Below the pieces are notes generated by a model. The model was not told the origin of the DNA. It made no database searches and saw only the letters and a program-made list of their open reading frames with translations. From NCBI GenBank assembly GCA_043822245.1, contig JBDRBY010000001.1, forward strand, positions 4,337 to 68,336: a stretch of 64,000 bases of DNA. The letters are read 5' to 3'. The first letter of the stretch is position 1. Each line of letters begins with the position of its first letter. The translations under genes were made by a program, and so were the position numbers. Source of the DNA: Candidatus Omnitrophota bacterium (GTDB lineage Bacteria; Omnitrophota; Gorgyraeia; Tantalellales; Tantalellaceae). Below are positions 1 to 64,000 of the stretch, piece by piece.

Positions 1-780
1 CGGCACCTTTAGCAACTTCGCGTGAAATTTTATTCTAAATTGTTTATCCGAGCTAAGGCGTTTTTTAAACAAAATACTTATAAAAGTTCCGGCACAGGCT
101 ATCGGAATCCATAACTTCCTTACTGTCCAACCTAATCCAAGGACAATCTTTGTCGGGATAGGAAGTTGCGCGCCTGAAGCGCTGAATACCATTACAAACT
201 TGGGTAAAACCCCGATTACAAGAAAATTAATCACCACAAAAGCGACTACAACCAAAACTACCGGATAGACCAATGCCGATGCTATCCGGGATTGAGTCTC
301 CATCTCTTGTGTTCCTAAAAGAGCTACCCGGTCCAAAATCGTATCCAGCAACCCGCCCGCTTCCCCGACCTGTACCATGCATACAAAAAGCTCGGAAAAG
401 GCCTCCGGATGTTTAGACAGGGCACTTGAAAAGTTTTCTCCTTTTTGCACATCCTGACGAACACCCTCTATGATTAATTTTAGTTTCTTATTCGTTGTTT
501 GTTCCGAAACTGCGGACAAAGCCTCAGAAAGAGGGGTACCCGAGTGGAGTAAAATCGCGATCTGGCGTGTAAACAGGATTATGTCACGTTTCCTGAAATT
601 TTGAAATCTATCTAAAACGGCGGTAATTGAAAAATTTCCGTTTTCTTTGCTTCTAATATCAATAACGCTGTAACCCATCTCACCTAACCGGACAGTAAGA
701 GCACTTTCACTTTCCGATTCCATTGTGCCGGTTATCAATTCTCCCCTGTCATCTCTCGCTCTGTAAGAGTATTGTGCCAT
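1..780 (-). CDS. pilC: Type IV pilus assembly / type II secretion platform protein PilC/GspF, N-terminal ~260 aa; the C-terminus runs off the window start
   Basis: Minus-strand ATG at 778-780 preceded by a GGCGG SD-like site. My manual translation (MAQYSYRARDDRGELITGTMESE...GTPLSEALSAVSEQTTNKKLKLIIEGVRQDV...GEAGGLLDTILDRVA...) shows T2SSF-domain architecture with no stop to position 1. It sits in a pil gene neighbourhood. Confidence 0.7.
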   Translation of the reverse strand, partial: MAQYSYRARDDRGELITGTMESESESALTVRLGEMGYSVIDIRSKENGNFSITAVLDRFQNFRKRDIILFTRQIAILLHSGTPLSEALSAVSEQTTNKKLKLIIEGVRQDVQKGENFSSALSKHPEAFSELFVCMVQVGEAGGLLDTILDRVALLGTQEMETQSRIASALVYPVVLVVVAFVVINFLVIGVLPKFVMVFSASGAQLPIPTKIVLGLGWTVRKLWIPIACAGTFISILFKKRLSSDKQFRIKFHAKLLKVP

Positions 781-839
781 TATGCCGCCTATTTGTTTTC
801 ATTGCGTCAAAAAATATGTTACACTATCTTTTCCGGCTA

Positions 840-1952
840 TTACGAATTCGCGTATTTATCAAAATAGTAACTCGACATTATATCATTTTTTAGATACTTG
901 GCGAAGATCAACGAAAGGTTAAAATAGATCTCTTTATCCGTACCATCTCCTTGTAACGCCTGCTCATAAACCATAACAGCCTTCTTATATTGGCCTTTTT
1001 GCGTATAAAGATATCCCAAATTGTATTTACTTTCTTTTTCATCAGGGCTTATTGCTAAAACCTTGTTGTAATACCGGATTGCTTCATTTAAATTTTCTTC
1101 AAGTGAATAAAGATATCCAAACGCGAGGTACACGCTAACCTTGTCTTTTGCTTTTGTATCAAACTTGCTATTTATCGGCGATAAAATTTCATAGGCGCCT
1201 ATCTTTTTTTTCATTTCGGTTATAGTTCCATTTAACTGAACTTTTTCTTGCTGATTAGTTTTTTGCAAATCCAGAAAATGCTTCTGTATATCATCCTTTT
1301 TTTCCTCTAAGCCTTTATTCCGCGCTGCCAGGCCTTCCAGCTTTTTCCCAAGTTCCGCGTTCGCCAATTCTGTTTCTTTCAGCCTGCCTGCTGTTTTCTC
1401 TGCCGCCTGTTCCCGCGTGTTTAACTCTCCCAGTAACCGTTGGTTTTCCACGCGCGTTTTCTCAACTTGTTCCGCTAACTCGCTTATCTTCTTCTCGCTC
1501 TGGGTATATTCTCCCTTTAACTTGCCCGCGTCTTTTGCCAACACGGCCTTTTCTTCCTCTAAGCCTTTATTCCGCGCTGCCACGCCTTCCAGCTTTTTCC
1601 CAAGTTCCGCGTTCGCCAATTCTGTTTCTTTCAGCCTGCCTGCTGTTTTCTCGGCCGCCTGTTCCCGCGTGTTTAACTCTCCCTGTAACCGTTGGTTTTC
1701 CACTCGCGTTTTCTCAACTTGTTCTTTTAATGTCCTCTTTCCTTCTACAGTAGCATCGTATTGTGCTCGCAATTTTTTATTTTCTACAAAGAGATTCTTT
1801 ATCTTTCCTGTGATAGTTTCCTCTATTTTGTCCAATTCTTTCTCCAGATTGTGTGTTTGCTCCTGCGCTTTAACAGAAACTGCTCCCGCGAAAAATAAAA
1901 AAAGAAAAACCACTGTCGCAACTTCGGCTCTAGACTTAATTTGCTTTTTCAT
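840..1952 (-). CDS. Secreted or membrane-anchored coiled-coil protein with C-terminal TPR repeats (FimV/HubP-like pilus-associated scaffold?). It contains a near-identical internal tandem duplication of ~57 aa.
   Basis: Track ORF 840..1985. An internal Met at 1952 begins a signal/TM segment (MKKQIKSRAEVATVVFLFLFFAGAVSVKA) and is preceded by GGAG. The central region is heptad-rich (ENQRL.GELNTREQAAEK...). The C-terminus has TPR-like repeats (AIRYYNKVLAISPDE...YNLGYLYTQKGQYKKAVMVYEQAL). Confidence 0.6.
   Translation of the reverse strand: MKKQIKSRAEVATVVFLFLFFAGAVSVKAQEQTHNLEKELDKIEETITGKIKNLFVENKKLRAQYDATVEGKRTLKEQVEKTRVENQRLQGELNTREQAAEKTAGRLKETELANAELGKKLEGVAARNKGLEEEKAVLAKDAGKLKGEYTQSEKKISELAEQVEKTRVENQRLLGELNTREQAAEKTAGRLKETELANAELGKKLEGLAARNKGLEEKKDDIQKHFLDLQKTNQQEKVQLNGTITEMKKKIGAYEILSPINSKFDTKAKDKVSVYLAFGYLYSLEENLNEAIRYYNKVLAISPDEKESKYNLGYLYTQKGQYKKAVMVYEQALQGDGTDKEIYFNLSLIFAKYLKNDIMSSYYFDKYANS
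1302..1721. repeat. Intragenic tandem duplication: two 171-bp copies (1302-1472 and 1551-1721), ~98% identical, period 249 bp
   Basis: Direct comparison of the two segments gives 4 mismatches in 171 bp. It encodes the duplicated EKTRVENQRL[QL]GELNTREQAAEKTAGRLKETELANAELGKKLEG block. Confidence 0.85.
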
Positions 1953-2065
1953 TTTTACTCCTATCGTTAGTTTTGGTATTGTCAAAAGTTTTTATCAAAA
2001 TTTTTCTTACCACAATCGACGCGTATTTGATTTTAGATTCATTTTGCGGTTTGTCTTGTTGTATT

Positions 2066-2200
2066 AAATCCCCCTAGCCCCCTTTTTCAAAGGGGGGAAC
2101 GTTCTGCTCCTTTTTCAAAGGGGGGAACGTTCTGACCCTTTTTCAAAGGGGGGAACGTTCTGACCCTTTTTCAAAGGGGGGAAAAGATCTGCCTTTTTTT
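2066..2200 (+). repeat. Array of 4 tandem ~29-bp units, each containing the hairpin CCCCCTTT-TTC-AAAGGGGG followed by GAACGTTCTGA, preceded by the leader AAATCCCCCTAG (locus 1 of a 6-locus family)
   Basis: Read directly: aaatccccctagccccctttttcaaaggggggaacgttctg, then ctcctttttcaaaggggggaacgttctga, ccctttttcaaaggggggaacgttctga, ccctttttcaaaggggggaaaagatctg. It lies between the pilQ stop and the promoter of the coiled-coil gene. Confidence 0.9.
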
Positions 2201-2281
2201 TAAAAAAGAGAATGGAAACTACTTCATTACTTCTTTCATAATTTTTCCATTTTATTTTTAACATTATCTTAGCTTTCGTAA

Positions 2282-4006
2282 TTAAGAATCTTCTGTCAAA
2301 ACCTTCAAATCAGCTTTCCTCGTTCGGCTTACTCTATTGTAAGAAGATAATGACATTATTCTATACTGTTCTTTCGCGTCTTTAACGAAAAAACTGTTCG
2401 GGTAATCAGAAATCACCTGAGAAAATACCTCTTTGGCTTTCGCGTAATCTTTCACTTCATCCTGGTAAATTTTACCTGCAAGATATAATGCCTCAGGCGC
2501 ATGGGCTCCATCCGGAAACTGGGTATAAATATTCATGTAGAGATTAAGCGCTTGTTGTTTTCTGAAATGCTTGTCTTTTCTAACACTTTCCACGCCTTTG
2601 CCTTTATCTAACGCTTTCGCTTTTCTTAAGATTTCCGCGGTAAGGCACAGTTCCGCTGTTTTCTCAATATGTACATGAGTTTCTTCCTCTTCAGCCTCTT
2701 CTTTGTTTAATCGTTTTTTCTCTTCACGTGACCGCAAAATTCGCGGAGTAATAAAAACCGCTAATTCCGTCTGCTGATCCGTACCCTCGGTTCTCGAAAA
2801 CAACGCTCCTAAGAAAGGAATATCGCCTAAAAAAGGGATTTTGTCTCTAGAAACGTCACTCTGCTGTTTTATCAGGCCTCCGATCACCAGCGTCTCGCCT
2901 TCTCTAACTCGCACGGTCGTGTCGGCTTCTCTTGTTGTGATCCTGGGACCCGCGTCCAAAGATTCGGCCAAGGAAGATACTTCCGGGTGTACTCGCATTG
3001 TGATATAACCGTCGTCATTTATCTGCGGAGTTACCTTCAAAGTCGTGCCTATGTCAACAAATGTCGTAGTTTCCGTAGTGCCGGTAGTCGTTTGCGTGCG
3101 CTCTTTGATGGGATATCTCTGCCCTATAATTATGCGCGCCTCCTGACCGTTCAAAACAGCGATAGACGGAGAAGCCAAAAGATTTGCTTTGCCGTCTCTT
3201 ATCAACGCGTCAATTGTCGCGGTAACATTAAGCCCCTTTATACTAAAAGTGTTAAGGACAAACTGCCCCCCGGTTAGAGTGGAAGATTGTTCAGCCATGC
3301 TCATGGTAAGATCCGCTTCCTCTGCGGTTTGCGTAATCCGGTCAAAAAGGCCCTGGCCGGGAGCGTAATCCACATTCCATGTGGTACCCAAAGCTTTTAT
3401 TTCGTTAGATGTGATATCCACAACCTTGGCCTCAACAAGAATCTGCTGAGGGGGGATATCCACTTTTTTAAGCAAATCTTTGATCCTCTGGATATTTACC
3501 GGATAATCCGTAATAATGAGGCTGTTTTGAACGTCATCCGTCTTTATGTCACCTTTTGCCGAAAGAACTTTTCTTAAAAGGTTTTGAGCATCTGCTGACC
3601 TTATGTAATCCAGGAAGATTACCTCCGTTGTAAACTCCACGCTCTCTCCGCCGCCTGAAGACACGTAAATAATGTCATCTCGGACGCTGTAAACTAAGCC
3701 GTTCACATTAAGTATGGCTTTGAGCGCGTTTTCCACGCTCACATTTTTCAAATTTACCGTTACCGTCCCTTTTACATCTGGGCTCGTAACCACGTTAAGG
3801 TTGTACGTCCAAGCGAAAGATCTCAGAATATTCACGACATCCGCGTTTTTGTACTCAAGGTTCACGGGCTGTTGAAATATTTCTTCAACCGTAAGTATTT
3901 TTTTGTCAGGCGCGACGGTTATCCATTCCTCAGCCGCGCCTGAGGCGTTTATAAGGAATAGTCCCGCCACGATGAATACCACGACTTTATTTCTTTTTCT
4001 CAGCAT
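2282..4006 (-). CDS. pilQ: Type IV pilus secretin PilQ with a C-terminal TPR/YbgF-like extension
   Basis: Secretin N-domain and secretin-domain motifs (LLASPSIAVLNGQEARIIIGQ, VFITPRIL). The start is refined to Met19 of the track ORF (ATG at 4006) with a GAGGGG SD 5 nt upstream and signal peptide MLRKRNKVVVFIVAGLFLINASGAA. The last ~120 aa (APEALYLAGKIYQDEVKDYAKAKEVFSQVISDYPNS) resemble the YbgF/TPR fold. Confidence 0.8.
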   Translation of the reverse strand: MLRKRNKVVVFIVAGLFLINASGAAEEWITVAPDKKILTVEEIFQQPVNLEYKNADVVNILRSFAWTYNLNVVTSPDVKGTVTVNLKNVSVENALKAILNVNGLVYSVRDDIIYVSSGGGESVEFTTEVIFLDYIRSADAQNLLRKVLSAKGDIKTDDVQNSLIITDYPVNIQRIKDLLKKVDIPPQQILVEAKVVDITSNEIKALGTTWNVDYAPGQGLFDRITQTAEEADLTMSMAEQSSTLTGGQFVLNTFSIKGLNVTATIDALIRDGKANLLASPSIAVLNGQEARIIIGQRYPIKERTQTTTGTTETTTFVDIGTTLKVTPQINDDGYITMRVHPEVSSLAESLDAGPRITTREADTTVRVREGETLVIGGLIKQQSDVSRDKIPFLGDIPFLGALFSRTEGTDQQTELAVFITPRILRSREEKKRLNKEEAEEEETHVHIEKTAELCLTAEILRKAKALDKGKGVESVRKDKHFRKQQALNLYMNIYTQFPDGAHAPEALYLAGKIYQDEVKDYAKAKEVFSQVISDYPNSFFVKDAKEQYRIMSLSSYNRVSRTRKADLKVLTEDS

Positions 4007-4049
4007 ATTTCCCCTCTTTAGTTTAATTTTCGCCATTGACAACGAAACG

Positions 4050-4907
4050 TTACCTTTCAACCGCTATTAAGTATTCTTCAACACCGTCCGTCAAAATAAT
4101 TTTGTCTTGCTCTATTTTTTTGAGCGTGTACTCGCCTATCACGGAACCTTCCTTCACAACTTCACCTCCTACAATAGCTGTTGGAATCCCAGCGTTGTAG
4201 GTTATTCCTTCTAATTTTATGTCAATCTTAGCTTTTGTCGACTCCGGCCGTACTTTCGAAACAAAAATATCCCGCAGTTCATAAAAACCATCCTTCGTTT
4301 CTTTCGCCTTGAGCTGTTCAGAAAAGGGAACGTCGCCCAGCAGGCTCGATACCACGAGCTTGATTAAACTGTCAGACTCTTTTTTTCTTTTTTGAGGCTC
4401 TGAAATTTCCAATTCTTCTACCTTAAGGAATGGGGATATTGTTTCCACTTGCCGGATGTAATCGACAATTTCCGAAAAAGGCGCGTCAAACCGTATCTCG
4501 ACAAAAATACGGGAATATTCCTCTCCCTTGTCTATTTTCTGGCGTATCGAGTCTATTTTTATATCTTTCGCGAGCCGTGTAAGTTCGGCGATTAAGCGCG
4601 CTGTCGCGTTCTTACTAGGAAGTTTTTTTTCCATCGCCTCTATCTCTTCAAACAGTTCCGCGCCCCTGTTCTGTTCTTCTTCAATCCGTTCCCTGCCTGC
4701 CTGTATCTCCGGATGTTGAGCTTTTATCTGCTCGAATTGCTTTGTCAATCGTTCGGTTTGAGTTTTATATATAAGGAGATTCCCGGTCAAAGGCTTATAG
4801 ACCGCTCCATAATAAAGGATGACACCAAGAATCGCGGCAAAAGCCGTTACGGCAATCCTTTCCCTTTTACTCAAGCTTTTGTATTTTTCTATTATGTTTT
4901 TTCCCAT
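4050..4907 (-). CDS. pilO: Fused PilO-like (TM plus coiled coil) and PilP-like (C-terminal beta domain) pilus alignment protein
   Basis: Start refined to the internal ATG at 4907, 1 nt after the pilMN stop. An N-terminal TM helix is followed by a coiled coil typical of PilO. The C-terminal ~90 aa beta-rich segment sits just upstream of pilQ, as PilP does. Confidence 0.55.
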   Translation of the reverse strand: MGKNIIEKYKSLSKRERIAVTAFAAILGVILYYGAVYKPLTGNLLIYKTQTERLTKQFEQIKAQHPEIQAGRERIEEEQNRGAELFEEIEAMEKKLPSKNATARLIAELTRLAKDIKIDSIRQKIDKGEEYSRIFVEIRFDAPFSEIVDYIRQVETISPFLKVEELEISEPQKRKKESDSLIKLVVSSLLGDVPFSEQLKAKETKDGFYELRDIFVSKVRPESTKAKIDIKLEGITYNAGIPTAIVGGEVVKEGSVIGEYTLKKIEQDKIILTDGVEEYLIAVER

Positions 4908-4908
4908 G

Positions 4909-6774
4909 TTATTGGAATACCACCACCTCAAAGCTATAGACCTGCTTATCCTGCTCTTTTTGCGTGTAACTGAACTTCGCGTCTGAAAACACATCCGTCT
5001 CTTTTACCTTCTCTATAAGCTGAGTAATTAGTACCAGGTTAACAGTAGAACCGACTATCACAAATTTCCCTTCTTCATACTTCAGGCTGTTAACCCATAC
5101 CTCTTCCGGCAAAAGAGCCGCTATCGAACCAAGCATTTTTGAGACATCTACCGGATTTCTTTTCGCGTCGTTAAGAATCTTGAGCTGCGCCTCCAGTATT
5201 TTTTTCCGGTTAACCAATTCATTTTCTTCTTTGGCAAGGTTAATCCGCAAAATCTCATGTTTAGACAAATCAATTTTCGCTTTATCAACCTTTTTTGCCG
5301 ATTCTTCCATCCGCGATTTATAAAACCCTGCCGTTCCCGCCAAAAAACCGCTTAACACAATTGACACGACAAGTAACCCCGTTACTATCTGGACCGGCCG
5401 CTGCCTAAATGCTGTCCACAGAATTTTGAGCGGCTCCTGTCCCGATTCCGGTAGAAAATTCACTCTCCGGGTACTTGCTGCCTTTTGTCCGATAGAAAGC
5501 CCCGCGCCTATCGTAAAGAGGCCGGGTTCCGTTACCAGCACGGCCTTTTGTTTCTTCACACTTTCTAAAACCCTGAACACAGAGAACGGGTCAAAATACT
5601 CTACTGGAACACCTAATTTAACATTCAGAAATTTTTCCAAATTTTTCAGTTTCGCCCCGCCGCCGGATAAAATCACGCGGCTAAACCTCCTGACCTGAGA
5701 CTGCGCGACCTGAAACGAAAAATGCTTAAACAAAAGTTCTATTTCCACCACTAAATTCTCAAGCGCGGATACAAGCGCGTAATAAATCTGTTCCGAGCTG
5801 TCCTTCGATTTTTCAAACAACTCAACATTCCCGCCCAGAGGGGAGAATACTTTATCTTTCGACCAAAAACTAAAGCCATGTTCTTTCTTCAGTTCTTCAG
5901 CCTTTTCTTCGGAAACCCTGCACTGTTTGGCAATGTTCTTGTTTATTCGATCCGAAGTTAAAACAATCTCTTTGGAGAAACATAACGAACGGCTCTTGGA
6001 AACCGCCAAAAAACTTTCCTCCGCGCCTATGTGCACCCATAACTCCACATCCTCTTCATATTCGGACTGCTCATAAATACTGCTGAGGTTCACCAAGCCA
6101 AACTGCGGAGATTCAACGCTGACGGGCTTAAAACCCGCGGCTTCCAACAACGCGATGTGCCTGGCCAGGGCATCTTTGGAAACGCACGCGATAACCACTC
6201 TTTCTTGTGAAACACCTCCGGTATTTTCAGTGATTTTCCATTTTTTGAATTTGCACACCAATTTTGCCCAGCTCAATCCAAATGGTTTAAGCTGGGCAAT
6301 TTTGAACCGGATAGCGGATTCTAATTCTTCATCCGGCATAGGGGGAAACATCATATTGTAAATCTGGACATCCCGCGCGGATAAAGCCGTCACACACGCC
6401 GGGCCGGTATCATTGCGGCCTCTCAGAGCTACTAAAGCGTTTTTTGTCGCGGAAAAAGAATCCTTGACAGAGGGAGCGTCGTAAGGCTGGCTGTCAACAT
6501 TGATGATCTCAAATCTTTTCTTTTCATCCACACCCAAACGGATCATTTTCACAGCTCGGGAACCGATGTCTATAACCACAGGCAGAGGCTTTATATCTTT
6601 CATGTCCGAGAGTGCTTCCGCGAGCTCTTTTTTCGAAGAAGGCACGATTTTGCGGATGTTCTTGCTGTATGTAAAAATACTTGAAACACCTCCTGCCACG
6701 GCTTTCGGGCGGTCAAACACACTTTTTACCAGATCATCCGGCAAGGCATTTGGAGTCTTTTTGTTTTTATCCAT
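4909..6774 (-). CDS. pilM: Fused PilM (actin-like ATPase fold) and PilN (TM plus periplasmic domain) pilus assembly protein
   Basis: The N-terminal half carries PilM/FtsA-like motifs (VVIDIGSRAVKMIRLG...ILSGGGAKLKNLEKFL). It is followed by a TM helix (VTGLLVVSIVLSGFLAG), a coiled coil and a PilN-like C-terminus, and it overlaps the parA stop by 8 nt. Confidence 0.65.
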   Translation of the reverse strand: MDKNKKTPNALPDDLVKSVFDRPKAVAGGVSSIFTYSKNIRKIVPSSKKELAEALSDMKDIKPLPVVIDIGSRAVKMIRLGVDEKKRFEIINVDSQPYDAPSVKDSFSATKNALVALRGRNDTGPACVTALSARDVQIYNMMFPPMPDEELESAIRFKIAQLKPFGLSWAKLVCKFKKWKITENTGGVSQERVVIACVSKDALARHIALLEAAGFKPVSVESPQFGLVNLSSIYEQSEYEEDVELWVHIGAEESFLAVSKSRSLCFSKEIVLTSDRINKNIAKQCRVSEEKAEELKKEHGFSFWSKDKVFSPLGGNVELFEKSKDSSEQIYYALVSALENLVVEIELLFKHFSFQVAQSQVRRFSRVILSGGGAKLKNLEKFLNVKLGVPVEYFDPFSVFRVLESVKKQKAVLVTEPGLFTIGAGLSIGQKAASTRRVNFLPESGQEPLKILWTAFRQRPVQIVTGLLVVSIVLSGFLAGTAGFYKSRMEESAKKVDKAKIDLSKHEILRINLAKEENELVNRKKILEAQLKILNDAKRNPVDVSKMLGSIAALLPEEVWVNSLKYEEGKFVIVGSTVNLVLITQLIEKVKETDVFSDAKFSYTQKEQDKQVYSFEVVVFQ

Positions 6775-7666
6775 TTTTCACTTTTGTTCGCGCGACAACT
6801 TCCTCGGTCAACGCGGCGTAATCCTTCGCGCCCTTGGAAGATGGCTCGTAATCAAATATTGATTTCTTATTCGCCGCCGCCTCAGCCAGCGTAATGTTGA
6901 CCCTTATGACTGACCGAAAAACTTTATCTCCAAAGTATGATTTTAACTGTGAAAAGATAGTCCTATCCATCCTTGTCCGCTTGTTAAACAATGTGGGAAG
7001 TATCCCGAGTATCTCAAGATCGGAATTCAGCCTGCCTTTAATAATCTCGATTGTGGAAAAAAGTTCCCTCATACCCTCCAGCGCGAAGTAATGAGTCTGA
7101 ACGGGAACAAGAATAAATTTCGAAGCTACTATCCCGTTTATGGTCAAGAGGTTTAAAGATGGGGAACAATCAATCACAATATAGTCGTAGTGTTTGTTCC
7201 TCGTGTTTATCATTTTGTAAAGGGCGTTTCTTAAAATTCCTTCCCTGCCCAAAAGATCCGCGATTTCGAGCTGTGCCCCGCTGAGCATCGGGGTCGCAGG
7301 CACAAGGCTTAATCCCGCGCAGGAAGTTCCAACAATAGTTTTTTCCATGTCAATATTTTTGACAAGGACGTCGTAAATCGAACACTCTACGTCGTCCACT
7401 CTGACGCCTAACCCTAACGAAGCGTGAGACTGCGAATCTAAGTCTATGATGAGGACTTCAAAACCCCTCTTCGCCAAAGCCGCCGCGAGGTTAATCGCGG
7501 TTGTGGTTTTTCCGCATCCGCCTTTTCGATTAGCGACACAGATAACCGACGAATCTTTTTTTTCTTCTTTTTCTTCAAAACGCGGCAGGTTGATGTCGGG
7601 AAAGCCCGGAACCTGAAACCCTTTTTGTTTTTGTTCCCTGAACATTGATTTTATCTCATTGAGCAT
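6767..7666 (-). CDS. ParA/Soj/MinD-family P-loop ATPase (deviant Walker A KGGCGKTT) with a ~40-aa N-terminal extension, co-operonic with pilMNOPQ
   Basis: [28 protein letters not shown]...LIIDLDSQ. ATG at 7666 with a GGAGGTGGAG SD. The stop overlaps the pilMN start. Confidence 0.8.
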   Translation of the reverse strand: MLNEIKSMFREQKQKGFQVPGFPDINLPRFEEKEEKKDSSVICVANRKGGCGKTTTAINLAAALAKRGFEVLIIDLDSQSHASLGLGVRVDDVECSIYDVLVKNIDMEKTIVGTSCAGLSLVPATPMLSGAQLEIADLLGREGILRNALYKMINTRNKHYDYIVIDCSPSLNLLTINGIVASKFILVPVQTHYFALEGMRELFSTIEIIKGRLNSDLEILGILPTLFNKRTRMDRTIFSQLKSYFGDKVFRSVIRVNITLAEAAANKKSIFDYEPSSKGAKDYAALTEEVVARTKVKNG

Positions 7667-7684
7667 GCTCCACCTCCGACTCCT

Positions 7685-7921
7685 TTAAACGCTATAGCCT
7701 TTATCAAACCTTCGTTGTATAAGCCGCAGTGTATACCCCTCTTTTCTCATGTTTGTAATCGTGTCAAAGACGCTGCTAATCCCTTTTTTGTCGTACAGCC
7801 GCACGTTACCCTTGCGAACACCGACTTTGAAAAGCCCGATATTTGTGTAATAATTAATTGTCGCGACTGAAACCTTCAAATCTTTCGCCAGCTCTTTCGC
7901 TGTAACAAATTTTTCCAGCAC
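7685..7921 (-). CDS. Small MerR/excisionase-type HTH DNA-binding protein (~79 aa)
   Basis: HTH TAKELAKDLKVSVATINYYTNIGL followed by an LYD motif. The track ORF starts at a TTG (7939). An in-frame GTG at 7921 has the strong SD GGAGAGGAGGTGG and is preferred. It ends 18 nt before parA. Confidence 0.5.
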   Translation of the reverse strand: MLEKFVTAKELAKDLKVSVATINYYTNIGLFKVGVRKGNVRLYDKKGISSVFDTITNMRKEGYTLRLIQRRFDKGYSV

Positions 7922-8107
7922 GAGCCACCTCCTCTCCAATCATGTAAGCAAACAATTGTTTCAAAATGTCATTTTGAAGTGTACACAAAAACCAATGAAT
8001 AGTCAAGCCATTGTGTGTAATTATTTTAGCTCCGCTACATATTGTTTTTCAAAACAAACATCATGTTAGCATCTGTTAACGCATACGGTTGTTTCGTTGA
8101 TTGTTTT

Positions 8108-8306
8108 TAAATAGGGACGTTTTAAATAGGGACGTCACCCATTTATTCACCCATTTATTTGAGACGCGATAAATCGCGTCTCTACGTTATTGGTTTCTTT
8201 TTTAAATAGGGACGTCACCCATTTATCGTTAAATAGGGACGTCACCCATTTATTCACCCATTTATTTGAGACGCGATAAATCGCGTCTCTACGTTATTGG
8301 TTTCTT
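8108..8306. repeat. Tandem duplication of a ~95-bp unit. Each unit has two copies of AAATAGGGACGTCACCCATTTAT plus the perfect 22-bp palindrome GAGACGCGATAAATCGCGTCTC. This is iteron-like and sits upstream of the merR-parA-pil operon.
   Basis: Read directly. Unit 2 overlaps the last codons of yggS, so unit 1 is a duplication of the yggS 3' end region. The palindromes are at 8161-8182 and 8268-8289. Confidence 0.85.
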
Positions 8307-8962
8307 TCTCCAAATATTTTTGTGCCGATTCGGATTATGTTCGCGCCTTCGGCTATCGCGGCGCGATAAGAGTTTGTCATGCCCATTGAAAGATACCGCA
8401 TTTCTACTTCCGCGAGGCCTGCCGACTTTACTTTTTCGAATACACTGCTTGTTTCAACAAAATAAGGCCGGGCATCGTCCGGATTTCCGGAGGCCGGCCC
8501 CATCGTCATTAATCCCTGTACTTTTATGTTGGTCAAAAGCGCGATTTGTTTAACAAGTTCCATAACTTTTTCAGGCAATACACCGTATTTCTGAGATTCT
8601 CTCGCGCTGTTAACTTCAATAAATACCGGCATCACCTTACCGGCCGCTCCGCACCGCCTGTTTATCTCGTCAGCTAATTCTATTGAATCAACTGTTTCAA
8701 TCAAATCAAATATCTCTATGGCTTTTTTTATTTTGTTTTTTTGCAAATGGCCTATAAAATGCCATTTTACTTTGCCGCTGAGAGTATTAACTACCCTGGC
8801 GGCTTCTTGCACATAATTTTCTCCAATGATTTTTATCCCGGCATCAACAGCCTGTTGAATCTCGTCGCGGGTTCTTGTCTTAGCGACCGCTACCAACATA
8901 ACCCGCGTGGGAATTTCTTTTAGCAACTGCTCAACATTCTGTTTAATCAGGCCGCTTCTCAT
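8294..8962 (-). CDS. yggS: YggS/PLPBP-family pyridoxal-phosphate homeostasis protein
   Basis: MLVAVAKTRTRDEIQQAVDAGIKIIGENYVQEA...IGHLQKNKIK, characteristic of the alanine-racemase-N-fold YggS family, ~220 aa. Confidence 0.8.
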   Translation of the reverse strand: MRSGLIKQNVEQLLKEIPTRVMLVAVAKTRTRDEIQQAVDAGIKIIGENYVQEAARVVNTLSGKVKWHFIGHLQKNKIKKAIEIFDLIETVDSIELADEINRRCGAAGKVMPVFIEVNSARESQKYGVLPEKVMELVKQIALLTNIKVQGLMTMGPASGNPDDARPYFVETSSVFEKVKSAGLAEVEMRYLSMGMTNSYRAAIAEGANIIRIGTKIFGERNQ

Positions 8963-9618
8963 CTTGCTATAAGCCTTTGCGGTTTTTTATTTTTGGTATA
9001 ATCTCTCGGGCCGCATATTTTTTTCATATCACTCAGGCGGCCGCGCTGTTTTAAACGGTCATAAATTTCCAGCCAGGCGCAGTCCATATCTTTGTCAATT
9101 TCGCATTTCCCCCGTTTGGTTCCGCCGCATGGCCCGTTTACCAAACCTTTGGCACAAGATGTTACAGGACAAATTCCGGCTGTTTGCGAAAGCAGGCATT
9201 CTCCGCACAAAGAGCATTTTTGAGAAAATTTTATTTGTTTCAAGTTCGCTTCAATAATCGCGCCTTGAAAAAGTGTGTCATTGCCGGGAAGTACCTGCTT
9301 TTCCGTAACCTTGGCGGCAATAATTTGAGTTCCCCCTCCGCACGCGAAACTCAAAATCACGTCGGCATTATCTATCAGGGCTTGCTCTTTCCGGTAAAAC
9401 CTTTTTACTTCTACCGCGCTGCATGCGGGGTCCAAAACCGCCATTCCCAGAACTGAAATCTCTTTATCCAAAAGTTTTTTTGCCATGGCCTTTAGCTCCT
9501 CCTCTCCGCCCGTCTTACACGTAGAGGCGCAAACGGCGCATCCTGCTAAAAAGACCTTCGCTCCGCGCTCTATCTTTTCTGTTATTTCCGCAATGGGTTT
9601 TTGTTTTGTGACGATCAT
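8959..9618 (-). CDS. Cys-rich putative Fe-S/Zn-binding protein (MTHFR C-terminal-like / CCG-like domain)
   Basis: Multiple CxxC/CGG motifs (GCAVCASTC, FACGGGT, CSLCGECLL, NGPCGGTKRGKC) and an overlap with the yggS start. Function is not inferable from the sequence alone. Confidence 0.4.
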   Translation of the reverse strand: MIVTKQKPIAEITEKIERGAKVFLAGCAVCASTCKTGGEEELKAMAKKLLDKEISVLGMAVLDPACSAVEVKRFYRKEQALIDNADVILSFACGGGTQIIAAKVTEKQVLPGNDTLFQGAIIEANLKQIKFSQKCSLCGECLLSQTAGICPVTSCAKGLVNGPCGGTKRGKCEIDKDMDCAWLEIYDRLKQRGRLSDMKKICGPRDYTKNKKPQRLIAR

Positions 9619-9840
9619 GATTTAAACTTTTTTTAGGCAAGTGGAAAAAGCCTGTCATTTATGTTTATCCCTTTACCGGTCGGTACCTTATCAGCTCCCT
9701 TGGGCGGCTGTGTCCATATCCTGATGTCTATCACGTCATTGCCTGAAATTCGGATACGCGCACTTTTACATCTTGATATTTGTTTTTGGCGAATACCGCT
9801 ACATCCTTTTCCATATATTCCTCCTAATTTCACGACAGCC

Positions 9841-9868
9841 CATAGCCTGGGTTTAAACCCAGGCTATG
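9841..9868. promoter_or_regulatory. Perfect 28-bp palindrome CATAGCCTGGGTTTAAACCCAGGCTATG (candidate operator or protein-binding site; no flanking U-tract)
   Basis: Read directly. It is located immediately upstream (on the minus strand) of a strong AGGAGG SD. Confidence 0.5.
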
Positions 9869-9944
9869 AACTACCACCAGAGACCCTCAATATCAATAAT
9901 ATACGCGATAAACCCAAAATGCAAAAAAACTGAGAAAAAAGATC

Positions 9945-10049
9945 TTAATCCATTCTTTTTTTTTGAAATATTTTAAAAAAACAAAACACCGCCAGCCCTA
10001 AAATCAAAGCCCACGACAACAACATAAACACCCATCCTAATAAATTCAT
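9945..10049 (-). CDS. Unannotated 34-aa single-TM peptide (MNLLGWVFMLLSWALILGLAVFCFFKIFQKKRMD) translationally coupled to the NSS transporter; candidate small transporter subunit
   Basis: ATG at 10049 lies 3 nt after the TAA stop of the NSS gene (TAACCTATG). There is a hydrophobic core and a basic C-terminus, and the ORF runs to a TAA at 9945-9947. It is too short for the 60-aa track cutoff. Confidence 0.5.
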   Translation of the reverse strand: MNLLGWVFMLLSWALILGLAVFCFFKIFQKKRMD

Positions 10050-10052
10050 AGG

Positions 10053-11621
10053 TTAGTTTCCCTCTTTTTCATTTACCCTTCGTTTTCCCCAGGCAAGTTT
10101 TACCATAATTGCCAGGGCGAGAAACAGTAGGCATAGGCAAACACGGGTTATTATCACGTAAATTTTATTATCCGCGGGCACGTTATCCATCCGCAGAATC
10201 GGAAGCCATTCTTGAAAAACCCACGCGGCAAGTACTGCTATCAGGAAGGCGGGGGTAACGTATTTGATGACATATTTATATGCTGCTGGTATCTTCATAT
10301 CCGCGCCGTGATGCACTTCTTCCCACGCTTTATTTATGCCGAATACCCATCCGAAGAGTATCACTTCAACCGCGGCAAAAAGCACTAAGCAAAATGTCCC
10401 GCCCCAGAAATCTAACTCATCAACGACACCTTTACCGAGGAAAAATATAACAGCGTTACACAATATAAAGGTGACTGCTCCAAATATCGCTACAGCCCTT
10501 TCCTTTGATACCTTGAATTCATCCTCCAAAAACGCGACCGCGGGCTGTGCCAGAGACACCGACGAAGTCACACCCGCGAGGAACAAAAGGCCAAACCATA
10601 AAAAACCAAAGAGTTCAGGCAAAGGCATCTGTTTGAAAATAAGCGGCATTGAAACAAAACCCAGATTAAACGCGCCTGAATTGGCGATATCTCCTATCGC
10701 CATGGGCCCGAAAAAAACAAACGCCGCCGGTATTACTATGCTGGCGCCAAGCACAACTTCCGCGATTTCATTCATGCTTACCGCGGTAAGGCCGGACAGC
10801 GCGACATCATCACCTTTTTTTAAATAACTGGCATATGTCAATATCACGCCAATCCCCACGCTTAGGGTAAAAAATATCTGCCCGGTCGCGGCAAGCCAAA
10901 CTTTCGCGCTTTTAAGAAGTGAAAAGTCAGGGTTCCACAAATATCCAAGCCCACCCGAAACATTCCAATCCGGGTTCGCGTGGTCTAAAACACCGAGAGT
11001 TAACACCCGAATAACCAGCACAATGCCAAAAATAAACAATGTCGGTACCGCGATTTTGCAAAATTTTTCTATCCCCCCGCGTATCCCATGTTTCAGAATA
11101 ACCATGTTGATCGCGAAAGTCATAAGGAAAAATACGTATGCTGGAAGTATGCTTGAAAAATGTTGATTTTTTTCTAAACCCTGAAACCCTCGCAGGAAGG
11201 CCTGCATGGAGGCTTGGCCGGCTATATTCGAATATTTTTGTGTTAAAGAAAAAAAACTATACGCCAAAGTCCAGGACTCAATATAGGTATAATAAATCAT
11301 AATGACAAGCGGACCGAATATACCTATAACACCGAAATATTTGATAAACCTGTTCTTTTTCCAAAGGCTGTGAAAAACACCGGGCGCGCTCGAGTGGCCA
11401 AAACCACCGCCATAACGCCCTATTGCCCATTCAACCCACATAAGAGGAATCCCTACCAAAAGAAGCGCTATGAAATAAGGTATCATAAACGCGCCGCCGC
11501 CGTTTTTCGCGGCTTGTACCGGAAACCGCAAAAAATTTCCTAATCCCACGGCTGACCCCGCTACCGCCATAATAACCCCCAAACGCGATCCCCATAAATC
11601 CCGAGGCTTCATGTTACTCAT
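10053..11621 (-). CDS. Sodium-dependent transporter of the neurotransmitter:sodium symporter (NSS/SNF) family
   Basis: N-terminal NSS signature GSAVGLGNFLRFP...GGAFMIPYFIALLLVGIPLMWVEWAIGRYGG; ~12 TM helices; 522 aa. Confidence 0.85.
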   Translation of the reverse strand: MSNMKPRDLWGSRLGVIMAVAGSAVGLGNFLRFPVQAAKNGGGAFMIPYFIALLLVGIPLMWVEWAIGRYGGGFGHSSAPGVFHSLWKKNRFIKYFGVIGIFGPLVIMIYYTYIESWTLAYSFFSLTQKYSNIAGQASMQAFLRGFQGLEKNQHFSSILPAYVFFLMTFAINMVILKHGIRGGIEKFCKIAVPTLFIFGIVLVIRVLTLGVLDHANPDWNVSGGLGYLWNPDFSLLKSAKVWLAATGQIFFTLSVGIGVILTYASYLKKGDDVALSGLTAVSMNEIAEVVLGASIVIPAAFVFFGPMAIGDIANSGAFNLGFVSMPLIFKQMPLPELFGFLWFGLLFLAGVTSSVSLAQPAVAFLEDEFKVSKERAVAIFGAVTFILCNAVIFFLGKGVVDELDFWGGTFCLVLFAAVEVILFGWVFGINKAWEEVHHGADMKIPAAYKYVIKYVTPAFLIAVLAAWVFQEWLPILRMDNVPADNKIYVIITRVCLCLLFLALAIMVKLAWGKRRVNEKEGN

Positions 11622-12018
11622 AGCCCACCGGACCTCTCAGCTTTTTCTTTTTCGCTCTCTGCCTCTTGTTTTCAAGCATCTTTTCCTTGGCGCGTTTTGA
11701 ACGTTTCCTTTTTTGCCTGCGAATTTTTTCTATTTGTTTTCTCTTCGCCGAAACTTCACCGGTTACCGCATTTTCGATTTTTTCAACCAGTCTCCCGCGC
11801 GCCAAAAAACGATTAACCGCCTGGGATCTTTCGCTGGAGCATTTAACCTCAATTCCCGTTGGATTATGTTTTAGATAAACACAGGTAGAGACTTTGTTGA
11901 CATGCTGGCCACCACAGCCGGAGGATTTGATAAAACGCTCGGTGAGGTCACTTTCTTTTACTCCCCACCCGCGCATCTTTTCTTCAAGCGCCTTTTTTTT
12001 CGCGGACGAAACATTCAT
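11614..12018 (-). CDS. arfB: Alternative ribosome-rescue factor ArfB (peptidyl-tRNA hydrolase, RF-1 domain with GGQ motif and basic tail)
   Basis: GCGGQHVNKVSTCVYLKH plus a Lys/Arg-rich C-terminal tail; ~134 aa. Confidence 0.8.
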   Translation of the reverse strand: MNVSSAKKKALEEKMRGWGVKESDLTERFIKSSGCGGQHVNKVSTCVYLKHNPTGIEVKCSSERSQAVNRFLARGRLVEKIENAVTGEVSAKRKQIEKIRRQKRKRSKRAKEKMLENKRQRAKKKKLRGPVGYE

Positions 12019-12038
12019 TAGTTCACAGGAACCTGTTT

Positions 12039-12986
12039 TTATCTGTTAAAGCAGGCGTCGACAAGATCTTCAAGCTTTGCTGTTGCTAAACACTGCACCG
12101 TGTCAGCTCCGCCGTAATAGATCTTTACTTCTCCCGTGTCTTCTAAAACCGCGCCGCATGTAAAGACTACCGCGTATGTAAGGCCGTTCAGTTCGTAATC
12201 CATACACGGGGAAAGTATCGGCGCTTTCGCGCGGGCAATTATTTTTGACGGATCTTTTAAATCAAGAAGCATAACTCCTAAGTGATAGACGTACTGCGCG
12301 GCACACTGCACGTTAACCGCGTGGTATATGACAAGCCACCCTTTGTTTGTCCGAATGGGCACGGCCCCGGGCCCGTTCTTTTTCCAACCCCATTCATCTT
12401 GTGTAGTGGCAACAGCCTTTGACTGCCCCCAATGTATCAAATCAGGAGAATATGATACCCATATGTATCCTTTTCCATCACCCGTGTTCGGACGATCAAG
12501 CCGGCAGTAAAAACCATTTACTTTTTCGGGAAAGAGAACCCCATTACGGTTATCTGTCTCTGAAATAAATCCTTTCCAGATAAACTGGCGCATATCCGGC
12601 GATTCCATAAGGCCAAGCCGGCATGAATGCCCGCTATGGCAGGCAAATACCAGATAATATTTGCCTTCAATCCTTGCCACTCTCGGGTCGTAGTACATAC
12701 CAGCGGTGTATTCTTTAAATTCATCCGTATCAGGCATTTTAATCGGTTCCGGGCGTAGTTTAAAATCGATACCGTTATCAGAATCCGCGGGCCAGATAAG
12801 CTGTTTCATGGAAGGAGTCTCCACACGGCATAGCATTACATATTTACCTTCAGGGGTTTTTATGCATCCGGAGTTGTACACTCCCTTCGCGGCGACTGGA
12901 ATATCATCTCTGGTGAGAATAGGATTTCCGGGATAACGAACAACAATATTTTCTTTATTTTTTGGGTAAATAACAGGCTGTGTCAT
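12039..12986 (-). CDS. Glycoside hydrolase family 130 (beta-mannoside/mannooligosaccharide phosphorylase-like)
   Basis: GH130/DUF377 five-bladed-propeller signature segments (GVYNSGCIK, LVFACHSG, GVMLLDLKDPSKIIARAKAPILSP); ~315 aa. Confidence 0.7.
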   Translation of the reverse strand: MTQPVIYPKNKENIVVRYPGNPILTRDDIPVAAKGVYNSGCIKTPEGKYVMLCRVETPSMKQLIWPADSDNGIDFKLRPEPIKMPDTDEFKEYTAGMYYDPRVARIEGKYYLVFACHSGHSCRLGLMESPDMRQFIWKGFISETDNRNGVLFPEKVNGFYCRLDRPNTGDGKGYIWVSYSPDLIHWGQSKAVATTQDEWGWKKNGPGAVPIRTNKGWLVIYHAVNVQCAAQYVYHLGVMLLDLKDPSKIIARAKAPILSPCMDYELNGLTYAVVFTCGAVLEDTGEVKIYYGGADTVQCLATAKLEDLVDACFNR

Positions 12987-13026
12987 GTCTTTTCCTTTCT
13001 TATTCAGTGTTTAAAAATTAGGTAGG

Positions 13027-14070
13027 CTATATTGTCAAAACAGAATCAACTGTGCCGAACGCATTTCTTTTCGCGGAAGGATTTTTGGGATCTCTTATCC
13101 ATTCTTCATCTACCAAAAACTTATACCGGTAAGTTCCTTTGTTTAAAATGAAATGAGCTGACCATTCCCCGTTTTCAAGCCTTGTCAATCTGCTTACTTC
13201 CGCCTTCTGCCACCCGTTAAAATCTCCAAGCACGTATACTCCCCCTGCCTCCGGAGCCTTAAACGCGAACTCATGGATAGCGGCCGAAGTATTCACGCCT
13301 TCGGCAGAGAGAATCTCACTCGTTAAATTGTAAAAATCCAAGGCAACGTTAGACTTACAATCAGTCTCAAATATTGTCCTGCCGACCTTGGCCGCTTCTC
13401 TTAATTTCATACTCACGCGCACTTTTGTTTTTAGCAGATATGGCCCCAGTTTGCGTATCGCGTCTTTTTCAAGTTCTCTTACAAACTTTGACCGATGGTC
13501 GTACATATTCATGACAAAAAAAATCGGCGGCCTTCTCCCTGTTTCCTTTTTTAAGAGCCCTGCCACGCGGTACACGCTGTTTATCCCATTAAACGAAAAG
13601 TAGCTCATATCCATCGGGACAACCATCATATCCGCGGCAAACATAGAATTGAGCGTGAGAAAACCAAAACTCGGAGGTGAATCAATTATCACATATTCGT
13701 ATTTTTCAAAAAACCGAGAAGCTAAAAGCCGGGACAGTATAGATGCCGCGCCTTTTACTGTTCCTAAATTAATTTCAGCCGCGCTCAGCATCATGTTTGC
13801 CGGAATGAACGAAAATTTTTCGCGGCCTGTTATAAGCATCTCTGCCACAGGAACATCCTTGCCGCTGAAGCGCGCTTTAAAAATATCGTAAGATGTTTTA
13901 CAATCAGAAGCCTTCTCGCTATATCCCAGAGCGAAAGTTGCGTGCGCCTGCGGGTCCAAATCTATCAGTAAAATCTCACTGCCAAACCGCGCGAGAGCCG
14001 CCGCGATATTCACCGCGAGTGTCGTTTTCCCACAGCCACCCTTTTGATTTGCAATTGATATGACCTTCAT
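13027..14070 (-). CDS. ParA/MinD-family ATPase fused to a C-terminal AMPK-beta-type glycogen-binding domain (CBM48)
   Basis: N-terminus [27 protein letters not shown]...LLIDLDPQ (deviant Walker A). The C-terminal ~80 aa ([53 protein letters not shown]) matches the AMPK1_CBM/CBM48 consensus (GSFNNW...Y.YKF.VDG.W..DP). SD is GAGGAG. Confidence 0.8.
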
Positions 14071-14233
14071 ATTGCTCCTCTTAGACCATTTTTTGGTATT
14101 GTCAAAAGTTTGTATCCGAATTTTTCTTAATCCTTCGCGTCTAAGACGGTCATCTAATATTAACCTTCATCCCCCTCAAACTTGTCATTGCAATCTCCGC
14201 GAAGCAATCTTATATTCTATCCCACCTTAAAAT

Positions 14234-14325
14234 TCTCCCTGGCCCCCTTTTTCAAAGGGGGGAACGTTCTGACGCTCTTTCAAAGCGCGGAAATATATCT
14301 GTCCTTTTTTCAAAAAAGAGAAGCG
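14234..14325 (+). repeat. CCCCCTTTTTCAAAGGGGGGAACGTTCTGAC hairpin repeat (locus 2) plus two degenerate following copies, in the divergent promoter region
   Basis: tccctggccccctttttcaaaggggggaacgttctgacgctctttcaaagcgcggaaa...tccttttttcaaaaaagagaa. Confidence 0.8.
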
Positions 14326-14492
14326 AAACTACTTCATTATTTTTTTCATAATTCTTTCATGTTATTTTTAACATTATCAATTTTTTAATTTGAAAGAAGT
14401 ATAGCACACGAAAATAAAAAGGGAAAGGCGTATTTTTTTTCATAGCCCCTACACAAAGAACAAATTATGTGGCATACTATGACTGAATTTTT

Positions 14493-15380
14493 ATGTTTAA
14501 CATTTTAAAAAACAAAAACACTAACGACCAGATAGATTTTGAATTGTCCCGGACCTACTTTAGAAACTTTTCAAAAGAATCTGACTTTCAAAATACTGAG
14601 TCAAATATTCCATCGACTAAAATCAATCGAGTAAAACAGGTTTTCTTTGGAGCCGCGATTTTCGCGGTCACCGCGGTTATTGTTTTCTTCGGGGTACATT
14701 TTTTAAAAAGCAAAAGTGTTATATTTGAAGTCAAGCTTAACGTCGCGGATAATGCCACAGAAACTCCCGAAGCGTCAGTCCTTTCTCCCGCTCCCGTAAT
14801 GCCGGAGATTGTGGAAAAACAAAAAAAAGAAGAACCTCAGGTAGTCTTCACCAACGGCAGATTCCTTTCCGGATTTGAAAAAACTCTCGAAGGCTGGGAA
14901 CTTCCTGAATGGACACTTCAAAAAAACTCATACTCCGCGTCCTCAATAGCCAGAAGTACCGCCTTCGCCAGCAAAGGAAACGCGAGCGTCGCGCTTTCCC
15001 TTAACTTTCCCGGGACAGAATGGACTAGAGCTCTCATTGAAAACGAAGAATACTTCAATTTTAAAGATTTTGACGTGATTTTAGTGGATATTTACCTGCC
15101 CAAAACGGCTCCACACCGATTGCGTGGAAGTTTTGTCTTCACCACGGGCGACTCTTGGACTTTTATGGAAATGGCGCGCGGCAGACGGCTAAAGCCGGGC
15201 CAATGGACAACGATCGCGGCAAATATATCAGCCGGCAGTACCGACTGGAAAAGTGCTCACATAGACGAAGCGTTTAGACAAGACATCCACAAAATCGCCT
15301 TAAAAATCGAATCTGTAAACGTCCCCTACTCCGGAAGTGTATACATCGACAATATTCGCGTCGCGACAATACAAAAATAG
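14493..15380 (+). CDS. Membrane-anchored hypothetical protein with a C-terminal CBM-like beta-sandwich domain (W/G-rich, CBM11/CBM35-like pattern)
   Basis: N-terminal cytoplasmic stretch, a TM helix (VFFGAAIFAVTAVIVFFGVHFL), then an extracytoplasmic domain with aromatic-rich motifs (EGWELPEW, GDSWTF, GQWTTI, GSVYIDNIRVA). This is one of three plus-strand genes. Confidence 0.35.
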   Translation: MFNILKNKNTNDQIDFELSRTYFRNFSKESDFQNTESNIPSTKINRVKQVFFGAAIFAVTAVIVFFGVHFLKSKSVIFEVKLNVADNATETPEASVLSPAPVMPEIVEKQKKEEPQVVFTNGRFLSGFEKTLEGWELPEWTLQKNSYSASSIARSTAFASKGNASVALSLNFPGTEWTRALIENEEYFNFKDFDVILVDIYLPKTAPHRLRGSFVFTTGDSWTFMEMARGRRLKPGQWTTIAANISAGSTDWKSAHIDEAFRQDIHKIALKIESVNVPYSGSVYIDNIRVATIQK

Positions 15381-15399
15381 CAATTACTTAGCGAAGGAA

Positions 15400-15435
15400 A
15401 AATCCCCCTCTGTCCCCCTTTTTCAAAGTGGGAAG
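15400..15435 (+). repeat. AAATCCCCCT-CCCCCTTTTTCAAAG(T)GGG hairpin repeat (locus 3, slightly degenerate) between convergent genes
   Basis: aaaatccccctctgtccccctttttcaaagtgggaagtcg. Confidence 0.75.
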
Positions 15436-15462
15436 TCGTGTTTGTTCCAAAGGTAGAATGAA

Positions 15463-16488
15463 TTATCCAAACAAATCATCCGCTTTGGCCTTTGAATTCG
15501 ATATTTCAGTTTTTTTTATCTCTTTGTCTGACCAAAGTTCTTCATTCTTGTCCTTGATAAAATATTTTCGGTTTTTCATGGAAACAAAACTGCTCCATGC
15601 CTGGCCCTCTTTGGATTGGGAAACTTGAATCTCTTTTACCGCGTTCGCCTGGGAAACAAGTTCATCTGTCTGATACACAATAGTCGCCTCAAGTGTCTTT
15701 GGAAGCACCGGCGACTGTTGTTCATACTCTCCGTGATGGCTTAAAATAATATGCTCTAAACGCAGGCGTAAATCATTAGGAAAATCCGGCACTTCCTGAA
15801 TTTTTTGACTGAGAATCCGATACCCGATGGCAATATGCCCTATGAGGCCGCCCTCAACGGTATATTCCATCTTTTTTATATCCAATTCGTACACCTTGCC
15901 TATATCATGTATAAATGCTCCAAAGATAGCCGCGTCTCTATCTGCTTCGGGATACAAAGAACACACGTTATCGACTATGAACATAACTTCATAGGTATGT
16001 TCCAAGAGGCCGCCGATATACGCGTTATGCCAATTTTTTGCCCCTATTCCATCTTTAAACAAAACCATTAGCTCTGTATCCCGGATAAAACATTCGGCTA
16101 ACCGGCTTATCCATGTGTTTTTTATGTTCTTCAAATAACCAATCACAAATCCAAAAAACGTATCCCGGTTTTCTGCCACACGCACCATATCTTCGTACCG
16201 AAACGCCCTTTCATCCGCTTTCACGATATGATCCACTTTCAATTGTTTCTCTTCACGATACTTATCCACCACACCCGTCACGCACACAACATCACCGGTA
16301 TCCGCGGCATCATTAAATTCTTCCGCGTTATCCCACAAACGGCCCTCTATTTTACCCGTTTTGTCTGAAAGAGTCATTTGGAGATACGGTTTGTCATATT
16401 TTGTCAATTTTAGTTCCTTTTTCCTAAGCATAAAAAAAGAATCTATTTTTTCGTTAACCTTAAAATCAGAAATAAATTTTTTGTCCAT
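15463..16488 (-). CDS. yhaM: YhaM-like 3'-5' exoribonuclease (N-terminal OB fold plus HD phosphohydrolase domain)
   Basis: OB-fold N-terminus (MTLSDKTGKIEGRLWD) and HD-domain motifs (FIHDIGKVYE...ILSHHGEYE); 341 aa. Confidence 0.65.
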   Translation of the reverse strand: MDKKFISDFKVNEKIDSFFMLRKKELKLTKYDKPYLQMTLSDKTGKIEGRLWDNAEEFNDAADTGDVVCVTGVVDKYREEKQLKVDHIVKADERAFRYEDMVRVAENRDTFFGFVIGYLKNIKNTWISRLAECFIRDTELMVLFKDGIGAKNWHNAYIGGLLEHTYEVMFIVDNVCSLYPEADRDAAIFGAFIHDIGKVYELDIKKMEYTVEGGLIGHIAIGYRILSQKIQEVPDFPNDLRLRLEHIILSHHGEYEQQSPVLPKTLEATIVYQTDELVSQANAVKEIQVSQSKEGQAWSSFVSMKNRKYFIKDKNEELWSDKEIKKTEISNSKAKADDLFG

Positions 16489-16496
16489 GATAACTC

Positions 16497-16580
16497 CTTT
16501 TGTTTCATTTTTTTGTCATTCCCACGAATAGCGGGAATCTGTAACTCGCTTATCTTGATGGATTCCCGCTTTCGCGGGAA
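16497..16580. repeat. Compound ~80-bp inverted repeat (TTGTCATTCCCACGAATAGCGGGAATC ... GATTCCCGCTTTCGCGGGAATGACAA); each arm is itself palindromic
   Basis: Read directly. It lies between the helicase-nuclease stop and the yhaM start. It is a likely terminator or REP-like structure, but no T-tract is evident. Confidence 0.6.
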
Positions 16581-16599
16581 TGACAAATGGGGCAGTTCT

Positions 16600-19500
16600 T
16601 TACCCCCAGCAAATTGAATCGTATTCGCATCTTGAGCATCTTTTCTTTTCGTCGCGCTCAGGTAATCTGTCGAATTTCAGCGCGCGTATATCTTTCCAGC
16701 ATCGAAGAATAACTGTTTCGAGTTCTTGGGTCATATCGTTCGTTAATTCAACTATTTCATTCCTGAAAATACCTTTTTCAAGGCCGTACTTTATAACGGT
16801 TGAACCTGCCGGCTCTAGAAATTGAATCATGCCTTTAGATATTTTTTCCCTTTTGCCATGCCCGGACGCCTTATCATACAACAATTTGTACGCTACAAGC
16901 TGGCGGTAATAATTATCACATTCATACGCGGAAATATCCCGCGAGTTGGCTATCGCCTTAACGTGATCGTCGGGTTTTCCCGTTTTATAATCAACTACTC
17001 TTACCGCCCCGCCGGGTTCTCTTTCAATTTTGTCAAACGCCCCTTTAAATATTAACCCTTCCGGAAGCTGAATCTCAAGTTTGTTTTCAAGATCAATCGG
17101 CATAAGAGGATCTTTTGAATCTTTCCGGTACCAATCTTTTATAGAAGTCTCCAGTTTGTGCCTGCACCAATTCTTTATCTGATCGTTTACTCCCTGAAAT
17201 TGCAATTCACGGTTAAATACCTTTTCGAAAAAATCAAAAGAAGGAAATTTTTTGTCTTTTATGAAAAGCGAATACAATTCTTCAAGCGCTTTGTGCGCGC
17301 AATTGCCAAATGTCAGATGCTGATTTTTTCTGCCGGGAAGCCTGAGGACATTATCATATAAAAATTTTCGGCCGCAGGAAATATAATTATTAAGGCTGGT
17401 CGGATTTAATGTTAAGTGCCGCACCATATCTTTCAAGATATGAGACGCGCCTTCAAATAAATCCCGGGGTTTACTCCCCGACAAGAACCGTATAAGAAAT
17501 TCTTCTTCTTCAAACGGAATAGTTTCAGCCTTTATATTCAAATTGCTTAAAAATTGAGTCGTTACCGCTTTTTCATGAAGCGCCGCGGTATAGATAAGAT
17601 GAGCCTTCGCGCGGGTAGAAACCACATAGAAAAGCCTTAGTTCGTCATAAACGCTTAACTCTTTTATCCGCTCTTTCTCTTTTACGCGCTGTTTACTCTT
17701 GTAAATTTCCGGCGGCAAAGGCACTGTGTCCGGTTTCCCGCGCACCGGCCAGCTTTCTCTTTGAAGGCAAAACGGCGCGAACACTGTATAAAACTCAAGC
17801 CCTTTTGCCGAGTGAGCGGTATACAGCCTTACGCCATCCTGGCTAAATGTGGCAAGCTCCCCCCGAAGCGGCATACCGTGAGTTTCACGTAAGCCAAGTT
17901 CCCATGTATATTTTTCCAGATTAAGGGCGGGGTCCGTCAAATCAGATTCCTTAATGCTATTTACAAAGGAACCTAACGCCCTTAAATCCCGTATACGAAG
18001 AAGTTTATCCTTTTCATAAGTACTAAGTATATAACGATGAAGATTCACATCGCTAATGTACCGCATAACAAGATCGTGCACAGGCCTTACCGCGCCATCG
18101 GTCATAAGCCTTGAGACAGCCCACGCGGCCATATGAAGAGCACGCGGATTTTTTAAATTCAAATTTTTTGTGATATCTAAAGCCTGGGAATCTTCTTCTT
18201 TCGGCGCGTTTTCATTATCAACAGGGAAACCAGATAAAAACTCTTGAAAAAAACCATAGTCGTTATATTTTTTTAGACCATTACTCAAAACAGCGCGTTT
18301 CCGCGCGCTCACCGATTCTATTATTTTAATAATGTCCGCGTGATTGGCGCGGATATAGTCCGAAGAAAGAACCTTATAAAGCACTGTTGATTTTCTGTCA
18401 TTTTCCCCGCCGAAGAGGCCGGCTAATTCCAACACGTCTAACATTTGCCGCACACGCTTCTCCGGGCGTATATCCTCTTTACCGTCAGTAGCGTAAGGAA
18501 TGCCCGCGCGAAGAAAGGCGTCTATCAATACCTGTATCTGCCGCCTCTTTCTTACAAGAACCGCTATGTTGTTATACGGCTTCGCCCGCTCGTCCAGAGA
18601 AAGATTTTCTTCCTGTGTTATGAATTCCGCCTGCCGTTTTATCTCCTGTGTTAAAAACGCGAGTTCTTCTTCTTTCGCGCTGAATTCTAAAAATCGTACC
18701 CCGTGTTTATCATAACTCCGGCACGACTGAAGGTTCTTCACCGAGAGCCTTTCTTCTTCAGAAAGCTGAGTTATAATCTTGTTAGAAAAGGTTATAATTT
18801 CAGGAGTTGACCGGTAATTAGATTTAAGTTCAATGGTATTGAGGCCTTTTACTTTTTCTTTTAGAGCGCGAAAATTCGCCAAACTCGCGCCCTGGAAACG
18901 GTATATCGCCTGATCATCGTCCCCCACACAGCAGACATTAGGCGCGTCATTTCCTATAACATAAAACAAAAGTTCAAGCTGGGCTCCATTTGTGTCCTGG
19001 AATTCATCAACCATTACGTACTTATACTGAGACCGAAACACATCCCTAAGAGTACTCTCCTTTTTAAGAGCGTCTATGGCGATAAGTATCATATCGTCAT
19101 AATCCATCCGCCCTCTTTGGTCAAAAAGTAACCCGCAATCTTCATTTTTAAGTTTTTCATAATTTTCATAGAGAAGAGCCAGCGCCTTAAGCCGCGGTAG
19201 GTTTTTCCCTTCAAGATTTATACCGTCAGGATGAAGGCCCGTTAACTGCCTTTTAAATTCATCAGGCCGGATACCTTCATTTTTCAATTCACTTATGCGT
19301 TTTTCGATCTCCTGCCGGTGAATATACGGCGCTCCAAAAGGCCTTAAGGGCTCTACGCCTTTAACATTGTCAATAATGTATTCCAGAGCTCTTATCTTTT
19401 CGATTTCACCTATTTCTATCTTTTCTTTGATATATTCAACCGCGCTTTCAGATTCCAGAACAATGGAATTCGCGAAACTGTGAAATGTTTCAACATCAAG

Positions 19501-19764
19501 GTTGTAACCATCAGGGCCGATAATCTCAGAGAGCCTCTCCCGCATAGCGACGCGGGCGGCATTTGAAAAAGTCAGTATGAGGATATTTTCCGGACGCGCC
19601 TTTTTACTTTGAATGATATTCGCGGCACGGATAGAAAGCAGTTGTGTTTTGCCCGTACCCGGGCCCGCCAAAACAAGGAGCGCGCCTTCAGTCATATCAA
19701 CTGCCTGGCGCTGTTCGCTGTTAAGACGCTCGTAATGCTCCTTGAACAAATCCATTCGCTTCAT
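16600..19764 (-). CDS. UvrD/PcrA-family SF1 helicase fused to a C-terminal PD-(D/E)xK (RecB/Cas4-like) nuclease with a 4-Cys cluster (AddA-like architecture)
   Basis: Walker A LVLAGPGTGKTQLL with UvrD motifs through ~aa 700. The C-terminus has DYKTGKP...QLVAYKLLY and CSRCEYDSIC. The start is chosen at the ATG at 19764 (Met7 of the track ORF, whose first codon is TTG). Confidence 0.75.
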   Translation of the reverse strand: MKRMDLFKEHYERLNSEQRQAVDMTEGALLVLAGPGTGKTQLLSIRAANIIQSKKARPENILILTFSNAARVAMRERLSEIIGPDGYNLDVETFHSFANSIVLESESAVEYIKEKIEIGEIEKIRALEYIIDNVKGVEPLRPFGAPYIHRQEIEKRISELKNEGIRPDEFKRQLTGLHPDGINLEGKNLPRLKALALLYENYEKLKNEDCGLLFDQRGRMDYDDMILIAIDALKKESTLRDVFRSQYKYVMVDEFQDTNGAQLELLFYVIGNDAPNVCCVGDDDQAIYRFQGASLANFRALKEKVKGLNTIELKSNYRSTPEIITFSNKIITQLSEEERLSVKNLQSCRSYDKHGVRFLEFSAKEEELAFLTQEIKRQAEFITQEENLSLDERAKPYNNIAVLVRKRRQIQVLIDAFLRAGIPYATDGKEDIRPEKRVRQMLDVLELAGLFGGENDRKSTVLYKVLSSDYIRANHADIIKIIESVSARKRAVLSNGLKKYNDYGFFQEFLSGFPVDNENAPKEEDSQALDITKNLNLKNPRALHMAAWAVSRLMTDGAVRPVHDLVMRYISDVNLHRYILSTYEKDKLLRIRDLRALGSFVNSIKESDLTDPALNLEKYTWELGLRETHGMPLRGELATFSQDGVRLYTAHSAKGLEFYTVFAPFCLQRESWPVRGKPDTVPLPPEIYKSKQRVKEKERIKELSVYDELRLFYVVSTRAKAHLIYTAALHEKAVTTQFLSNLNIKAETIPFEEEEFLIRFLSGSKPRDLFEGASHILKDMVRHLTLNPTSLNNYISCGRKFLYDNVLRLPGRKNQHLTFGNCAHKALEELYSLFIKDKKFPSFDFFEKVFNRELQFQGVNDQIKNWCRHKLETSIKDWYRKDSKDPLMPIDLENKLEIQLPEGLIFKGAFDKIEREPGGAVRVVDYKTGKPDDHVKAIANSRDISAYECDNYYRQLVAYKLLYDKASGHGKREKISKGMIQFLEPAGSTVIKYGLEKGIFRNEIVELTNDMTQELETVILRCWKDIRALKFDRLPERDEKKRCSRCEYDSICWG

Positions 19765-19830
19765 TTTAACCTTTATTAACAAAAATTACTCTTTAAGACT
19801 TTTGCGCGACAATCGGGATTATCGCAACTC

Positions 19831-19898
19831 TTAAATCCCCCTGGCCCCCTTTTTCAAAGGGGGGATGGATTGAAATAAGGGAGCTAGGGGGATTTAAG
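19831..19898 (+). repeat. Most complete copy of the hairpin repeat family: leader TTAAATCCCCCTGG + CCCCCTTTTTCAAAGGGGGG + inverted leader CTAGGGGGATTTAA (MITE-like, with terminal inverted repeats)
   Basis: cttaaatccccctggccccctttttcaaaggggggatggattgaaataagggagctagggggatttaag. Confidence 0.85.
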
Positions 19899-19954
19899 AA
19901 TTAAAATGGAACACAATTTATTTTTCCGCCCTTATGAAAAATAGGTGTCCAACA

Positions 19955-20560
19955 TTACATTTTGCTAATCTGAAACACCGCGTTTAGGGCAAAAACGTTG
20001 GGTAGTAGTTTTATGATTTTTCTTTCGGTTAGAAAGATTCCTTTTTCAATAATTATTCCCTGGCTTGAACAAAAATTCTCAAAATCTTTTATCGAAAGAA
20101 AATGAAGGTTTGGGGTATCGTACCATAAATACGGCAGGGACGCGGTTATGGGAACATGGCCGCCAAAAAATATCTGTATCCTGGCTTTTATGTTACAAAA
20201 ATTCGGAAAACCAGTTATGACCTTTTTGCCTACTCTCAAAGCCTCTATTATCGCTTCTTTGGGCCGATACACCTGCTGCATTGTCTGATTAAATATCACA
20301 TAGTCAAACAGGCCGTCCGGATATTCTTTTAATCCTGAATCAATATCACCGTGTGAAACACTAAGGCCTTTTTCCACACATTTATAAATTGCTTCCTCAT
20401 TTATTTCCACGCCCGCGCCTTTAACACCTTTACTCCGCTCCAAATACTCCAACAGCTCTCCGCGCCCGCATCCGACATCAAGCACTTTTGACCCTTCACC
20501 TATCATATCCCCGATGGCTTTAAGATCAAGGCGCAAATCTTCTTTTTCTCGGCTTATCAT
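19955..20560 (-). CDS. metW: Methionine biosynthesis protein MetW
   Basis: SAM-MTase-like MetW signature ([15 protein letters not shown]), ~200 aa, 4-nt overlap with metX. Confidence 0.8.
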
Positions 20561-21687
20561 TCTTCACTCTCCAGGCCTTTTTCCGTACTCGCCAGAAAAT
20601 GTTTTACAAGTTTAGTTTCTTCATTGAACTTAAGAAGAAAGGCGTCATGTCCATAGTTAGAACTAATTTCACAATAGGTCACATCTAAGCCGTTCATTTT
20701 AAGGGCTCTGACGATCTCTTCAGACTGGCTCGGCGGATACAGCCAGTCTGAACTAAAAGCAATTACCAAAAATCTTGATTCGCATTTTTCGAAGGCGGAA
20801 CACAATTTCTTATTTTTTTGAAGATCAAAATAATCCATCGCCTTGGTAAGATACAAGTAGGAATTAGCATCAAACCGTTTAACAAAACTATCGCTTTTGT
20901 AACGCAAATATCCCTCTACTTCAAACTCGCTTGAAAACTCATATCCCAATTCTTTTTTCTTAAACGCGCGGCCGAATTTTTGTTCCATTGACTCATTGCT
21001 CATGTAAGTAATGTGCCCAATCATGCGGGCAACTGCCAGCCCGCGTAAAGGATGATTTTTTTTATAATAATCCCCGCCATTCCACTCAGGATCCGCCATT
21101 ATGGCCTGGCGGCCTACTTCATCAAACGCTATCTGCTGAGCGGAATGCTTATAACTTGTCGCGATGGGAATACATGAAACAACACTCTGGGGATACGACA
21201 CCGCCCATTGCAACACCTGCATCCCGCCCATTGATCCCCCTGCGACAGAAAGGAGTTTCTTTATTCCTAAAAAATCGACCAGATTTTTCTGCGCGTTTAC
21301 CATGTCCTTTATGGAAATAATGGGAAAACTCAACCCATAAGGTTTCCCTGTGGAAGGATTTATAGATTTGGGGCCGCTTGAACCTTTGCATCCACCAATA
21401 ACATTGGAACATATAACAAAATATTTTTGTGTATCAAAAGCTTTGCCCTCACCAATCATCTCATGCCACCAACCAGGATCTTTTTCGCCTTTGTGAAACC
21501 CTGCAACGTGAGCGTCTCCTGAAAGCGCGTGGCATATCAAAACAGCATTTGTCTTTTTCTTGTTCAACTCGCCATACGTCTCATATGCCAGTTGAAGTCC
21601 TTCCAGATTCGCGCCGCTTTCAAGGATAAACTTCGCGCCATTAGGCAGACTGTAATATTTTGTCTCTACGGTTTCTTTGTTTGTCAT
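20557..21687 (-). CDS. metX: Homoserine O-acetyltransferase MetX (alpha/beta hydrolase)
   Basis: [17 protein letters not shown] and the GGSMGGMQ nucleophile elbow; 376 aa. Confidence 0.85.
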
Positions 21688-21704
21688 ATCTTTCTCGGAT
21701 AACG

Positions 21705-22616
21705 CTACCGGCCGCTCAAATATCTTTCTCCGGTGTCACACAATATTGTGACAACCATCTTACCCGCGTTTTCAGGCCTCGCGGCAACGCGCGTGCTGGC
21801 CGCGACATTTGCCCCTGATGAAATTCCCGCTAAAATTCCTTCTTCCTTAGCGAGCCTTTGAACATAGCTAAGAGCTTCATCGTCTGAGATTTGTATTATC
21901 TCATCTATCAATTCTTCTTTCAAGATTTTAGGGATAAAACCCGCTCCTATTCCCTGTATCTTATGAACACCGGCTTTGCCGCCTGAAAGAACGGCTGAAG
22001 ATGACGGTTCAACTCCAATAATTTTTATGCCGCGCTTCTTTTGTTTTAACACATCCGCGACTCCGGTAATGGTCCCGCCCGTACCGATTCCGCAGGCAAA
22101 AACATCAACCTTTCCTTCCGTATCGTTCCAGATTTCAACAGCGGTAGTCCGTCTATGTACGTCAGGATTAGCCTCATTCTCAAATTGCTGCGGCATAAAC
22201 GAGCCAGGTGTTTTTTTCTTTATTTTTTTCGCTTTTTCTATCGCGCCGGCCATACCTGACTCACCCGGTGTCAGGATAAGTTCCGCGCCCAACATTTTTA
22301 AAAGCGCTTTACGTTCATAGCTCATATTTTCGGGCATAGTTAAGATAAGCTTGTATCCTTTGACCGCTGAAACAAAAGCTAAAGCTATCCCTGTGTTCCC
22401 GCTTGTAGGCTCAATAATCACGGTGCCGGGTTTTACTTCGCCACTTTTCTCCGCCTCTTCTATCATCGCTAAGCCTACACGGTCTTTTATACTTGAAAGA
22501 GGATTAAAAAACTCAGCTTTTGCTATTATTTGGCAGGCCAAACCCCTGCCGATTTTTCGCAACCGGATAAGCGGAGTCCGCCCAATTGTTTGTGTAATGT
22601 CGTCATAGATGGGCAT
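21705..22616 (-). CDS. cysK: Cysteine synthase (O-acetylserine sulfhydrylase), PLP-dependent
   Basis: IGRTPLIRL...[14 protein letters not shown]...[14 protein letters not shown]; 303 aa. Confidence 0.85.
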
Positions 22617-22630
22617 ATATTAAACCTACC

Positions 22631-23935
22631 CTACACTTTCCCCAAAGCCTGGTCAATGTCGTCTATTAGATCCTGAACATTTTCAATACCAATGGATAAA
22701 CGCACAAAATCATCTGTTACACCGGCTGATTTTCTTTCTTTGGCTGAAAGCTGATGATGAGTTGTGGACGCGGGATGTATTGCCAGGCTTTTCGCGTCTC
22801 CTATATTCGCCAGATGCCGAAACAGTTCAAGAGAATCAATAAATTTTTTTCCCGCCTTTAACCCGCCTTTAACGCCAAAACCCGCCAGGCCGGAATACCA
22901 TCCGTTTGTAAAATATTTTTTGGCGATATGATGCGTGAAATGTTCTTTAAGGCCGGGATAATTAACCCAAGACACTTTTTTATGTTCTGTTAAAAACCGC
23001 GCTACCAGCAGCGCGTTCTCACTATGACGCGGCATTCTCAAATGCAGTGTTTCCAGCCCCATTAAAAAAAGAAACGCGTTAAACGGGCTTAAACACGCGC
23101 CAAGATCCCTCAAAAGGCTGGCTCTAAGTTTAGAGGTAAAAACAGTATTTCCTTTTCCTGGAACTTTGTTGAATTTTTTCGAAAAATTTAATCCGTGGTA
23201 ACTGGGATCCGGGCTGGTAAGGTGCTTGAATTTTCCAAGCCTCCAATCAAATTTACCTGAGTCAACAATAATACCGCCGATTGATGTGCCGAACCCCCCG
23301 ATATACTTAGTGGCGGAATGCACAACTATATCAGCGCCAAAACGTATCGGGTTAACCAGGAACGGTGTTCCCACGGTATTATCTATGATAAGCGGAATAG
23401 CATTTTCATGAGCTATTCTTCCGGCTTCCTCAAAATCAAAAGCATCCAGTTTGGGATTTCCCAAGGTTTCCGCGTACACCGCTTTTGTTTTTTTTGTGAT
23501 TTGTTTTTTTAAATTTTTAATATCGGATGGGTCTATAAATTTAAATTTTATGCCTAATTTACGCAATGTGTAATGAAACAAAGTATATGTCCCACCGTAC
23601 AAACTGCTTGAAGAGATAATCTCATCCCCCGGCGAAGCCACATTTAAAATGGTAAGCGCGATTGCCGCCTGGCCTGAAGCCGTCGCGACAGCACTAGTCC
23701 CTCTTTCCAGTGACGCGACTCTCTCTTCGAATATATTCACAGTTGGATTCGCTAAACGGGTGTAGATATTCCCTTCTTTCTTCAACGAAAAAAGATCTGC
23801 CGCGTCTTGAGCGCTCTTAAACACATACGACGCTGTCTGATATATGGGTTCGGCGCTTGAACCGGTCACAGGGTCAAACTCGTATCCCGCGTGCACGGCT
23901 AAAGTTTCAGGCCTCCACTTTTTCTTGCTTGTCAT
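22631..23935 (-). CDS. metY: O-acetylhomoserine aminocarboxypropyltransferase (O-acetylhomoserine sulfhydrylase) MetY
   Basis: Cys/Met-metabolism PLP-enzyme motifs ([16 protein letters not shown]). The ATG at 23935 overlaps the upstream stop (ATGA). Confidence 0.85.
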
Positions 23936-24951
23936 GGTTTTTCCTCCCAATACCCGGGTTCATTGAGCCTTTTCTCCCGCAGGGTTTCTATCTTTGTGTT
24001 TCTGCCGAATATGTATCCTGATCCGTATAAATTACGCGCCCAATACACACCCTCTTTCCACATGTAATACGCCACAAACTCCCATAAAGGCGGGGAGACT
24101 CTTCTTGCCTCGTAAGTCACATAGTCATGATTAACCGTTACCCGGACGTAGTGAAGGTATCCGCCTCGCGCTTCCGGGATTTCCTCAAGCATGCCCCCGC
24201 CGCCGGTTACGATATAATCAACCCCTCCAAAATTTTCATGTTTAAACATATGCCTATGTCCGGAAAAAACCATCCTTACCTTATTTTCGGCGCAAAGTTT
24301 ACGAAATTTATAAGCCCACGGGCTGTTATCTTCGTTATACCAATCCTCTTGATACGGATCAAAAGGCGGCTTATGCATAATTACAAAGGTGTGCGTGTAT
24401 TTTTGGCCTTTTAGAAGCTGATCCTTCAACCAATCAAATTGGGATTTCTTAATCTCACCTTTTTCATTATCCAGCACAATAAAATACGCGTTTCGATTAA
24501 CAAAAACAAACTGGCCTTCTCCTAAAAACCGCCTAAATAAGCTCTTATCATCATGGTTGCCATACCCTGCCAAAACAGGATACTTTATCAATTTTTGCAA
24601 TTTTTTAAAGGCAGAAAAATGCGCTTCCTTGCCGTCAAGAGTAATATCCCCCGGGCTTATCACAAAATCTATCGGGGCCTTACGAAATCTATCCTCCCGG
24701 TTCATATGCCATATTTCTTTAAGCGCGGCGGCATCATTAAAAATGAGCCCCGCGTGGTTATCCCCCCAGACAATAAAAGAAAAATACGCGCCTTTATTCT
24801 CCCCCAAAAGCGCCGACGATTTCTCATTGTTATCATTTAAAGAAGCGCCGTCCATCAGCCAAAAAGGAATAAGAGGAAGAAAAGAATAGATGACCATGCC
24901 GCAAAATAAAACTACCGCCATTCTATTCCAGCTAATGTTTTTTATTTTCAT
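23932..24951 (-). CDS. Membrane-anchored calcineurin-like metallophosphoesterase
   Basis: GDNH, GNHDD, GHRH metallophosphatase motifs; N-terminal TM. Confidence 0.7.
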
Positions 24952-24975
24952 TTTATTCTATGCTCCGCCAAAATT

Positions 24976-25455
24976 CTATTCTCTCGTTATGCTTTCAATC
25001 TTATATTCCAGAATACCTGCCGGCACTTGGATCTCAACCACATCCCCGGCCTTATGCCCCATAAGGGCTTTGCCGACAGGAGAAGAAATCGATATTTTAT
25101 TAAGTGTGAAATCTGATTCCTCTTCCGCGACAAGCATATAATCAAACAGATCACCGGTCTTACTATCTTTTATTTTTACCATGGCACCAATTAATACCTC
25201 ATCTTTGGACATTTCACTATGATTAATTATCCTCGCGCGCATTAAAACATCTTCAAGCTCGGATATCTTTTTTTCATTCATAGCCTGCGCTTCCTTTGCC
25301 GCGTCATATTCAGCATTTTCACTTAGATCGCCATGAGCGCGGGCGGAAGAAAGATCTCTCGCTATAGCCCTGCGCTTTTCTCCCTTCAACACCTCTAACT
25401 CACGGCACATCCTATCCCTGCCTTCACGTGTAAGCATTACATGTTTTGAACTCAT
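24976..25455 (-). CDS. greA: Transcription elongation factor GreA
   Basis: Coiled-coil N-terminus with acidic tip (ENAEYDAAKE) and FKBP-like C-domain; 159 aa. Confidence 0.85.
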   Translation of the reverse strand: MSSKHVMLTREGRDRMCRELEVLKGEKRRAIARDLSSARAHGDLSENAEYDAAKEAQAMNEKKISELEDVLMRARIINHSEMSKDEVLIGAMVKIKDSKTGDLFDYMLVAEEESDFTLNKISISSPVGKALMGHKAGDVVEIQVPAGILEYKIESITRE

Positions 25456-25593
25456 GTCGCATCCTCCTCTAGCCCTGTACCTTTAAACACTTATTTAGTA
25501 TATAGGAATCTTGAAAAAATAACAAATGAAAATTTTGACATAACGCGGAAATCTGTACTCTAATGACAATTAAAACCCACAGATCCCGTTCAA

Positions 25594-25622
25594 GCGGAAC
25601 GGCCGCTACCGTTCCCTACGGG
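25594..25622 (+). repeat. GCGGAACGGCCGCTACCGTTCCCTACGG hairpin element nested in an AAAACCCAC...GGGTTTT outer stem (copy 1 of 2)
   Basis: Read directly. A second copy is at 31535-31560 (CGGAACGGTCGCGCCCGTTCCCTCCG) in the same orientation. Confidence 0.6.
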
Positions 25623-25958
25623 TTTTGATTTTACATTTTCAAGATTGTCGGGGATATTACAGGTCCCCTTACAAATGGGGGGTGGCAAAACGTTAAAAAT
25701 AAAATAGTCAGTCTCTTGACCTTGCTATTTTTACTTTTATGGTTCATACTTGATACATAGAGTAATAATGACGTGTTCTTTCATATTGCTTAAGTTCCAT
25801 CAAACGATAAAGGCAAACTATTCGAAAGAATAGGGCTGCAATGTCATGAGCCTAAATCCCCTTTTGGGGACATGGTCGTCAGACTGCCGAATTTGACTCC
25901 TTTGGATTTTCATCTCAATCTGACTTTTTTGCGGCCCTACTGTTTAAGGCGGGGAGAG

Positions 25959-27011
25959 ATGAAACTCTTAAGGAAAAATTCAAATTTAATTATTTTTTTT
26001 GTTCTAGCTGTTTTTTTCTCATCGATTATCTCCTGCCCTTCAATTTCCTTAAGTTCCGAAATAGACTTTTTGCCTATGCAAAAAGGCATGTGTTACGTGA
26101 CGTGGGATAAAAACAAGTTTTCTTCCTATTACTCGGATGAGTCTTTAGAAAAATTAGTATCAATGGGTGTCGAATATGTATCAATAACTCCAACCCATTA
26201 CCAGGAAAGTTTTGCCTCTACTGATATAAAAAGCACGGACCAAACTACCTCTATCTCGAGTTTAATCCATGCGATAAAAAAATCTCACGCGCTCGGCTTA
26301 AAGGTTATGATAAAGCCGCACATTGATCTTATTGACAAGTATGACGGCACTTATTGGCGCGCGGACATCGGATTTTCTAATGAAAAAGACTGGCAAAAAT
26401 GGTTCACTGGATATAAAAAACTAATGAATTCCTACGCGAGCATATGTGAAAAACATAATGTCGAACTCTTCTGCGTGGGCACAGAGCTCGCTTTTGCCGC
26501 GCAAAAAACCTCTGAATGGCGTATCATCATAAGCTCAATAAGAGGAATATATTCCGGCAGGCTTGTATACGCGGCAAACTGGGATAATTTCAAAAATATC
26601 GGATTTTGGGATGACTTGGATTATATCGGCATAAACGCTTTTTTCCCTCTTTCGCAAAAAACAAATCCAAGTTTAGAAGATTTAAAAAACGGATGGAATA
26701 AGTGGAAACAAGACCTCCAACTATGGCAGGGGAATCTTAAAAAACCGATTATCTTCACAGAAATAGGTTATCCCAGCATCTGGCACGCGCCAAATTCTCC
26801 GTGGCAAAACCCTGGAAGCGGGAATTGCGACTTAATTATTCAGGCGAAATGTTACAAAGCTTTTTTTGAAACCATCTGGACAGAGCCATGGCTCGCGGGG
26901 GTGTACTGGTGGAAGTGGGATACGAATATCCACGCGGGAGGAAAAAATAACCGTAATTTTACGCCGCAGAATAAACCCGCGCAGGAAATCATAGAGGCTC
27001 ATTACAAATGA
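25959..27011 (+). CDS. Secreted clan GH-A glycoside hydrolase, GH113/GH5-like (putative beta-mannanase)
   Basis: Signal peptide from the internal ATG 25959 (MKLLRKNSNLIIFFVLAVFF, GGGGAGAG SD). Candidate catalytic glutamates are in VGTELAF and IFTEIGYP, with GH-A spacing. Assignment to a specific family is tentative. Confidence 0.5.
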   Translation: MKLLRKNSNLIIFFVLAVFFSSIISCPSISLSSEIDFLPMQKGMCYVTWDKNKFSSYYSDESLEKLVSMGVEYVSITPTHYQESFASTDIKSTDQTTSISSLIHAIKKSHALGLKVMIKPHIDLIDKYDGTYWRADIGFSNEKDWQKWFTGYKKLMNSYASICEKHNVELFCVGTELAFAAQKTSEWRIIISSIRGIYSGRLVYAANWDNFKNIGFWDDLDYIGINAFFPLSQKTNPSLEDLKNGWNKWKQDLQLWQGNLKKPIIFTEIGYPSIWHAPNSPWQNPGSGNCDLIIQAKCYKAFFETIWTEPWLAGVYWWKWDTNIHAGGKNNRNFTPQNKPAQEIIEAHYK

Positions 27012-27018
27012 GGAACAT

Positions 27019-27435
27019 ATGCGCTATTTAATCTACAAAAAAATGATTTTTGTTTCATTCTTAGGAATATTTGTCCTTAGCTCGGCCCTGTTACACGCAG
27101 CGCCTGAGAAAAAAATCAGGTACATCAGGTCTAAATATGGCATCAAGGCCTTAACTGAGATCGACAAAAATCGCGAAAAAATGACTACGGCCTACGAAAA
27201 AGAAACTAAAAACTATACGGCCGTTAAAAACGCTTTGATATCAAACAATCTTCAGAAAGGAGATCCCGCCGTTAAAATTACAGGTCTATACGGCAATCCC
27301 GTGATAATCCTTTCAGAATATAGCGGTACCAAGTCAAAATGGTTATACAAACCTCATTCAGCCAGTTTTTTTTCAAAAGAGAAAATATACCTTATCTTTG
27401 ATAATAACAATAATCTTTCAGGGTGGATAGCTTAG
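27019..27435 (+). CDS. Secreted hypothetical protein
   Basis: N-terminal signal peptide; no recognisable domain. Confidence 0.4.
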   Translation: MRYLIYKKMIFVSFLGIFVLSSALLHAAPEKKIRYIRSKYGIKALTEIDKNREKMTTAYEKETKNYTAVKNALISNNLQKGDPAVKITGLYGNPVIILSEYSGTKSKWLYKPHSASFFSKEKIYLIFDNNNNLSGWIA

Positions 27436-27443
27436 AACATTGT

Positions 27444-27468
27444 AGAGACGAGGCAATGCCTCGTCTCT
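27444..27468. repeat. 25-bp perfect palindrome AGAGACGAGGCAATGCCTCGTCTCT (extendable to ~19-bp arms) between convergent genes
   Basis: Read directly. It is a member of the AGAGACG...CGTCTCT family. Confidence 0.8.
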
Positions 27469-27483
27469 GCAATGTGGAATCAC

Positions 27484-28821
27484 CTACAGCAATTCGGCCG
27501 CTAAGGAGGCCAGGGAACTTCTTTCACTTTTGGACAATGTCATATGGCCAAAGGTTTTTTGACCTTTCATCTTCTCCACACAATACGCCAGCCCGTTGCT
27601 TGACGAATCCAAATAAGGGTTATCTATTTGATAGGGATCGCCGGTAAGAACCATTTTGGTATGATTTCCCGCGCGGCTTATGACTGTCTTTACTTCATGC
27701 GGTGTCATATTCTGCGCTTCGTCAATTATAATGAACCTATGCGGGATACTGCGGCCCCGCATAAAGGTCATGGCTTCAAGTTCTATAAGATTGTCTTTAA
27801 TATACTTTTCAATCTGTGTTTTTGGTTTGCCTTTCGCGTCCTTAGGTTCCGTTCCCACGTCAAAAATGTACTCAAGATTATCAAAAATCGGCCCCATCCA
27901 GTTTTCAAGCTTCTCTTCCTTTGTGCCCGGAAGATAACCTATATCATTTCCTAAAGGCATCACGGGGCGTGAAATTAAAAGCCCTGAATATTTTTTCTCC
28001 TTTACTACTTTTTGAAGCCCCGCCGCTATAGCTAAAAGAGTTTTACCGGTACCAGCCGAGCCTACAAGCGTGACCAAACTAATATCGTCATTTAACAACA
28101 AGTCTATTGCCATAACCTGTTCTTTATTTCTCGGTTTTATGGACATTAAGTGCGGTTTGTCAAAAATAAGCGGTACCAACACGTCCTCGTCCTTCTTATA
28201 CCTGGCCAGGGCAGTATGTTTTGAATTTTCTTTATCTTTTATAAACGCGAATTCATTCGGGTAAAATGTCTTTCCGCTCGCTTTGTACTCCTTTTTAGAA
28301 AAGAAAGTATCCACAACATTACTGTCAACCTCTACAGTCTGCCATCCTCCATAGAGACGCTCAAAATCAACTTTCTGCTTTTCAAAATCCACGCTATCAA
28401 TCCCTAAGGCGTCCGCCTTGATCCTGGCGTTGATGTCTTTTGACACAAAAATTACTTGTTCACCCTTTTTTTTCTGAGCGTACGCGGCCATTAATATTCG
28501 ATTATCCACGATTTTCATGGAAAGACCCATTTCAGGCATTTTGCTAAAATCCTCCGCTATAAATATTTTGAGCATCCCGCCCTTATCCAGCGGATATCCC
28601 TCTCCGGGTTCGCCTTTTTGTCGCAATTCGTCTAACATACGTATGGCCATCCTCGCGTTGCGCCCTTTCTCATCATGGTTTCGCTTGAAGCCATCAAGTT
28701 CTTCCAAAACTTCTATCGGGACTAAAACAATATTATCCGCGAACGATAAAAGAGAATACGGGTTATGCAATATCACGTTGGTATCAAGCACAAATGTTTT
28801 TCTCAAAGTTCCTCCTTTCAT
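27484..28821 (-). CDS. PhoH2-type protein: N-terminal PIN domain plus C-terminal PhoH-like P-loop ATPase
   Basis: PIN: FVLDTNVILHNPYSL...VLVPIEVLEELD. ATPase: LVGSAGTGKTLLAIAAGL...IIDEAQN. The start is chosen at Met21 of the track ORF. Confidence 0.75.
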   Translation of the reverse strand: MKGGTLRKTFVLDTNVILHNPYSLLSFADNIVLVPIEVLEELDGFKRNHDEKGRNARMAIRMLDELRQKGEPGEGYPLDKGGMLKIFIAEDFSKMPEMGLSMKIVDNRILMAAYAQKKKGEQVIFVSKDINARIKADALGIDSVDFEKQKVDFERLYGGWQTVEVDSNVVDTFFSKKEYKASGKTFYPNEFAFIKDKENSKHTALARYKKDEDVLVPLIFDKPHLMSIKPRNKEQVMAIDLLLNDDISLVTLVGSAGTGKTLLAIAAGLQKVVKEKKYSGLLISRPVMPLGNDIGYLPGTKEEKLENWMGPIFDNLEYIFDVGTEPKDAKGKPKTQIEKYIKDNLIELEAMTFMRGRSIPHRFIIIDEAQNMTPHEVKTVISRAGNHTKMVLTGDPYQIDNPYLDSSSNGLAYCVEKMKGQKTFGHMTLSKSERSSLASLAAELL

Positions 28822-28870
28822 AAAGAGATTAGATTCTTCAGGCCCCTCCGGGCCCTGGAATGACAGAATT

Positions 28871-29680
28871 TTACAAACCATCCCGCGCCGGGGGCATATT
28901 TATGTATGAGTCAAAATCCATATGCCCGGTGATGTATTTTTTCAAATACGATATACGCTCAGAAAGATACGGATGACTTCTAAAATACGAGTACCGCCTC
29001 GTTGGAGCTTTTTTTCGAAAATCGCGCAGTGTCTCTAACGCTCTAATTGTACCATAAGCGTCAAACCCGGCTAACCGCAAATATTTAACCGAAAGTTCAT
29101 CCGCCTGCCTTTCATCTTTGCGCGAATAAGCGGACATTAACTGGCCTATGGCATTACCCAACGCGGCATAAGTCCCCTGTTCAGCCTCAATCTGAGTTCC
29201 CAACAACAATAAAGCGGTTACACCAAGATTCGCCTGCATCCGTTTTACTGAATGTTTAGCTTCAACATGCGCCATTTCATGGGATAAAACCGCCGCTGTA
29301 TTGTCGTCTGTTTTTAGAGCTTCCATCAGGTCGGAAAAAATATATATGTATCCGCCGGGCGCGGCAAACGCGTTGTAATTATTATCCTTTTCGTCCTCCA
29401 AAACTTTAAATCTATAAACTAAATCTTTTCTGTCGGTGCAAAGAGCAAGGCTGTCTCCTATTTGCTTCACGCGCTGATCGAGAAGAGGGTCAACAGGCAT
29501 TTTGTATTGCTTTCTTACCTGCTCATCGATCTTTTTCCCTATATTCCGTTCCTTAACGACAGGAACAAGTATAACTTCTTCTTCGTCAGTAGCCGGGTTA
29601 ATCGAGACAATACTACCTAAAAAAAAAGGGGTTAAGAACAATATTACTATTGGCACTATCTTAGCAGCATTAAACCCCAT
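28871..29680 (-). CDS. Secreted M48-family zinc metallopeptidase
   Basis: HEMAHVEAKH (HExxH) plus a downstream Glu; signal peptide. Confidence 0.7.
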   Translation of the reverse strand: MGFNAAKIVPIVILFLTPFFLGSIVSINPATDEEEVILVPVVKERNIGKKIDEQVRKQYKMPVDPLLDQRVKQIGDSLALCTDRKDLVYRFKVLEDEKDNNYNAFAAPGGYIYIFSDLMEALKTDDNTAAVLSHEMAHVEAKHSVKRMQANLGVTALLLLGTQIEAEQGTYAALGNAIGQLMSAYSRKDERQADELSVKYLRLAGFDAYGTIRALETLRDFRKKAPTRRYSYFRSHPYLSERISYLKKYITGHMDFDSYINMPPARDGL

Positions 29681-29681
29681 A

Positions 29682-30431
29682 TTATTTCCGATTTTTGGTT
29701 TTACTCATTGTTAAATATTCATGTCTTATTCTACTGGGAGCGTAAAGGATATTAGTTTTTACATCTTGTGCTTCTTTTTCTAAACGAATGATTAAATCCT
29801 TAACAAGGGCCCTTTTAGAATCAGAATTTCTCGGACAGCAAGATCTGACTGCCCTAATGCGTTTATGTTTTACATAGCTCTCAATCTGCTTCTCTTCTAA
29901 AAGAACCAGCGGCCTGATGATAACAATTTTCCCGCCAAACAGCTTTTGTTCCGGATTCATAGATGATATTTCACCTTTCCAAAACATATTCATCAATATT
30001 GTTTCGACAATATCATCTTTGTGATGCCCAAACGCGATTTTATTGTATCCTATTTCATCCGCTGTTTCAAATAACATCTTGCGCCTCATCCATGAACACC
30101 AAAAACAATCCTGCCTTTCAAGTTTATTTGTTTTACTAATGGCAATGTCGCGAAAAAGATAATCACACCCGATAGATTTAAAAAATCTTTTAAGCTTAGC
30201 AGACTTTTTCTCTTGATCTTGGTCATAATCAGTTCTTATGTGCACAGCCTTAATCATGTAATCTATGGGCAGTCGTTTTTTTCGCTCTTGAAGCTCTTTT
30301 AATAAAACCAGGCTGTCTTTACCGCCGGATACAGCGACAAGAACACGATCCCCTGCCTCTATCATTTTATACCGATTAATTGCCATACCAATTTTTCTGA
30401 CTACTAAATGTTCGATCTTATTTCTTTTCAT
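29682..30431 (-). CDS. PP-loop ATP pyrophosphatase, TtcA-like tRNA thiolation enzyme
   Basis: SGGKDS PP-loop and Cys pairs (CFWCS...CCPRN). Confidence 0.6.
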   Translation of the reverse strand: MKRNKIEHLVVRKIGMAINRYKMIEAGDRVLVAVSGGKDSLVLLKELQERKKRLPIDYMIKAVHIRTDYDQDQEKKSAKLKRFFKSIGCDYLFRDIAISKTNKLERQDCFWCSWMRRKMLFETADEIGYNKIAFGHHKDDIVETILMNMFWKGEISSMNPEQKLFGGKIVIIRPLVLLEEKQIESYVKHKRIRAVRSCCPRNSDSKRALVKDLIIRLEKEAQDVKTNILYAPSRIRHEYLTMSKTKNRK

Positions 30432-30493
30432 AATTACGCCATATTATGCTATAATCCCCGGCTATAACCTTCAGAAAATCAAGAAATGATTTT

Positions 30494-30910
30494 TCACGCG
30501 CGAGTTCCCAACCGTTTAAGCGCTACGCCTAAAATTTTAAGCATCACAACTTTCTCGAGATAATCCAGGCTGAAAGGTTTAAGAATGTAATCATCCGCTC
30601 CCAGTGTAAAAGCGTTTTCGATAACAGCCTTGTCTTCCACGCTCGTCATCATTATAACTTTTGTTTCGGGAGCGATATTTTTTATTTCTTCGAGCACTTG
30701 TATACCGTCTTTTCCCCATCCAAGTTTCACATCTAAAAGTACTATTGAAGGCGCGTCTTTTTTAACAATCTTTAAGGCTTTACTCCCATTCGTAGCTTGC
30801 AACACTAAAAAATTTTTACAACTAAAAAAATCATACAAGAAAGAAACAATACCAATTTGATCGTCAACAACAAGTATTTTGTTTCCCGGCAATGGCCTTT
30901 TATTTTTCAT
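30494..30910 (-). CDS. Stand-alone response-regulator receiver domain (CheY-like)
   Basis: ILVVDDQ...LLDVKL...MMTS...ILKPF. Start at the ATG at 30910 with an AAAGGGA SD (the track ORF begins at an upstream TTG). Confidence 0.7.
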   Translation of the reverse strand: MKNKRPLPGNKILVVDDQIGIVSFLYDFFSCKNFLVLQATNGSKALKIVKKDAPSIVLLDVKLGWGKDGIQVLEEIKNIAPETKVIMMTSVEDKAVIENAFTLGADDYILKPFSLDYLEKVVMLKILGVALKRLGTRA

Positions 30911-31058
30911 TTTATTCCCTTTCTTTGTTATGGCGAGTATACCTAAGATTCCTTTCATTTTCAAAAAAAATAGGGAGAATTTTTAATATTTCTCCCTATC
31001 ATACGTTTAATTTATAACTGAACTATTTCTTTATTTTTCTATTTAACTTACAATCGAT

Positions 31059-31451
31059 TTACTGTTTTAAATAGTTTAACACGGCTTTTTCTTTAGACTT
31101 TTTCCATTTGTCCATAAAATCCACTTTGTTTTTCGTTTTTAACACAGGGCCTATCGTAGAAATTTCAGAAAAAGCTTGATATCCCGCGCCATTCTTCTTT
31201 TCACACACTCCAATCGGGGTAACCTTTAGAATAAGCGACGATGAAATAATAAAAATCGCGACTACCAAAACAGCATATTTCTTTATTTGGTGAGACATTA
31301 GAGATACTGTTTTACACTTCATCGTCACGCCAAAATCCACATCACCTTTGAGATATTCACCGGCAAGATTGCCGGCATCTTCTGTGTCCTGCCCCTCACA
31401 GATAAGCTCAATCACTGTACGGTATTTCACTTTTCTGTACCTCCTGTGCAT
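31059..31451 (-). CDS. Hypothetical membrane protein
   Basis: One TM helix; no recognisable domain. Confidence 0.35.
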   Translation of the reverse strand: MHRRYRKVKYRTVIELICEGQDTEDAGNLAGEYLKGDVDFGVTMKCKTVSLMSHQIKKYAVLVVAIFIISSSLILKVTPIGVCEKKNGAGYQAFSEISTIGPVLKTKNKVDFMDKWKKSKEKAVLNYLKQ

Positions 31452-31482
31452 TGTTGAGTTAATAGAACCTATACCTCATTTA

Positions 31483-31511
31483 ATTGTACAGAAACAAAGT
31501 GAAACTGTCAA
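31483..31511 (-). promoter_or_regulatory. Consensus sigma-70 promoter TTGACA-17-TACAAT on the minus strand upstream of the 31059..31451 gene
   Basis: Minus-strand TTGACA (31511-31506) and TACAAT (31488-31483) with a 17-bp spacer. Confidence 0.4.
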
Positions 31512-31522
31512 CTAACTTTTTT

Positions 31523-32374
31523 TTATCTAACCGACGGAACGGTCGCGCCCGTTCCCTCCGATGTGAAATTGGGAAACGCGCCCCTACGGTTAAACAATCT
31601 TATCATTTCATCATGAATTAATCCGTTTGTCGCGATAATTTCTTTTTTAAAAATATCAAATTGGTTTCCATTAAGCGTGGTTACCAAACCCCCAGCCTCT
31701 TTCACTATTAATTGCCCTGCCGCGGTATCCCATGGATTTAGGTTAAATTCCCAAAATCCGTCAAACCTGCCGGAGGCTACATAACAGAGATCTATTGCCG
31801 CTGACCCCGCGCGGCGCAGTGCCTGAGAGTTTTCCAGCATAATTTTAAAGTAATCAAGATTAGCAATCCTTCCATCAATATCATACGCGAATCCGGTTGC
31901 TAAAAGCGAATCTTGTACTTTTCTCTGTTTAGAAACACTTATCCGCCTTTTGTTCAAAAACGCGCCAGTGCCCTCTTCCGCTGAGAAGAGTTCATCCCGT
32001 GAAGGATCGTACACCACCCCTACACGGACAACATCCTCAAAAATAATCCCGATTGACACACAAAAAAATGGAAATGTATGCGCGTAATTTGTAGTTCCAT
32101 CAAGCGGATCAATAACCCACCTAATCCCGCCTTTTGCCCCATGTTCCCCGCTCTCTTCCGCTAAAATGGAATGGCCGGGAAATGTTTTATTTATTTTCGA
32201 AATTATCATTTCTTCGCATTTTTTGTCCACGTCAGTAACAAGATTATTTACCCCCTCCTTATGCTTTATTTCTTTCAGGTTTCCCATACGCTTAAGCGCG
32301 TATTTGCCAGCCTTTTCCGCTATTGAAACGGCAAGTTTTTTAATCCGCTTATATTCTTTTGTCTTATTTTGCAT
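31523..32374 (-). CDS. suhB: Inositol monophosphatase family protein (SuhB/CysQ-like)
   Basis: WVIDPLDGTTNYAHTFPFFCVSIGI and GGL.D motifs. The C-terminal tail overlaps the CGGAACGG hairpin element. Confidence 0.75.
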   Translation of the reverse strand: MQNKTKEYKRIKKLAVSIAEKAGKYALKRMGNLKEIKHKEGVNNLVTDVDKKCEEMIISKINKTFPGHSILAEESGEHGAKGGIRWVIDPLDGTTNYAHTFPFFCVSIGIIFEDVVRVGVVYDPSRDELFSAEEGTGAFLNKRRISVSKQRKVQDSLLATGFAYDIDGRIANLDYFKIMLENSQALRRAGSAAIDLCYVASGRFDGFWEFNLNPWDTAAGQLIVKEAGGLVTTLNGNQFDIFKKEIIATNGLIHDEMIRLFNRRGAFPNFTSEGTGATVPSVR

Positions 32375-32442
32375 GGTTCATCCTTTCCAATTCGCGCCCT
32401 AAAAAATACATTTAAATGCTTCGGCAAAGGCATGCCTTTGCC

Positions 32443-32694
32443 CTACAATTTCCTCAATGGACAAATTTGACACTTGGGTTTTCGTTTAACACAAAACTGT
32501 TTGGCTGTTTCCACTAAAAGAGCGTGTAACTGATTTAAGGCTTTTGTTGAGGCTGGAAAATTTTCACGCGCGAGGCGTTGTACTTCCTCATACGAGGCAT
32601 CTTCGCGTATAATCTTATGCCGAAAAAATATTCTTTTAGCGTATTCGTCAACTACAAATACAGGCTTTCGCAAAGCATACAAAATGATTTTCAA
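32443..32694 (-). pseudogene. C-terminal remnant (~83 aa) of an endonuclease III/HhH-GPD glycosylase gene. The N-terminal two-thirds and the fourth cluster cysteine are missing, and it is flanked on both sides by a repeat element.
   Basis: Aligns to the Nth C-terminus (VDTHxxRVxxR ... C-x6-C-x2-C) but terminates exactly where the 4th Cys should be. Only 81 bp separate it from the next gene upstream. Confidence 0.45.
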
Positions 32695-32775
32695 GAATTC
32701 TATATATCTTTTGAATGCTTTTCAAAGTTTTGGCGGAAAAGGCATACCCGTACCCGCAAGGGTGCATTTTCCCTA

Positions 32776-33111
32776 CTATTTCTTTTTACCGGCTTTCGCG
32801 ATGCGGGATATTTTCTTTCTCATCTTCGCGCCTTCGGAGTCTATCTTTTCAAGTCTTGCCTTGTACTTCTGTAAAATAGAGATGTCAAAATCTTCTTTTT
32901 TTAACTGTTCAGCCACATATTTCCCGATCTCGTGATAAAGTTTTTCTTTTTGCAAATTCTTCATCTGTATCTCAATGTGAGTCTGCGCTATCCTATAAAG
33001 CTTGCTGATATCCTCTTCCGCGGTCTTCGCCACCTTGGCCAATTGTTCACCGGTTTTTTTAACTATCGGCTGGTATTTTTTCATAAAACTGTCCATCTCT
33101 GTTTTTTTCAT
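32776..33111 (-). CDS. Small Lys/Glu-rich coiled-coil protein (hypothetical)
   Basis: 111 aa, predicted all-helical, KAGKKK tail. Confidence 0.4.
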   Translation of the reverse strand: MKKTEMDSFMKKYQPIVKKTGEQLAKVAKTAEEDISKLYRIAQTHIEIQMKNLQKEKLYHEIGKYVAEQLKKEDFDISILQKYKARLEKIDSEGAKMRKKISRIAKAGKKK

Positions 33112-33137
33112 TTCTCCTCCTTTATGAATCTTTCTAC

Positions 33138-33161
33138 AGAGACGCGATTAATCGCGTCTCT
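33138..33161. repeat. 24-bp perfect palindrome AGAGACGCGATTAATCGCGTCTCT (same family as 8161 and 8268)
   Basis: Read directly; it lies between lpxA and the coiled-coil gene. Confidence 0.85.
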
Positions 33162-33282
33162 ACCTCTTCCTGACAGCATCGCTCTGAAACCATTTGGTCG
33201 AACATGTGTCCGTGCCGCTTGGGGGAAATGTTGCTTGCAAGATTTCCCCCAAATTCCCAGGCGGCCGGACCAGTTTTCACGG

Positions 33283-34068
33283 TCACTCCTCTTTTTCTGC
33301 GCGAATACGGCATACTCCGCGTTTTGAAGATTCTATAAACGAAACGAAATGCGAAATTTCTTCTGAATTAAACGATTTTTTTATTTCCTCAAGCGCTTGT
33401 TTATTTGATATTCCGGAGAGAAAAAAGATTTTATATGCCTCTTTAACTTCTCTTATAACTTCCCTGCTGAATCCGGCACGACGCAATCCGACAAGATTGA
33501 TACCCCTGACAATGGAAGAGCCCCTAACATTAACATAGGGCGGAACATCTTTATTAACACCTGTAAACCCGCCTACAATGGCATATCTTCCCACACGGCA
33601 AAACTGATGGAAAACCACATTGCCTGAAATAAACGCGCCTTTCTCAACCTGCACATAACCAGCCAACAAAGCTCCATTCGCTATTATGATATTATCTTGT
33701 AAAACACAATTGTGCCCCAGATGAGACTGCACCATTAAAAAATTATTGTCTCCAATGATTGTAGCTGAAGCTTCAGTCGTCCCACGATGAATTGTTACAT
33801 ACTCTCTGATAATATTATTTTTCCCAATCTTTGTGAAAGTTTCAGCCCCTTTATACGCGTAATCCTGAGGTTCTCCCCCTACAACCGCGCCCGGATGAAT
33901 AATTGTGCCTTCTCCGATCTCTGTACCTCTGCATATGTACACGTTAGACATAACCCTGACACGCTCATGTATAATTACATTGTCTTCAATTATGGTGCCC
34001 GGGCCTACACTCGCGGAGGGAGCAATTTCCGAAAATTTAGAGACCATTGCCAATTTATGAATGTCCAT
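33283..34068 (-). CDS. lpxA: UDP-N-acetylglucosamine O-acyltransferase LpxA (left-handed beta-helix hexapeptide repeats)
   Basis: Hexapeptide repeats through ~190 aa and an LpxA C-terminal helical domain; 261 aa. Confidence 0.85.
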   Translation of the reverse strand: MDIHKLAMVSKFSEIAPSASVGPGTIIEDNVIIHERVRVMSNVYICRGTEIGEGTIIHPGAVVGGEPQDYAYKGAETFTKIGKNNIIREYVTIHRGTTEASATIIGDNNFLMVQSHLGHNCVLQDNIIIANGALLAGYVQVEKGAFISGNVVFHQFCRVGRYAIVGGFTGVNKDVPPYVNVRGSSIVRGINLVGLRRAGFSREVIREVKEAYKIFFLSGISNKQALEEIKKSFNSEEISHFVSFIESSKRGVCRIRAEKEE

Positions 34069-34448
34069 TAGTTTTTTCCCTTAATCCTTTCAAGTTGATC
34101 CATCAGATCATTTATAACATTCGCGATTGGGCTGAGATCATGGTCTTTACTGATCTGAAGCCTTACCCCGTAATCTCCTTCATCTATCCGCTTTATATCT
34201 TCTTCCAGTCTCTCCAGGGGCGCGACAAATCTATAGGATAATACAATCGCCCATGTAAGCAAAATGACAAAAATCGACGGCAATGCCACGGCAAGAACAA
34301 AATTTATTCTCTGTATAACGGGAAGAAGATCCCGGGCTATTACATCGGGTAAAATAATCTGTTCCGCCATTACGGTGAAAATAAAGTAGTATAGACAGCC
34401 CCCGACAAACGCCGCCGGAATTATCATCGACAAAACGAGAATAAGCAA
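34068..34448 (-). CDS. Small membrane protein with two TM helices plus a HAMP-like domain
   Basis: A TM pair followed by YRFVAPLERLEEDIKRIDEGDYGVRLQISKDHDLSPIANVINDLMDQL, which fits the HAMP consensus. Confidence 0.5.
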   Translation of the reverse strand: MLILVLSMIIPAAFVGGCLYYFIFTVMAEQIILPDVIARDLLPVIQRINFVLAVALPSIFVILLTWAIVLSYRFVAPLERLEEDIKRIDEGDYGVRLQISKDHDLSPIANVINDLMDQLERIKGKN

Positions 34449-34471
34449 ATAATGTGCTCTTAGAGATTTGT

Positions 34472-35224
34472 TTAAGTATTTGATGCTAACCTCCTTAATG
34501 AGACTTTGGTTTCATATCCAAACTCTATTTCATCGTAATACGCGACAGCGTTACTGCCTGTTGAATCTGAATCTGTCATAAAAGCGATACCCATTACGTC
34601 TTTGTCTTCTTCTGAAGAAAAAAGTTCTTTAAAATCCTTATTGATATCCCTTTCTTCCTTCCTCCACTCATCAGACTCACCTGAAGCAAGTACCAAAATT
34701 TTAACATTGTTTGTATAAGGGCTGGAAACCACGGTGCCGACAGGCACCTCTTTCGCCCAAACGTACTGTATAGCTTTGGTCTTCAAAAAAAACCTTGAGA
34801 AGAATACAACATAGACCTGCGCGGAAAAATCAAACTCCGCTTTTTTATCTAAAGCCTCTTTTCTTTTTAACGAAGGGAATCTCTCGACCTTCCATTCCCA
34901 GCTGATGAAGGGATTTTTATCCGAGAAAAGCCGCTCTTTTAAAAAAAGCGCTGAAGCTGAATTTTCACTCATCGCTTTCACGCATTTACGCGCGCCGTAA
35001 CTCATTACTCTATAACTTGTTTTGTTTTGAACAAACGACTTTTCTTCCCACTTTTCCAGCTCTTCACGCGATAAAAATTCAAAATGTGCTAAAACTTCCT
35101 TCTTGCCGAATTCGACTAGCGGCTTTTTCTTAATAGATGAAAAGTACACGACATACAGACTAATCCCTGTGAAAACAATAAGCATTAACGTTAGTATTAA
35201 TTTTATCAGCCGTTTCACATTCAC
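34472..35224 (-). CDS. Hypothetical exported protein (possibly DUF3047-like)
   Basis: N-terminal TM/signal; weak recollection of DUF3047 (ISWEWKVE). Confidence 0.3.
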   Translation of the reverse strand: MNVKRLIKLILTLMLIVFTGISLYVVYFSSIKKKPLVEFGKKEVLAHFEFLSREELEKWEEKSFVQNKTSYRVMSYGARKCVKAMSENSASALFLKERLFSDKNPFISWEWKVERFPSLKRKEALDKKAEFDFSAQVYVVFFSRFFLKTKAIQYVWAKEVPVGTVVSSPYTNNVKILVLASGESDEWRKEERDINKDFKELFSSEEDKDVMGIAFMTDSDSTGSNAVAYYDEIEFGYETKVSLRRLASNT

Positions 35225-35229
35225 CTTTG

Positions 35230-35559
35230 TTATACATTCATCTTCTCAGCCCATTCGCCAATAATCGGTATTCTCCATTTATTCCCCATGAGAACCTGCA
35301 CTATCGCGATAAGGGAAATGAGGCCGAAAATGAGCACGCCTAATGTATAAATCAGCGGGCCAAAAATTGGTATAATACTGATTATTCCGACTCCCACTTC
35401 AATAATAAAAAGCATAAGACCCTGCCGGCTGTGAAAGCGGACAAACTCATCGTTTTTTTTCATTAAAACAGGTATAAGGCACAATACCCACAGATACGAG
35501 AGTACAGCATACACACTGCCGCTTGAAGCGGATTTTAACGGTTTTTCTTCTGTCATCAT
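35230..35559 (-). CDS. DUF4870-family small membrane protein
   Basis: VLSYLWVLCLIPVLMKKNDEFVRFHSRQGLML pattern; 109 aa. Confidence 0.5.
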   Translation of the reverse strand: MMTEEKPLKSASSGSVYAVLSYLWVLCLIPVLMKKNDEFVRFHSRQGLMLFIIEVGVGIISIIPIFGPLIYTLGVLIFGLISLIAIVQVLMGNKWRIPIIGEWAEKMNV

Positions 35560-35635
35560 TAAGCCCCCTTTCTTTTAGTGTTTAAAACATTCATGATAAC
35601 TATTGTAATGTATGTAGGGTAAAAGTCAAATGAAT

Positions 35636-35666
35636 TATAGAGACACAGCAATGCCTCGTCTCTATA
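35636..35666. repeat. Degenerate copy of the AGAGACGAGGCAATGCCTCGTCTCT palindrome (TATAGAGACACAGCAATGCCTCGTCTCTATA)
   Basis: The right arm is identical to the 27444 copy; the left arm has diverged. Confidence 0.7.
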
Positions 35667-35676
35667 CCTGACAAAT

Positions 35677-35716
35677 AAAAAAAACCTGGCTCGCTTTCAC
35701 GAGCCAGGTTTTTTTA
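35677..35716. terminator. Bidirectional rho-independent terminator: A8-CCTGGCTCG-cttt-CACGAGCCAGG-T7
   Basis: A GC-rich 9-bp stem with an A-tract and a T-tract; downstream of the OMP gene on the minus strand. Confidence 0.85.
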
Positions 35717-35734
35717 CGTTGCTGAAATAACTTC

Positions 35735-37198
35735 TTAGAAGCTTAATTTAACTGAACCTACAATATCTGTCGCAACATTGTTCTGGTCGGTGTCAAAATG
35801 ACTACCTGGAACAAACCAACCGGCTAAGAGGTCAAAAGACACATCTTCCGTGTAATCCCAAGTCAACTTAACATCAAATTCATCGCCCAGATTTGTCTGG
35901 CTATTTGTTGCGCTGTATCTTTCCGCCAGCCAGAAGTGGCCATACGTAGCATCAATCTTCAAATTGTCCATCGGTTCTAAACAACCTTTGACTAGAAGCT
36001 GATGCTGGTTTGTCGTTGCAGGTGAACTTGTTGTGGCGGTTCCGTAGTACACATTCTGGAACTCTCTAATCGCCGTATCAAATTTTCCTCTATACATTGG
36101 ATCCCATCCTGAGTAGTGGCCGGTATCAGACGCGGATTCATCTATTTGATCCAAATTCTTTTCGCCGGAATAATAGATGTACTCCATTCCTACAACAGGC
36201 TTCCACTCGAAATTGTCCTGCCAATAACGGCACTCAACCATAGCGTCAAGCGCAATAGCCGCTCTTGGCTTCTCATGAATCTGGCTCGCGGCACCGATAT
36301 AGTTGCCAAGCTGTGTGGCGCATTCAAGAGCCATTGTCCAATCTTCAAGAGGATCAAAACTACCTCTCAATCCAAGCACATGAATGTCGTTCGAATTCTG
36401 CCCGCCAACAACGGTAACAACCTGCGCGGCATCATAAGCATTGCCGGAAAATTTCTGCTGTCTATACCACCAATAAGCTTCAGCTTCCGCGTTGTACTTG
36501 TCAAACGCGTATCCGACGTTTACACCCCAAAGATTAACATCATCATCCGCTCTTCTGCCATTTTCAGCTATCTTTGAATAAACCGCGTCGATTGTCCACG
36601 GCGCGTAATCCAAGGTCGCCCTAACGGCGTCAAAAGAATTAATCGCTGTGTATTCCTTCGCGTACAACGCCGCGTTCGGATCCTGCTGTTGGGCGCCGAC
36701 GATAAACCCTTTACCAAACCAAATGTCCTGTCGTCCAATCTTCAACGTTAAAGGAGAATACAGGAACTCTTTCAGTTCGATATACGCCAAGTCAACCAAC
36801 ACATCGAACGCTGAATTGTTGGCACTCGGGTCAACCGCTACCGCGGTAAACCGATCTCTGTAGGGTACACCAATTGTCCCTGTTTCACTAGCCGCACTTT
36901 CATATTCCCCATTTCCCCATACTCTCTGGTTAACCAATCTGACGCATCCAGCAACGTTGTCGGTAAGATCAGCGTCTACCTGCATCTCGGTGGTGCTCAT
37001 GAGATGGGTCGCGTAGTTGCTGGTTACCATACCGTCATTCGCAACCGGAGCGGCATCTTTATCCAGATTGTAAGAACCTCTCGCGAAGGCGCGAAGCGCG
37101 ATATCACCGCTTATCTTCACGCTCTGCGTCTCGGCGTACGCGATAGTCGATACAGCGCACACAAGCATCGCAACACACATAACCTTAAATAACTTCAT
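35735..37198 (-). CDS. Outer-membrane beta-barrel protein (porin-like), 487 aa
   Basis: Signal peptide MKLFKVMCVAMLVCAVSTIAYA, alternating amphipathic beta-strand pattern, C-terminal ...VKLSF (terminal Phe), AGGAGG SD. Confidence 0.65.
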   Translation of the reverse strand: MKLFKVMCVAMLVCAVSTIAYAETQSVKISGDIALRAFARGSYNLDKDAAPVANDGMVTSNYATHLMSTTEMQVDADLTDNVAGCVRLVNQRVWGNGEYESAASETGTIGVPYRDRFTAVAVDPSANNSAFDVLVDLAYIELKEFLYSPLTLKIGRQDIWFGKGFIVGAQQQDPNAALYAKEYTAINSFDAVRATLDYAPWTIDAVYSKIAENGRRADDDVNLWGVNVGYAFDKYNAEAEAYWWYRQQKFSGNAYDAAQVVTVVGGQNSNDIHVLGLRGSFDPLEDWTMALECATQLGNYIGAASQIHEKPRAAIALDAMVECRYWQDNFEWKPVVGMEYIYYSGEKNLDQIDESASDTGHYSGWDPMYRGKFDTAIREFQNVYYGTATTSSPATTNQHQLLVKGCLEPMDNLKIDATYGHFWLAERYSATNSQTNLGDEFDVKLTWDYTEDVSFDLLAGWFVPGSHFDTDQNNVATDIVGSVKLSF

Positions 37199-37672
37199 TT
37201 TACCTCCTCAAAGGTAATTGCATCAAACAGCTCAAAGCTGTCTCTTTGAAACATTTATTAAAGAGCAAACATTGTGTCTGCACTTATTTTTTATATGAGT
37301 ATCGCCGATAAGTTTGCAGTTTCAGGCTATTCTCCACGTGAAAATTATTTCCTCCCCCCTTTCTTTGCCAGAATCGAAACTACTTTGGCGGTACAGGTCT
37401 CTCTCACCAATGTTATGTGAAGTATAACACGAAACACGACTTAGTCAAGAGTGAAAAGTAGAAAAAAATAATGTTAGGTCAAAAAAAATTTTACTTAGAT
37501 CTGAGTGAAAGGATAGGTATCCGTTTGGCGGCGAATCGTTCCAGTGCTCGAACACAGCCATCCGCCTCTTTTGCTGCTCTGCGAGAAGTTATACCAACTC
37601 TAAAAATTAAATGCCCACAATTTTCCACCACTTTGGAAAAGAGGGTAGGGGAATTTTTTGTAAATCCGGAAT

Positions 37673-37707
37673 AAAATCTCCCATATCCCCTCTTTGTCAA
37701 AGAGGGG
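37673..37707 (+). repeat. Degenerate hairpin-family member AAAATCTCCCATATCCCCTCTTTGTCAAAGAGGGG (locus 6)
   Basis: Read directly, inside the 580-bp non-coding region upstream of the OMP gene. Confidence 0.6.
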
Positions 37708-37778
37708 TAAGACATAGGAATGGTTGTTTCTTGGTAGGATAGTCGCGAATATCCATTTATTTTCTGTAATTGGTATTA

Positions 37779-38429
37779 CTATCCTTTTGCCACACGTACT
37801 ATTTCAACAGAATTATCTATGATTGAGGAATGAATTTTTTCAGAATCGGTAAGTGACAATAACAGTTTTTTGTAACTCTCGCGCGTAAAAAGGTCACCTG
37901 GCGCGTGCGAGTCAGTATTGACAACCATTTTAGCTCCTGTTTTACTCGCCATATCAAAGACATGTTTGTTACCGTCCCGATGCCCTCCGCGGGCTGTAAT
38001 CTCAAGATAAACTCCTTTTTCAGCCGCCAAACACGCGTCATGTTCAAGAATAAATCCCGGATGCGCCAGGATATCAACTCTAGCGTTTATTGCCGCGTTA
38101 TTTGTGCCCGTCAAAACCGGCTCAGCCGGCGACTCCCCGTGCGCGACAACTATTTTAGCACCTTTTTTTCGCGCGTAGCGCGTAAGTTCGCCAAAAAGCT
38201 CCAATGGCGCGTGAGTTATCTCAACCCCGGGTATCACTAAGACATCCCAGTACTTGTTTAACTTCTTGGAAACTTTTATAAGCCCTGAAAGCACCGCGTC
38301 AATGTTCGAATGATCAACATGATCGGTAATCGCGATTGCCTCGTAACCGGAAACCTTCGCGCGCCGTACGAGTTCACTGGGCAGAAGTACTCCGTCGCTC
38401 AAAATTGTGTGAGTGTGCAGGTCTATCAT
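37779..38429 (-). CDS. PHP-domain phosphoesterase (histidinol-phosphatase-like)
   Basis: MIDLHTHTILSDG...ITDH. The start is refined to the ATG at 38429, with a perfect AGGAGG SD 5 nt upstream. Confidence 0.7.
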   Translation of the reverse strand: MIDLHTHTILSDGVLLPSELVRRAKVSGYEAIAITDHVDHSNIDAVLSGLIKVSKKLNKYWDVLVIPGVEITHAPLELFGELTRYARKKGAKIVVAHGESPAEPVLTGTNNAAINARVDILAHPGFILEHDACLAAEKGVYLEITARGGHRDGNKHVFDMASKTGAKMVVNTDSHAPGDLFTRESYKKLLLSLTDSEKIHSSIIDNSVEIVRVAKG

Positions 38430-38482
38430 TTTTCCTCCTAAATAGGTCATCTGTTGTACATTCTTTTTCGCTCATGGGTAAG

Positions 38483-38600
38483 CATAGGTATAAAATCCCC
38501 CTAACCCCCTTTTTCAAAGGGGGGAAAGTTGTAATTGTTTACCATCTTTTTCAAATTGGGGAAAGTTGTAATTGTTTACCATCTTTTTTGAAGGGGGGAA
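38483..38600 (+). repeat. Hairpin-family array (locus 5): AAAATCCCCCTAACCCCCTTTTTCAAAGGGGGG followed by ~2.5 tandem 37-bp units (CTTTTTCAAA[GT]TGGGGAAAGTTGTAATTGTTTACCAT)
   Basis: Read directly; it overlaps the 3' end of the transglutaminase-like gene. Confidence 0.85.
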
Positions 38601-39214
38601 ATTTCGTCACCATTTTCTCTTAAATCACTGAGCCATTTATTAAACATCATGGAAAAACGAAAAAGTTTCAGCTTTTCCGGAAAATCATACACCTCCTCAG
38701 CTCGCCCTTCGCTCAAGCTCTCAACTCTTCGCCCGAGACGCTGTGATACCTTTAACGGCATCACAGCGTTCAGCATAGAACTTTTCCCATCCCAACGATC
38801 GTTAATTGGAAAACCTGCGGTTTTTAGCGCCCGATCCCATGTCGCGTCTATGAGTATCCATCTATTGACAATGTATGCTTCACACGCGAAATGATATGTT
38901 ACAGGCAGTTTTTCTGCCGCGGCTTTTAACGAATCAGAAGATATCGCTTTAAGTTCACTCCATCTAAAAGGATAGGAGCAATACTTCACCGGAATGCCTA
39001 ATTCCTTAAACATCACGCCTAAGAGGTAGTGTTTGGAAACACAAAATCCTTTGTTCTTTTTTATCATGGCCTCAGAGCTTTTTTCATTATCGAAAAGCTT
39101 TAAGTCTATCGCGTAAGGGATGTCTCTAATGTGCTCAAAAACACTTACGCGCGCTCTGTCCGTGGCCTCCCCTTTTGTCCATTCCCTGAATGTTTCCTTT
39201 ATAATTCCTTCCAT
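38576..39214 (-). CDS. Transglutaminase-like (Cys-His-Asp) superfamily protein
   Basis: Candidate triad in GFCVSKHYLL, YHFACEAY, LIDATWD. Confidence 0.5.
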   Translation of the reverse strand: MEGIIKETFREWTKGEATDRARVSVFEHIRDIPYAIDLKLFDNEKSSEAMIKKNKGFCVSKHYLLGVMFKELGIPVKYCSYPFRWSELKAISSDSLKAAAEKLPVTYHFACEAYIVNRWILIDATWDRALKTAGFPINDRWDGKSSMLNAVMPLKVSQRLGRRVESLSEGRAEEVYDFPEKLKLFRFSMMFNKWLSDLRENGDEISPLQKRW

Positions 39215-40413
39215 AAAAAAACCTTGTCTTTCGGCTTAACCTCAAAATCCAGTTTAATTCCCGCGGTTTCGCCTTTGTTAATAACACGCACAGGTTTGTG
39301 GTCTATCTCAATTTCCTTAATCCTTGAAAAACACGCGGCTGTCTTTTTGCCTGTTATCAAAATCATTTGTCCGGATTCTAATTTTCCAGCTGACATTAAA
39401 ACTTCCGCGACAGCCAATTTTTTATAAAACTTTTTTATTTCGCCTAAATAAATTTTTTCATATTTTTTAGCGGGCGGTTCACCTAAATCCAACGGTTGTT
39501 TGAAATAAAACCCGTCAGTAAAACCTCTGTTGAAAGTAAATCCAAGCTGTTTAAACAGTTCTTTTTTTAACTTTGAATCCAGTTTTTTCTCAAAAAAAGC
39601 GTCTATCGCTTTTCTGTAAACAGAAGTAACTCTGCTCACGTATTCCGGCGGACGCATCCGGCCTTCTATCTTAAAAGCGTTGATTCCCGCCTCGATTAAC
39701 TTATCGATAAAACCAACCGTACAAAGATCCTTGGTGCTCAGGATATAATCCTCCGCTAATAAATACTCACATTCTTTGTCCTTGTCGGTAATTACAAACT
39801 GCCTCCTGCACGGCTGGATACACTCACCACGATTAGCGGATTTATTAAACGAATATTGGGAAAGCAGGCATCTGCCTGATACGCTTAAACACATCGCGCC
39901 ATGAATAAAAACTTCAATACCACATTTTAGTTTTTCTCCGCGGATTCCGAGAATGATCTTTCTTATATCTGATAGTCCGCATTCTCTGGCAAGAACAAGC
40001 CTTTCCACGCCAAGCCGGCAATAAACTTTTAAAGCTTCTAAATTCGAAACACTAGCCTGAGTTGACAAATGCGCTTTTATCCCCAACTCTTTCGCCGCGG
40101 ACAAAACCGCCATATCCCACAATATTACCGCGTCAATACCGGCTTTTGACGCTTTTTCCAATATCGTTTTTACCTTGTCCAACTCATCGTTATAAACCAG
40201 AACGTTTAAAGCCAAATAACTCTTTTTGCCTTCTCCGTGGAGATATTCTGCAATCTTTTTCATCTCAAGCGCGTCAAAGTTACGCGCGCCGTAGCGCATA
40301 TTCATGCCCTTAACTCCGAAATAAACCGCATCAGCTCCGGCCTCTGCCGCGCTGTACAACGACGCCCAATCCCCCGCGGGCGCGACTAATTCTGGTTTCT
40401 TGAATTTGGTCAT
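39199..40413 (-). CDS. Peptidase U32 family protein
   Basis: PELVAPAGDW...AGADAVYFG...LSTQ and a Cys cluster (CLSVSGRCLLSQ...CIQPCRRQF). The start is the internal ATG at 40413, overlapping the upstream stop. Confidence 0.75.
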   Translation of the reverse strand: MTKFKKPELVAPAGDWASLYSAAEAGADAVYFGVKGMNMRYGARNFDALEMKKIAEYLHGEGKKSYLALNVLVYNDELDKVKTILEKASKAGIDAVILWDMAVLSAAKELGIKAHLSTQASVSNLEALKVYCRLGVERLVLARECGLSDIRKIILGIRGEKLKCGIEVFIHGAMCLSVSGRCLLSQYSFNKSANRGECIQPCRRQFVITDKDKECEYLLAEDYILSTKDLCTVGFIDKLIEAGINAFKIEGRMRPPEYVSRVTSVYRKAIDAFFEKKLDSKLKKELFKQLGFTFNRGFTDGFYFKQPLDLGEPPAKKYEKIYLGEIKKFYKKLAVAEVLMSAGKLESGQMILITGKKTAACFSRIKEIEIDHKPVRVINKGETAGIKLDFEVKPKDKVFLWKEL

Positions 40414-41222
40414 CCTTTTGACTTGGCCCTGCAGAGCGCCTCTTCCGCTTCTCTTAAGAGGATGTAAGGCTCGTCTGACTGTATTAGGCGGCCTATGCCA
40501 ATTTTCTCGCATATATTTTCCGTGGCAACATAGTTTTTGAGGTCGTCATTTTTTTCTGATGTGTACAAAACTATAGCGCTGTTTTTTGTTCCCACCGTTT
40601 GTTTTAGTTTAGCGGCAATTATGTCACCCGGCAGATCATCTAATCCCAGCCGAATCATTATTAAATCCGGGATTTCCGTGGCTACACGCTCAAACGCCGC
40701 CATACCGTTTTTCGCGGAACTTACAACATATCCGGCGTTTAGAAACGCGATCGCTAATTTATCTAGAGCGTATCCGTTATTTTCAATGATCAAAACTTTA
40801 TTCGGTCTTACCGCGATCATAGGTTTTTCAGTCACAGCCTGTCGCGCGCGTTTTGACATTATTGTGTCAACCTCTTTTAAGAGATCATCCAACTCAAAAG
40901 GCTTAGAAATAAAACCATCCACTTTAAGTTCTTTGAAAAGTTCTTCCAAATTTGCCCTTGCCGTTAGAATAAGAACCGGATACTTTGTTTTACCTGACGA
41001 ATCACATATGTTCTTATATAATTCAACCCCGCCCATCTGGGGCATATTCATATCCAAGATAATCAAATCGGGTTTAATAAATCTAAGTTTTTCCAAAGCC
41101 TCTACCCCATTGTAAGCGGCAACTACTTCAACATCTTTCTTCGCCTCAAGTTGAAACTTTAAAGCTTCAACAAAACCCGCCTCATCATCAACAATCAAAA
41201 TCACTTTTTTCTCATTAGCCAT
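40410..41222 (-). CDS. Tandem-receiver response regulator (REC plus second REC-like domain, no output domain)
   Basis: REC1 VILIVDDE...LIILDMNMP...LILTA...ISKPF; REC2 VLIIEN...LIMIRLGLDD. SD GGGGGAG. Confidence 0.7.
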   Translation of the reverse strand: MANEKKVILIVDDEAGFVEALKFQLEAKKDVEVVAAYNGVEALEKLRFIKPDLIILDMNMPQMGGVELYKNICDSSGKTKYPVLILTARANLEELFKELKVDGFISKPFELDDLLKEVDTIMSKRARQAVTEKPMIAVRPNKVLIIENNGYALDKLAIAFLNAGYVVSSAKNGMAAFERVATEIPDLIMIRLGLDDLPGDIIAAKLKQTVGTKNSAIVLYTSEKNDDLKNYVATENICEKIGIGRLIQSDEPYILLREAEEALCRAKSKG

Positions 41223-41225
41223 ATT

Positions 41226-41290
41226 TTCTCCCCCTGTGTTCGTCGTTCGTCATTCGTCGCTAGTTGCTCGTGGCTCGTTAAGCGGTAGGA
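41226..41290. repeat. Heptamer tandem array (GTNNNTC x7: tgttcgt cgttcgt cattcgt cgctagt tgctcgt ggctcgt) running into the 3' end of the REC-HK gene
   Basis: Read directly; 7-bp periodicity. Confidence 0.6.
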
Positions 41291-42428
41291 GGAAACAAAA
41301 AGAACTGCCCAGTCCATCCGGACGGCTTTCCACCCAAATCCTACCGCCATGCTGCTCTAAAATTTCTTTACAGATTGCCAGGCCCAAACCTGTCCCCTTT
41401 GAACGTTTCGCGTTTTGACTGCCTATCTGCTGAAATTTAGAAAACAATTTTACCTTATCCGCCTCTCGAATGCCTACTCCCGTATCTTCCACACGCACTT
41501 CAACGTTATTCGCGTCCGGATTAACGCTAGAGGATACTGTTATCCCGCCCGTGGTTGTAAACTTTATCGCGTTGTTGATGAGGTTATTGAGCACCTGAAT
41601 AATCTTATCAGAATCGTAAACCACATTCGGCATATCTTTGGCTAACTCCATTTTAAGATACAGATTCTGTTTTTCCGCCACAGGTTTTTGCATTTCCGCG
41701 ACATCCGTAATCACTTTGTTAATGTCGCCTTTCTTCATGTCAAGCTCAGTTTTGCGTACTTCATATTTAGCAAGGCTCAAAAGATCAGCTATAAGCCGAG
41801 CCAGCCTATCAACATTGTCCTCTGCCTTCTTCAAAAAGTTCCTTTGTTTATCGGTAAGTTCCCCCGCGGTATTGCTCATCACAACATCCAGCATAAGCTT
41901 AATAGAAGCCAGAGGTGTGCCTAATTCATGAGACACTTTTGAACTAAATTCCCTCTGCAGCACGTACAAGCCCTGCAATTTTTCATTTAATTTCGCCAAT
42001 TCTTCGTTTTGTTTTTTTACCGACTCGTTAAGACGTTTATTTTCTTCGGATAAATCAAACCTGTTTATGGCCTCTCTAACACAATTTTTCAATTCACTAT
42101 CATCCCAGGGCTTTTCAATAAACCGATAAACCTCACCCAGATTAATCGCGTCTTCCGCGACTTTGATATCAGCATACCCTGTAAACAAAACACGCAGGGT
42201 GCCTGGATATTTTTCATTAACTTTTTTCAAAAATTCTATGCCCGAGATAAGCGGCATCTTTTGATCTGTTATCACTACTTTCACCTTATTTTTTTCCATC
42301 GCTTCTAACGCTTCCGCGTAAGAAGTAGTAACATACACGCCAAAAGCCTCATCTCTGAAAAGCCGTTTTAACGCCTTCAGTATATTCGTTTCATCGTCCA
42401 GAATCACCACGCTTATTTCTTTGGCCAT
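41250..42428 (-). CDS. Hybrid REC-histidine kinase (N-terminal receiver, HisKA, HATPase_c)
   Basis: REC VVILDDE...VVITDQKMP; H-box SHELGTPL; G-boxes DTGVGI, GTGLGLAI. SD GAGGGAG. Confidence 0.75.
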   Translation of the reverse strand: MAKEISVVILDDETNILKALKRLFRDEAFGVYVTTSYAEALEAMEKNKVKVVITDQKMPLISGIEFLKKVNEKYPGTLRVLFTGYADIKVAEDAINLGEVYRFIEKPWDDSELKNCVREAINRFDLSEENKRLNESVKKQNEELAKLNEKLQGLYVLQREFSSKVSHELGTPLASIKLMLDVVMSNTAGELTDKQRNFLKKAEDNVDRLARLIADLLSLAKYEVRKTELDMKKGDINKVITDVAEMQKPVAEKQNLYLKMELAKDMPNVVYDSDKIIQVLNNLINNAIKFTTTGGITVSSSVNPDANNVEVRVEDTGVGIREADKVKLFSKFQQIGSQNAKRSKGTGLGLAICKEILEQHGGRIWVESRPDGLGSSFCFLLPLNEPRATSDE

Positions 42429-42465
42429 GTTACTCCCTCTGTTAAAAAAAAATTAAAATGTAAAA

Positions 42466-44415
42466 TTAAACCGGCAGACAAACTGTAAATTTCGCGCCTT
42501 TTCCTATTTCACTTTCGACATCAATCTTCCCGTTATGCTTTCTTACTATGTCATAACTAATACTCAGGCCAAGCCCAGTACCTTTATCTTTTTCTTTTGT
42601 CGTAAAAAACGGATCAAATATTTTTGTCAAATATTCCTGCCGGATCCCTCCTCCAGTATCGGATATTTCAACGCACACCTGTTTTTCTCTTAGACAAGTC
42701 CTGAGGGTAATAGTCCCCTTCTCTTCTATGGCCTGCGCGGCGTTTAAAATCAAATTAACAAAAACCTGTCCCATCTGCTGCGCGCTACAGTTAACTAAAG
42801 GAATCTTCCCGTAGTCTTTCTTTAGTTCGGCTTTATATTTTATTTCATTCCACACAACGCCTAAAATTCCTTCCACAATTTCATTCAAATCAGAAGGAGT
42901 CATAACCCCCTCATCTCTTCGGGAAAAACTCTTCAAATCTTTAACTATCTTGCTTATTCGGTCAACACCATCCTTCGTCTCTCCAATAAGGTTGTTAATG
43001 TCTTTTACCATAAAATCGGATTCTGTTTTTCCCGCTATCTCGAAAAGCTTATTTTTATACTCTTCAAACGTGTTCAAATTGCTTTTTATAAACCCTATTG
43101 GATTGTTAATTTCATGCGCTATCCCCGCGGCAAGTTGTCCAATAGAAGCAAGTTTTTCTGATTGAACCAGTTGGCTTTGCGCGTCTTTTAAGCTCTCGTG
43201 AGATTTTTTAAGGTCATCCAGCATACTTTTAAGTTTCAATCTTCCCTCTTCGGATTCAATTTCCGCTTTCTTTCTGAGGGAAATATCCTGAAACGATTCC
43301 ACAACGCCCGTTATTTTACCATGCTCAATGAGGGGTGTGGCTGTTAAATGAAAATAACCTTTTCTTTTTACGTTTGAGATTTTGACCTCTTTTTCTATCT
43401 CCAGTTCAACCTTCTTCTCTCCTTTCAATATCCTCTCTATGGTACATAGCTTTGTATGGCAAATATTTCCGAAAAACTGATTGTAACACTTTTGCGTCCC
43501 TGAACACTTTCTTGGCACTCCCAACAGCTCCGCCATAGCGTTATTTACCGCTACAACATTAAAATCCAAATCAACAATACGCATGGCATCACCGGCGCTG
43601 TCAAAAACATTATTCATGTAATCCCTCGAAACCATAGTCTCTTTCAAATTTTCACTCATGAGTTTGAAAGTCTCCGCCAATTTGCCGATTTCATCGTTTT
43701 TGAAAGCGAAATCTATTTTCGCGTCTAAATTTCCTCTTCCTATTTCAGAAGCGGCTTTTTCCAATCGAGTAAGCGGCAGATATACTATGCGTGAAATAAA
43801 TAGCCCTACACCTATGGCAAAAAATAAAGCGATGAAACTTATTACAGTAATGACGGCCGTGGTTATATTTATCTGCTGTACAATCTTTGTCATCGCGGGT
43901 TTTACCCGCTTCTCCGTAACATATTCAATCATCGGCACCATTGCTTCTTCATGCGCGATTTCAAGAAACCTGTCGGCTTCTTTGTCCTTGCGCGTTATGA
44001 GAGTTTTTTCCGCGCCGTGATCAGAAAGATTGAAAGCGTCTTCTATCCCCATCTGATATTTTTGTAAATTCGCGTACAATTTCTCCGCTAAAGATGTCAT
44101 ATATTCTTTTACTTCTACAGGCTGTTTTTGGATATATTCATCCAGGTTTCTATACGCTTTTCCTGAACGCTCTTTAGCTTTCAAATATTCATTGTTACCC
44201 GTTTCGAAAAAGAGACAATGCTTCGCCGCTATCTCTTGATGTTCAAACATCTCCATCATCCGCCACGCGCTCTGTAATAAAAACACAGAGTCATATATCC
44301 GGTATTCAGCTATTTCACGCAGGCGACTGTTCTGAAAAATAACAAACGCTCCCATTATTCCTGACAGGAGCGCGATTCCTACGAAACCTATTACCAGTTT
44401 GCGGCTGATTTTCAT
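42466..44415 (-). CDS. Membrane sensor histidine kinase with a periplasmic/sensor region, HAMP, a Cys-rich PAS domain, HisKA and HATPase_c
   Basis: Two TM segments; HAMP ([24 protein letters not shown]); PAS with [21 protein letters not shown]; H-box AHEINNP; G-boxes [14 protein letters not shown]. Start at the internal ATG at 44415. Confidence 0.75.
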
Positions 44416-44425
44416 TTTTACCTGA

Positions 44426-44839
44426 TCATGGCCTGCGTTCAGGCGACTTATTGACGGAAAAAGTTTTCTGTCCAAAAACTTCTCCGTTCGCGAAAATACG
44501 AAATTCGTATTTTCCCTGATGCTCAAACTTAAGCGCGGCCAAATTAAACACAAGGTCATGAATCGTGAGCGGACTTGTTATCTCTATGTCTTTAGGCATT
44601 TCGCCTTTGCCGATAATGCTGTTTGTTTCTAAGTCAACTAATTCAAGGCAAAATTTATATTTTCCATTCGCGTCGGTAAGCTTTATGTACACCGTAAGTG
44701 AGTGATGCACGCAAGGGAACATATGCGCGCTTATATTCTCAAACACACCAATCAAGCTCTTTTTATTTGTCCCAACTTCCGTAATAATCTTATCGCAGAC
44801 AAGCATCGCGTTTAATATCGGTTTTGACGCTTTTGACAT
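44426..44839 (-). CDS. Hypothetical 137-aa protein, first gene of the phosphorelay operon
   Basis: AAAGGAA SD; predicted beta-rich; no recognisable domain. Confidence 0.35.
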   Translation of the reverse strand: MSKASKPILNAMLVCDKIITEVGTNKKSLIGVFENISAHMFPCVHHSLTVYIKLTDANGKYKFCLELVDLETNSIIGKGEMPKDIEITSPLTIHDLVFNLAALKFEHQGKYEFRIFANGEVFGQKTFSVNKSPERRP

Positions 44840-44855
44840 TTATGTTCCTTTCTTT

Positions 44856-45437
44856 TTATTTCAAAAACAGTTCCACTAATCCCTTTCGTATCATCATAAC
44901 GGCAAAGGCCGCCAAGAAAAGGCTTATTATCTTTGAGAGCGCCTTGGTACCTGTTTTTCCTACTAGTTTTATAATCCCCCCGGCAAAAGAAAATATTATA
45001 CCCGCTAACAAGACGTTGATAACAACTGACAATACAGTTAAATAAGGTCCATATTCTTCAACTAAAATAAGTGTCGCGGTCAAAACCGCGGGGCCAACTA
45101 TGAGCGGTGTCCCAAGCGGAACTATTCCCATTTCATCCAGCGGAACCCGCCGTTTTTTCCCCGGCGTTAAAACGTCCATTATCGCGATAACAAAAAGTAT
45201 ACTTCCGCCCGCGATTAAAAAATCTCCAATGGTTATCCCCACGCTACGGAAAACAAATTTTCCTAAAAAGATAAAACCCACCGCGAGACAAACAGCAACA
45301 CCCATCGACTGAAATATTATCCGTTTTCTCACATTCCCTTTTACCCCACTGGTAAAATTTATAAAAATAGGCAGAACACCTATCGCGTCAACCGCCACAA
45401 AAATCGGTATGAACACAAATAAAAAATTTTTGATCAT
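44856..45437 (-). CDS. MarC-family (UPF0056) integral membrane protein
   Basis: Six TM helices, IFINFTSGVKGNVRKRII and GTPLIVGPAVLT motifs. SD AAGGAAG. Confidence 0.7.
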   Translation of the reverse strand: MIKNFLFVFIPIFVAVDAIGVLPIFINFTSGVKGNVRKRIIFQSMGVAVCLAVGFIFLGKFVFRSVGITIGDFLIAGGSILFVIAIMDVLTPGKKRRVPLDEMGIVPLGTPLIVGPAVLTATLILVEEYGPYLTVLSVVINVLLAGIIFSFAGGIIKLVGKTGTKALSKIISLFLAAFAVMMIRKGLVELFLK

Positions 45438-45454
45438 GTTTCTTCCTTATTTTC

Positions 45455-45654
<200 letters not shown>

Positions 45655-45660
<6 letters not shown>

Positions 45661-46518
45661 ATTGCTTTGTCGTGTTTTTTGACGGTTTTTTTTAATTCGA
45701 AGTTCGGACTCTTCTTCTTGTTCCTGCATCATTTTTCGCAACTTTACCATACACGCCGCTTCTATCTGCCTTACTCTTTCCCTGGTTATCCCAAAATTTT
45801 TCGCGGTGTCTCTCAGGGTATAAGAAATACCATCTTCTCCCAAACCAAAGCGAAGAGCAAGAATTTTCTTTTCTCTATCCGTCATTTTCTCCAACAAGCC
45901 GCTAATTCTCTCATGAAGAAGAAATTTGGAAAGTTCGTCGACAGAGTTGACAATATTCTCATCTTCAATGAGGTCCATAAATTCCGAATCTCCGGACTCT
46001 CCTATCGGCGCGTTTAAACTGGATATGCTTGAGGCCATCCGGCTAAGCTGGCGCACCCGCAGTACCGGCATTCTCATTTTTTTAGCAATATCACTCACTT
46101 GCGGAGTTCTTGCCATTTTCTGCAAGAGATGTTTCTTTACCTTATTAAACCTCATCAACATTTCCATTACATAAACCGGAATGCGGACTGTCTTTCCTTG
46201 GTTCGCGACCGCCCTCGTAATAAACTGTTTAATCCACCACGCCGCGTAAGTACTAAAACGGTACCCTTTATCAGGATCGAACTTGATCACAGCTTTCATC
46301 AAGCCTAAATTCCCCTCCTCTATTAGATCCAGCATAGGAACACCTAAATAACTGTATTTTTTGGCAATATTGATCACTAAACGAAGGTTGCTGTTGATCA
46401 TCCTCTGGCGGGCTTTTTTACTGCCTTTTTTAATCTTGTATGCCAGTTCTTTTTCTTCCACCGCCGTAAGAAGTGGCAGGTCGCGTATGTCCTTTAGATA
46501 AAGTTTTATCGCATCCAT
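45655..46518 (-). CDS. RNA polymerase sigma-70-family factor (regions 1.2-4; RpoD/RpoS-like, 287 aa)
   Basis: Region 2 (DLIEEGNLGLMKAVIKFD...FSTYAAWWIKQ), region 3, region 4 (LRDTAKNFGITRERVRQIE). The ATG at 46518 has no SD and is directly preceded by (ATAACTG)x4. Confidence 0.8.
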
Positions 46519-46711
46519 AGTTCAGTTATCAGTTATCAGTTATCAGTTATCATGTACAACCCACAAAACCTCAAACCAACCACCGATACATTTCCCTCCT
46601 TCTTTTTCAGTTATCAGTAAACAGTCATCAGTTAGCAGTATTCAGTGGAGAGTTAACAACCATCGATAAACAACAAAGCGCTAATCTCTGGTAACTGATC
46701 GCTGGTAACTG
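46519..46711. repeat. 193-bp intergenic region built almost entirely of drifting heptamer repeats: (ATCAGTT)x4 ... (NNNCAGT)x7 ... (TGGTAAC-like)x4
   Basis: Read directly, in 7-bp register: atcagtt atcagtt atcagtt atcagtt ... tttcagt tatcagt aaacagt catcagt tagcagt attcagt ggagagt ... tggtaac tgatcgc tggtaac tgttaac. Confidence 0.75.
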
Positions 46712-49450
46712 TTAACTAAGCACCGCCTGCGCGGCCGCGAGCCTCGCGATAGGCACACGAAATGGAGAACAACTTACATAATCCATACCCGCGTCATAGC
46801 AGAATTTGATAGAATCAGGGTCTCCTCCATGTTCGCCGCAGATACCTACTTTAAGGCCCGGACGCGTTTTCCTGCCGCGTTTTATACCCATTGTAACAAG
46901 CTGCCCAACACCTTCAATGTCTAAAGATTGAAATGGATCTTTATCAAGTATTTTTTTATCCAAATAAGGTGCTAGAAAAGAGCCCATATCATCTCTGGAA
47001 AACCCAAAACTCATCTGCGTAAGATCGTTCGTCCCGAACGAGAAAAACTCAACCTGCTTAGCTATTTTATCCGCGATTAAAGCGGCTCTTGGAATCTCTA
47101 TCATTGTGCCAACCATAAAATTGAGTTTTTTAATTTTATATTTGGCCTTGGTTTCTTCATAAACGCGGTCAACAATCGCCCGTTGATCGCCTATTTCCAT
47201 CTCGCTTCCAACAACCGGAATCATTATTTCGGGAAGGACGGTCCTGCCAGCTTTAACGAGTTCCGCCGAAGCCTCCAGTATGGCCCTAACCTGCATTTCC
47301 GTAATCTCGGGGTACGTAACGCCAAGCCTGACACCGCGGTGCCCCATCATCGGATTACTTTCTTTGAGAAGCGCGACACGTTTTGCAAGGCTTGCCATAT
47401 CCACGCCTAAACTTTTTGCCAGCACCTCCAACTGATCTTTCTGATGCGGCACAAACTCATGCAAAGGTGGATCCAAAAGCCGTATTGTCACAGGAAGCCC
47501 GTCCATCGCTTCAAGCGTACCCTTAATATCGGCCTTTACATAAGGAAACAGCTCATTAAGCGCGGTTTGTCTCTCGCTGACTGATTTCGAAAGTATCATC
47601 TTACGGAGTAAAAAAAGCGGTTGTTCCGCGCCTTCTCCGTAAAACATATGCTCAGTCCTGAAAAGGCCTATACCTTCCGCCCCAAATTCACGCGCTTTTT
47701 TTGCATCCTTCGGAGTATCAGCGTTGGTACGTACCTTTAATTTTCTGATGGAATCGCAAATTTTCAGGTACTTGTCCAATACCATATTTTCTTTTGTGGC
47801 ATCAATCATTGGAAGCACGTCTTTGTAAACAAGGCCTTTTGTCCCATTGAGCGTAATCCAATCACCCTCTTTGAGGACAACGTTTCCAACTTTAACAGTT
47901 TTTTCAGCATGGCTGATTTCGAGGCTAGAGCATCCAACAATACAGCATTTTCCCCAGCCGCGAGCGACAAGCGCGGCATGCGAGGTCATGCCTCCACGGC
48001 CGGTAAGGATTGCCTGCGCCGCTCTCATGCCCTCTACATCTTCGGGATTCGTTTCCTGCCTGACAAGAATAACTTTTTTACCGGCCTTTGCCCATTCCAC
48101 AGAACTCTCTGAATCAAAAACAATCATACCGGAAGCTCCTCCCGGCCCTGCAGGTAGCCCTTTAGCTAGGGGAGTGTTCTTTTTCTCTTCCACTGGATCG
48201 ATAATAGGATGTAAAAGCTCATCCAGTTGCGAGGGCTTTACTCTTACAACCGCTTCCTTATTCGTAATAAGCTTTTCCTTCACCATATCAACCGCCATCT
48301 TAACAGCCGCGGGCCCATTCCGTTTTCCCACGCGCGTCTGCAAAAGAAAAAGCCGGCCTTCCTCAATAGTAAACTCGATATCCTGCATATCACGATAATG
48401 TTTCTCAAGCCTGGCTTGTATCGAATGTAATTCTTTGTAGATTTTCGGCATACAATCCTTCAGCATAACTTCATGTTTATTTTGGTCATTCTGAGAAGCT
48501 TCATTAATCGGCGCGGGCGTCCTTGTCCCTGCTACCACATCCTCTCCCTGCGCGTTGATTAGGTACTCACCATAAAAGTTATTGTCCCCATTCCCCGGAT
48601 TGCGGGTAAACGCGACTCCGGTAGCTGAATTTGTCCCCATGTTTCCAAATACCATTGCCTGAACATTTACCGCGGTACCCCATTCATGAGGAATGTTTTC
48701 TATCCGGCGGTAAGATATCGCTCTTTTGCCGTTCCACGAAGAAAAAACAGCGCCTATCCCACCCCATAACTGTTCACAGGCATCATCCGGGAATTCCTTC
48801 CCCAAAACCTCTTTAATCTTTTTTTTGTATTTCACGCAAATGTCCTTTAGATCGCCCGCATCAAGTTCGGTATCAAGTGTAACGCCCTTCTCTTTTTTCT
48901 TTTGCCCCAAAATCTTTTCAAGTTGATGGCGTATTCCTTTATTCTCTCCAGGCTCAATGCCAGCGGCTTTTTCCATAACCACGTCCGAATACATTGTTAT
49001 AAGCCTGCGGTACGCGTCATAAGCAAAACGTTCTTTTCCGGTTTTTTTAATTATTCCAGCGAGGGTTTTTGTTGTAAGGCCCACATTGAGCACAGTTTCC
49101 ATCATCCCAGGCATTGATTGCCGCGCCCCTGACCGCACAGATACTAAAAGCGGATTTGCTTCATTATCGAACTTTTTACCCATAACTTTTTCGACCTTTT
49201 TCATCGCGGAATTAACTTCCGCCTTGAGCTCTTTCGTATACTTACCACCATTCTCATAAAAATGAGTACACACTTTTGTGGTTATTGTAAATCCGGCAGG
49301 CACAGGAAGTTTAAGGCCAGGATGTCCGGCCATTTCTCCCAAGTTAGCGCCTTTACCGCCCAAAAGATTTTTCATACTTCCTTTCCCATCCGCGTGAGCA
49401 TTTCCGAAAAAATACACATTCTTTTTACCTTTCGCTGTCCCTTTTGTCAT
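46712..49450 (-). CDS. ppdK: Pyruvate, phosphate dikinase
   Basis: ATP-grasp N-terminus (GGKGANLGEM), the phosphohistidine domain and the PEP-utilising C-terminal domain; 912 aa. Confidence 0.9.
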   Translation of the reverse strand: MTKGTAKGKKNVYFFGNAHADGKGSMKNLLGGKGANLGEMAGHPGLKLPVPAGFTITTKVCTHFYENGGKYTKELKAEVNSAMKKVEKVMGKKFDNEANPLLVSVRSGARQSMPGMMETVLNVGLTTKTLAGIIKKTGKERFAYDAYRRLITMYSDVVMEKAAGIEPGENKGIRHQLEKILGQKKKEKGVTLDTELDAGDLKDICVKYKKKIKEVLGKEFPDDACEQLWGGIGAVFSSWNGKRAISYRRIENIPHEWGTAVNVQAMVFGNMGTNSATGVAFTRNPGNGDNNFYGEYLINAQGEDVVAGTRTPAPINEASQNDQNKHEVMLKDCMPKIYKELHSIQARLEKHYRDMQDIEFTIEEGRLFLLQTRVGKRNGPAAVKMAVDMVKEKLITNKEAVVRVKPSQLDELLHPIIDPVEEKKNTPLAKGLPAGPGGASGMIVFDSESSVEWAKAGKKVILVRQETNPEDVEGMRAAQAILTGRGGMTSHAALVARGWGKCCIVGCSSLEISHAEKTVKVGNVVLKEGDWITLNGTKGLVYKDVLPMIDATKENMVLDKYLKICDSIRKLKVRTNADTPKDAKKAREFGAEGIGLFRTEHMFYGEGAEQPLFLLRKMILSKSVSERQTALNELFPYVKADIKGTLEAMDGLPVTIRLLDPPLHEFVPHQKDQLEVLAKSLGVDMASLAKRVALLKESNPMMGHRGVRLGVTYPEITEMQVRAILEASAELVKAGRTVLPEIMIPVVGSEMEIGDQRAIVDRVYEETKAKYKIKKLNFMVGTMIEIPRAALIADKIAKQVEFFSFGTNDLTQMSFGFSRDDMGSFLAPYLDKKILDKDPFQSLDIEGVGQLVTMGIKRGRKTRPGLKVGICGEHGGDPDSIKFCYDAGMDYVSCSPFRVPIARLAAAQAVLS

Positions 49451-49467
49451 TGTCTTTCCTCTCCTTT

Positions 49468-49545
49468 TTTCAACCGTCCGCTGTCCGCCGCCCGCCTATG
49501 AGCGACTAGCAACTAGCGACTATGCACCCAACCTACTATCCACAT
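49468..49545. repeat. Heptamer arrays (CCGTCCG CTGTCCG CCGCCCG) and (GCGACTA GCAACTA GCGACTA) between ppdK and glyQS
   Basis: Read directly. Confidence 0.65.
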
Positions 49546-50824
49546 ATTCCTTAAGCTGCGAGGAGCTTACACGCTCCTGCTTCATCGTGTCCCGTTCTCT
49601 CACGGTAACCTTATCATCACTTAAAGAATCAACATCCACTGTAACACAATAAGGTGTTCCTATTTCATCCTGCCTGCGGTATAGCCTCCCTATCGCCGCG
49701 GTATCATCATAAACTACTCGATAATTATCCCTCAAATCATCTCTCAGTCTTTTTGCCATCTCTACTATCTCCGGCCGATTTTTAAGAAGCGGAAAAACCG
49801 CTACTTTGATCGGAGCTAAACGTTTATCTATAGAAAGATAAACCCGTTTTCTATCATTAACCGTCTCTTGCCGAAACGCGTCAACAAGAAACGCGAGAAC
49901 TGCCCGGTCCACGCCGCCTGAAGGCTCTATTACATAAGGGGCGTATCTTTCACCTGTATTCTCGTCGAAATATTGAAGCCCTCCCCCACTTAATTTAGAA
50001 TGTTGCCGGAGATCGTAATCCGTTCTATTGGCAATCCCTTCTAATTCAGACCAGCCCATCGGAAAAAGAAACTCAATATCATGACATCTCTTCGCGTAAT
50101 GCGCGAGTTCATCTTTTTTATGTTCTCTCAGCCTTAAGTTTTCTTTCCTTATTCCAAAAGAATGGTACCAATTTAAACGTTCACCTACCCAATAATCATA
50201 CCACTTGTCATCTTCTCCAGGCTTAACAAAAAACTCTAATTCCATCTGCTCAAACTCCCGGCTTCTAAAGATAAAATTTCCTGTTGTTATTTCATTACGA
50301 AAAGCTTTTCCTATCTGAGCCACGCCAAACGGCAGTTTACGGCGACTGGAGGTGAGGATGTTATCAAAATTCACAAATATTCCCTGCGCGGTCTCAGGCC
50401 TTAGATAAACATCCATTGAAGAGCCTTCTACTGAACCTACCCGCGTTTTAAACATGAGATTAAAACTCTTAGGTTCAGTAAGGGCCCCACCGCACTCCGG
50501 ACACTTCTTTTCTTTAAGATGATCTATTCTAAACCTCTTCTTACAATCTTTACAATCTACCATTATGTCCGCGAAAGATGTGACATGGCCCGACGCCTTC
50601 CAAATTTCCGGATTCATAAGGATAGATGAATCCAGCCCCTCAACATCGTTACGATTATAGACCATACTCCTCCACCACTGATCTTTTACCTGCTTTTTCA
50701 GTTCAACACCAAGCGGGCCATAATCCCACACACTGCCTATTCCCCCGTAAATCTCGCTACTCTGGAAGATAAAACCACGGCGTTTACAAAGATTCGCTAT
50801 GTCCTTAAGAGTTACATCATTCAT
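49520..50824 (-). CDS. glyQS: Glycine--tRNA ligase (alpha2 type)
   Basis: Class II aaRS motifs and N-terminus MNDVTLKDIANLCKRRGFIFQSSEIYGG; ATGA overlap with recO. Confidence 0.85.
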   Translation of the reverse strand: MNDVTLKDIANLCKRRGFIFQSSEIYGGIGSVWDYGPLGVELKKQVKDQWWRSMVYNRNDVEGLDSSILMNPEIWKASGHVTSFADIMVDCKDCKKRFRIDHLKEKKCPECGGALTEPKSFNLMFKTRVGSVEGSSMDVYLRPETAQGIFVNFDNILTSSRRKLPFGVAQIGKAFRNEITTGNFIFRSREFEQMELEFFVKPGEDDKWYDYWVGERLNWYHSFGIRKENLRLREHKKDELAHYAKRCHDIEFLFPMGWSELEGIANRTDYDLRQHSKLSGGGLQYFDENTGERYAPYVIEPSGGVDRAVLAFLVDAFRQETVNDRKRVYLSIDKRLAPIKVAVFPLLKNRPEIVEMAKRLRDDLRDNYRVVYDDTAAIGRLYRRQDEIGTPYCVTVDVDSLSDDKVTVRERDTMKQERVSSSQLKEYVDSRLGA

Positions 50825-51606
50825 AGTTTAACACCTGCCATTTGTATATCATCAAGAAACTTCAATGATTTAACCGGCCTGTCTATATGATACTTCATAA
50901 AGCGGCCAAGAATTTTCTCTGTCTCTTTCCCCACTTCTCTGGAAACTTTGATACCCATTGTTTTTACCATCGGGCTTCTCTGAATGTTACGGATAAACTT
51001 TATTGTCCCCAAAGATATACTTAAATTTGTTCCTCCGTTTTTTTTCACACACATTCCGCATACCAGGCCACCGTCTCGCACACTGAACAGAAAACTACTC
51101 TGGTTGTCTATCTGTGCCGTACAAAGCACGCATCTTTCAAACTCTGGCGCCATACCTAATGCCTTTAAAAATTTCAATTCAAATATCCGAGCCGTACGTT
51201 TAGCACTGGAAGTTGTGCTTAACATTTTAAGGCTTTCGCATAAAACCTGATATAAGTCCTCATTTACATCATAATCATCGCTAACCACATCTACTAATTC
51301 TATAAAATAATTCGCGTATGTCAACCTTTCTATATCTTTTCTTATGGGAAGAAAAAAATCCAAGGCCTCACATTGAGTTATGAGGTCTAGAGTTCTTCTG
51401 TTTTTTTTATAAAAGATCAGCTGACAGCGCGTAAAAATTTCAAAATTTCCGGCAAATTGCGGATACGGTTTTCGTACACCTTTCATTACGCCCTTTATTT
51501 TTCCAAAGTCCTTTGTATACACAACCAGTATGTAACTCGTTTCCCGCAGGAAATATTTGCGCAGAACAACCCCCTCTGCCTTCAAAACGCCCCTACTCCT
51601 ATCCAC
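50821..51606 (-). CDS. recO: DNA repair protein RecO
   Basis: OB-fold N-terminus and Cys4 zinc motif (CVLC...CGMC); 261 aa. Confidence 0.75.
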   Translation of the reverse strand: MDRSRGVLKAEGVVLRKYFLRETSYILVVYTKDFGKIKGVMKGVRKPYPQFAGNFEIFTRCQLIFYKKNRRTLDLITQCEALDFFLPIRKDIERLTYANYFIELVDVVSDDYDVNEDLYQVLCESLKMLSTTSSAKRTARIFELKFLKALGMAPEFERCVLCTAQIDNQSSFLFSVRDGGLVCGMCVKKNGGTNLSISLGTIKFIRNIQRSPMVKTMGIKVSREVGKETEKILGRFMKYHIDRPVKSLKFLDDIQMAGVKL

Positions 51607-51670
51607 TTCTTCACCATCCCCTATCCCCTATTCACTATTCACTATTCACTAACCCCTATTCACCATCCGG
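51596..51670. repeat. Heptamer array (CNCYATY x8: caccatc ccctatc ccctatt cactatt cactatt cactaac ccctatt caccatc)
   Basis: Read directly, between recO and the DUF502 gene. Confidence 0.7.
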
Positions 51671-52282
51671 CGCCACCGAACCTCCGGAAATCACAAGTTT
51701 CATCCCCTCTTCCACGCTCATTTTTAAAAAACATACATCGCTTTTCGGCACCGCCAAAAAAACACCGCTTGTGGGATTCGGCGTAGTAGGGACAAAAACA
51801 TTAACCCCACCGGGACCTATCTCCCCCTTTATCTCGCCTTTCGCGAGGCCTGTGATAAAACCAACCGAGTATAATCCCTTACGCGGATACTCGATAAGAA
51901 CAACTTGTTTAAATATGGTCTTTCCATGTCCAAAAAACGCTGAAAAAATCTGCTTCGCGGCATTGTAAAACTTTCCCATAACCGGCACATTGAGAAGAAG
52001 TCTTTCTCCTAAAACGAAAATTCTTTTAATAAAAATTATTTTCGCGCCCCATCCAAACATGGCTACAGTAAAAACAACGGCACAAAAGATTACAATTCTT
52101 GCCGCGTACACGCGGTAAGGCCCGCTTATCATAGGCGCGAAAAATCCCATTATGGGATCTAGCACCATTTTATTCATCTGCAAAACTAAAAACCTAATAA
52201 GCGCTACTGTTATTATCACAGGCAGTAAGATCACAATTCCATTAATGAAATTTATAAAAAAACCATTCCATACCCTCTTCAT
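51656..52282 (-). CDS. DUF502-family membrane protein
   Basis: N-terminal TM pair and conserved DUF502 core; 208 aa. Confidence 0.55.
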   Translation of the reverse strand: MKRVWNGFFINFINGIVILLPVIITVALIRFLVLQMNKMVLDPIMGFFAPMISGPYRVYAARIVIFCAVVFTVAMFGWGAKIIFIKRIFVLGERLLLNVPVMGKFYNAAKQIFSAFFGHGKTIFKQVVLIEYPRKGLYSVGFITGLAKGEIKGEIGPGGVNVFVPTTPNPTSGVFLAVPKSDVCFLKMSVEEGMKLVISGGSVAPDGE

Positions 52283-52311
52283 AATTGCTCCCGCCTTCTG
52301 GTATCAGGGCA

Positions 52312-53037
52312 TCAACCTATTAACTGAAAAATAAACAGCGTGATTAACGCGCCCAAGACACTTCCTAAGACAACCTGGCCTAACGTATGAATCCGCCCAA
52401 CCATTCGGCTCTTAGCAATACCAAGCGCCATAAATAAGGATAAAAAACTTATCAGAACATTCTCCGCAATAAGCGAAATTATTACCCAGATCGCGAATGC
52501 CACAGCTGAATGCCCGCTGGGCATGCCTCCTCTTAAAAGATGTTTTTCTTTCCTCAATATCTTAATCAACAGTACCAGCCCAACAACCACTAAAAGCACA
52601 ATAAGTGTCACATGCCACGGAGACTGCTTGATTATATGAAAAACTGTGACAACACGGCCTAAAGCGTGCCTCAAAAGCAGTAAATACCCTACAACCAAAG
52701 CGTTAATCGAACTAACAAAAACAGCACCCGCGGATATATCCTTTACTATCTTTACCGTCGGATGATATTCGCCGCTAATAAGATCAACAGCGTGCTCAAT
52801 AACAGTATTTATCATTTCCGCGACTAAAACAAAAGTCACGGCGAAACATAACAGCATAAATTCTACGGCGTTAAAATTTAAATAAATGCCTCCGATTAAA
52901 ACTAAAAACGCCACGAAAAAGTGCAAGCGCATATTACGCTCTGTCTTAAGAGTATGAATTATCCCTTCTAAAGCCGCGTCAACACTGCTAAAAAATCCTT
53001 TATTCTGAAATTTTCCCGATCTTTTGGATAAGTTCAA
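52312..53037 (-). CDS. dgkA: Fusion of diacylglycerol kinase (DgkA) and a PAP2-family phosphatase
   Basis: N-terminus aligns to E. coli DgkA (EMINTVIEHAVD). The C-terminal half carries PAP2 motifs (KxxxxxxRP-like, PSGHS, SRxxxxxH). Confidence 0.65.
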   Translation of the reverse strand: MNLSKRSGKFQNKGFFSSVDAALEGIIHTLKTERNMRLHFFVAFLVLIGGIYLNFNAVEFMLLCFAVTFVLVAEMINTVIEHAVDLISGEYHPTVKIVKDISAGAVFVSSINALVVGYLLLLRHALGRVVTVFHIIKQSPWHVTLIVLLVVVGLVLLIKILRKEKHLLRGGMPSGHSAVAFAIWVIISLIAENVLISFLSLFMALGIAKSRMVGRIHTLGQVVLGSVLGALITLFIFQLIG

Positions 53038-53458
53038 TTTCTTTTCTCCTCATTACAGATCTATCTCTGTTAGTTTTATCTCTGTATCCGTCTAAATGCA
53101 GTATACCATGTATGACATAAAGAAGGGTTTCGTCAAAAAATGTTGTCCGATAGATTTTGGTATTTTTCACGGCTCTGTCCAGGGAAATAATTATATCTCC
53201 CAAAAAGTTACGCTCACAGATTTCTGTGTAGTCTCTTCGAGCACTTCGCGCGGGAAACGCTATCACATCGGTTGAAGTGTCCTTACCGAAATAGACACGT
53301 TTAAACACCCGTATTTTCTGGCTTGTCACCAGCATTATGTTTAATTCCGCATTATTTTTTTTAAGCAATTTTAAAATTTTCTCCGCGGCCAGTTTTAATT
53401 TGGCAAGACTAATTTTTCTTTTGCTGTTTTGGTTTTTGATATTTACCCTTACCATCAT
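53000..53458 (-). CDS. ybeY: rRNA maturation endoribonuclease YbeY
   Basis: HGILHLDGY zinc motif; 152 aa. Confidence 0.8.
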   Translation of the reverse strand: MMVRVNIKNQNSKRKISLAKLKLAAEKILKLLKKNNAELNIMLVTSQKIRVFKRVYFGKDTSTDVIAFPARSARRDYTEICERNFLGDIIISLDRAVKNTKIYRTTFFDETLLYVIHGILHLDGYRDKTNRDRSVMRRKEIELIQKIGKISE

Positions 53459-55664
53459 TGCCAGCCCTTCTATCCTGAGATTTTAAACTGGTTTCAGGAT
53501 AATCTAACCTTGTATGAAAAGTACCAATAAGCACCCGCACAAAACTTTCCGCGATTTTATACATCTCCTTCAGCGTAAGAGCGCAGTCATCAAGCTGTCC
53601 GTCAATAAACTTGTTGTTTATAATCTTCTTTACCAGATTTCTTATGCTTGAAGGAGTGGGGTCATCAAGCGCCCTGCTTGATGCTTCAACGGAATCCGCT
53701 AAAAGTATGATAGCGCTTTCTTTTGTCTGAGGTTTCGGCCCTTCATAACGAAAATCTTCTTCTTTTACGGATACGTCATTCCCCGCTTTTTCCATAGCTT
53801 TTTGATAAAAATAAGATATCAACCCGTCACCATGATGTTGTGTGATAAAGTCAATGATCAATGTGTGAAGTTTGTGTTTTTTGGCTATATCCACGCCGTC
53901 TTTCACGTGTTTTGAAATAATAAGGGCGCTCATAGAAGGCGTTAGTTTTGAATGCCGGGAAGGCGCGCCCATTTCATTCTCGCTGAAATATTCAGCCTTA
54001 GGAATTTTTCCAATATCATGAAAATACGCTCCTACCCTTGCCTGCAGGCTGTTTGCACCAATGGCATTACACGCGGCTTCTGCCAAATTTCCAACCATTA
54101 TGCTGTGATGATAAGTTCCCGGAGCTTCTATGGCCAGCTCTTTTAGTAAAGGATGGTTCAGATCCGAGAGTTCTAAAAGGCTTATATTAGTCGGTACTTT
54201 AAAAAAATACTCAAAAGCTGGTAAAAGCCCCATAACCATAAATCCTGAAAATAGACCGCTAGCCACGCCCCAAATACCGTCTCTTATGTAGTGTTCCGCT
54301 TCTATCTGATTGATTAAACCTATGCATACTATGGCGGTAAATTTCGCTACCCCTGCCAGAAGGCCTGCCCATAAGATGTTCGCGCGCCTCCTCGTATCTC
54401 TTACCGCAAAGATACCAACCATACTGCCTGTCAAAAGCACCAACATGACTTCTATCCCCCCGCCTACCAAAAGGGATATTAGAAGACTTATCACAACGAC
54501 ACTAAGAAACGCCATATTCGCGCCAACAAGAAGCATGATAAGCATGCCCATGCCTGCCATTGGGATGAAATAGCTGGGTTGCGGGGAACGCGTAATAAAA
54601 TCGGAGATAAGAATTATAAAGAACATATTCAGAAGGATAATCGCTATTTCTTTCGTATTTTGCAAAAAATTAGTCTTTCGGATGAAAGAAATATAAATAA
54701 CTGAAATCAACCCTAATAACAAAAATAAAAGAAGTATCCCAATAAAAAATGTCGGAGTAGTCCCCGGTTTAAAAATTCTTCTAAGCTTTGTTATCTGGGC
54801 AAGATGACGCGCGTTTACTCTTTTTCCTTTTTCTATTATAAGTTCGTTTTTTTCCACCTGCCAACTAAGATATGCCGGCTCAACTTTTTTAACAGCGATA
54901 TCTCTTTCTTCACCGGTTCTTTTCTGGTCAATTTTAATGTTGGGCACGGCATATTCTGAAATAACCGCGGTAACGGCCTGCTTTAACCGCCGGTTACCTT
55001 CAAATTGTTCCGGAATACAATCGGATGTGTCAGATTGTATTTTTGTTTTATCTAAAAGTTCTTCCACTTTTTTTTCGCTTGATGAAGAGGCCTCTTCATC
55101 AACCACCACAATTAGATTCGCGTTTTCCTTTTTCAAATAAACTAAATCTTCATCACTTACGCACCCCGCCAAAAAAATCCTTTTAATAATTTCCGCGCTT
55201 TTAGCTTTCAAAGCCAGAGTGTCAGGATACTCCAGCAGGTATTTAAGATTTTTCTCTGAAACTTTTACTTTTAGTTTTTTGTTTAGCACCTCTATTTTTT
55301 CCGCGAGAGGGCTCTCGTTCTCTTTTTCAGCGTCAAGAATGTCAAAAAAATCTTCAAGAGCGAATATGGCCTTTTCCTCAAGCTGTGAATTTCGTTGAAA
55401 AAAATACGGCGCTTTTTGAATCACTGCCTGTTTTGCCTTTTCCATACGTTCTTCATCAATCCCCCAAAAATAGGAAAAATCATAAGGGGCATACACGTTT
55501 CTTAACGCGATATCTCCTTCGTGCACATCCCTTTGATACAACTGCGGGCTTATGAATACACTGTAAAGCGCCGCGGCAAGAAACGCGAGTATGAAAAGAA
55601 ATGAAACTATTTCCTTTTGTCTGGCTTCTTTTATCGCGTCCCGCATTTTACGTATTTTAATCAT
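53409..55664 (-). CDS. pgpH: 7TM-receptor-type HD phosphohydrolase (PgpH/YqfF-like cyclic-di-AMP phosphodiesterase family)
   Basis: An N-terminal extracytoplasmic domain, 7 TM helices and a C-terminal HD domain (HSIMVGNLAEAA...HDIGK). The conserved order is pgpH-ybeY-dgkA. Confidence 0.75.
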   Translation of the reverse strand: MIKIRKMRDAIKEARQKEIVSFLFILAFLAAALYSVFISPQLYQRDVHEGDIALRNVYAPYDFSYFWGIDEERMEKAKQAVIQKAPYFFQRNSQLEEKAIFALEDFFDILDAEKENESPLAEKIEVLNKKLKVKVSEKNLKYLLEYPDTLALKAKSAEIIKRIFLAGCVSDEDLVYLKKENANLIVVVDEEASSSSEKKVEELLDKTKIQSDTSDCIPEQFEGNRRLKQAVTAVISEYAVPNIKIDQKRTGEERDIAVKKVEPAYLSWQVEKNELIIEKGKRVNARHLAQITKLRRIFKPGTTPTFFIGILLLFLLLGLISVIYISFIRKTNFLQNTKEIAIILLNMFFIILISDFITRSPQPSYFIPMAGMGMLIMLLVGANMAFLSVVVISLLISLLVGGGIEVMLVLLTGSMVGIFAVRDTRRRANILWAGLLAGVAKFTAIVCIGLINQIEAEHYIRDGIWGVASGLFSGFMVMGLLPAFEYFFKVPTNISLLELSDLNHPLLKELAIEAPGTYHHSIMVGNLAEAACNAIGANSLQARVGAYFHDIGKIPKAEYFSENEMGAPSRHSKLTPSMSALIISKHVKDGVDIAKKHKLHTLIIDFITQHHGDGLISYFYQKAMEKAGNDVSVKEEDFRYEGPKPQTKESAIILLADSVEASSRALDDPTPSSIRNLVKKIINNKFIDGQLDDCALTLKEMYKIAESFVRVLIGTFHTRLDYPETSLKSQDRRAGNDGKGKYQKPKQQKKN

Positions 55665-56077
55665 TTAACCCACTCTTCTTCCTCTATAACGTTATGTTTG
55701 GCTACTACCGCGGGTTTAACCACCCCTTTGGTCACTTCCAAATCTTTCTTTATTACTTCTTGCGGCAATTCGGTCACTTCAGGGATATTTTGCGAGGCTT
55801 GCTGTTTTTTTAATCGGGGTTGTTTGTCTTTCTTTTTCATGACAAATAAATTTTCATCAAGCTCTACATCTACACCCATAAACGTTCTTGTCGCTTTTTT
55901 ATTACTTTTGGGCGCTTCGGGAACATTTCCCGTCACATACCCTCGATTTCCGTGTATTTTTTGATCCACCCTATCTTCTTCAAACGTGTAAATATCAATT
56001 TTTTTTACCGCGGGATTGGCACATCCTGTCATCGAAAAAACAGCAATCATAGCGAGCATCACAAACATATTCAACAT
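55661..56077 (-). CDS. Lipoprotein, hypothetical
   Basis: Lipobox SMTGC after the signal peptide. Confidence 0.45.
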   Translation of the reverse strand: MLNMFVMLAMIAVFSMTGCANPAVKKIDIYTFEEDRVDQKIHGNRGYVTGNVPEAPKSNKKATRTFMGVDVELDENLFVMKKKDKQPRLKKQQASQNIPEVTELPQEVIKKDLEVTKGVVKPAVVAKHNVIEEEEWVK

Positions 56078-56129
56078 TTCCCCTCCCTTTTGTTTATTGA
56101 GTACTGTCGAAATTTTTTATTCGTACCAA

Positions 56130-57923
56130 TTACCCGTTATCCTCGAGTTTTATCCCTAATTCTCTTAACTGTCTGTCATCAACGCTTGACGGCGCTCCGG
56201 TAAGAGGGCAACTACCTTTTTGTGTTTTCGGAAAAGGTATCACCTCCCGGATTGATAAATCTTTCGAAAAAAACGTCAGGAGACGGTCCAAACCAAACGC
56301 TATTCCACCATGCGGAGGCGGCCCATAACAAAAAGCCTCCAATAAAAAACCAAATTTTTTTTCACATTCGTCTTTGGCAAGACCAAGCACATCGAATATC
56401 TCCTGTTGGATATCTCTCCTATGAATCCTTATGCTCCCCGAACCTATTTCACTACCGTTTAAAACCAAATCATAAGAACGTGATTTTACTTTTGATAACT
56501 CACGTTTTTTTATTAGATCTAGATCTTCATCCCAAAAAGACGTAAACGGATGATGCTCTGATACCCATCTATTCTCTTCTTTGTTATATTGAAAAAGCGG
56601 AAAATTTACTATCCACAAAAAATTAAATTTATCTTCATCAATGAGCTTTTTCTCTTTCCCTATTTTTAAACGCAGCGCCCCCAATGCTTCACACGCAAGG
56701 CGCCTGGAATCAGCGACCATAAATATCATGTCACCGGATTTCGCGCCCGTTTTTTCGCGAATCTCGCGTAATACTTCTTCGGAAAAAAACTTTGCTATGG
56801 GCGAAGTGAATTTTTCCCCTTCGACTTTAAAGTAAGCAAGCCCCTTCGCTCCATACCCCGCGACAAAAGAGGTGAGATCATCTATCTCTCGCCGGCTTAC
56901 GCTTCCATACTCAGGAGCGGCTAAAGCCATAACACAGCCTTCTTCTTCAATACACGTTTTGAATACCTTAAAGGAGCTATTTTTAACCTCCTGCGAAATA
57001 TCATTTAAACGCATATCAAACCGAGTATCCGGCTTATCTGAACCGTATTGATTCATCGCGTCTTCGTAATCCATTCTCACGAACGGAACTTTAATCTTGC
57101 TACCAAAAATTTCTTCAAAAATGCCCTGAAATAAATGTTCACATACCTTAAAAATGTCTTCTTCGTCAACAAATGACATTTCTATATCCAGTTGCGTGAA
57201 TTCCGGTTGTCTGTCAGAACGAAGATCCTCATCACGAAAACAGCGGGCGATTTGAAAATATTTTTCTACGCCTGAGACCATTAAAAGCTGTTTAAATAGC
57301 TGCGGGGATTGAGGTAACGCGTAAAAATAACCTTTCTGTGTTCTTGAAGGAACAAGATAATCCCTCGCTCCCTCCGGAGTAGATTTGGTCAACATGGGCG
57401 TTTCAATCAATAAAAAACCTTCTTTATCAAGAAAATCGATTATCTTCTTATAAACTTTGTGTTTTATCGCTATCTTTTTCTGCATCACGGGCCTTCTCAA
57501 ATCAAGATAACGATATTTGAGCCGTACATCCTCCGCCACATCAAGCGCGTCTTTAATCTCAAAAGGCGGGGTTTCAGAGGTTGATAACACTTCAACTTTT
57601 TTTACTTCTACCTCAATTTCACCCGTTGATATCTTTGAATTAACAGTGCCGCGAGGCCTGGCTGAAACTTTGCCAAAAATTTTTACGCAAAATTCACCAC
57701 GCAGACAGTGCGCCTCTTTGTGAGCCAACTCGTTCTTCTCAGGGTCAAAAACTACCTGTGTCAACCCGTGCTTATCTCTCAGATCCATGAAGATTATCTC
57801 TCCATGATCTCTCTGTGACGCGATCCATCCGCACAAAAAAACTTCTTTGCCAATATCCTTTGAAGTAAGTTCTCCACAATTATGAGTCCTTAACATAATC
57901 TCCCTCTTCTTACTGATTCCCAC
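56130..57923 (-). CDS. aspS: Aspartate--tRNA ligase
   Basis: Anticodon-binding OB fold, class II catalytic core and GAD insertion domain; 597 aa. Confidence 0.9.
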   Translation of the reverse strand: MGISKKREIMLRTHNCGELTSKDIGKEVFLCGWIASQRDHGEIIFMDLRDKHGLTQVVFDPEKNELAHKEAHCLRGEFCVKIFGKVSARPRGTVNSKISTGEIEVEVKKVEVLSTSETPPFEIKDALDVAEDVRLKYRYLDLRRPVMQKKIAIKHKVYKKIIDFLDKEGFLLIETPMLTKSTPEGARDYLVPSRTQKGYFYALPQSPQLFKQLLMVSGVEKYFQIARCFRDEDLRSDRQPEFTQLDIEMSFVDEEDIFKVCEHLFQGIFEEIFGSKIKVPFVRMDYEDAMNQYGSDKPDTRFDMRLNDISQEVKNSSFKVFKTCIEEEGCVMALAAPEYGSVSRREIDDLTSFVAGYGAKGLAYFKVEGEKFTSPIAKFFSEEVLREIREKTGAKSGDMIFMVADSRRLACEALGALRLKIGKEKKLIDEDKFNFLWIVNFPLFQYNKEENRWVSEHHPFTSFWDEDLDLIKKRELSKVKSRSYDLVLNGSEIGSGSIRIHRRDIQQEIFDVLGLAKDECEKKFGFLLEAFCYGPPPHGGIAFGLDRLLTFFSKDLSIREVIPFPKTQKGSCPLTGAPSSVDDRQLRELGIKLEDNG

Positions 57924-57942
57924 TTTGAAAAACTATCATCAA

Positions 57943-59238
57943 TTATGACGAGGTATCCTCTCGAAAACAACCGGTATTAAAATGCTTCCTTAATTTATTT
58001 TTCGCATTTTCAATCGTTAAAGATTCCTGACTGCCGGTTTTCATATCTTTAAGGATGAGTTCCCTCTTTTTCACTTCCTCATCACCTATTAAAACTACAA
58101 ACCCTTTTTTATCCCGATGGGCCATGCGCATTTGGCCTTTGAAAGAACGGCCCGTATGGTCCACTTCACAAGAAATGCCTGCTTCCCAAAATCGAGAGGC
58201 AGTTTTAAAAACTTCGGCGTAATTTTTTTCATCAATAGGGATCACAAGTATTCCCTGTGAATCCGGAAGAATTTCTTTTTCCTTCAGGATCAAAGCCAAT
58301 CTTTCTATCCCTACCGCGTACCCTGTGGCAGGAGTGTCATGCCCTCCCATTTGTTCAGCAAGATTATCATATCTGCCTCCCGCGGCCACAGCATCCTGGC
58401 CGCCCAAGTCCGGATGGACCACTTCAAATATAATCCCGGTATAGTAGTCTAGGCCACGCACCATATCCCGAGTCTCTTTAAAAGGGATGTTCAAATCTGA
58501 AAGAATGTTTTTAAAAGAAGTATATCCGTTTTCGCAGGTTCCGCACAGATACGACAAAATATTTGGTGAATTTTTAACTACCTGAGCGCATTTTTCTTTT
58601 TTGCAATCAAGCACGCGCAGCACGTTTGTTTCAACGCGCCTCTGACAGTCTTCGCATAGTGAATCTCTTTTTTTAGCCAAATATTCACCCAGCTCTTTTT
58701 TATACACAATCCTGTCTTTACCACATCCTAATGAATTAATCAGGATAGTAAAATTTGTAATTCCGAGACCTTTGAGCAGTAGATAAAGTGAAAATATAAG
58801 TTCCGCGTCAACATAAGGGCTCTTAGATCCCAAGATCTCAGCGCCTATCTGATGAAACTGGCGCAGTCGCCCTTTTTGTGGCCTCTCTCCCCTAAACATC
58901 GCTCCAAGATAAAACAGCTTAAGAATATCCGTGGAATTATATTTCCCGTTTTCTATGACAGCTCTTATGACTGATGCTGTTCCTTCCGGCCGGAGAGATA
59001 CATCCCTGTTGGACCTATCTTTAAATGAATACATCTCTTTCTCGACAATATCCGTACTTCCGCCTATGCTCCTGGTAAAAAGCGCTGTCTCCTCAAGCAG
59101 AGGCGTCCGGATCTCTCCATACCCAAACACTTTGAACACAGCGCGCGAGTGTTCCTCTATGCGGCGCATGATGTCAGATTCCGGCGGAAATATATCCGTC
59201 ATCCCCCTCAATGATCTATACTTCAGATTATTCCCCAT
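57943..59238 (-). CDS. hisS: Histidine--tRNA ligase
   Basis: Class II motifs and HisRS anticodon-binding domain; 431 aa. Confidence 0.85.
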   Translation of the reverse strand: MGNNLKYRSLRGMTDIFPPESDIMRRIEEHSRAVFKVFGYGEIRTPLLEETALFTRSIGGSTDIVEKEMYSFKDRSNRDVSLRPEGTASVIRAVIENGKYNSTDILKLFYLGAMFRGERPQKGRLRQFHQIGAEILGSKSPYVDAELIFSLYLLLKGLGITNFTILINSLGCGKDRIVYKKELGEYLAKKRDSLCEDCQRRVETNVLRVLDCKKEKCAQVVKNSPNILSYLCGTCENGYTSFKNILSDLNIPFKETRDMVRGLDYYTGIIFEVVHPDLGGQDAVAAGGRYDNLAEQMGGHDTPATGYAVGIERLALILKEKEILPDSQGILVIPIDEKNYAEVFKTASRFWEAGISCEVDHTGRSFKGQMRMAHRDKKGFVVLIGDEEVKKRELILKDMKTGSQESLTIENAKNKLRKHFNTGCFREDTSS

Positions 59239-59264
59239 GGTTTATTCCATCTTCTGTTTTCTCA

Positions 59265-59543
59265 TCAGCGCCCCTCAACATCTAACTTCATCTTCATCCC
59301 TGACCTGAAACAAACGACTTTTTTATCGGGGATAGCTACATTTTCACCCGTTCTTGGGTTTCGTCCCGCTCTGCCTTTACGCGTCTTAACTTTAAAAATT
59401 CCAAAATTTCTTAATTCAATTTTATCACCACGGCACAGACTATTTACCATCACATCGAAAGCCCTTTGTACAACATCCTTCACCATTATCTGCTTAAACC
59501 CAGTATCCTCAGCTATCTTCATTATAATATCTTTCTTGGTCAT
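59265..59543 (-). CDS. hup: HU/IHF-family nucleoid-associated DNA-binding protein
   Basis: GFGxFxxxxRxxRxGRNPxTGE arm motif; 92 aa. Confidence 0.85.
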   Translation of the reverse strand: MTKKDIIMKIAEDTGFKQIMVKDVVQRAFDVMVNSLCRGDKIELRNFGIFKVKTRKGRAGRNPRTGENVAIPDKKVVCFRSGMKMKLDVEGR

Positions 59544-59545
59544 AT

Positions 59546-59640
59546 TTTCCCCTCCTCTTTGATTAGCGTATAGCGAATAGCGTATGGCCTATAAGCCCTA
59601 AACGCTATCCGCTATTCGCTAAATAAGTCCTTATGCTATC
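59546..59640. repeat. Inverted heptamer arrays (ATAGCGN x3 ... CTANNCG x4), forming the long imperfect palindrome TTAGCGTATAGCGAATAGCG...CGCTATCCGCTATTCGCTAA between dnaE and hup
   Basis: Read directly. Confidence 0.7.
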
Positions 59641-59657
59641 ATGGGTTAGATTTTATG

Positions 59658-62600
59658 TCAATGCCGCGTTTCTTGTTTTGGCAAAAATTTAATATTACCG
59701 TGGCCCACAATAACGCTAATCTCATCAATTAGTTCGTCTTTCGGACATACGAATAAATCTTTATCCGCCTGAAGCCTGACGGTACGGCCTTGCCGCGAAG
59801 TTAAATCTATAAATAACGGCGTGCTGCCTTTAAACTTAACAAGTACGTTTTTTATACGCCTCATCATCTCGTGTTCAAGCCCGGGGCTAGCTAGTTTTAT
59901 GAGCACTGCCTTTGTAAACTGCTCTTTCACTTTCTCAAGCGGCATCACTTGTTCCGCGATTATTTTGGGGGCTTCCTCTCGAAGGTTTAATCGGCCGTAC
60001 ACATATACCAGGTTGTCTTCTTTTAAAAATTCCTGCGCGCTTCTATAAGTTTTTGGGAAAACTAAAACTTCGACAAAACTCTCAAGATCTCCAAGGCTCA
60101 GTATTGCCATTTTTTCGGCTTTTTTTCGTGTTACCGTTATCTTCACTTTAGACAATATCCCCCCTATCAACAGCTCCTTCCCGTCCACCATATCCGCTAA
60201 TTCAGAAATCTTCGCGGTTGAATAAACACTTAACAACCGCTCAAATTTGGCCAAAGGATGCTTTGTGATATAAAATCCTATCATCTCCTTTTCATTAGCA
60301 AGAAGCTCATTTTCGGGCCATTCAGGGATATTCGGTATGTTTTGAAAATTTCCTTTAAAACTTTCATCGCAGGAGGACTCATCAAAAAAAGACATCTGCC
60401 CAAGATTCTTGTCTTTATTACTTCTCGCGGCCATATCCAAAACCTTATCAAGCACACTCATTACCTGAGATCTATGTATAAGTGTTGAATCAAAAGCTCC
60501 GCATTTGACTAAGCTTTCAACAACTTTTCTGTTAACGGCTCTTGTCTCAACCTTGTAAGCGAAATCATAGATATTCTCAAACCGCCCGTACTCTTGCCTC
60601 CTGGAAATTATAGTTTCGGCCGCGCCTGTCCCGACATTTTTTACGGCTGAAAGCCCAAATCTTATGTCCTTTTCAACAACCGTAAAATCCTTAAAACTCT
60701 CGTTAATATCCGGCGGCAATATGCCAATGCCCATGCGGGAACATTCATTTATGTAATCTGACAATTTATCGCTATTGCCTTTTTCACTGGTAAGAAGCGC
60801 TGTCATAAACTCCACCGGATAATTTGCCTTAAGATAGGCGGTTCTATAGCTCACCATCGCGTATGCCGCGCTATGTGACTTATTAAAACCATAGCCGGCG
60901 AAATAGGATATAAAATCCCATATCTTTTCAGCCGTTGCCGCGTCAACACTGTTTTTTTGCGCTCCCTTTAAAAATTGTTTCTTTATTTCCGCTAAGGCTT
61001 CCTGTATTTTTTTTCCCATAACTTTACGCACATTGTCCGCTTCCGCCATGGTAAATCCGGCAAGATCGGAAACAATCTTCATAACTTGTTCCTGAAAAAC
61101 AATAATTCCATAAGTTTCTTTGAGTATAGGCTCCAGTATCGGATGATCATATTTAACTTCAATCTGCCCCTGTTTTCTTTTTATAAATTCATCAAGCATC
61201 CCGCTTCCCATCGGCCCCGGACGATAAAGCGCTAAAATTGCTATTAGATCTTCAAACTTTTCCGGCCTTAGTTTTCGCAACAGGTCCTTCATCCCACTGG
61301 ATTCAAGTTGGAATATTCCTGAAGTTTCAGCCTTGGATAAAAGCTCAAAAGTAAGCTTATTTTCCAGAGAAATGTTGTTTATATCCACTTGCTCCTTTTT
61401 TACGCGTTTAATTATTTTGATAGCCTGATCTATGACCGTCAGCGTCTTTAGCCCGAGAAAATCCATCTTTAACATACCTATCTTCTCCAATGAATTCATT
61501 GAAAAACCGGTAGTTATTTGATCATCCGCGGTCTTAAACAACGGTATGCGTTTTTGCAAAGGTTTATCTGAAATTACAACTCCGGCCGCGTGCGTTGACG
61601 CGTGACGGTTAAGCCCTTCAAGCCGTCTTGATATATCAATAAGCTGGCGAATCTCAGGGTCGGTTTCATATCTAGAGCTAAGTTCCGGCTCAATTTCAAG
61701 CGCCTGTTTAAGAGTTATACCCGGATCGTTTGGAACAAGTTTTGCTATCTTATCCACTTCAGCGTACGCTAGCCCCATAACCCTGCCCACATCTCTTAAA
61801 ACACCCTTTGCCATCATACTGCCGAAAGTAATTATTTGAGCCACATTCTGTTTGGAATATTTTTCAATGACGTAATCTATAACCTCACATCTTCTTTCAA
61901 AACAAAAGTCTATATCAATATCCGGCATGGTCACCCTTGCCGGATTAAGAAATCTTTCAAATATAAGCCCGTACTTAAGAGGATCAATATCTGTAATGCC
62001 TAAGGCATAGCTGACAATACTCCCGGCCGCGGACCCCCTTCCCGGGCCTACCGGTATACCTTTAGTTTTCGCGTGGTTTATAAAATCCCACACAATAAGA
62101 AAATAGCTTACATACCCCGACTCTTGGATAATCTTCAGTTCATGATTAACCCGCTCCGTTATTTCGTTTGAAGATGCGGGATACCGCTCTTTAATACCGC
62201 CGGCAACAAGCCGCTTGAAAAATACGTCATTATCCTCGTTTTCAGGGGCTTTAAAATGGGGCAGATGCAGCTGATCGAAATCAAGGTCTACCTTGCATCT
62301 TTCAGCGATTTTCACCGTATTGGTAACAGCTTCAGGAATCTCAGAAAACGCTTTTTTCATCTCTTCCGCGGTTTTGAAATATAACTGGTCCGTCTCAAAC
62401 CGCATCCGGTTAGGATCACTCAGAGTAGTTTGGGTCTGTATGCATAAAAGCGCGTCATGCGCTTTCGCGTCAGTTTTATCTAAATAATGAACGTCATTGG
62501 CAGCCACAAGCGGAAGGTCCATCTCACGCGCTAACTTAATTAGCTCTCGATTAAGCCGGTTTTGCTCATTAAGATGATTATCTTGAATTTCTAAATAAAA

Positions 62601-63128
62601 ATTATCCTTGCCAAAAATATCGGCATATTCACCCGCTGTTTTTTTAGCATTGCTATACTGATTGGATAAAAGAAAATGGGGCACTTCCCCTTTCAGGCAC
62701 GCGGAAGACGCGATAAGCCCCTTACTGTATTTCGCGAGTATTTCCTTATCCACTCTGGGTTTGTAATAAAACCCTTCCAAATAACCGATGGAAACTATTT
62801 CCATCAGATTTTTGTATCCTGTGATATTTTTCGATAAAAGAAGAAGATGGTAGCCGGCACCTTTAATTCCGTGGCTGGTCTTATCAAAGCGGCTTTTCGG
62901 AGCGACATAAATTTCGCATCCAAGAATAGGGTTAATACCTCTTTGTTTTGCCTGCTCATAAAAGTCAACCGCGCCGAACATATTCCCATGATCGGTTATA
63001 GCGCACGCGGGCATATTATTGGTAACCGCTAAGTCAAGCAATTCCCCTAAACGGCACGCCCCGTCGAGAAGGCTATACTGCGTATGCACATGCAGATGTA
63101 CAAAGTCGGATTGTAGTTTGTTCGTCAT
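59658..63128 (-). CDS. dnaE: DNA polymerase III alpha subunit
   Basis: PHP N-domain FVHLHVHTQYSLLDGA, polymerase core and OB fold. Start chosen at MTNKLQSD (ATG at 63128) by alignment with DnaE N-termini. Confidence 0.85.
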   Translation of the reverse strand: MTNKLQSDFVHLHVHTQYSLLDGACRLGELLDLAVTNNMPACAITDHGNMFGAVDFYEQAKQRGINPILGCEIYVAPKSRFDKTSHGIKGAGYHLLLLSKNITGYKNLMEIVSIGYLEGFYYKPRVDKEILAKYSKGLIASSACLKGEVPHFLLSNQYSNAKKTAGEYADIFGKDNFYLEIQDNHLNEQNRLNRELIKLAREMDLPLVAANDVHYLDKTDAKAHDALLCIQTQTTLSDPNRMRFETDQLYFKTAEEMKKAFSEIPEAVTNTVKIAERCKVDLDFDQLHLPHFKAPENEDNDVFFKRLVAGGIKERYPASSNEITERVNHELKIIQESGYVSYFLIVWDFINHAKTKGIPVGPGRGSAAGSIVSYALGITDIDPLKYGLIFERFLNPARVTMPDIDIDFCFERRCEVIDYVIEKYSKQNVAQIITFGSMMAKGVLRDVGRVMGLAYAEVDKIAKLVPNDPGITLKQALEIEPELSSRYETDPEIRQLIDISRRLEGLNRHASTHAAGVVISDKPLQKRIPLFKTADDQITTGFSMNSLEKIGMLKMDFLGLKTLTVIDQAIKIIKRVKKEQVDINNISLENKLTFELLSKAETSGIFQLESSGMKDLLRKLRPEKFEDLIAILALYRPGPMGSGMLDEFIKRKQGQIEVKYDHPILEPILKETYGIIVFQEQVMKIVSDLAGFTMAEADNVRKVMGKKIQEALAEIKKQFLKGAQKNSVDAATAEKIWDFISYFAGYGFNKSHSAAYAMVSYRTAYLKANYPVEFMTALLTSEKGNSDKLSDYINECSRMGIGILPPDINESFKDFTVVEKDIRFGLSAVKNVGTGAAETIISRRQEYGRFENIYDFAYKVETRAVNRKVVESLVKCGAFDSTLIHRSQVMSVLDKVLDMAARSNKDKNLGQMSFFDESSCDESFKGNFQNIPNIPEWPENELLANEKEMIGFYITKHPLAKFERLLSVYSTAKISELADMVDGKELLIGGILSKVKITVTRKKAEKMAILSLGDLESFVEVLVFPKTYRSAQEFLKEDNLVYVYGRLNLREEAPKIIAEQVMPLEKVKEQFTKAVLIKLASPGLEHEMMRRIKNVLVKFKGSTPLFIDLTSRQGRTVRLQADKDLFVCPKDELIDEISVIVGHGNIKFLPKQETRH

Positions 63129-63140
63129 AGATAATAAAAA

Positions 63141-63209
63141 GGGTGTTGGATACCTTGATTGGGCCCCTCCGCCCGGTGTGGATCCTCCCACTCAAGGTAT
63201 CCAACACCC
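63141..63209. promoter_or_regulatory. 18-bp perfect inverted repeat GGGTGTTGGATACCTTGA ... TCAAGGTATCCAACACCC (33-nt loop), followed on the minus strand by TTTTTATTATCT and then the dnaE ATG
   Basis: Read directly; a terminator/attenuator-like structure abutting the dnaE start codon, which lacks an SD. Confidence 0.6.
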
Positions 63210-63384
63210 TCTCTAATATCCAACAGTTCACAATAGGTTTTTTACTTTTTAAGCCTTGTATTACCACTTCATTCTAGTCCAGGCCACGGGGCAGGGACAC
63301 GCGTTCGCAAACTGGAGCGATTTGCCAATCGGATAAAAAAACACACTCCACCGCTAATTTGACATACTTATTTTTAATTGAGAA

Positions 63385-64000
63385 TTACTTCCTCATCCCG
63401 ACGCGCTGGGCGGTTTGATAAACTTTCCCCTCTGTCTGAATTGAAGGAGCTATAATCACATTGACCAACTGCATCTCCCTGATATTGTGAGCGCCTAAGT
63501 TACCCATGCTTGTTGCCAAAGCACCTACCAAATTCTGCGTGCCGTCATCAAGACGAGCCGGGCCGTATAATATCTCCTCCAAGGTACTTGTTGTGCCAAC
63601 TTGTATGCGGGTTCCTCTGGGTAAGGAAGGATGCGGCATTGCCATTCCCCAATGATAACCCCTGCCGGGCGCTTCTTTGGCTCTAGCGAACGCGTTGCCA
63701 AGCATTACGGCATCAGCCCCAGCCGCGAAAGCCTTGCAAACATCCCCTCCGGTAGCCATGCCACCATCAGTTATGATTGGGATATACTTCCCTGTTTTTT
63801 TGTAATAAGCGTCTCTAGCACCGGCACAGTCGCATGTCGCGGTAATCTGCGGCACACCTATCCCAAGCACGCCTCTGGACGTGCAAGCCGTACCCGGGCC
63901 TATTCCAACAAAAATCCCCTGGCATCCGGTTTCCATAAGCTGAAGCGCGACATCATAATCCACGCAATTTCCCAAAAGAACGGGAATTTTCATATCTTTG
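63385..64000 (-). CDS. IMP dehydrogenase/GMP reductase-family protein, C-terminal part (the gene starts beyond the window end)
   Basis: Catalytic loop GIGPGTACTSRGVLGIGVPQ and downstream TIM-barrel segments (ITDGGMATGGDV). The frame is open to position 64000. Confidence 0.65.
   Translation of the reverse strand, partial: KDMKIPVLLGNCVDYDVALQLMETGCQGIFVGIGPGTACTSRGVLGIGVPQITATCDCAGARDAYYKKTGKYIPIITDGGMATGGDVCKAFAAGADAVMLGNAFARAKEAPGRGYHWGMAMPHPSLPRGTRIQVGTTSTLEEILYGPARLDDGTQNLVGALATSMGNLGAHNIREMQLVNVIIAPSIQTEGKVYQTAQRVGMRK

What the first reader, a model, noticed from the sequence alone, without database searches (positions are those of the whole stretch)
13027..14070. ParA/MinD ATPase fused to an AMPK-beta-type glycogen-binding domain (CBM48), next to a GH130 phosphorylase
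The N-terminal 260 aa are a canonical ParA-type deviant-Walker-A ATPase. The last ~80 aa match the AMPK1_CBM/CBM48 starch- and glycogen-binding consensus (GDFNGW...[15 protein letters not shown]). ParA-like ATPases position cargo on the nucleoid (plasmids, carboxysomes, chemoreceptor arrays, PHB granules). A direct fusion to a polysaccharide-binding module suggests a dedicated system for positioning or segregating glycogen or alpha-glucan granules, or for tethering a polysaccharide-bound complex. Its promoter region carries the same ~300-bp repeat-rich upstream module as the pilus-associated coiled-coil gene.
Basis: partly seen in the sequence, partly recalled or inferred. Interest (0 to 1): 0.75.

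Follow-up and report, generated by a model that had tools for sequence, protein, structure and literature searches.

The report
ParA ATPase with glycogen-binding domain
A cargo-positioning ATPase of the ParA type carries a built-in glycogen-binding module and always sits beside a partner gene with a conserved short peptide, so it may be the first dedicated system for placing or tethering glycogen in a bacterial cell, but no experiment has tested this.

Summary
ORF 13027-14070 (-) encodes 347 aa: a complete ParA/Soj-type deviant-Walker-A ATPase joined by about 7 residues to an AMPK-beta-type CBM48 (Pfam E 1.2e-11). It is not a chimera. The same architecture occurs in over 100 protein clusters at 50% identity and in at least 78 species genomes, mostly Candidatus Omnitrophota, one copy per genome sampled.

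All ATPase motifs are invariant in 169 members. So are the two tryptophans that bind glycogen in AMPK beta. The CBM's nearest non-ParA relatives sit in GH13 amylases and pullulanases.

It is a small partner protein with an 'ELAxTYFG' peptide. Here it is the divergent gene 14493-15380: cytoplasmic N-terminal peptide, one membrane helix, external CBM27-like domain.

GH130 adjacency holds only in this lineage (18 of 24 loci). The shared upstream module is a roughly 290-bp repeat element inserted in this genome, absent from the closest relative.

A second, more Soj-like ParA lies 5.4 kb away, so this one is an extra, specialised ParA.

Best reading (about 0.4): ATP-dependent, two-handed binding of alpha-glucan particles, controlled by the partner peptide. 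I found no paper describing it. It is a new variant of a known kind.

The parts
13027..14070 (-). ParA-CBM48 gene, 347 aa plus stop codon
   Evidence: ORF; Pfam AAA_31 + AMPK1_CBM/CBM_48; 100% match to a Candidatus Omnitrophota MAG protein named 'AAA family ATPase'; AF2 model pLDDT 88.4, pTM 0.87.
13306..14070 (-). ParA/Soj-type ATPase domain (aa 1-255): deviant Walker A K10-GGCG-K15-T16, D37/D39, Walker B D130
   Evidence: K10, K15, D37, D39 and D130 are invariant in 169 of 169 family members. Foldseek: Soj structures TM 0.87-0.92 over the target, rmsd about 2 A, then McdA. Basic residues R198, R218/K222 and K239 align at or next to the HpSoj DNA-binding lysines K199, K227/K230 and K247.
13030..13284 (-). 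CBM48 / AMPK-beta-type glycogen-binding domain (aa 263-347), all beta
   Evidence: Pfam. The HMMER alignment to rat AMPK beta-1 CBM gives W287=W100, K317=K126, W324=W133, F338=L146, T340=T148. These are the carbohydrate-contact residues. W287 is kept in 169/169 members, W324 in 166/169, and position 317 is K or R in 165/169.
14493..15380 (+). Partner gene, divergent, 295 aa: bitopic membrane protein with an external CBM27-like domain
   Evidence: No Pfam hit for this copy. 162 homologues, those named by a source being Omnitrophota, some called 'glycan-binding surface protein', with precomputed Pfam Mann_GBD_bact/CBM27/SGBP_B_XBD. It sits divergently upstream of ParA-CBM48 in every locus of this type that has upstream sequence. 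It is homologous to the co-directional upstream partners of the other locus types (hhalign probabilities 84.5-97.8%).
14526..14561 (+). Conserved N-terminal peptide of the partner (aa 12-23, DQIDFELSRTYF); candidate contact site for ParA-CBM48
   Evidence: D12 and F23 are invariant; I14, D15, E17, L18 and Y22 are at least 90% conserved in 48 sequences. AF2 predicts a short helix at 13-23. The same motif type occurs in three other partner families, including an unrelated one where it is C-terminal.
14628..14711 (+). Transmembrane helix of the partner (aa 46-73)
   Evidence: AF2 helix 46-73 with pLDDT above 90. The best 19-mer has mean hydropathy 2.5 in 48 homologues. K+R counts are 4.5 on the N side against 2.5 on the C side, with N greater than C in 37 of 48, so the N-terminus is predicted cytoplasmic.
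14847..15371 (+). CBM27-like beta-sandwich domain of the partner (aa 119-293), predicted extracytoplasmic
   Evidence: pLDDT 95-98. Best Foldseek PDB hits are the CBM of alkaline mannanase 1wky (E 4e-9) and the mannan-binding CBM27s 1of3 and 1pmh (E 1e-8), then CBM28 and CBM11.
12039..12986 (-). GH130 beta-mannoside phosphorylase-type gene, 40 bp downstream; a lineage-specific neighbour
   Evidence: Pfam E 2.1e-46. Closest solved relatives are TM1225 (1e-58), a beta-1,4-mannooligosaccharide phosphorylase (1e-46) and UhgbMP (3e-45). Hydrolase-type GH130 structures score only 1e-12 to 1e-8. Present in 18 of 24 loci of this type and in no other type.
14091..14380 (.). Inserted repeat element of about 290 bp between the partner and ParA-CBM48; second copy at 1971-2268
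   Evidence: blastn and alignment. Absent from the orthologous 133-bp intergenic region of the closest relative, L086. Orthologous divergent intergenic regions have a median of 190 bp, against 422 bp here.

Best explanation
This is a two-gene ParA-type positioning module whose ATPase binds alpha-glucan (glycogen) directly.

Shown: the protein is a complete Soj-like deviant-Walker-A ATPase with a C-terminal CBM48 that keeps the AMPK-beta glycogen-contact residues. It is always encoded next to a partner protein that carries a conserved 'ELAxTYFG' peptide. In Omnitrophota that peptide lies on the predicted cytoplasmic N-terminal tail of a single-pass membrane protein, whose CBM27-like domain is predicted to face outwards.

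Inferred: ATP binding makes the usual sandwich dimer, which presents two CBM48 modules. Each module binds weakly on its own; two together hold a glycogen particle firmly. This mirrors how the two C-terminal membrane helices of a MinD dimer hold the membrane. The dimer's other face may bind the nucleoid through Soj-like basic residues. The partner peptide then docks on the dimer and either triggers ATP hydrolysis and release or anchors the complex at the membrane.

The net effect would be to hold, spread or partition glycogen particles relative to the nucleoid and to membrane sites marked by the partner.
For: Domain architecture and motifs.

Family-wide invariance of the catalytic residues and of W287/W324/K317 in 169 members. 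These map onto AMPK beta-1 W100/W133/K126, whose mutation abolishes glycogen binding.

The best non-ParA matches to the CBM part of the profile are multi-CBM48 proteins, three of which carry GH13 alpha-amylase or pullulanase domains.

In the 11 type-C loci a GH57 alpha-glucan enzyme gene lies just before the partner in 6, and within a few genes in 3 others, including the complete chromosome L082.

Glycogen synthesis genes are reported in most Ace Lake Omnitrophota MAGs.

A partner gene lies within two genes in 68 of 83 loci, plus 1 more and a fragment found by six-frame search; most of the other misses are contig edges. It is often translationally coupled (median gap 3.5 bp, with several 4-bp overlaps).

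The same peptide motif occurs in four partner families, one of them unrelated in fold and placement.

A separate, more canonical Soj-like ParA is in the same window (8ray ParA E 2e-58 and Thermus Soj 3e-53, against 1.7e-28 and 9e-29 for this protein), and no ParB is nearby.

Basic residues sit at or next to the HpSoj DNA-binding positions in this subfamily.

The family is chromosomal; the C-terminal 122 aa give no plasmid or phage matches.
Against: No binding or localisation experiment exists.

The Soj-like basic positions are only moderately conserved across the family: 111, 104, 105 and 56 of 169. Nucleoid binding is therefore uncertain.

In classical ParA systems the adaptor binds the cargo, not the ATPase, so a cargo-binding ATPase would be unusual.

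The model does not explain why the partner is a membrane protein with an external glycan-binding domain.

Candidatus Aadella gelida has the fusion (P0043), but its 91%-complete MAG is listed with trehalose synthesis and not glycogen synthesis.

No GH57 homologue was found in the 64-kb window, and no glycogen-synthesis gene among the ORFs that were annotated, which is only part of the window.
Confidence: 0.4

Rival explanations
1. The cargo is the membrane glycan-binding partner, not glycogen. The ParA ATPase distributes or localises this surface protein, for example to a pole or attachment site. The CBM48 acts as an AMPK-like sensor: binding of glycogen or malto-oligosaccharide reports carbon status and tunes the ATPase cycle.
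For: The partner is the only universally conserved neighbour, and its peptide is predicted to be cytoplasmic. In AMPK this same domain is regulatory, not merely a tether. Other ParA/MinD relatives position envelope machines (BcsQ, FlhG, TadZ; established knowledge). In 4 loci a short secretin-domain gene follows the ATPase, and the window holds a pilMNO-secretin cluster headed by another ParA.
Against: In Syntrophales and related lineages the partner is a small protein with no membrane helix and an FN3-like look on reading the sequence (no Pfam hit). A membrane cargo is therefore not general. The CBM48 with its sugar-binding residues is the constant feature.
Confidence: 0.25
2. The CBM48 does not bind carbohydrate here. 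Its tryptophan platform is the receptor for the aromatic T-Y-F-G peptide of the partner, with aromatic side chains mimicking sugar rings. The fusion is then simply a ParA with a built-in adaptor-docking domain.
For: The CBM48 and a Y-[FL]-G peptide co-occur strictly across four otherwise different partner families. Both are the most conserved elements of their proteins.
Against: Polar sugar-contact positions are also conserved: K/R at position 317 in 165/169 and D/N at position 342 in 160/169. The closest relatives of this CBM are attached to alpha-glucan-active GH13 enzymes. Known ParA-family partners (ParB, MinE, McdB) dock on the ATPase dimer, not on an appendage (established knowledge).
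Confidence: 0.12
3. It is the ordinary chromosome-partitioning ParA (Soj) of this organism, and the extra domain has little consequence.
For: The ATPase domain's closest solved relatives are chromosomal Soj proteins. In one locus type the gene lies two genes before mnmG/gidA (identified by reading the sequence), a common origin-region neighbour.
Against: No ParB-type gene is adjacent in any of 83 loci, and no ParB-box motif occurs in the window. A second ParA 5.4 kb away is far more Soj-like (E 2e-58 against 1.7e-28 to the same structure). NCBIfam partition-ATPase models score well below their cut-offs (105 bits against 180). The CBM48 residues are under strong constraint.
Confidence: 0.05
4. 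The fusion is an assembly or gene-calling artefact.
For: None found.
Against: The same architecture is seen on hundreds of independent contigs from NCBI, JGI, ENA and Logan, including a complete 1.82-Mb chromosome. The linker length is conserved and the AF2 model is confident across the junction.
Confidence: 0.01

Closest known systems
Chromosomal ParA/Soj (Helicobacter pylori Soj 6IUB/6IUC; Thermus thermophilus Soj 1WCV/2BEK)
   Same: Same fold (TM 0.87-0.92 over the target, rmsd about 2 A), deviant Walker A with the signature lysine, no N-terminal HTH extension, and basic residues at or next to the nsDNA-binding positions.
   Different: About 28-32% identity in the Foldseek alignments. No parB or parS nearby. 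It has a C-terminal CBM48 and a different, peptide-bearing partner. A better Soj homologue exists in the same window.
MinD (with MinE)
   Same: A ParA/MinD-family ATPase whose C-terminal appendage confers surface binding that depends on dimerisation, and whose partner acts through a short helix-forming peptide. This is an analogy from established knowledge. The appendage is in the same C-terminal position here.
   Different: The appendage is an 85-aa carbohydrate-binding domain, not an amphipathic membrane helix. There are no minC or minE neighbours. In sequence the ATPase is closer to Soj than to MinD.
McdA/McdB carboxysome positioning (6NON/6NOP)
   Same: A ParA-type ATPase dedicated to a non-DNA cytoplasmic body. 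McdA is the next-best structural match after Soj.
   Different: In McdAB the adaptor McdB binds the cargo and McdA binds only the nucleoid. Here the ATPase itself carries the putative cargo-binding module.
AMPK/SNF1 beta-subunit carbohydrate-binding module (CBM48; 1Z0M, 4YEF)
   Same: Best sequence match to the C-terminal domain (E 1.5e-8). W100, K126, W133 and T148 are conserved, with L146 replaced by F.
   Different: The domain is attached to a P-loop ATPase, not a kinase scaffold. N150 is replaced by D, and the family has D or N there.
BcsQ-BcsR, and FlhG with the FliM/FliY N-terminal peptide
   Same: ParA/MinD-family ATPases that organise envelope or polysaccharide machinery and recognise small partners or short N-terminal peptides (from memory; BcsQ structures appear among the Foldseek hits; Pfam CBP_BcsQ E 2.1e-7).
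   Different: No cellulose-synthase or flagellar genes are in any locus. Any resemblance between the peptides is superficial and was not tested.
CBM27 mannan-binding modules (TmCBM27 1OF3, CsCBM27-1 1PMH) for the partner's external domain
   Same: Best structural matches together with a mannanase CBM (E 4e-9 to 4e-8). Faint Pfam CBM27 and Mann_GBD_bact hits occur in homologues.
   Different: TM only 0.53-0.59 over the target and 13-19% identity. The window copy has no Pfam hit. It is attached to a membrane anchor and a cytoplasmic peptide rather than to an enzyme.

Membership tests
ParA/MinD (deviant Walker A) ATPase superfamily | Deviant Walker A KGGxxK[ST] with the N-terminal signature lysine | tested here: met
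   NQK10GGCGK15T16 is present; K10 and K15 are invariant in 169/169 members.
ParA/MinD (deviant Walker A) ATPase superfamily | Walker A' aspartates and Walker B aspartate; Soj/MinD fold | tested here: met
   D37, D39 and D130 are invariant. AAA_31 E 7.6e-44. Foldseek TM 0.87-0.92 to Soj.
ParA/MinD (deviant Walker A) ATPase superfamily | ATP-dependent dimerisation, with ATPase activity stimulated by a partner | not testable with these tools
   A candidate partner and peptide were found. Activity needs biochemistry.
Chromosomal ParABS partition system (Soj-Spo0J) | Adjacent parB gene and parS sites | tested here: not met
   No ParB-like neighbour in 83 loci. No GERRxRA ParB-box motif in any window ORF. 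NCBIfam ParA_partition scores 105 bits against a cut-off of 180.
Chromosomal ParABS partition system (Soj-Spo0J) | Basic residues for non-specific DNA binding (HpSoj K199, K227, K230, K247) | tested here: inconclusive
   R198, R218/K222 and K239 align at or beside these positions in this protein. Family-wide the positions are basic in only 111, 104, 105 and 56 of 169 members.
MinD | C-terminal amphipathic membrane-targeting helix; minC/minE partners | tested here: not met
   The C-terminus is a beta-sandwich CBM48. No min genes are in the loci. MinD NCBIfam models score 43-49 bits against cut-offs of about 200.
CBM48 / AMPK1_CBM glycogen-binding module | Profile match above the curated threshold | tested here: met
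   AMPK1_CBM 45.1 bits against 26.8; CBM_48 23.0 bits against 22.4.
CBM48 / AMPK1_CBM glycogen-binding module | Carbohydrate-contact residues (AMPK beta-1 W100, K126, W133, L146, T148) | tested here: met
   W287, K317, W324, F338 and T340 align to them. W287 is kept in 169/169, W324 in 166/169, and position 317 is K or R in 165/169. The L146 and T148 positions vary.
CBM48 / AMPK1_CBM glycogen-binding module | Demonstrated binding of glycogen or alpha-1,4/1,6-glucan | not testable with these tools
   Needs pull-down or ITC. The indirect support is that the nearest non-ParA relatives sit in GH13 amylases and pullulanases.
GH130 beta-mannoside phosphorylase (neighbouring gene) | GH130 profile match, and closer to phosphorylase-type than hydrolase-type members | tested here: met
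   Pfam E 2.1e-46. Phosphorylases score 1e-58 to 1e-27, hydrolase-type structures 1e-12 to 1e-8. NCBIfam equivalog cut-offs are not reached, so substrate specificity is unassigned.
GH130 as a functional partner of ParA-CBM48 | Conserved linkage across the ParA-CBM48 family | tested here: not met
   Adjacent in 18 of 24 loci of this lineage and in none of about 58 other loci.
CBM27 (partner's external domain) | Profile or fold match to mannan-binding CBM27 | tested here: inconclusive
   Fold-level match (E about 1e-8, TM 0.53-0.59 over the target). Only weak or faint Pfam hits in homologues and none for the window copy. Ligand unknown.

The most novel reading that the evidence does not exclude
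This would be the first dedicated system for positioning a storage polysaccharide: a ParA/MinD-type ATPase that uses glycogen itself as cargo or as its binding matrix, through dimer-dependent two-handed CBM48 binding. It is wired through a conserved cytoplasmic peptide to a membrane protein whose glycan-binding domain faces outwards. The module would then physically or regulatorily link glycan capture at the cell surface to glycogen particles inside ultra-small Omnitrophota cells.
Probability: 0.3. Interest if true: 0.85.

Novelty: new variant of a known kind. Interest (0 to 1): 0.66.

Why it matters
ParA/MinD ATPases are the general bacterial solution for placing large objects such as chromosomes, plasmids, carboxysomes, chemoreceptor arrays and flagella. 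No system is known for glycogen, the most widespread bacterial carbon store.

Here the ATPase carries the glucan-binding module itself, so the hypothesis is directly testable with purified protein and with expression in a foreign host. The partner peptide gives a defined second handle. It is a 12-residue motif shared by four otherwise different partner families.

The module is single-copy in every genome sampled and widespread in Omnitrophota, a large uncultured phylum of very small, possibly host-dependent cells. It is also present in Syntrophales-type Desulfobacterota. If the membrane partner really links an external glycan-binding domain to an internal glycogen-binding ATPase, that would be a kind of trans-envelope organisation not described before.

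Tried and rejected
**Assembly chimera.** Rejected.

**GH130 as the partner.** Rejected as a general feature.

**The upstream module as a conserved promoter.** Rejected. It is a lineage-specific insertion. The promoter scan was no better than shuffles (6 found, 3.3 expected), there were no terminator-like sites, and no Rfam family lies in the intergenic region.

**Plasmid or phage origin.** The C-terminal 122 aa gave no tblastn match in 72,556 plasmids or 50,697 phage records.

**Single-sequence search with the partner.** It found only 3 proteins. A profile of 16 locus-derived sequences was needed to reach 162.

**AFDB50 fold search for named relatives.** The library was unavailable.

**Literature.** Ten full-text searches with combinations of ParA, MinD, CBM48, AMPK1_CBM, glycogen-binding domain, glycogen granules and Omnitrophota found no paper on this fusion.

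**Model coordinates.** They are not exposed, so I could not check whether the CBM48 sugar site is solvent-exposed or how the domain packs on the ATPase.

**Paralogy.** All 80 genome loci come from different assemblies, so the locus types look like orthologues in rearranged contexts rather than paralogues.
Full report
**What is there.** The minus-strand ORF 13027-14070 encodes 347 aa. Pfam gives AAA_31 (aa 1-176, E 7.6e-44) and CbiA. At aa 276-345 it gives AMPK1_CBM (E 1.2e-11, 45.1 bits against a cut-off of 26.8), with CBM_48 just above its cut-off. The PDB sequence search matches chromosomal Soj proteins over aa 2-254 (HpSoj E 3.9e-30) and the AMPK beta-1 carbohydrate-binding module over aa 277-346. 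An AlphaFold2 model built on 31 homologues is confident (pLDDT 88.4, pTM 0.87). It shows an alpha/beta ATPase domain up to residue 255, a roughly 7-residue linker and an all-beta domain at 263-346. Foldseek places the ATPase domain next to Soj (TM 0.87-0.92, rmsd about 2 A), then McdA. No solved structure covers both domains. A GH130 gene follows 40 bp downstream.

**Not a chimera, and not rare.** The identical protein is in an NCBI MAG of Candidatus Omnitrophota, named only 'AAA family ATPase'. About 100 clusters of 56-85% identity share the 347-348 aa architecture on independent contigs up to 746 kb. A further group at 38-42% identity has it too. A profile search of 1.8 billion representatives at 50% identity returned more than 100 full-length two-domain proteins among the best 150, and the list was still running at 246 bits. 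A scan of one genome per GTDB species with a C-terminal profile confirmed 370 stretches. Of the best 80 loci, 78 are ParA-CBM48 fusions. Most are Omnitrophota, some labelled Planctomycetia. A minority are Syntrophales, Syntrophorhabdales or Thermodesulfobacteriota on megabase contigs, and one is a complete 1.82-Mb Omnitrophota chromosome. All 80 loci come from different assemblies, so the gene looks single-copy.

**Are both domains functional?** I aligned 169 distinct family members. The signature and catalytic residues K10, K15, D37, D39 and D130 are invariant. The HMMER alignment to rat AMPK beta-1 CBM maps W287, K317, W324, F338 and T340 onto W100, K126, W133, L146 and T148. McBride et al. 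2009 (PMC2642990) report that these residues contact the carbohydrate and that mutating them markedly reduces glycogen binding. Family-wide, W287 is kept in 169/169 and W324 in 166/169. Position 317 is K or R in 165/169, and position 342 (AMPK N150) is D or N in 160/169. The best non-ParA matches to the profile are multi-CBM48 proteins, three of which carry GH13 alpha-amylase or pullulanase catalytic domains. This CBM subfamily therefore sits among alpha-glucan binders. The four HpSoj lysines that bind non-specific DNA are K199, K227, K230 and K247 (Chu et al., PMC6393308). They align at or beside R198, R218/K222 and K239 here. Across the family those positions are basic in only 33-66% of members. 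Nucleoid binding is plausible for this subfamily but not secure.

**It is an extra ParA.** A second deviant-Walker-A ATPase lies 5.4 kb away (6767-7666, minus strand, 299 aa). It is much closer to Soj: E 2e-58 to 8ray and 3e-53 to Thermus Soj, against 1.7e-28 and 9e-29 for the fusion. No ORF in the window has a ParB-box motif, and none of the 83 loci has a ParB-like neighbour. NCBIfam has no model that claims the protein. The C-terminal 122 aa have no match in the plasmid or phage collections.

**The conserved neighbourhood.** I called ORFs in 85 loci and clustered them. The loci fall into four types.

- **Type A** (orthologues of the window gene): UvrD-nuclease, OB-HD, a 122-aa protein, then a divergent gene for a roughly 270-340-aa protein, ParA-CBM48, usually GH130, RF-1, Smr, SNF transporter, and further on PC4, PilZ and the dcw cluster.
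- **Type B**: purL, purQ, a roughly 240-aa protein, ParA-CBM48, then LOG and MnmG, or an M48 peptidase.
- **Type C**: an AlgE-like porin, a GH57 enzyme, a roughly 195-aa protein, ParA-CBM48.
- **Type D** (Syntrophales and relatives): ParA-CBM48 followed by a 170-aa protein.

GH130 is present in 18 of 24 type-A loci and nowhere else, so it is a lineage-specific neighbour. The gene that is always there is the small one.

**The partner.** The three Omnitrophota small proteins are homologous in their C-terminal domain (hhalign probabilities 84.5, 96.7 and 97.8%). Their HMMs, with that of the type-D protein, find a partner within two genes in 68 of 83 loci. Six-frame search adds one more and a fragment, and most of the remaining misses are contig edges. 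In type B the partner's stop and the ATPase's start are a median of 3.5 bp apart, with several 4-bp overlaps.

The window's partner is 14493-15380 (+), 295 aa, with no Pfam hit. A profile search found 162 homologues; those named by a source are Omnitrophota. They are labelled hypothetical, 'glycan-binding surface protein' or, wrongly, mannanase, with precomputed Mann_GBD_bact, CBM27 and SGBP_B_XBD hits. The AF2 model on 48 sequences shows a short helix at 13-23, a disordered basic stretch, a confident membrane helix at 46-73, a disordered linker, and a beta-sandwich at 119-293 with pLDDT 95-98. The sandwich's best PDB matches are a mannanase CBM and the mannan-binding CBM27s, then CBM28 and CBM11. 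The positive-inside rule puts the N-terminus in the cytoplasm: K+R counts are 4.5 against 2.5, with N greater than C in 37 of 48 sequences.

**A shared peptide.** The most conserved part of the partner outside the sandwich is aa 12-23, D-x-I-D-x-E-L-S-[RK]-T-Y-F. D12 and F23 are invariant, and I14, D15, E17, L18 and Y22 are at least 90% conserved. Type B partners have Q-E-E-L-A-[KD]-[TI]-Y-F-S near the N-terminus. Type C partners have Y-[DE]-H-L-A-[QK]-[VTI]-Y-L-G. The type-D partner has no membrane helix and no Pfam hit; by eye its N-terminal half looks FN3-like. It carries N-E-E-L-[VG]-N-A-Y-L-G near its C-terminus in 9 of 9 members. By my rough estimate, a loose regular expression for this motif would occur by chance in a 170-aa protein about 2 times in 10,000. 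I therefore read 'ELAxTYFG' as the element that couples partners to the ATPase. Whether it docks on the ATPase dimer or on the CBM48 could not be tested.

**How it most likely works.**

- *Shown:* a complete Soj-like ATPase; a CBM48 with constrained glycogen-contact residues; an obligate partner with a conserved peptide that is predicted cytoplasmic.
- *Inferred:* ATP makes a sandwich dimer that presents two CBM48s, giving firm two-handed binding to glycogen particles. This is analogous to the two membrane helices of a MinD dimer. The opposite face may bind the nucleoid. The partner peptide triggers hydrolysis and release, or anchors the complex at the membrane.

The model accounts for the one constant of the family, the CBM48. 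It also fits GH57 lying just before the partner in 6 of the 11 type-C loci and within a few genes in three others, including the complete genome. Most Ace Lake Omnitrophota MAGs are reported to encode glycogen synthesis. Three things count against it. The ATPase, rather than the adaptor, would hold the cargo. The external glycan-binding domain of the partner is left unexplained. Candidatus Aadella gelida has the fusion but is listed with trehalose synthesis only. I put the model at about 0.4.

**Rivals.** The partner may be the cargo, with the CBM48 acting as an AMPK-like carbon sensor (0.25). The CBM48 may be the receptor for the aromatic peptide (0.12). The protein may be an ordinary Soj (0.05). 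It may be an artefact (0.01).

**The upstream repeat.** The 422-bp region between the partner and the ATPase contains a block, 14091-14380, that matches 1971-2268. That second copy lies upstream of a TPR/coiled-coil gene at the end of the pilM/N-pilO-secretin cluster. In both copies the proximal 39 bp end about 20 bp before the start codon. The element includes a 28-bp-period hairpin unit, present three times in tandem at 2080-2164 and once exactly at 14245-14273. The closest relative (85% identical protein, locus L086) has only 133 bp here. Its sequence aligns to the two flanks of the window's region and skips the block. Orthologous divergent intergenic regions have a median of 190 bp. The module is therefore a repeat element inserted in this lineage. 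It might still co-regulate the two genes, but it is not part of the ancestral system.

**A mannan theme in the window.** GH130 is of the beta-mannoside phosphorylase type. The partner's external domain resembles mannan-binding modules. A c-di-GMP-I riboswitch (25802-25891, 66 bits) sits directly before a GH113 gene, which belongs to a beta-mannanase family. This may explain why GH130 settled next to the module in this lineage. It does not bear on the family as a whole.

**Novelty.** The parts are known: ParA, CBM48 and a CBM27-like fold. The architecture is visible in databases under generic names. Ten full-text searches found no description of the fusion, its partner or the peptide. I class it as a new variant of a known kind, and as a well-posed experimental target.

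Noticed in passing
window 6767-7666 (-), with 7685-7939, 4909-6774, 4050-4994, 2282-4060, 840-1985 and 1-780: A second ParA (299 aa, much more Soj-like: E 2e-58 to 8ray) heads a cluster of a PilM-PilN fusion, PilO, a secretin and a TPR/coiled-coil protein. A MerR-type gene lies upstream and a T2SS-F/PilC-type gene downstream. This ParA may be the chromosomal Soj or a pilus-positioning ATPase. No ParB-box motif was found in the window.
   Followed up: partly
window 25802-25891 (+) and 25872-27011 (+): A c-di-GMP-I riboswitch (Rfam 66.2 bits against a threshold of 35) lies directly upstream of a GH113 gene (a beta-mannanase family; Pfam E 2.5e-60). This suggests c-di-GMP control of a mannan-degrading enzyme. 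The listed ORF start overlaps the aptamer, so the true start is probably further downstream.
   Followed up: partly
window 14091-14380 and 1971-2268; short hairpin copies near 15399-15432, 19830-19865 and 38492-38600: A repeat element of about 290 bp is present at least twice. Each copy ends about 20 bp before the start codon of a minus-strand gene. It contains a hairpin unit of 28-bp period (CCCCCTTTTTCAAAGGGGGG...). It is absent from the orthologous site in the closest relative. Isolated hairpin units occur in other intergenic regions. Its nature (MITE-like, REP-like or regulatory) is unknown.
   Followed up: partly
loci L004, L005, L064 (and possibly L050): In a few distant ParA-CBM48 loci the gene is followed directly by a short (about 290 aa) protein with Secretin_N and Secretin domains. 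In L004/L005 it is preceded by very large proteins without Pfam hits (2423, 509 and 976 aa).
   Followed up: no
proteins P0121 (1812 aa), P0240, P0241, P0266: These proteins consist largely of tandem AMPK1_CBM/CBM48 repeats: 15-16 Pfam stretches in P0121, or 18 stretches of this family's profile. They have no catalytic domain. P0237 combines six such repeats with TPR repeats. Their role is unknown.
   Followed up: partly
protein search with alignment A4, e.g. P0317, P0329, P0362: Omnitrophota genomes also encode many shorter (about 190-245 aa) paralogues of the partner's CBM27-like domain that lack the N-terminal peptide region. Some lie in the same assemblies as a full-length partner (locus-tag prefixes HQL30, U9R44, ABH883). 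One is mis-annotated as mannan endo-1,4-beta-mannosidase.
   Followed up: no
window 35735-37198 (-), 35230-35559 (-), 34472-35224 (-): An AlgE-like (Alginate_exp) outer-membrane porin and a DUF4870 membrane protein lie here. In other Omnitrophota these two flank ParA-CBM48 together with GH57, but here they are 21 kb away from it. A DUF3047 gene is next to them. No GH57 homologue was found in the window.
   Followed up: partly
whole window: GC skew is negative in every 2-kb bin, and cumulative skew falls steadily to -5.7. Nearly all long ORFs are on the minus strand. This fits a window that lies within one replichore, with genes co-oriented with replication.
   Followed up: no
window 16600-19782 (-) and 15463-16488 (-): A 1060-aa UvrD-type helicase fused to a PD-(D/E)XK nuclease (AddA/PcrA-like) and an OB-fold plus HD-domain protein lie next to the partner gene. 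They keep this position in nearly all type-A loci.
   Followed up: no

Follow-up and report, generated by a model that had tools for sequence, protein, structure and literature searches.

Heptanucleotide tandem repeats, some paired as inverted arrays, in a housekeeping gene cluster of an uncultured Omnitrophota bacterium

What are the short tandem repeats that occupy the spacers of a housekeeping gene cluster in an uncultured Omnitrophota bacterium (MAG), and do they act on the genes around them? The array-bearing cluster is co-directional and conserved (dnaE, hup, hisS, aspS, a 7TM-HD gene, ybeY, dgkA, a DUF502 gene, recO, glyS, ppdK, rpoD, and tRNA-Arg), and it was analyzed within a stretch of 64,000 nucleotides from a 71-kb contig, the stretch being called here the window. 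A first-pass annotation had described at least six intergenic segments with a period of 7, each with its own unit, and both TRF, which gave the units it had named, and lag-7 scores recovered them. TRF placed period-7 arrays at 41238–41278, 45572–45615, 45632–45658, 46522–46552, 49474–49496, 49501–49522, 51599–51668, 59564–59582, and 59603–59621, with copy numbers of 2.7–9.9 at these nine places, in keeping with a definition by head-to-tail 7-nt units in at least 3 copies. A count of 35-nt segments that reach 24 or more lag-k matches gave 83 at lag 7 and 20 at lag 14, all inside 41.2–59.7 kb, and 0 at the other lags from 2 to 15 in the 64-kb window; no tandem period other than 7 and its harmonic 14 was detected in the window. 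The comparison with shuffled controls that the annotation had proposed was run on the window spacers, with 2000 dinucleotide shuffles per spacer as the null model for the lag-7 score. The six array spacers have 15–21 lag-7 matches of 21, where the shuffles average about 10 (p ≤ 0.0005 each; p ≤ 0.012 with any lag allowed), and all six are therefore longer than composition predicts, as long simple-sequence repeats (LSSRs) are.

Arrays are found in 6/8 spacers in 41–60 kb versus 0/22 in 1–41 kb (Fisher p = 4.7e-5). The explanation that we favor below does not account for this clustering, which counts against it. A separate REP-like word, CCCTTTTTCAAAGGGGGGAA, has 8 copies within the heptamer-free part of the window. 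The genes 3′ of the arrays encode a response regulator, tRNA-Arg, RpoD, PpdK, RecO, and HU. The earlier list of affected genes (rpoD-like, ppdK, glyQS, and dnaE) stands for rpoD and ppdK, which arrays do precede, and fails for the other two: glycyl-tRNA synthetase is encoded here as one chain of 434 aa and not as GlyQS, and the 59546–59640 array is downstream of dnaE and upstream of the HU/IHF gene. A further correction is that the 51596–51670 array lies upstream of recO.

The tRNA-Arg(CCT) gene (45493–45566, minus strand, as are all features below; ARAGORN; Rfam tRNA, 69 bits) is bracketed by inverted arrays, as had been noticed before. It has no encoded CCA: TTG directly follows the discriminator A, and the 3′ trailer array (45468–45492; TTGTGTA TAGTGGA TAGTGAA TGG) begins right after this base, at the usual CCA site. 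CCA is encoded in 12/12 orthologous tRNA-Arg(CCT) genes of relatives, which leaves the window gene alone among 13 without it. The 5′ leader array (45567–45615; ACTATTC ACCATTC ACTAACA ACTATCC ACTATAC ACTTTTC TATTC) pairs by its 3′ part with the trailer array and by its 5′ part with the array at 45626–45660. The latter, in its full extent (45626–45662; ATAGATA GTGAATA GTGGTTA GTGAATA GTGGATG), overlaps the sigma stop codon (45655–45657) and is the 5′ arm of a predicted hairpin of ~19 bp with 45567–45615. The trailer (45468–45492) pairs with 45581–45606, and in the MFE fold 45581–45596 forms with it a perfect 16-bp helix that encloses the tRNA (z = −6.1 for the locus). In this predicted fold, the leader and trailer of a stable RNA thus lie in a long duplex, as in RNase III-type processing stems. 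All 96 nt from the sigma stop codon to the tRNA hold the 7-nt register.

Directly 5′ of the ATG (46518–46516) of the rpoD/sigA-like gene stands GA (TAACTGA)×4 ACT (46519–46552; 21/21 lag-7 matches). Its four perfect copies (46522–46549) end 3 nt (ACT) from the start codon, and the sequence between them and the ATG contains no SD, in agreement with the first-pass annotation. All orthologs examined start at this conserved ATG, with an MDAIK N-terminus in ~20 of them; rpoD orthologs frequently do without an SD even where the array is absent. The annotation had gone further and taken the whole 193 bp upstream of the sigma gene as heptameric, which is not the case. Three arrays (46519–46552, 46606–46645, and 46684–46711) alternate with non-repetitive stretches, and between 46519–46552 and 46606–46645 the sequence (46571–46599) reads as an SD (GGAGGG, 46594–46599) followed by a putative 6-codon uORF (46591–46571; ATG TAT CGG TGG TTG GTT TGA). 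This SD and ATG are kept in the two nearest relatives, L110 and L111. In L110, where the gene call is 302 aa long, the reading frame of the upstream ATG continues across the repeat into sigma, whereas in L111 this ATG opens a 7-codon uORF. The array at 46606–46645 is degenerate and TAACTGA-like (GAATACT GCTAACT GATGACT GTTTACT GATAACT GA). Directly after the ppdK stop (46712–46714), an array in inverted orientation (46684–46711; CAGTTAC CAGCGAT CAGTTAC CAGAGAT) is complementary to the TAACTG units of both downstream arrays: it pairs with 46606–46645 in a local fold (−32 kcal/mol, z = −2.6) and with the ATG-proximal array in the full-region fold (z = −2.3). Taken whole, the rpoD 5′ region is barely more stable than its shuffles (z about −2.2), which counts against the account favored below.

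At the remaining loci, three arrays are direct only and unstructured as RNA. The array at 41232–41289 (ACGAGCC ACGAGCA ACTAGCG ACGAATG ACGAACG ACGAACA; lag-7 16/21, null 9.9; z = −0.68) encodes the last 9 codons and stop (41250–41252) of a hybrid histidine kinase and lies two bases (CA) away from GGGGGAG, the SD for the response-regulator ATG (41222). TRF found two adjoining direct arrays (TAGTCGC TAGTTGC TAGTCGC and CGGGCGG CGGACAG CGGACGG) at 49474–49522, without RNA structure (z = −0.14), both upstream of the ppdK SD and ATG (49450); the TAGTCGC array overlaps the GlyRS stop (49520–49522). At 51586–51674, ~10–12 units of GTGAATA, GGGGATA, or GGTGAAG type (TRF 9.9 copies; lag-7 19/21; z = −0.5) fill the entire spacer from the DUF502 stop (51656) to the recO start (TTG 51585 or GTG 51606). 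The fourth locus is an inverted-array hairpin (59560–59622; TTAGCGA ATAGCGG ATAGCGT ... ACGCTAT TCGCTAT ACGCTAA; fold z = −5.4, ~24 bp) between the dnaE stop (59658) and the SD and ATG (59543) of the HU/IHF-family gene. Its word family recurs as ATAGCGT TTAGCGG ATAGCGT in the neighboring HU–hisS spacer of a distant relative, L042. Most arrays are outside ORFs; two reach only into the final codons of the gene before them, and the start of recO may fall within one.

At least 4 or 5 different heptamer words occur within 19 kb, and some families recur, in either orientation: recO and the tRNA share CACTATT, and 41256, 49500, and 59560 share TAGCGA. The sequence at 45626–45659 is 88% identical to 51634–51667 over 34 nt, with variant units in the same order, and 41256–41276 is 90% complementary to 49500–49520. 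The shared unit order and this complementarity point to between-locus copying, which simple local slippage would not produce and which counts against the account favored below. About half of the arrays are arranged as inverted pairs, and at three loci such pairs of one word give predicted RNA stems of 16–24 bp. The arrangement extends beyond this genome: in a census of ~90 other loci (about 100 arrays) from nine unrelated sources, reverse-complement words were found in 17/49 neighboring array pairs versus 100/5026 pairs from different sources, a 17-fold enrichment. The arrays are not intrinsic (Rho-independent) terminators, as their stems precede mixed sequence, no array has a GC-rich stem with a T-tract, and 0/23 terminator-like sites fall on an array.

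Comparison with relatives indicates how the arrays change. The array before the sigma ATG has 2 copies in L110 (GATAACC+GACAACA), 3 in L111 (GATAACC×2+GACAACC), and 4 in the window (GATAACT×4), a whole-unit length change between relatives that is typical of LSSRs. The C-to-T change from the GATAACC of L110 and L111 has been homogenized over all four window copies. This copy series shows growth in 7-nt steps and a local origin of the word. Together with a hairpin arm of L083 that, as we read it, matches otherwise and has one extra bulged 7-nt unit, it supports the slipped-strand expansion suggested earlier; that a single 7-bp unit does not match the helical repeat, as was also remarked, matters little, since three units together (21 bp) make two turns. 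Turnover appears fast: the 46606–46645 and 46684–46711 arrays are absent from L110 and L111, and ~85 nt of arrays have been gained since the split from these two. The L111 contig breaks off inside an array of GTGRTGN units that follows the sigma stop directly, L083 has a GTGAATN/CACTATT hairpin before tRNA-Arg from the same word family as the window, and the tRNA-Arg gene of L042 is closely followed by a pair of inverted heptamers. Only one assembly carries this sigma protein. Many close relatives (L001, L002, L005, L010, and others) are without any arrays, so nothing here is indispensable.

The ppdK–rpoD spacer exceeds 20 nt in 15 relatives, of which 11 have a strong hairpin there (z −2.9 to −7.9). 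In L003 it is formed by another heptamer pair (CAGGTNT/ACCTGAA) that stops no more than 7 nt short of the ATG (z = −5.6). As relatives have ordinary GC-rich hairpins in this spacer, and some have heptamer hairpins of another word, we take the hairpin to be what is selected, and it is probably the functional unit of the ppdK–rpoD spacer.

The arrays are heptanucleotide simple-sequence repeats (STRR-like; heptamer repeats and long simple-sequence repeats are other names for the class). No class of long SSRs is more over-represented than heptamers, and polymerase slippage has been proposed for them (Mrazek 2007, as cited in PMC4679880 and PMC4692102). The first-pass annotation had pointed to cyanobacterial STRRs; the kind, heptanucleotide short tandem repeats, is right, and the window arrays share with those of Calothrix and Nostoc the tandem 7-nt unit, the intergenic position, and several word families per genome. 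The published words searched are absent, however, and the host is an Omnitrophota MAG, not a cyanobacterium. Cyanobacterial STRR words include CCCCAGT, TTGGTCA, and CAACAGT. Neither these three nor GGGGATT, GGGGACT, GACCAAT, GACTAAT (the GGGGAYT and GACYAAT words), or TTTTGAA occur doubled in the window, on either strand with up to one mismatch, and the Xanthomonas word and one of the Geobacter words were also searched there and not found.

Among other systems, the intergenic heptamer SSRs GGGAATC of Xanthomonas and GGGGA(T/C)T, the latter from Nostoc (2–26 units; Rehm et al. 2015, PMC4692102), likewise differ from one close species to the next, in length as well as sequence, where the flanking gene pair is the same, and inverted heptamer pairs with possible stem-loops were noted in both genera (PMC4692102). 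Those arrays have other words and are G-rich and quadruplex-forming, whereas most window arrays are not G-rich and GGGGATA units are limited to the one at recO. The tandem heptanucleotides of Geobacter metallireducens (GGGACCG ×4, MTYCTGA ×5; Aklujkar et al. 2009, PMC2700814) are similar in having four or five units, and a CTGA core is common to MTYCTGA, the window TAACTGA, and the L003 AACCTGA. Proposed to be regulatory and dispersed over many sites, they are, unlike the window arrays, multicopy families aligned genome-wide, some of them inside genes. REP/BIME elements are also repeated, hairpin-forming extragenic sequences in operon spacers, but REPs have a fixed consensus and are palindromic units, not tandem 7-mers. 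RNase III makes its 5′ cut in the Coxiella 23S rRNA IVS at tandem GACAGAT units, two or three according to strain (Warrier et al. 2016, PMC4990558). As there and in stable-RNA processing stems, inverted repeats in the window surround a stable RNA or excised segment in a long duplex; here, however, the enclosed RNA is a tRNA, and the stems are imperfect, 16–24 bp long, and predicted from sequence.

A direct precedent, of which the earlier annotation was unaware, exists for the rpoD array: TAACTGA direct repeats precede start codons in marine Beggiatoaceae, some Cyanobacteria, and Bacteroidetes (MacGregor 2015, PMC4679880). The window shares with it the exact word, four direct copies (at least two exact ones define a set), the forward orientation 3 nt from a start codon without an SD or other canonical RBS, the overlap of some arrays with an upstream ORF end, interspersed variant heptamers, and an essential downstream gene. 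It differs in having one perfect set in 64 kb, the other 12 TAACTGA occurrences lying outside any perfect direct-repeat set, compared with 169 sets per genome in Beggiatoa; in its upstream inverted partner array, when one inverted set was seen in total in the Beggiatoa genome; and in that at least four other words are repeated within 19 kb, while related heptamers are seldom repeated there. The horizontal spread proposed for TAACTGA (PMC4679880) does not apply here: the orthologous arrays of L110 and L111 read GATAACC (TAACCGA), so the window TAACTGA arose locally and not by transfer.

With moderate confidence, we favor an account in which these heptamer SSRs are made by slippage, their inverted pairs form hairpins that are selected in places, and the direct arrays are near neutral. 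Strand slippage would add and remove 7-nt steps and point mutation would decay the units, in line with the copy series and the fast turnover between species. As inverted pairs of one word allow a transcript or single-stranded DNA to fold into long stems, imperfect stems of 16–24 bp are predicted at the tRNA-Arg leader and trailer, after the rpoD stop, in the dnaE–hup spacer, and from the ppdK stop to the region before the rpoD ATG. The hairpin would be the selected unit and the arrays its evolvable building material, with a putative role in RNA processing, stability, or attenuation through a double-strand-specific (RNase III-like) activity and not in intrinsic termination. Arrays that are direct only, those before the response regulator, ppdK, and recO, are probably near-neutral unstructured spacer. 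The (TAACTGA)×4 set would combine the start-codon-proximal anatomy described by MacGregor with a local origin from a GATAACC array, and it may tune SD-independent initiation.

It is possible, although we think it less probable, that all of this is near-neutral mutational debris, with slippage making the arrays, template switching or quasipalindrome correction making their inverted partners, hairpins and TAACTGA unselected, and spacers that tolerate insertions. Inverted pairs could indeed come by such a purely mutational route without selection. Sporadic presence among close relatives, the rapid recent gain, and the degeneracy of individual units (70–90% matches by TRF) fit this idea, as do the loss of the encoded CCA where an array abuts the tRNA, as if overwritten, and the 70-nt recO array, which is a pure insertion given that the DUF502–recO spacer is roughly 5–50 nt in relatives (estimate from tblastn coordinates). 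However, the family retains ppdK–rpoD hairpins whose sequences are unrelated, one of them made of the other heptamer pair in L003, and the tRNA leader and trailer arms are perfectly complementary over 16 nt though neighboring units within the arms differ. The reverse-complement enrichment in nine unrelated sources also speaks against debris, but a mutational mechanism could give the same.

Binding of a protein to the repeats seems doubtful to us. An S1-, Csp-, or CsrA-like post-transcriptional regulator was proposed for TAACTGA repeats (MacGregor 2015, PMC4679880), and arrays that serve as multimeric sites for such a sequence-specific RNA- or DNA-binding protein could form a regulon across the housekeeping cluster. 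The Beggiatoaceae-like position of (TAACTGA)×4 before the SD-less ATG of a primary-type sigma gene, the recurrence of CACTATT and TAGCGA at separate loci in both orientations, a TAGCG array in the same cluster of the distant L042, and the altered regulator-dependent reporter output upon deletion of Nostoc recO heptamers (bioRxiv 10.1101/2022.06.06.494920) are consistent with it. Yet four or five words, or more, occur within 19 kb, the rpoD-site word is TAACCGA in the nearest relatives and AACCTGA in L003, chance alone would give shared 5–7-mers among ~100 arrays roughly as often as they are seen (about 2% of pairs), an SD is frequently missing from rpoD orthologs that have no array, and there is no candidate protein. 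Contingency loci, in which reversible gain and loss of units would alter spacing or frame and switch downstream genes, are quite improbable. Copy number at the rpoD site does differ between species, the upstream ATG is in frame through the repeat in L110 and opens a short uORF in the window and L111, and every unit step shifts the frame because 7 is not a multiple of three; but the downstream genes are essential housekeeping genes and not surface or host-interaction genes, most arrays are degenerate, which lowers slippage rates, and the arrays mostly avoid ORFs. Very unlikely, and the least likely of these readings, is an origin from small mobile elements (MITE- or IVS-like) with heptamer terminal inverted repeats, of which the arrays would be the remnants or ends. 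In L090, inverted heptamer arrays bracket a gene for a PF05635 (23S rRNA IVS) protein beside a tRNA, variant-unit order is common to arrays at distant loci, and Coxiella IVS heptamers lie at a processing stem (PMC4990558). The window, however, has no transposase, IVS-protein gene, or target-site duplication, tblastn with the L090 protein matched L090 only, and the enclosed item is a conserved syntenic tRNA gene that is present in array-free relatives.

The arrays place in the Omnitrophota a kind of repeat that is known from elsewhere and new for this phylum, with a function that we infer.

Period-7 arrays occupy six spacers of the window, as the first-pass annotation had proposed, and Tandem Repeats Finder recovers nine stretches of them within 41238-59621, whose units are the ones named there (GTTCGTC, GAATAGT/CACTATT, TCAGTTA, CCGTCCG, AGCGACT, CTATCCA, and TAGCGAA/CGCTATC). 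A census with period-scaled windows was dropped, as it does not make periods comparable, and a fixed 35-nt window was used instead. A 35-nt window scored when it contained 24 or more matches at lag k (k = 2-15); lag 7 gave 83 such windows, lag 14 gave 20, and the remaining lags none, and every scoring window lies inside 41.2-59.7 kb. The signal also stands clear of shuffled controls: lag-7 matches reach 15-21 of 21 in each of the six spacers, whereas 2000 dinucleotide-preserving shuffles average about 10 (p<=0.0005 for each spacer, p<=0.012 with the lag free to vary over 2-15). A simple gene call on the window gave 58 ORFs and 90% coding sequence; array-bearing spacers make up 6 of 8 in 41-60 kb and 0 of 22 in 1-41 kb (Fisher p=4.7e-5).

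The arrays belong to a housekeeping cluster on the minus strand, in which Pfam recognizes DnaE, HU, HisRS, AspRS, a 7TM-HD protein, YbeY, DgkA/PAP2, DUF502, RecO, GlyRS, and PPDK, followed by a sigma-70 protein (regions 1.2-4), tRNA-Arg(CCT), MarC, DUF6941, two histidine kinases, and a response regulator. The top PPDK matches (75-80% identity) are from Candidatus Omnitrophota MAGs in which the gene order is kept. One NCBI protein, P0001, matches the sigma protein at 100% identity; it is encoded on a single 71,184-nt contig of an Omnitrophota MAG. Homologs of the sigma protein carry the annotation primary sigma factor RpoD/SigA. For a same-species comparison of repeat number, sigma, HU, and GlyRS were looked up as exact proteins, with no match. 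The relative carrying the protein P0004 (16 contigs, L103-L109) has no heptamer arrays and is therefore unusable for repeat-number polymorphism, and the one array common to L091 and L092, from the same organism, is identical. The genes named in the first-pass annotation as possible targets need some amendment: "glyQS" is a single-chain glycyl-tRNA synthetase, the 51.6 kb array lies upstream of recO, and the 59.6 kb array has dnaE on its upstream side and the HU/IHF gene downstream.

On the transcribed strand, the units ACGAGCC, ACGAGCA, ACTAGCG, ACGAATG, ACGAACG, and ACGAACA contribute the final nine codons and the stop codon of the hybrid kinase gene, with two bases left before the SD of the response regulator. 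The 96 nt from the sigma stop to the tRNA keep a single 7-nt register, with five GTGAATA/GTGGTTA-type units, a 14-nt loop, and seven ACTATTC-type units, and TTGTGTA, TAGTGGA, and TAGTGAA stand 3′ of tRNA-Arg. The sigma upstream region, described earlier as heptameric over its whole 193 bp, consists of three arrays with non-repetitive sequence between them: CAGTTAC, CAGCGAT, CAGTTAC, and CAGAGAT after the ppdK stop, then a degenerate TAACTGA-like array, and, beyond an SD and a six-codon uORF, GA(TAACTGA)x4 ACT leading into the ATG. The spacer from the glyS stop to the ppdK SD has TAGTCGC, TAGTTGC, and TAGTCGC together with CGGGCGG, CGGACAG, and CGGACGG; the DUF502-recO spacer is taken up by some ten units of the GTGAATA/GGGGATA type; and the dnaE-hup spacer reads TTAGCGA, ATAGCGG, ATAGCGT, a loop, then ACGCTAT, TCGCTAT, and ACGCTAA. 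Some distant arrays resemble each other closely. Positions 45626-45659 and 51634-51667, 6 kb apart, share 88% identity over 34 nt with variant units in the same order, and 41256-41276 is 90% reverse-complementary to 49500-49520 over 21 nt. Such resemblance hints that arrays 6-8 kb apart may have been copied between loci and not have slipped independently.

When folded as RNA, the inverted arrays form hairpins. The tRNA locus has a z of -6.1, its leader and trailer arrays pairing in a perfect 16-bp helix that encloses the cloverleaf; the two arrays 3′ of the sigma stop give a hairpin of ~19 bp, and the dnaE-hup spacer one of ~24 bp (z=-5.4). In the sigma 5′ region the signal is marginal: the partner of the CAGTTAC array is the middle array in the local fold (-32 kcal/mol, z=-2.6) and the ATG-proximal TAACTGA array in the full fold (z=-2.3). 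Direct-only arrays have no extra structure compared with shuffles (z of -0.7, -0.1, and -0.5 before the response regulator, ppdK, and recO, respectively). No T-tract terminator was predicted at the arrays, and a link to intrinsic terminators or promoters was rejected for want of enrichment: one promoter-like site (59661-59633) lies 5′ of the dnaE-hup hairpin, and the total count is below the shuffle mean. Rfam gave no match at the window arrays or between the inverted arrays of other loci, its sole matches in the window being the tRNA and an unrelated c-di-GMP riboswitch. The tRNA-Arg(CCT) gene itself carries TTG after the discriminator base (45490-45493, minus strand) and has no encoded 3′ CCA, which is encoded in 12 of 12 orthologs from relatives; the heptamer trailer array begins exactly where the CCA would stand.

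The nearest relatives, L110 and L111, whose sigma proteins are 89-90% identical to that of the window, provide a copy-number series at the orthologous site 5′ of the rpoD ATG. L110 has two units (GATAACC GACAACA), L111 three (GATAACC GATAACC GACAACC), and the window four (GATAACT x4), each of which carries the same single base change. Both relatives lack the two remaining arrays of the window ppdK-rpoD spacer, and the L111 contig ends within a GTGRTGN array directly 3′ of the sigma stop. On the evidence of these relatives, the window word was derived locally from TAACCGA. A strong SD and ATG (GGGAGGGGAGnATGTCGG) are also kept 5′ of rpoD in the three closest genomes (window 46571-46599, minus strand; L111 about 1320-1345; L110 about 1700-1715). 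This ATG opens a uORF of 6 codons in the window and 7 in L111, and is in frame with sigma in L110, where 302 aa are called. Two further loci, L081 and L084, retain the purine-rich motif, followed by a small hairpin in place of the ATG.

Among related Omnitrophota, period-7 arrays are present in L003, L006, L009, L042, L083, and L111 and absent from the L001, L002, L005, L008, L010, and L084 loci. Among unrelated bacteria, we found them in Ignavibacteriaceae, Chitinophagaceae, Saprospiraceae, Fibrobacterota, and several unassigned metagenome contigs; over 80 genome loci, lag 7 is the commonest non-trivial period (fixed 35-nt window), in agreement with published surveys. Strong hairpins of unrelated sequence occur in 11 of 15 relatives' ppdK-rpoD spacers longer than 20 nt (z -2.9 to -7.9). 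In L003 the hairpin arms are inverted heptamers of another word (CAGGTNT / ACCTGAA), and the hairpin reaches within 7 nt of the ATG (z=-5.6). Around tRNA-Arg, L083 has a GTGAATN / CACTATT hairpin on the 5′ side, like that of the window, and L009 has direct arrays in that place; L042 has an inverted heptamer pair just 3′. Across 93 non-redundant sources, with neighbors defined as arrays at most 400 nt apart, reverse-complement words were found in 17 of 49 neighboring pairs versus 100 of 5026 pairs from different sources; such pairing of neighboring arrays is general across unrelated genomes.

Several further features were seen in the same material. A REP-like hairpin word, CCCTTTTTCAAAGGGGGGAA, has 8 copies (0.03 expected), all on the plus strand and in spacers of the first 41 kb (2080-2183, 14245, 15416, 19847, and 38507), four of them as tandem 28-nt units; none occurs in the heptamer part of the window, 41-64 kb. 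A 354-nt spacer holds, at 8105-8290, a block of TTAAATAGGGACGTCACCCATTTAT units in two copies, each with the hairpin GAGACGCGATAAATCGCGTCTC after it. The c-di-GMP-I riboswitch (25802-25891, plus strand; RF01051, 66 bits versus a gathering score of 35) stands immediately 5′ of a GH113 glycoside hydrolase-domain ORF (25872-27011) and overlaps its start. In L003, at about 13890-14030, a direct repeat of ~45 nt, located 5′ of tRNA-Arg, takes in the first 12 nt of that tRNA (GTCCCCGTAGCT); it resembles a partly duplicated tRNA 5′ end of the kind that an integrating element leaves. In L090, at 10805-11246, inverted heptamer arrays (GAATGAA... / ...TTCATTC) flank a PF05635 "23S rRNA intervening sequence protein" gene that has a sigma-factor gene on one side and tRNA-Asn on the other; the second array adjoins the tRNA. 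A link to PF05635 genes was discarded, L090 being the single case, with none in the window.

Heptamer repeats have been known since 1990. Heptanucleotides are described as the most over-represented long simple repeats of prokaryotes, possibly through polymerase slippage (Mrazek 2007, as cited in PMC4679880 and PMC4692102). [quoted passage not shown] The window rpoD array has the same word, orientation, and position, but lacks their genome abundance within the window, and the relatives show its word to be locally derived. The 2-3-4 series with its homogenized base change at one orthologous site indicates that TAACTGA can arise locally, which weakens the horizontal-transfer argument for that word. 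Inverted heptamer pairs are reported in Xanthomonas and Nostoc (Rehm et al. 2015, PMC4692102), and dispersed (GGGACCG)x4 and (MTYCTGA)x5 elements in Geobacter metallireducens (PMC2700814). In Nostoc, a heptamer deletion 5′ of recO alters regulator-dependent reporter output (bioRxiv 10.1101/2022.06.06.494920), and in the Coxiella 23S IVS, GACAGAT repeats at the RNase III site vary between strains (PMC4990558).

Origin of the arrays by slippage in 7-nt steps is well supported, the hairpin architecture can be taken as established, and direct arrays are probably near neutral. As position is conserved while sequence turns over, we infer that the hairpins may act as elements of RNA processing, stability, or attenuation. 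The main rival, that everything, inverted partners included, is a mutational by-product, seems to us possible, if on the unlikely side. A sequence-specific binding factor is a doubtful alternative. Words shared across taxa were rejected as a sign of such a common factor because chance alone gives a match, with up to one mismatch, in ~2% of unrelated array pairs; the one word shared by L042 and the window among ~100 arrays is within that expectation. It belongs to a nearly identical string (ATAGCGG ATAGCGT nTAGGG; L042 3470-3506, window 59560-59622) in neighboring spacers of the dnaE-hup-hisS cluster, where HisRS is just 46% identical.

Phase variation is improbable, and remnants of mobile elements are more improbable still. 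An assembly artefact is very unlikely, as the arrays are 20-90 nt long and similar ones occur in relatives' independent assemblies from several projects. One could also imagine, as a highly tentative and rather doubtful extension of the hairpin reading, that the arrays are more than slippage debris and give many phyla a means to build and retune long RNA hairpins. Tandem 7-mer arms would pair in several registers, like a zipper, and change length one unit at a time; stems at the ppdK-rpoD-tRNA-Arg junctions would be kept by selection while their sequence turns over, and would recur with different words in several Omnitrophota lineages and more distant bacteria. At rpoD, the ppdK-proximal CAGTTAC array might pair alternatively with the middle or the ATG-proximal (TAACTGA)x4 array and, with the conserved SD and uORF, form a translational switch for the primary sigma factor.

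The repeats are real and of a known kind, the phylum is a new one for them, and the comparative detail is useful. For annotators the upshot is modest: arrays can be expected to break assemblies, hide start sites, such as the SD-less rpoD start, and overwrite features, such as the encoded CCA of a tRNA. What is new is the addition of Omnitrophota to the phyla with heptamer repeats, the clean series of two, three, and four copies at one orthologous site with its homogenized base change, and the comparative evidence that inverted heptamer pairs occupy the place of relatives' ordinary hairpins, which leads to the testable idea that heptamer arrays may serve as adjustable hairpin arms.
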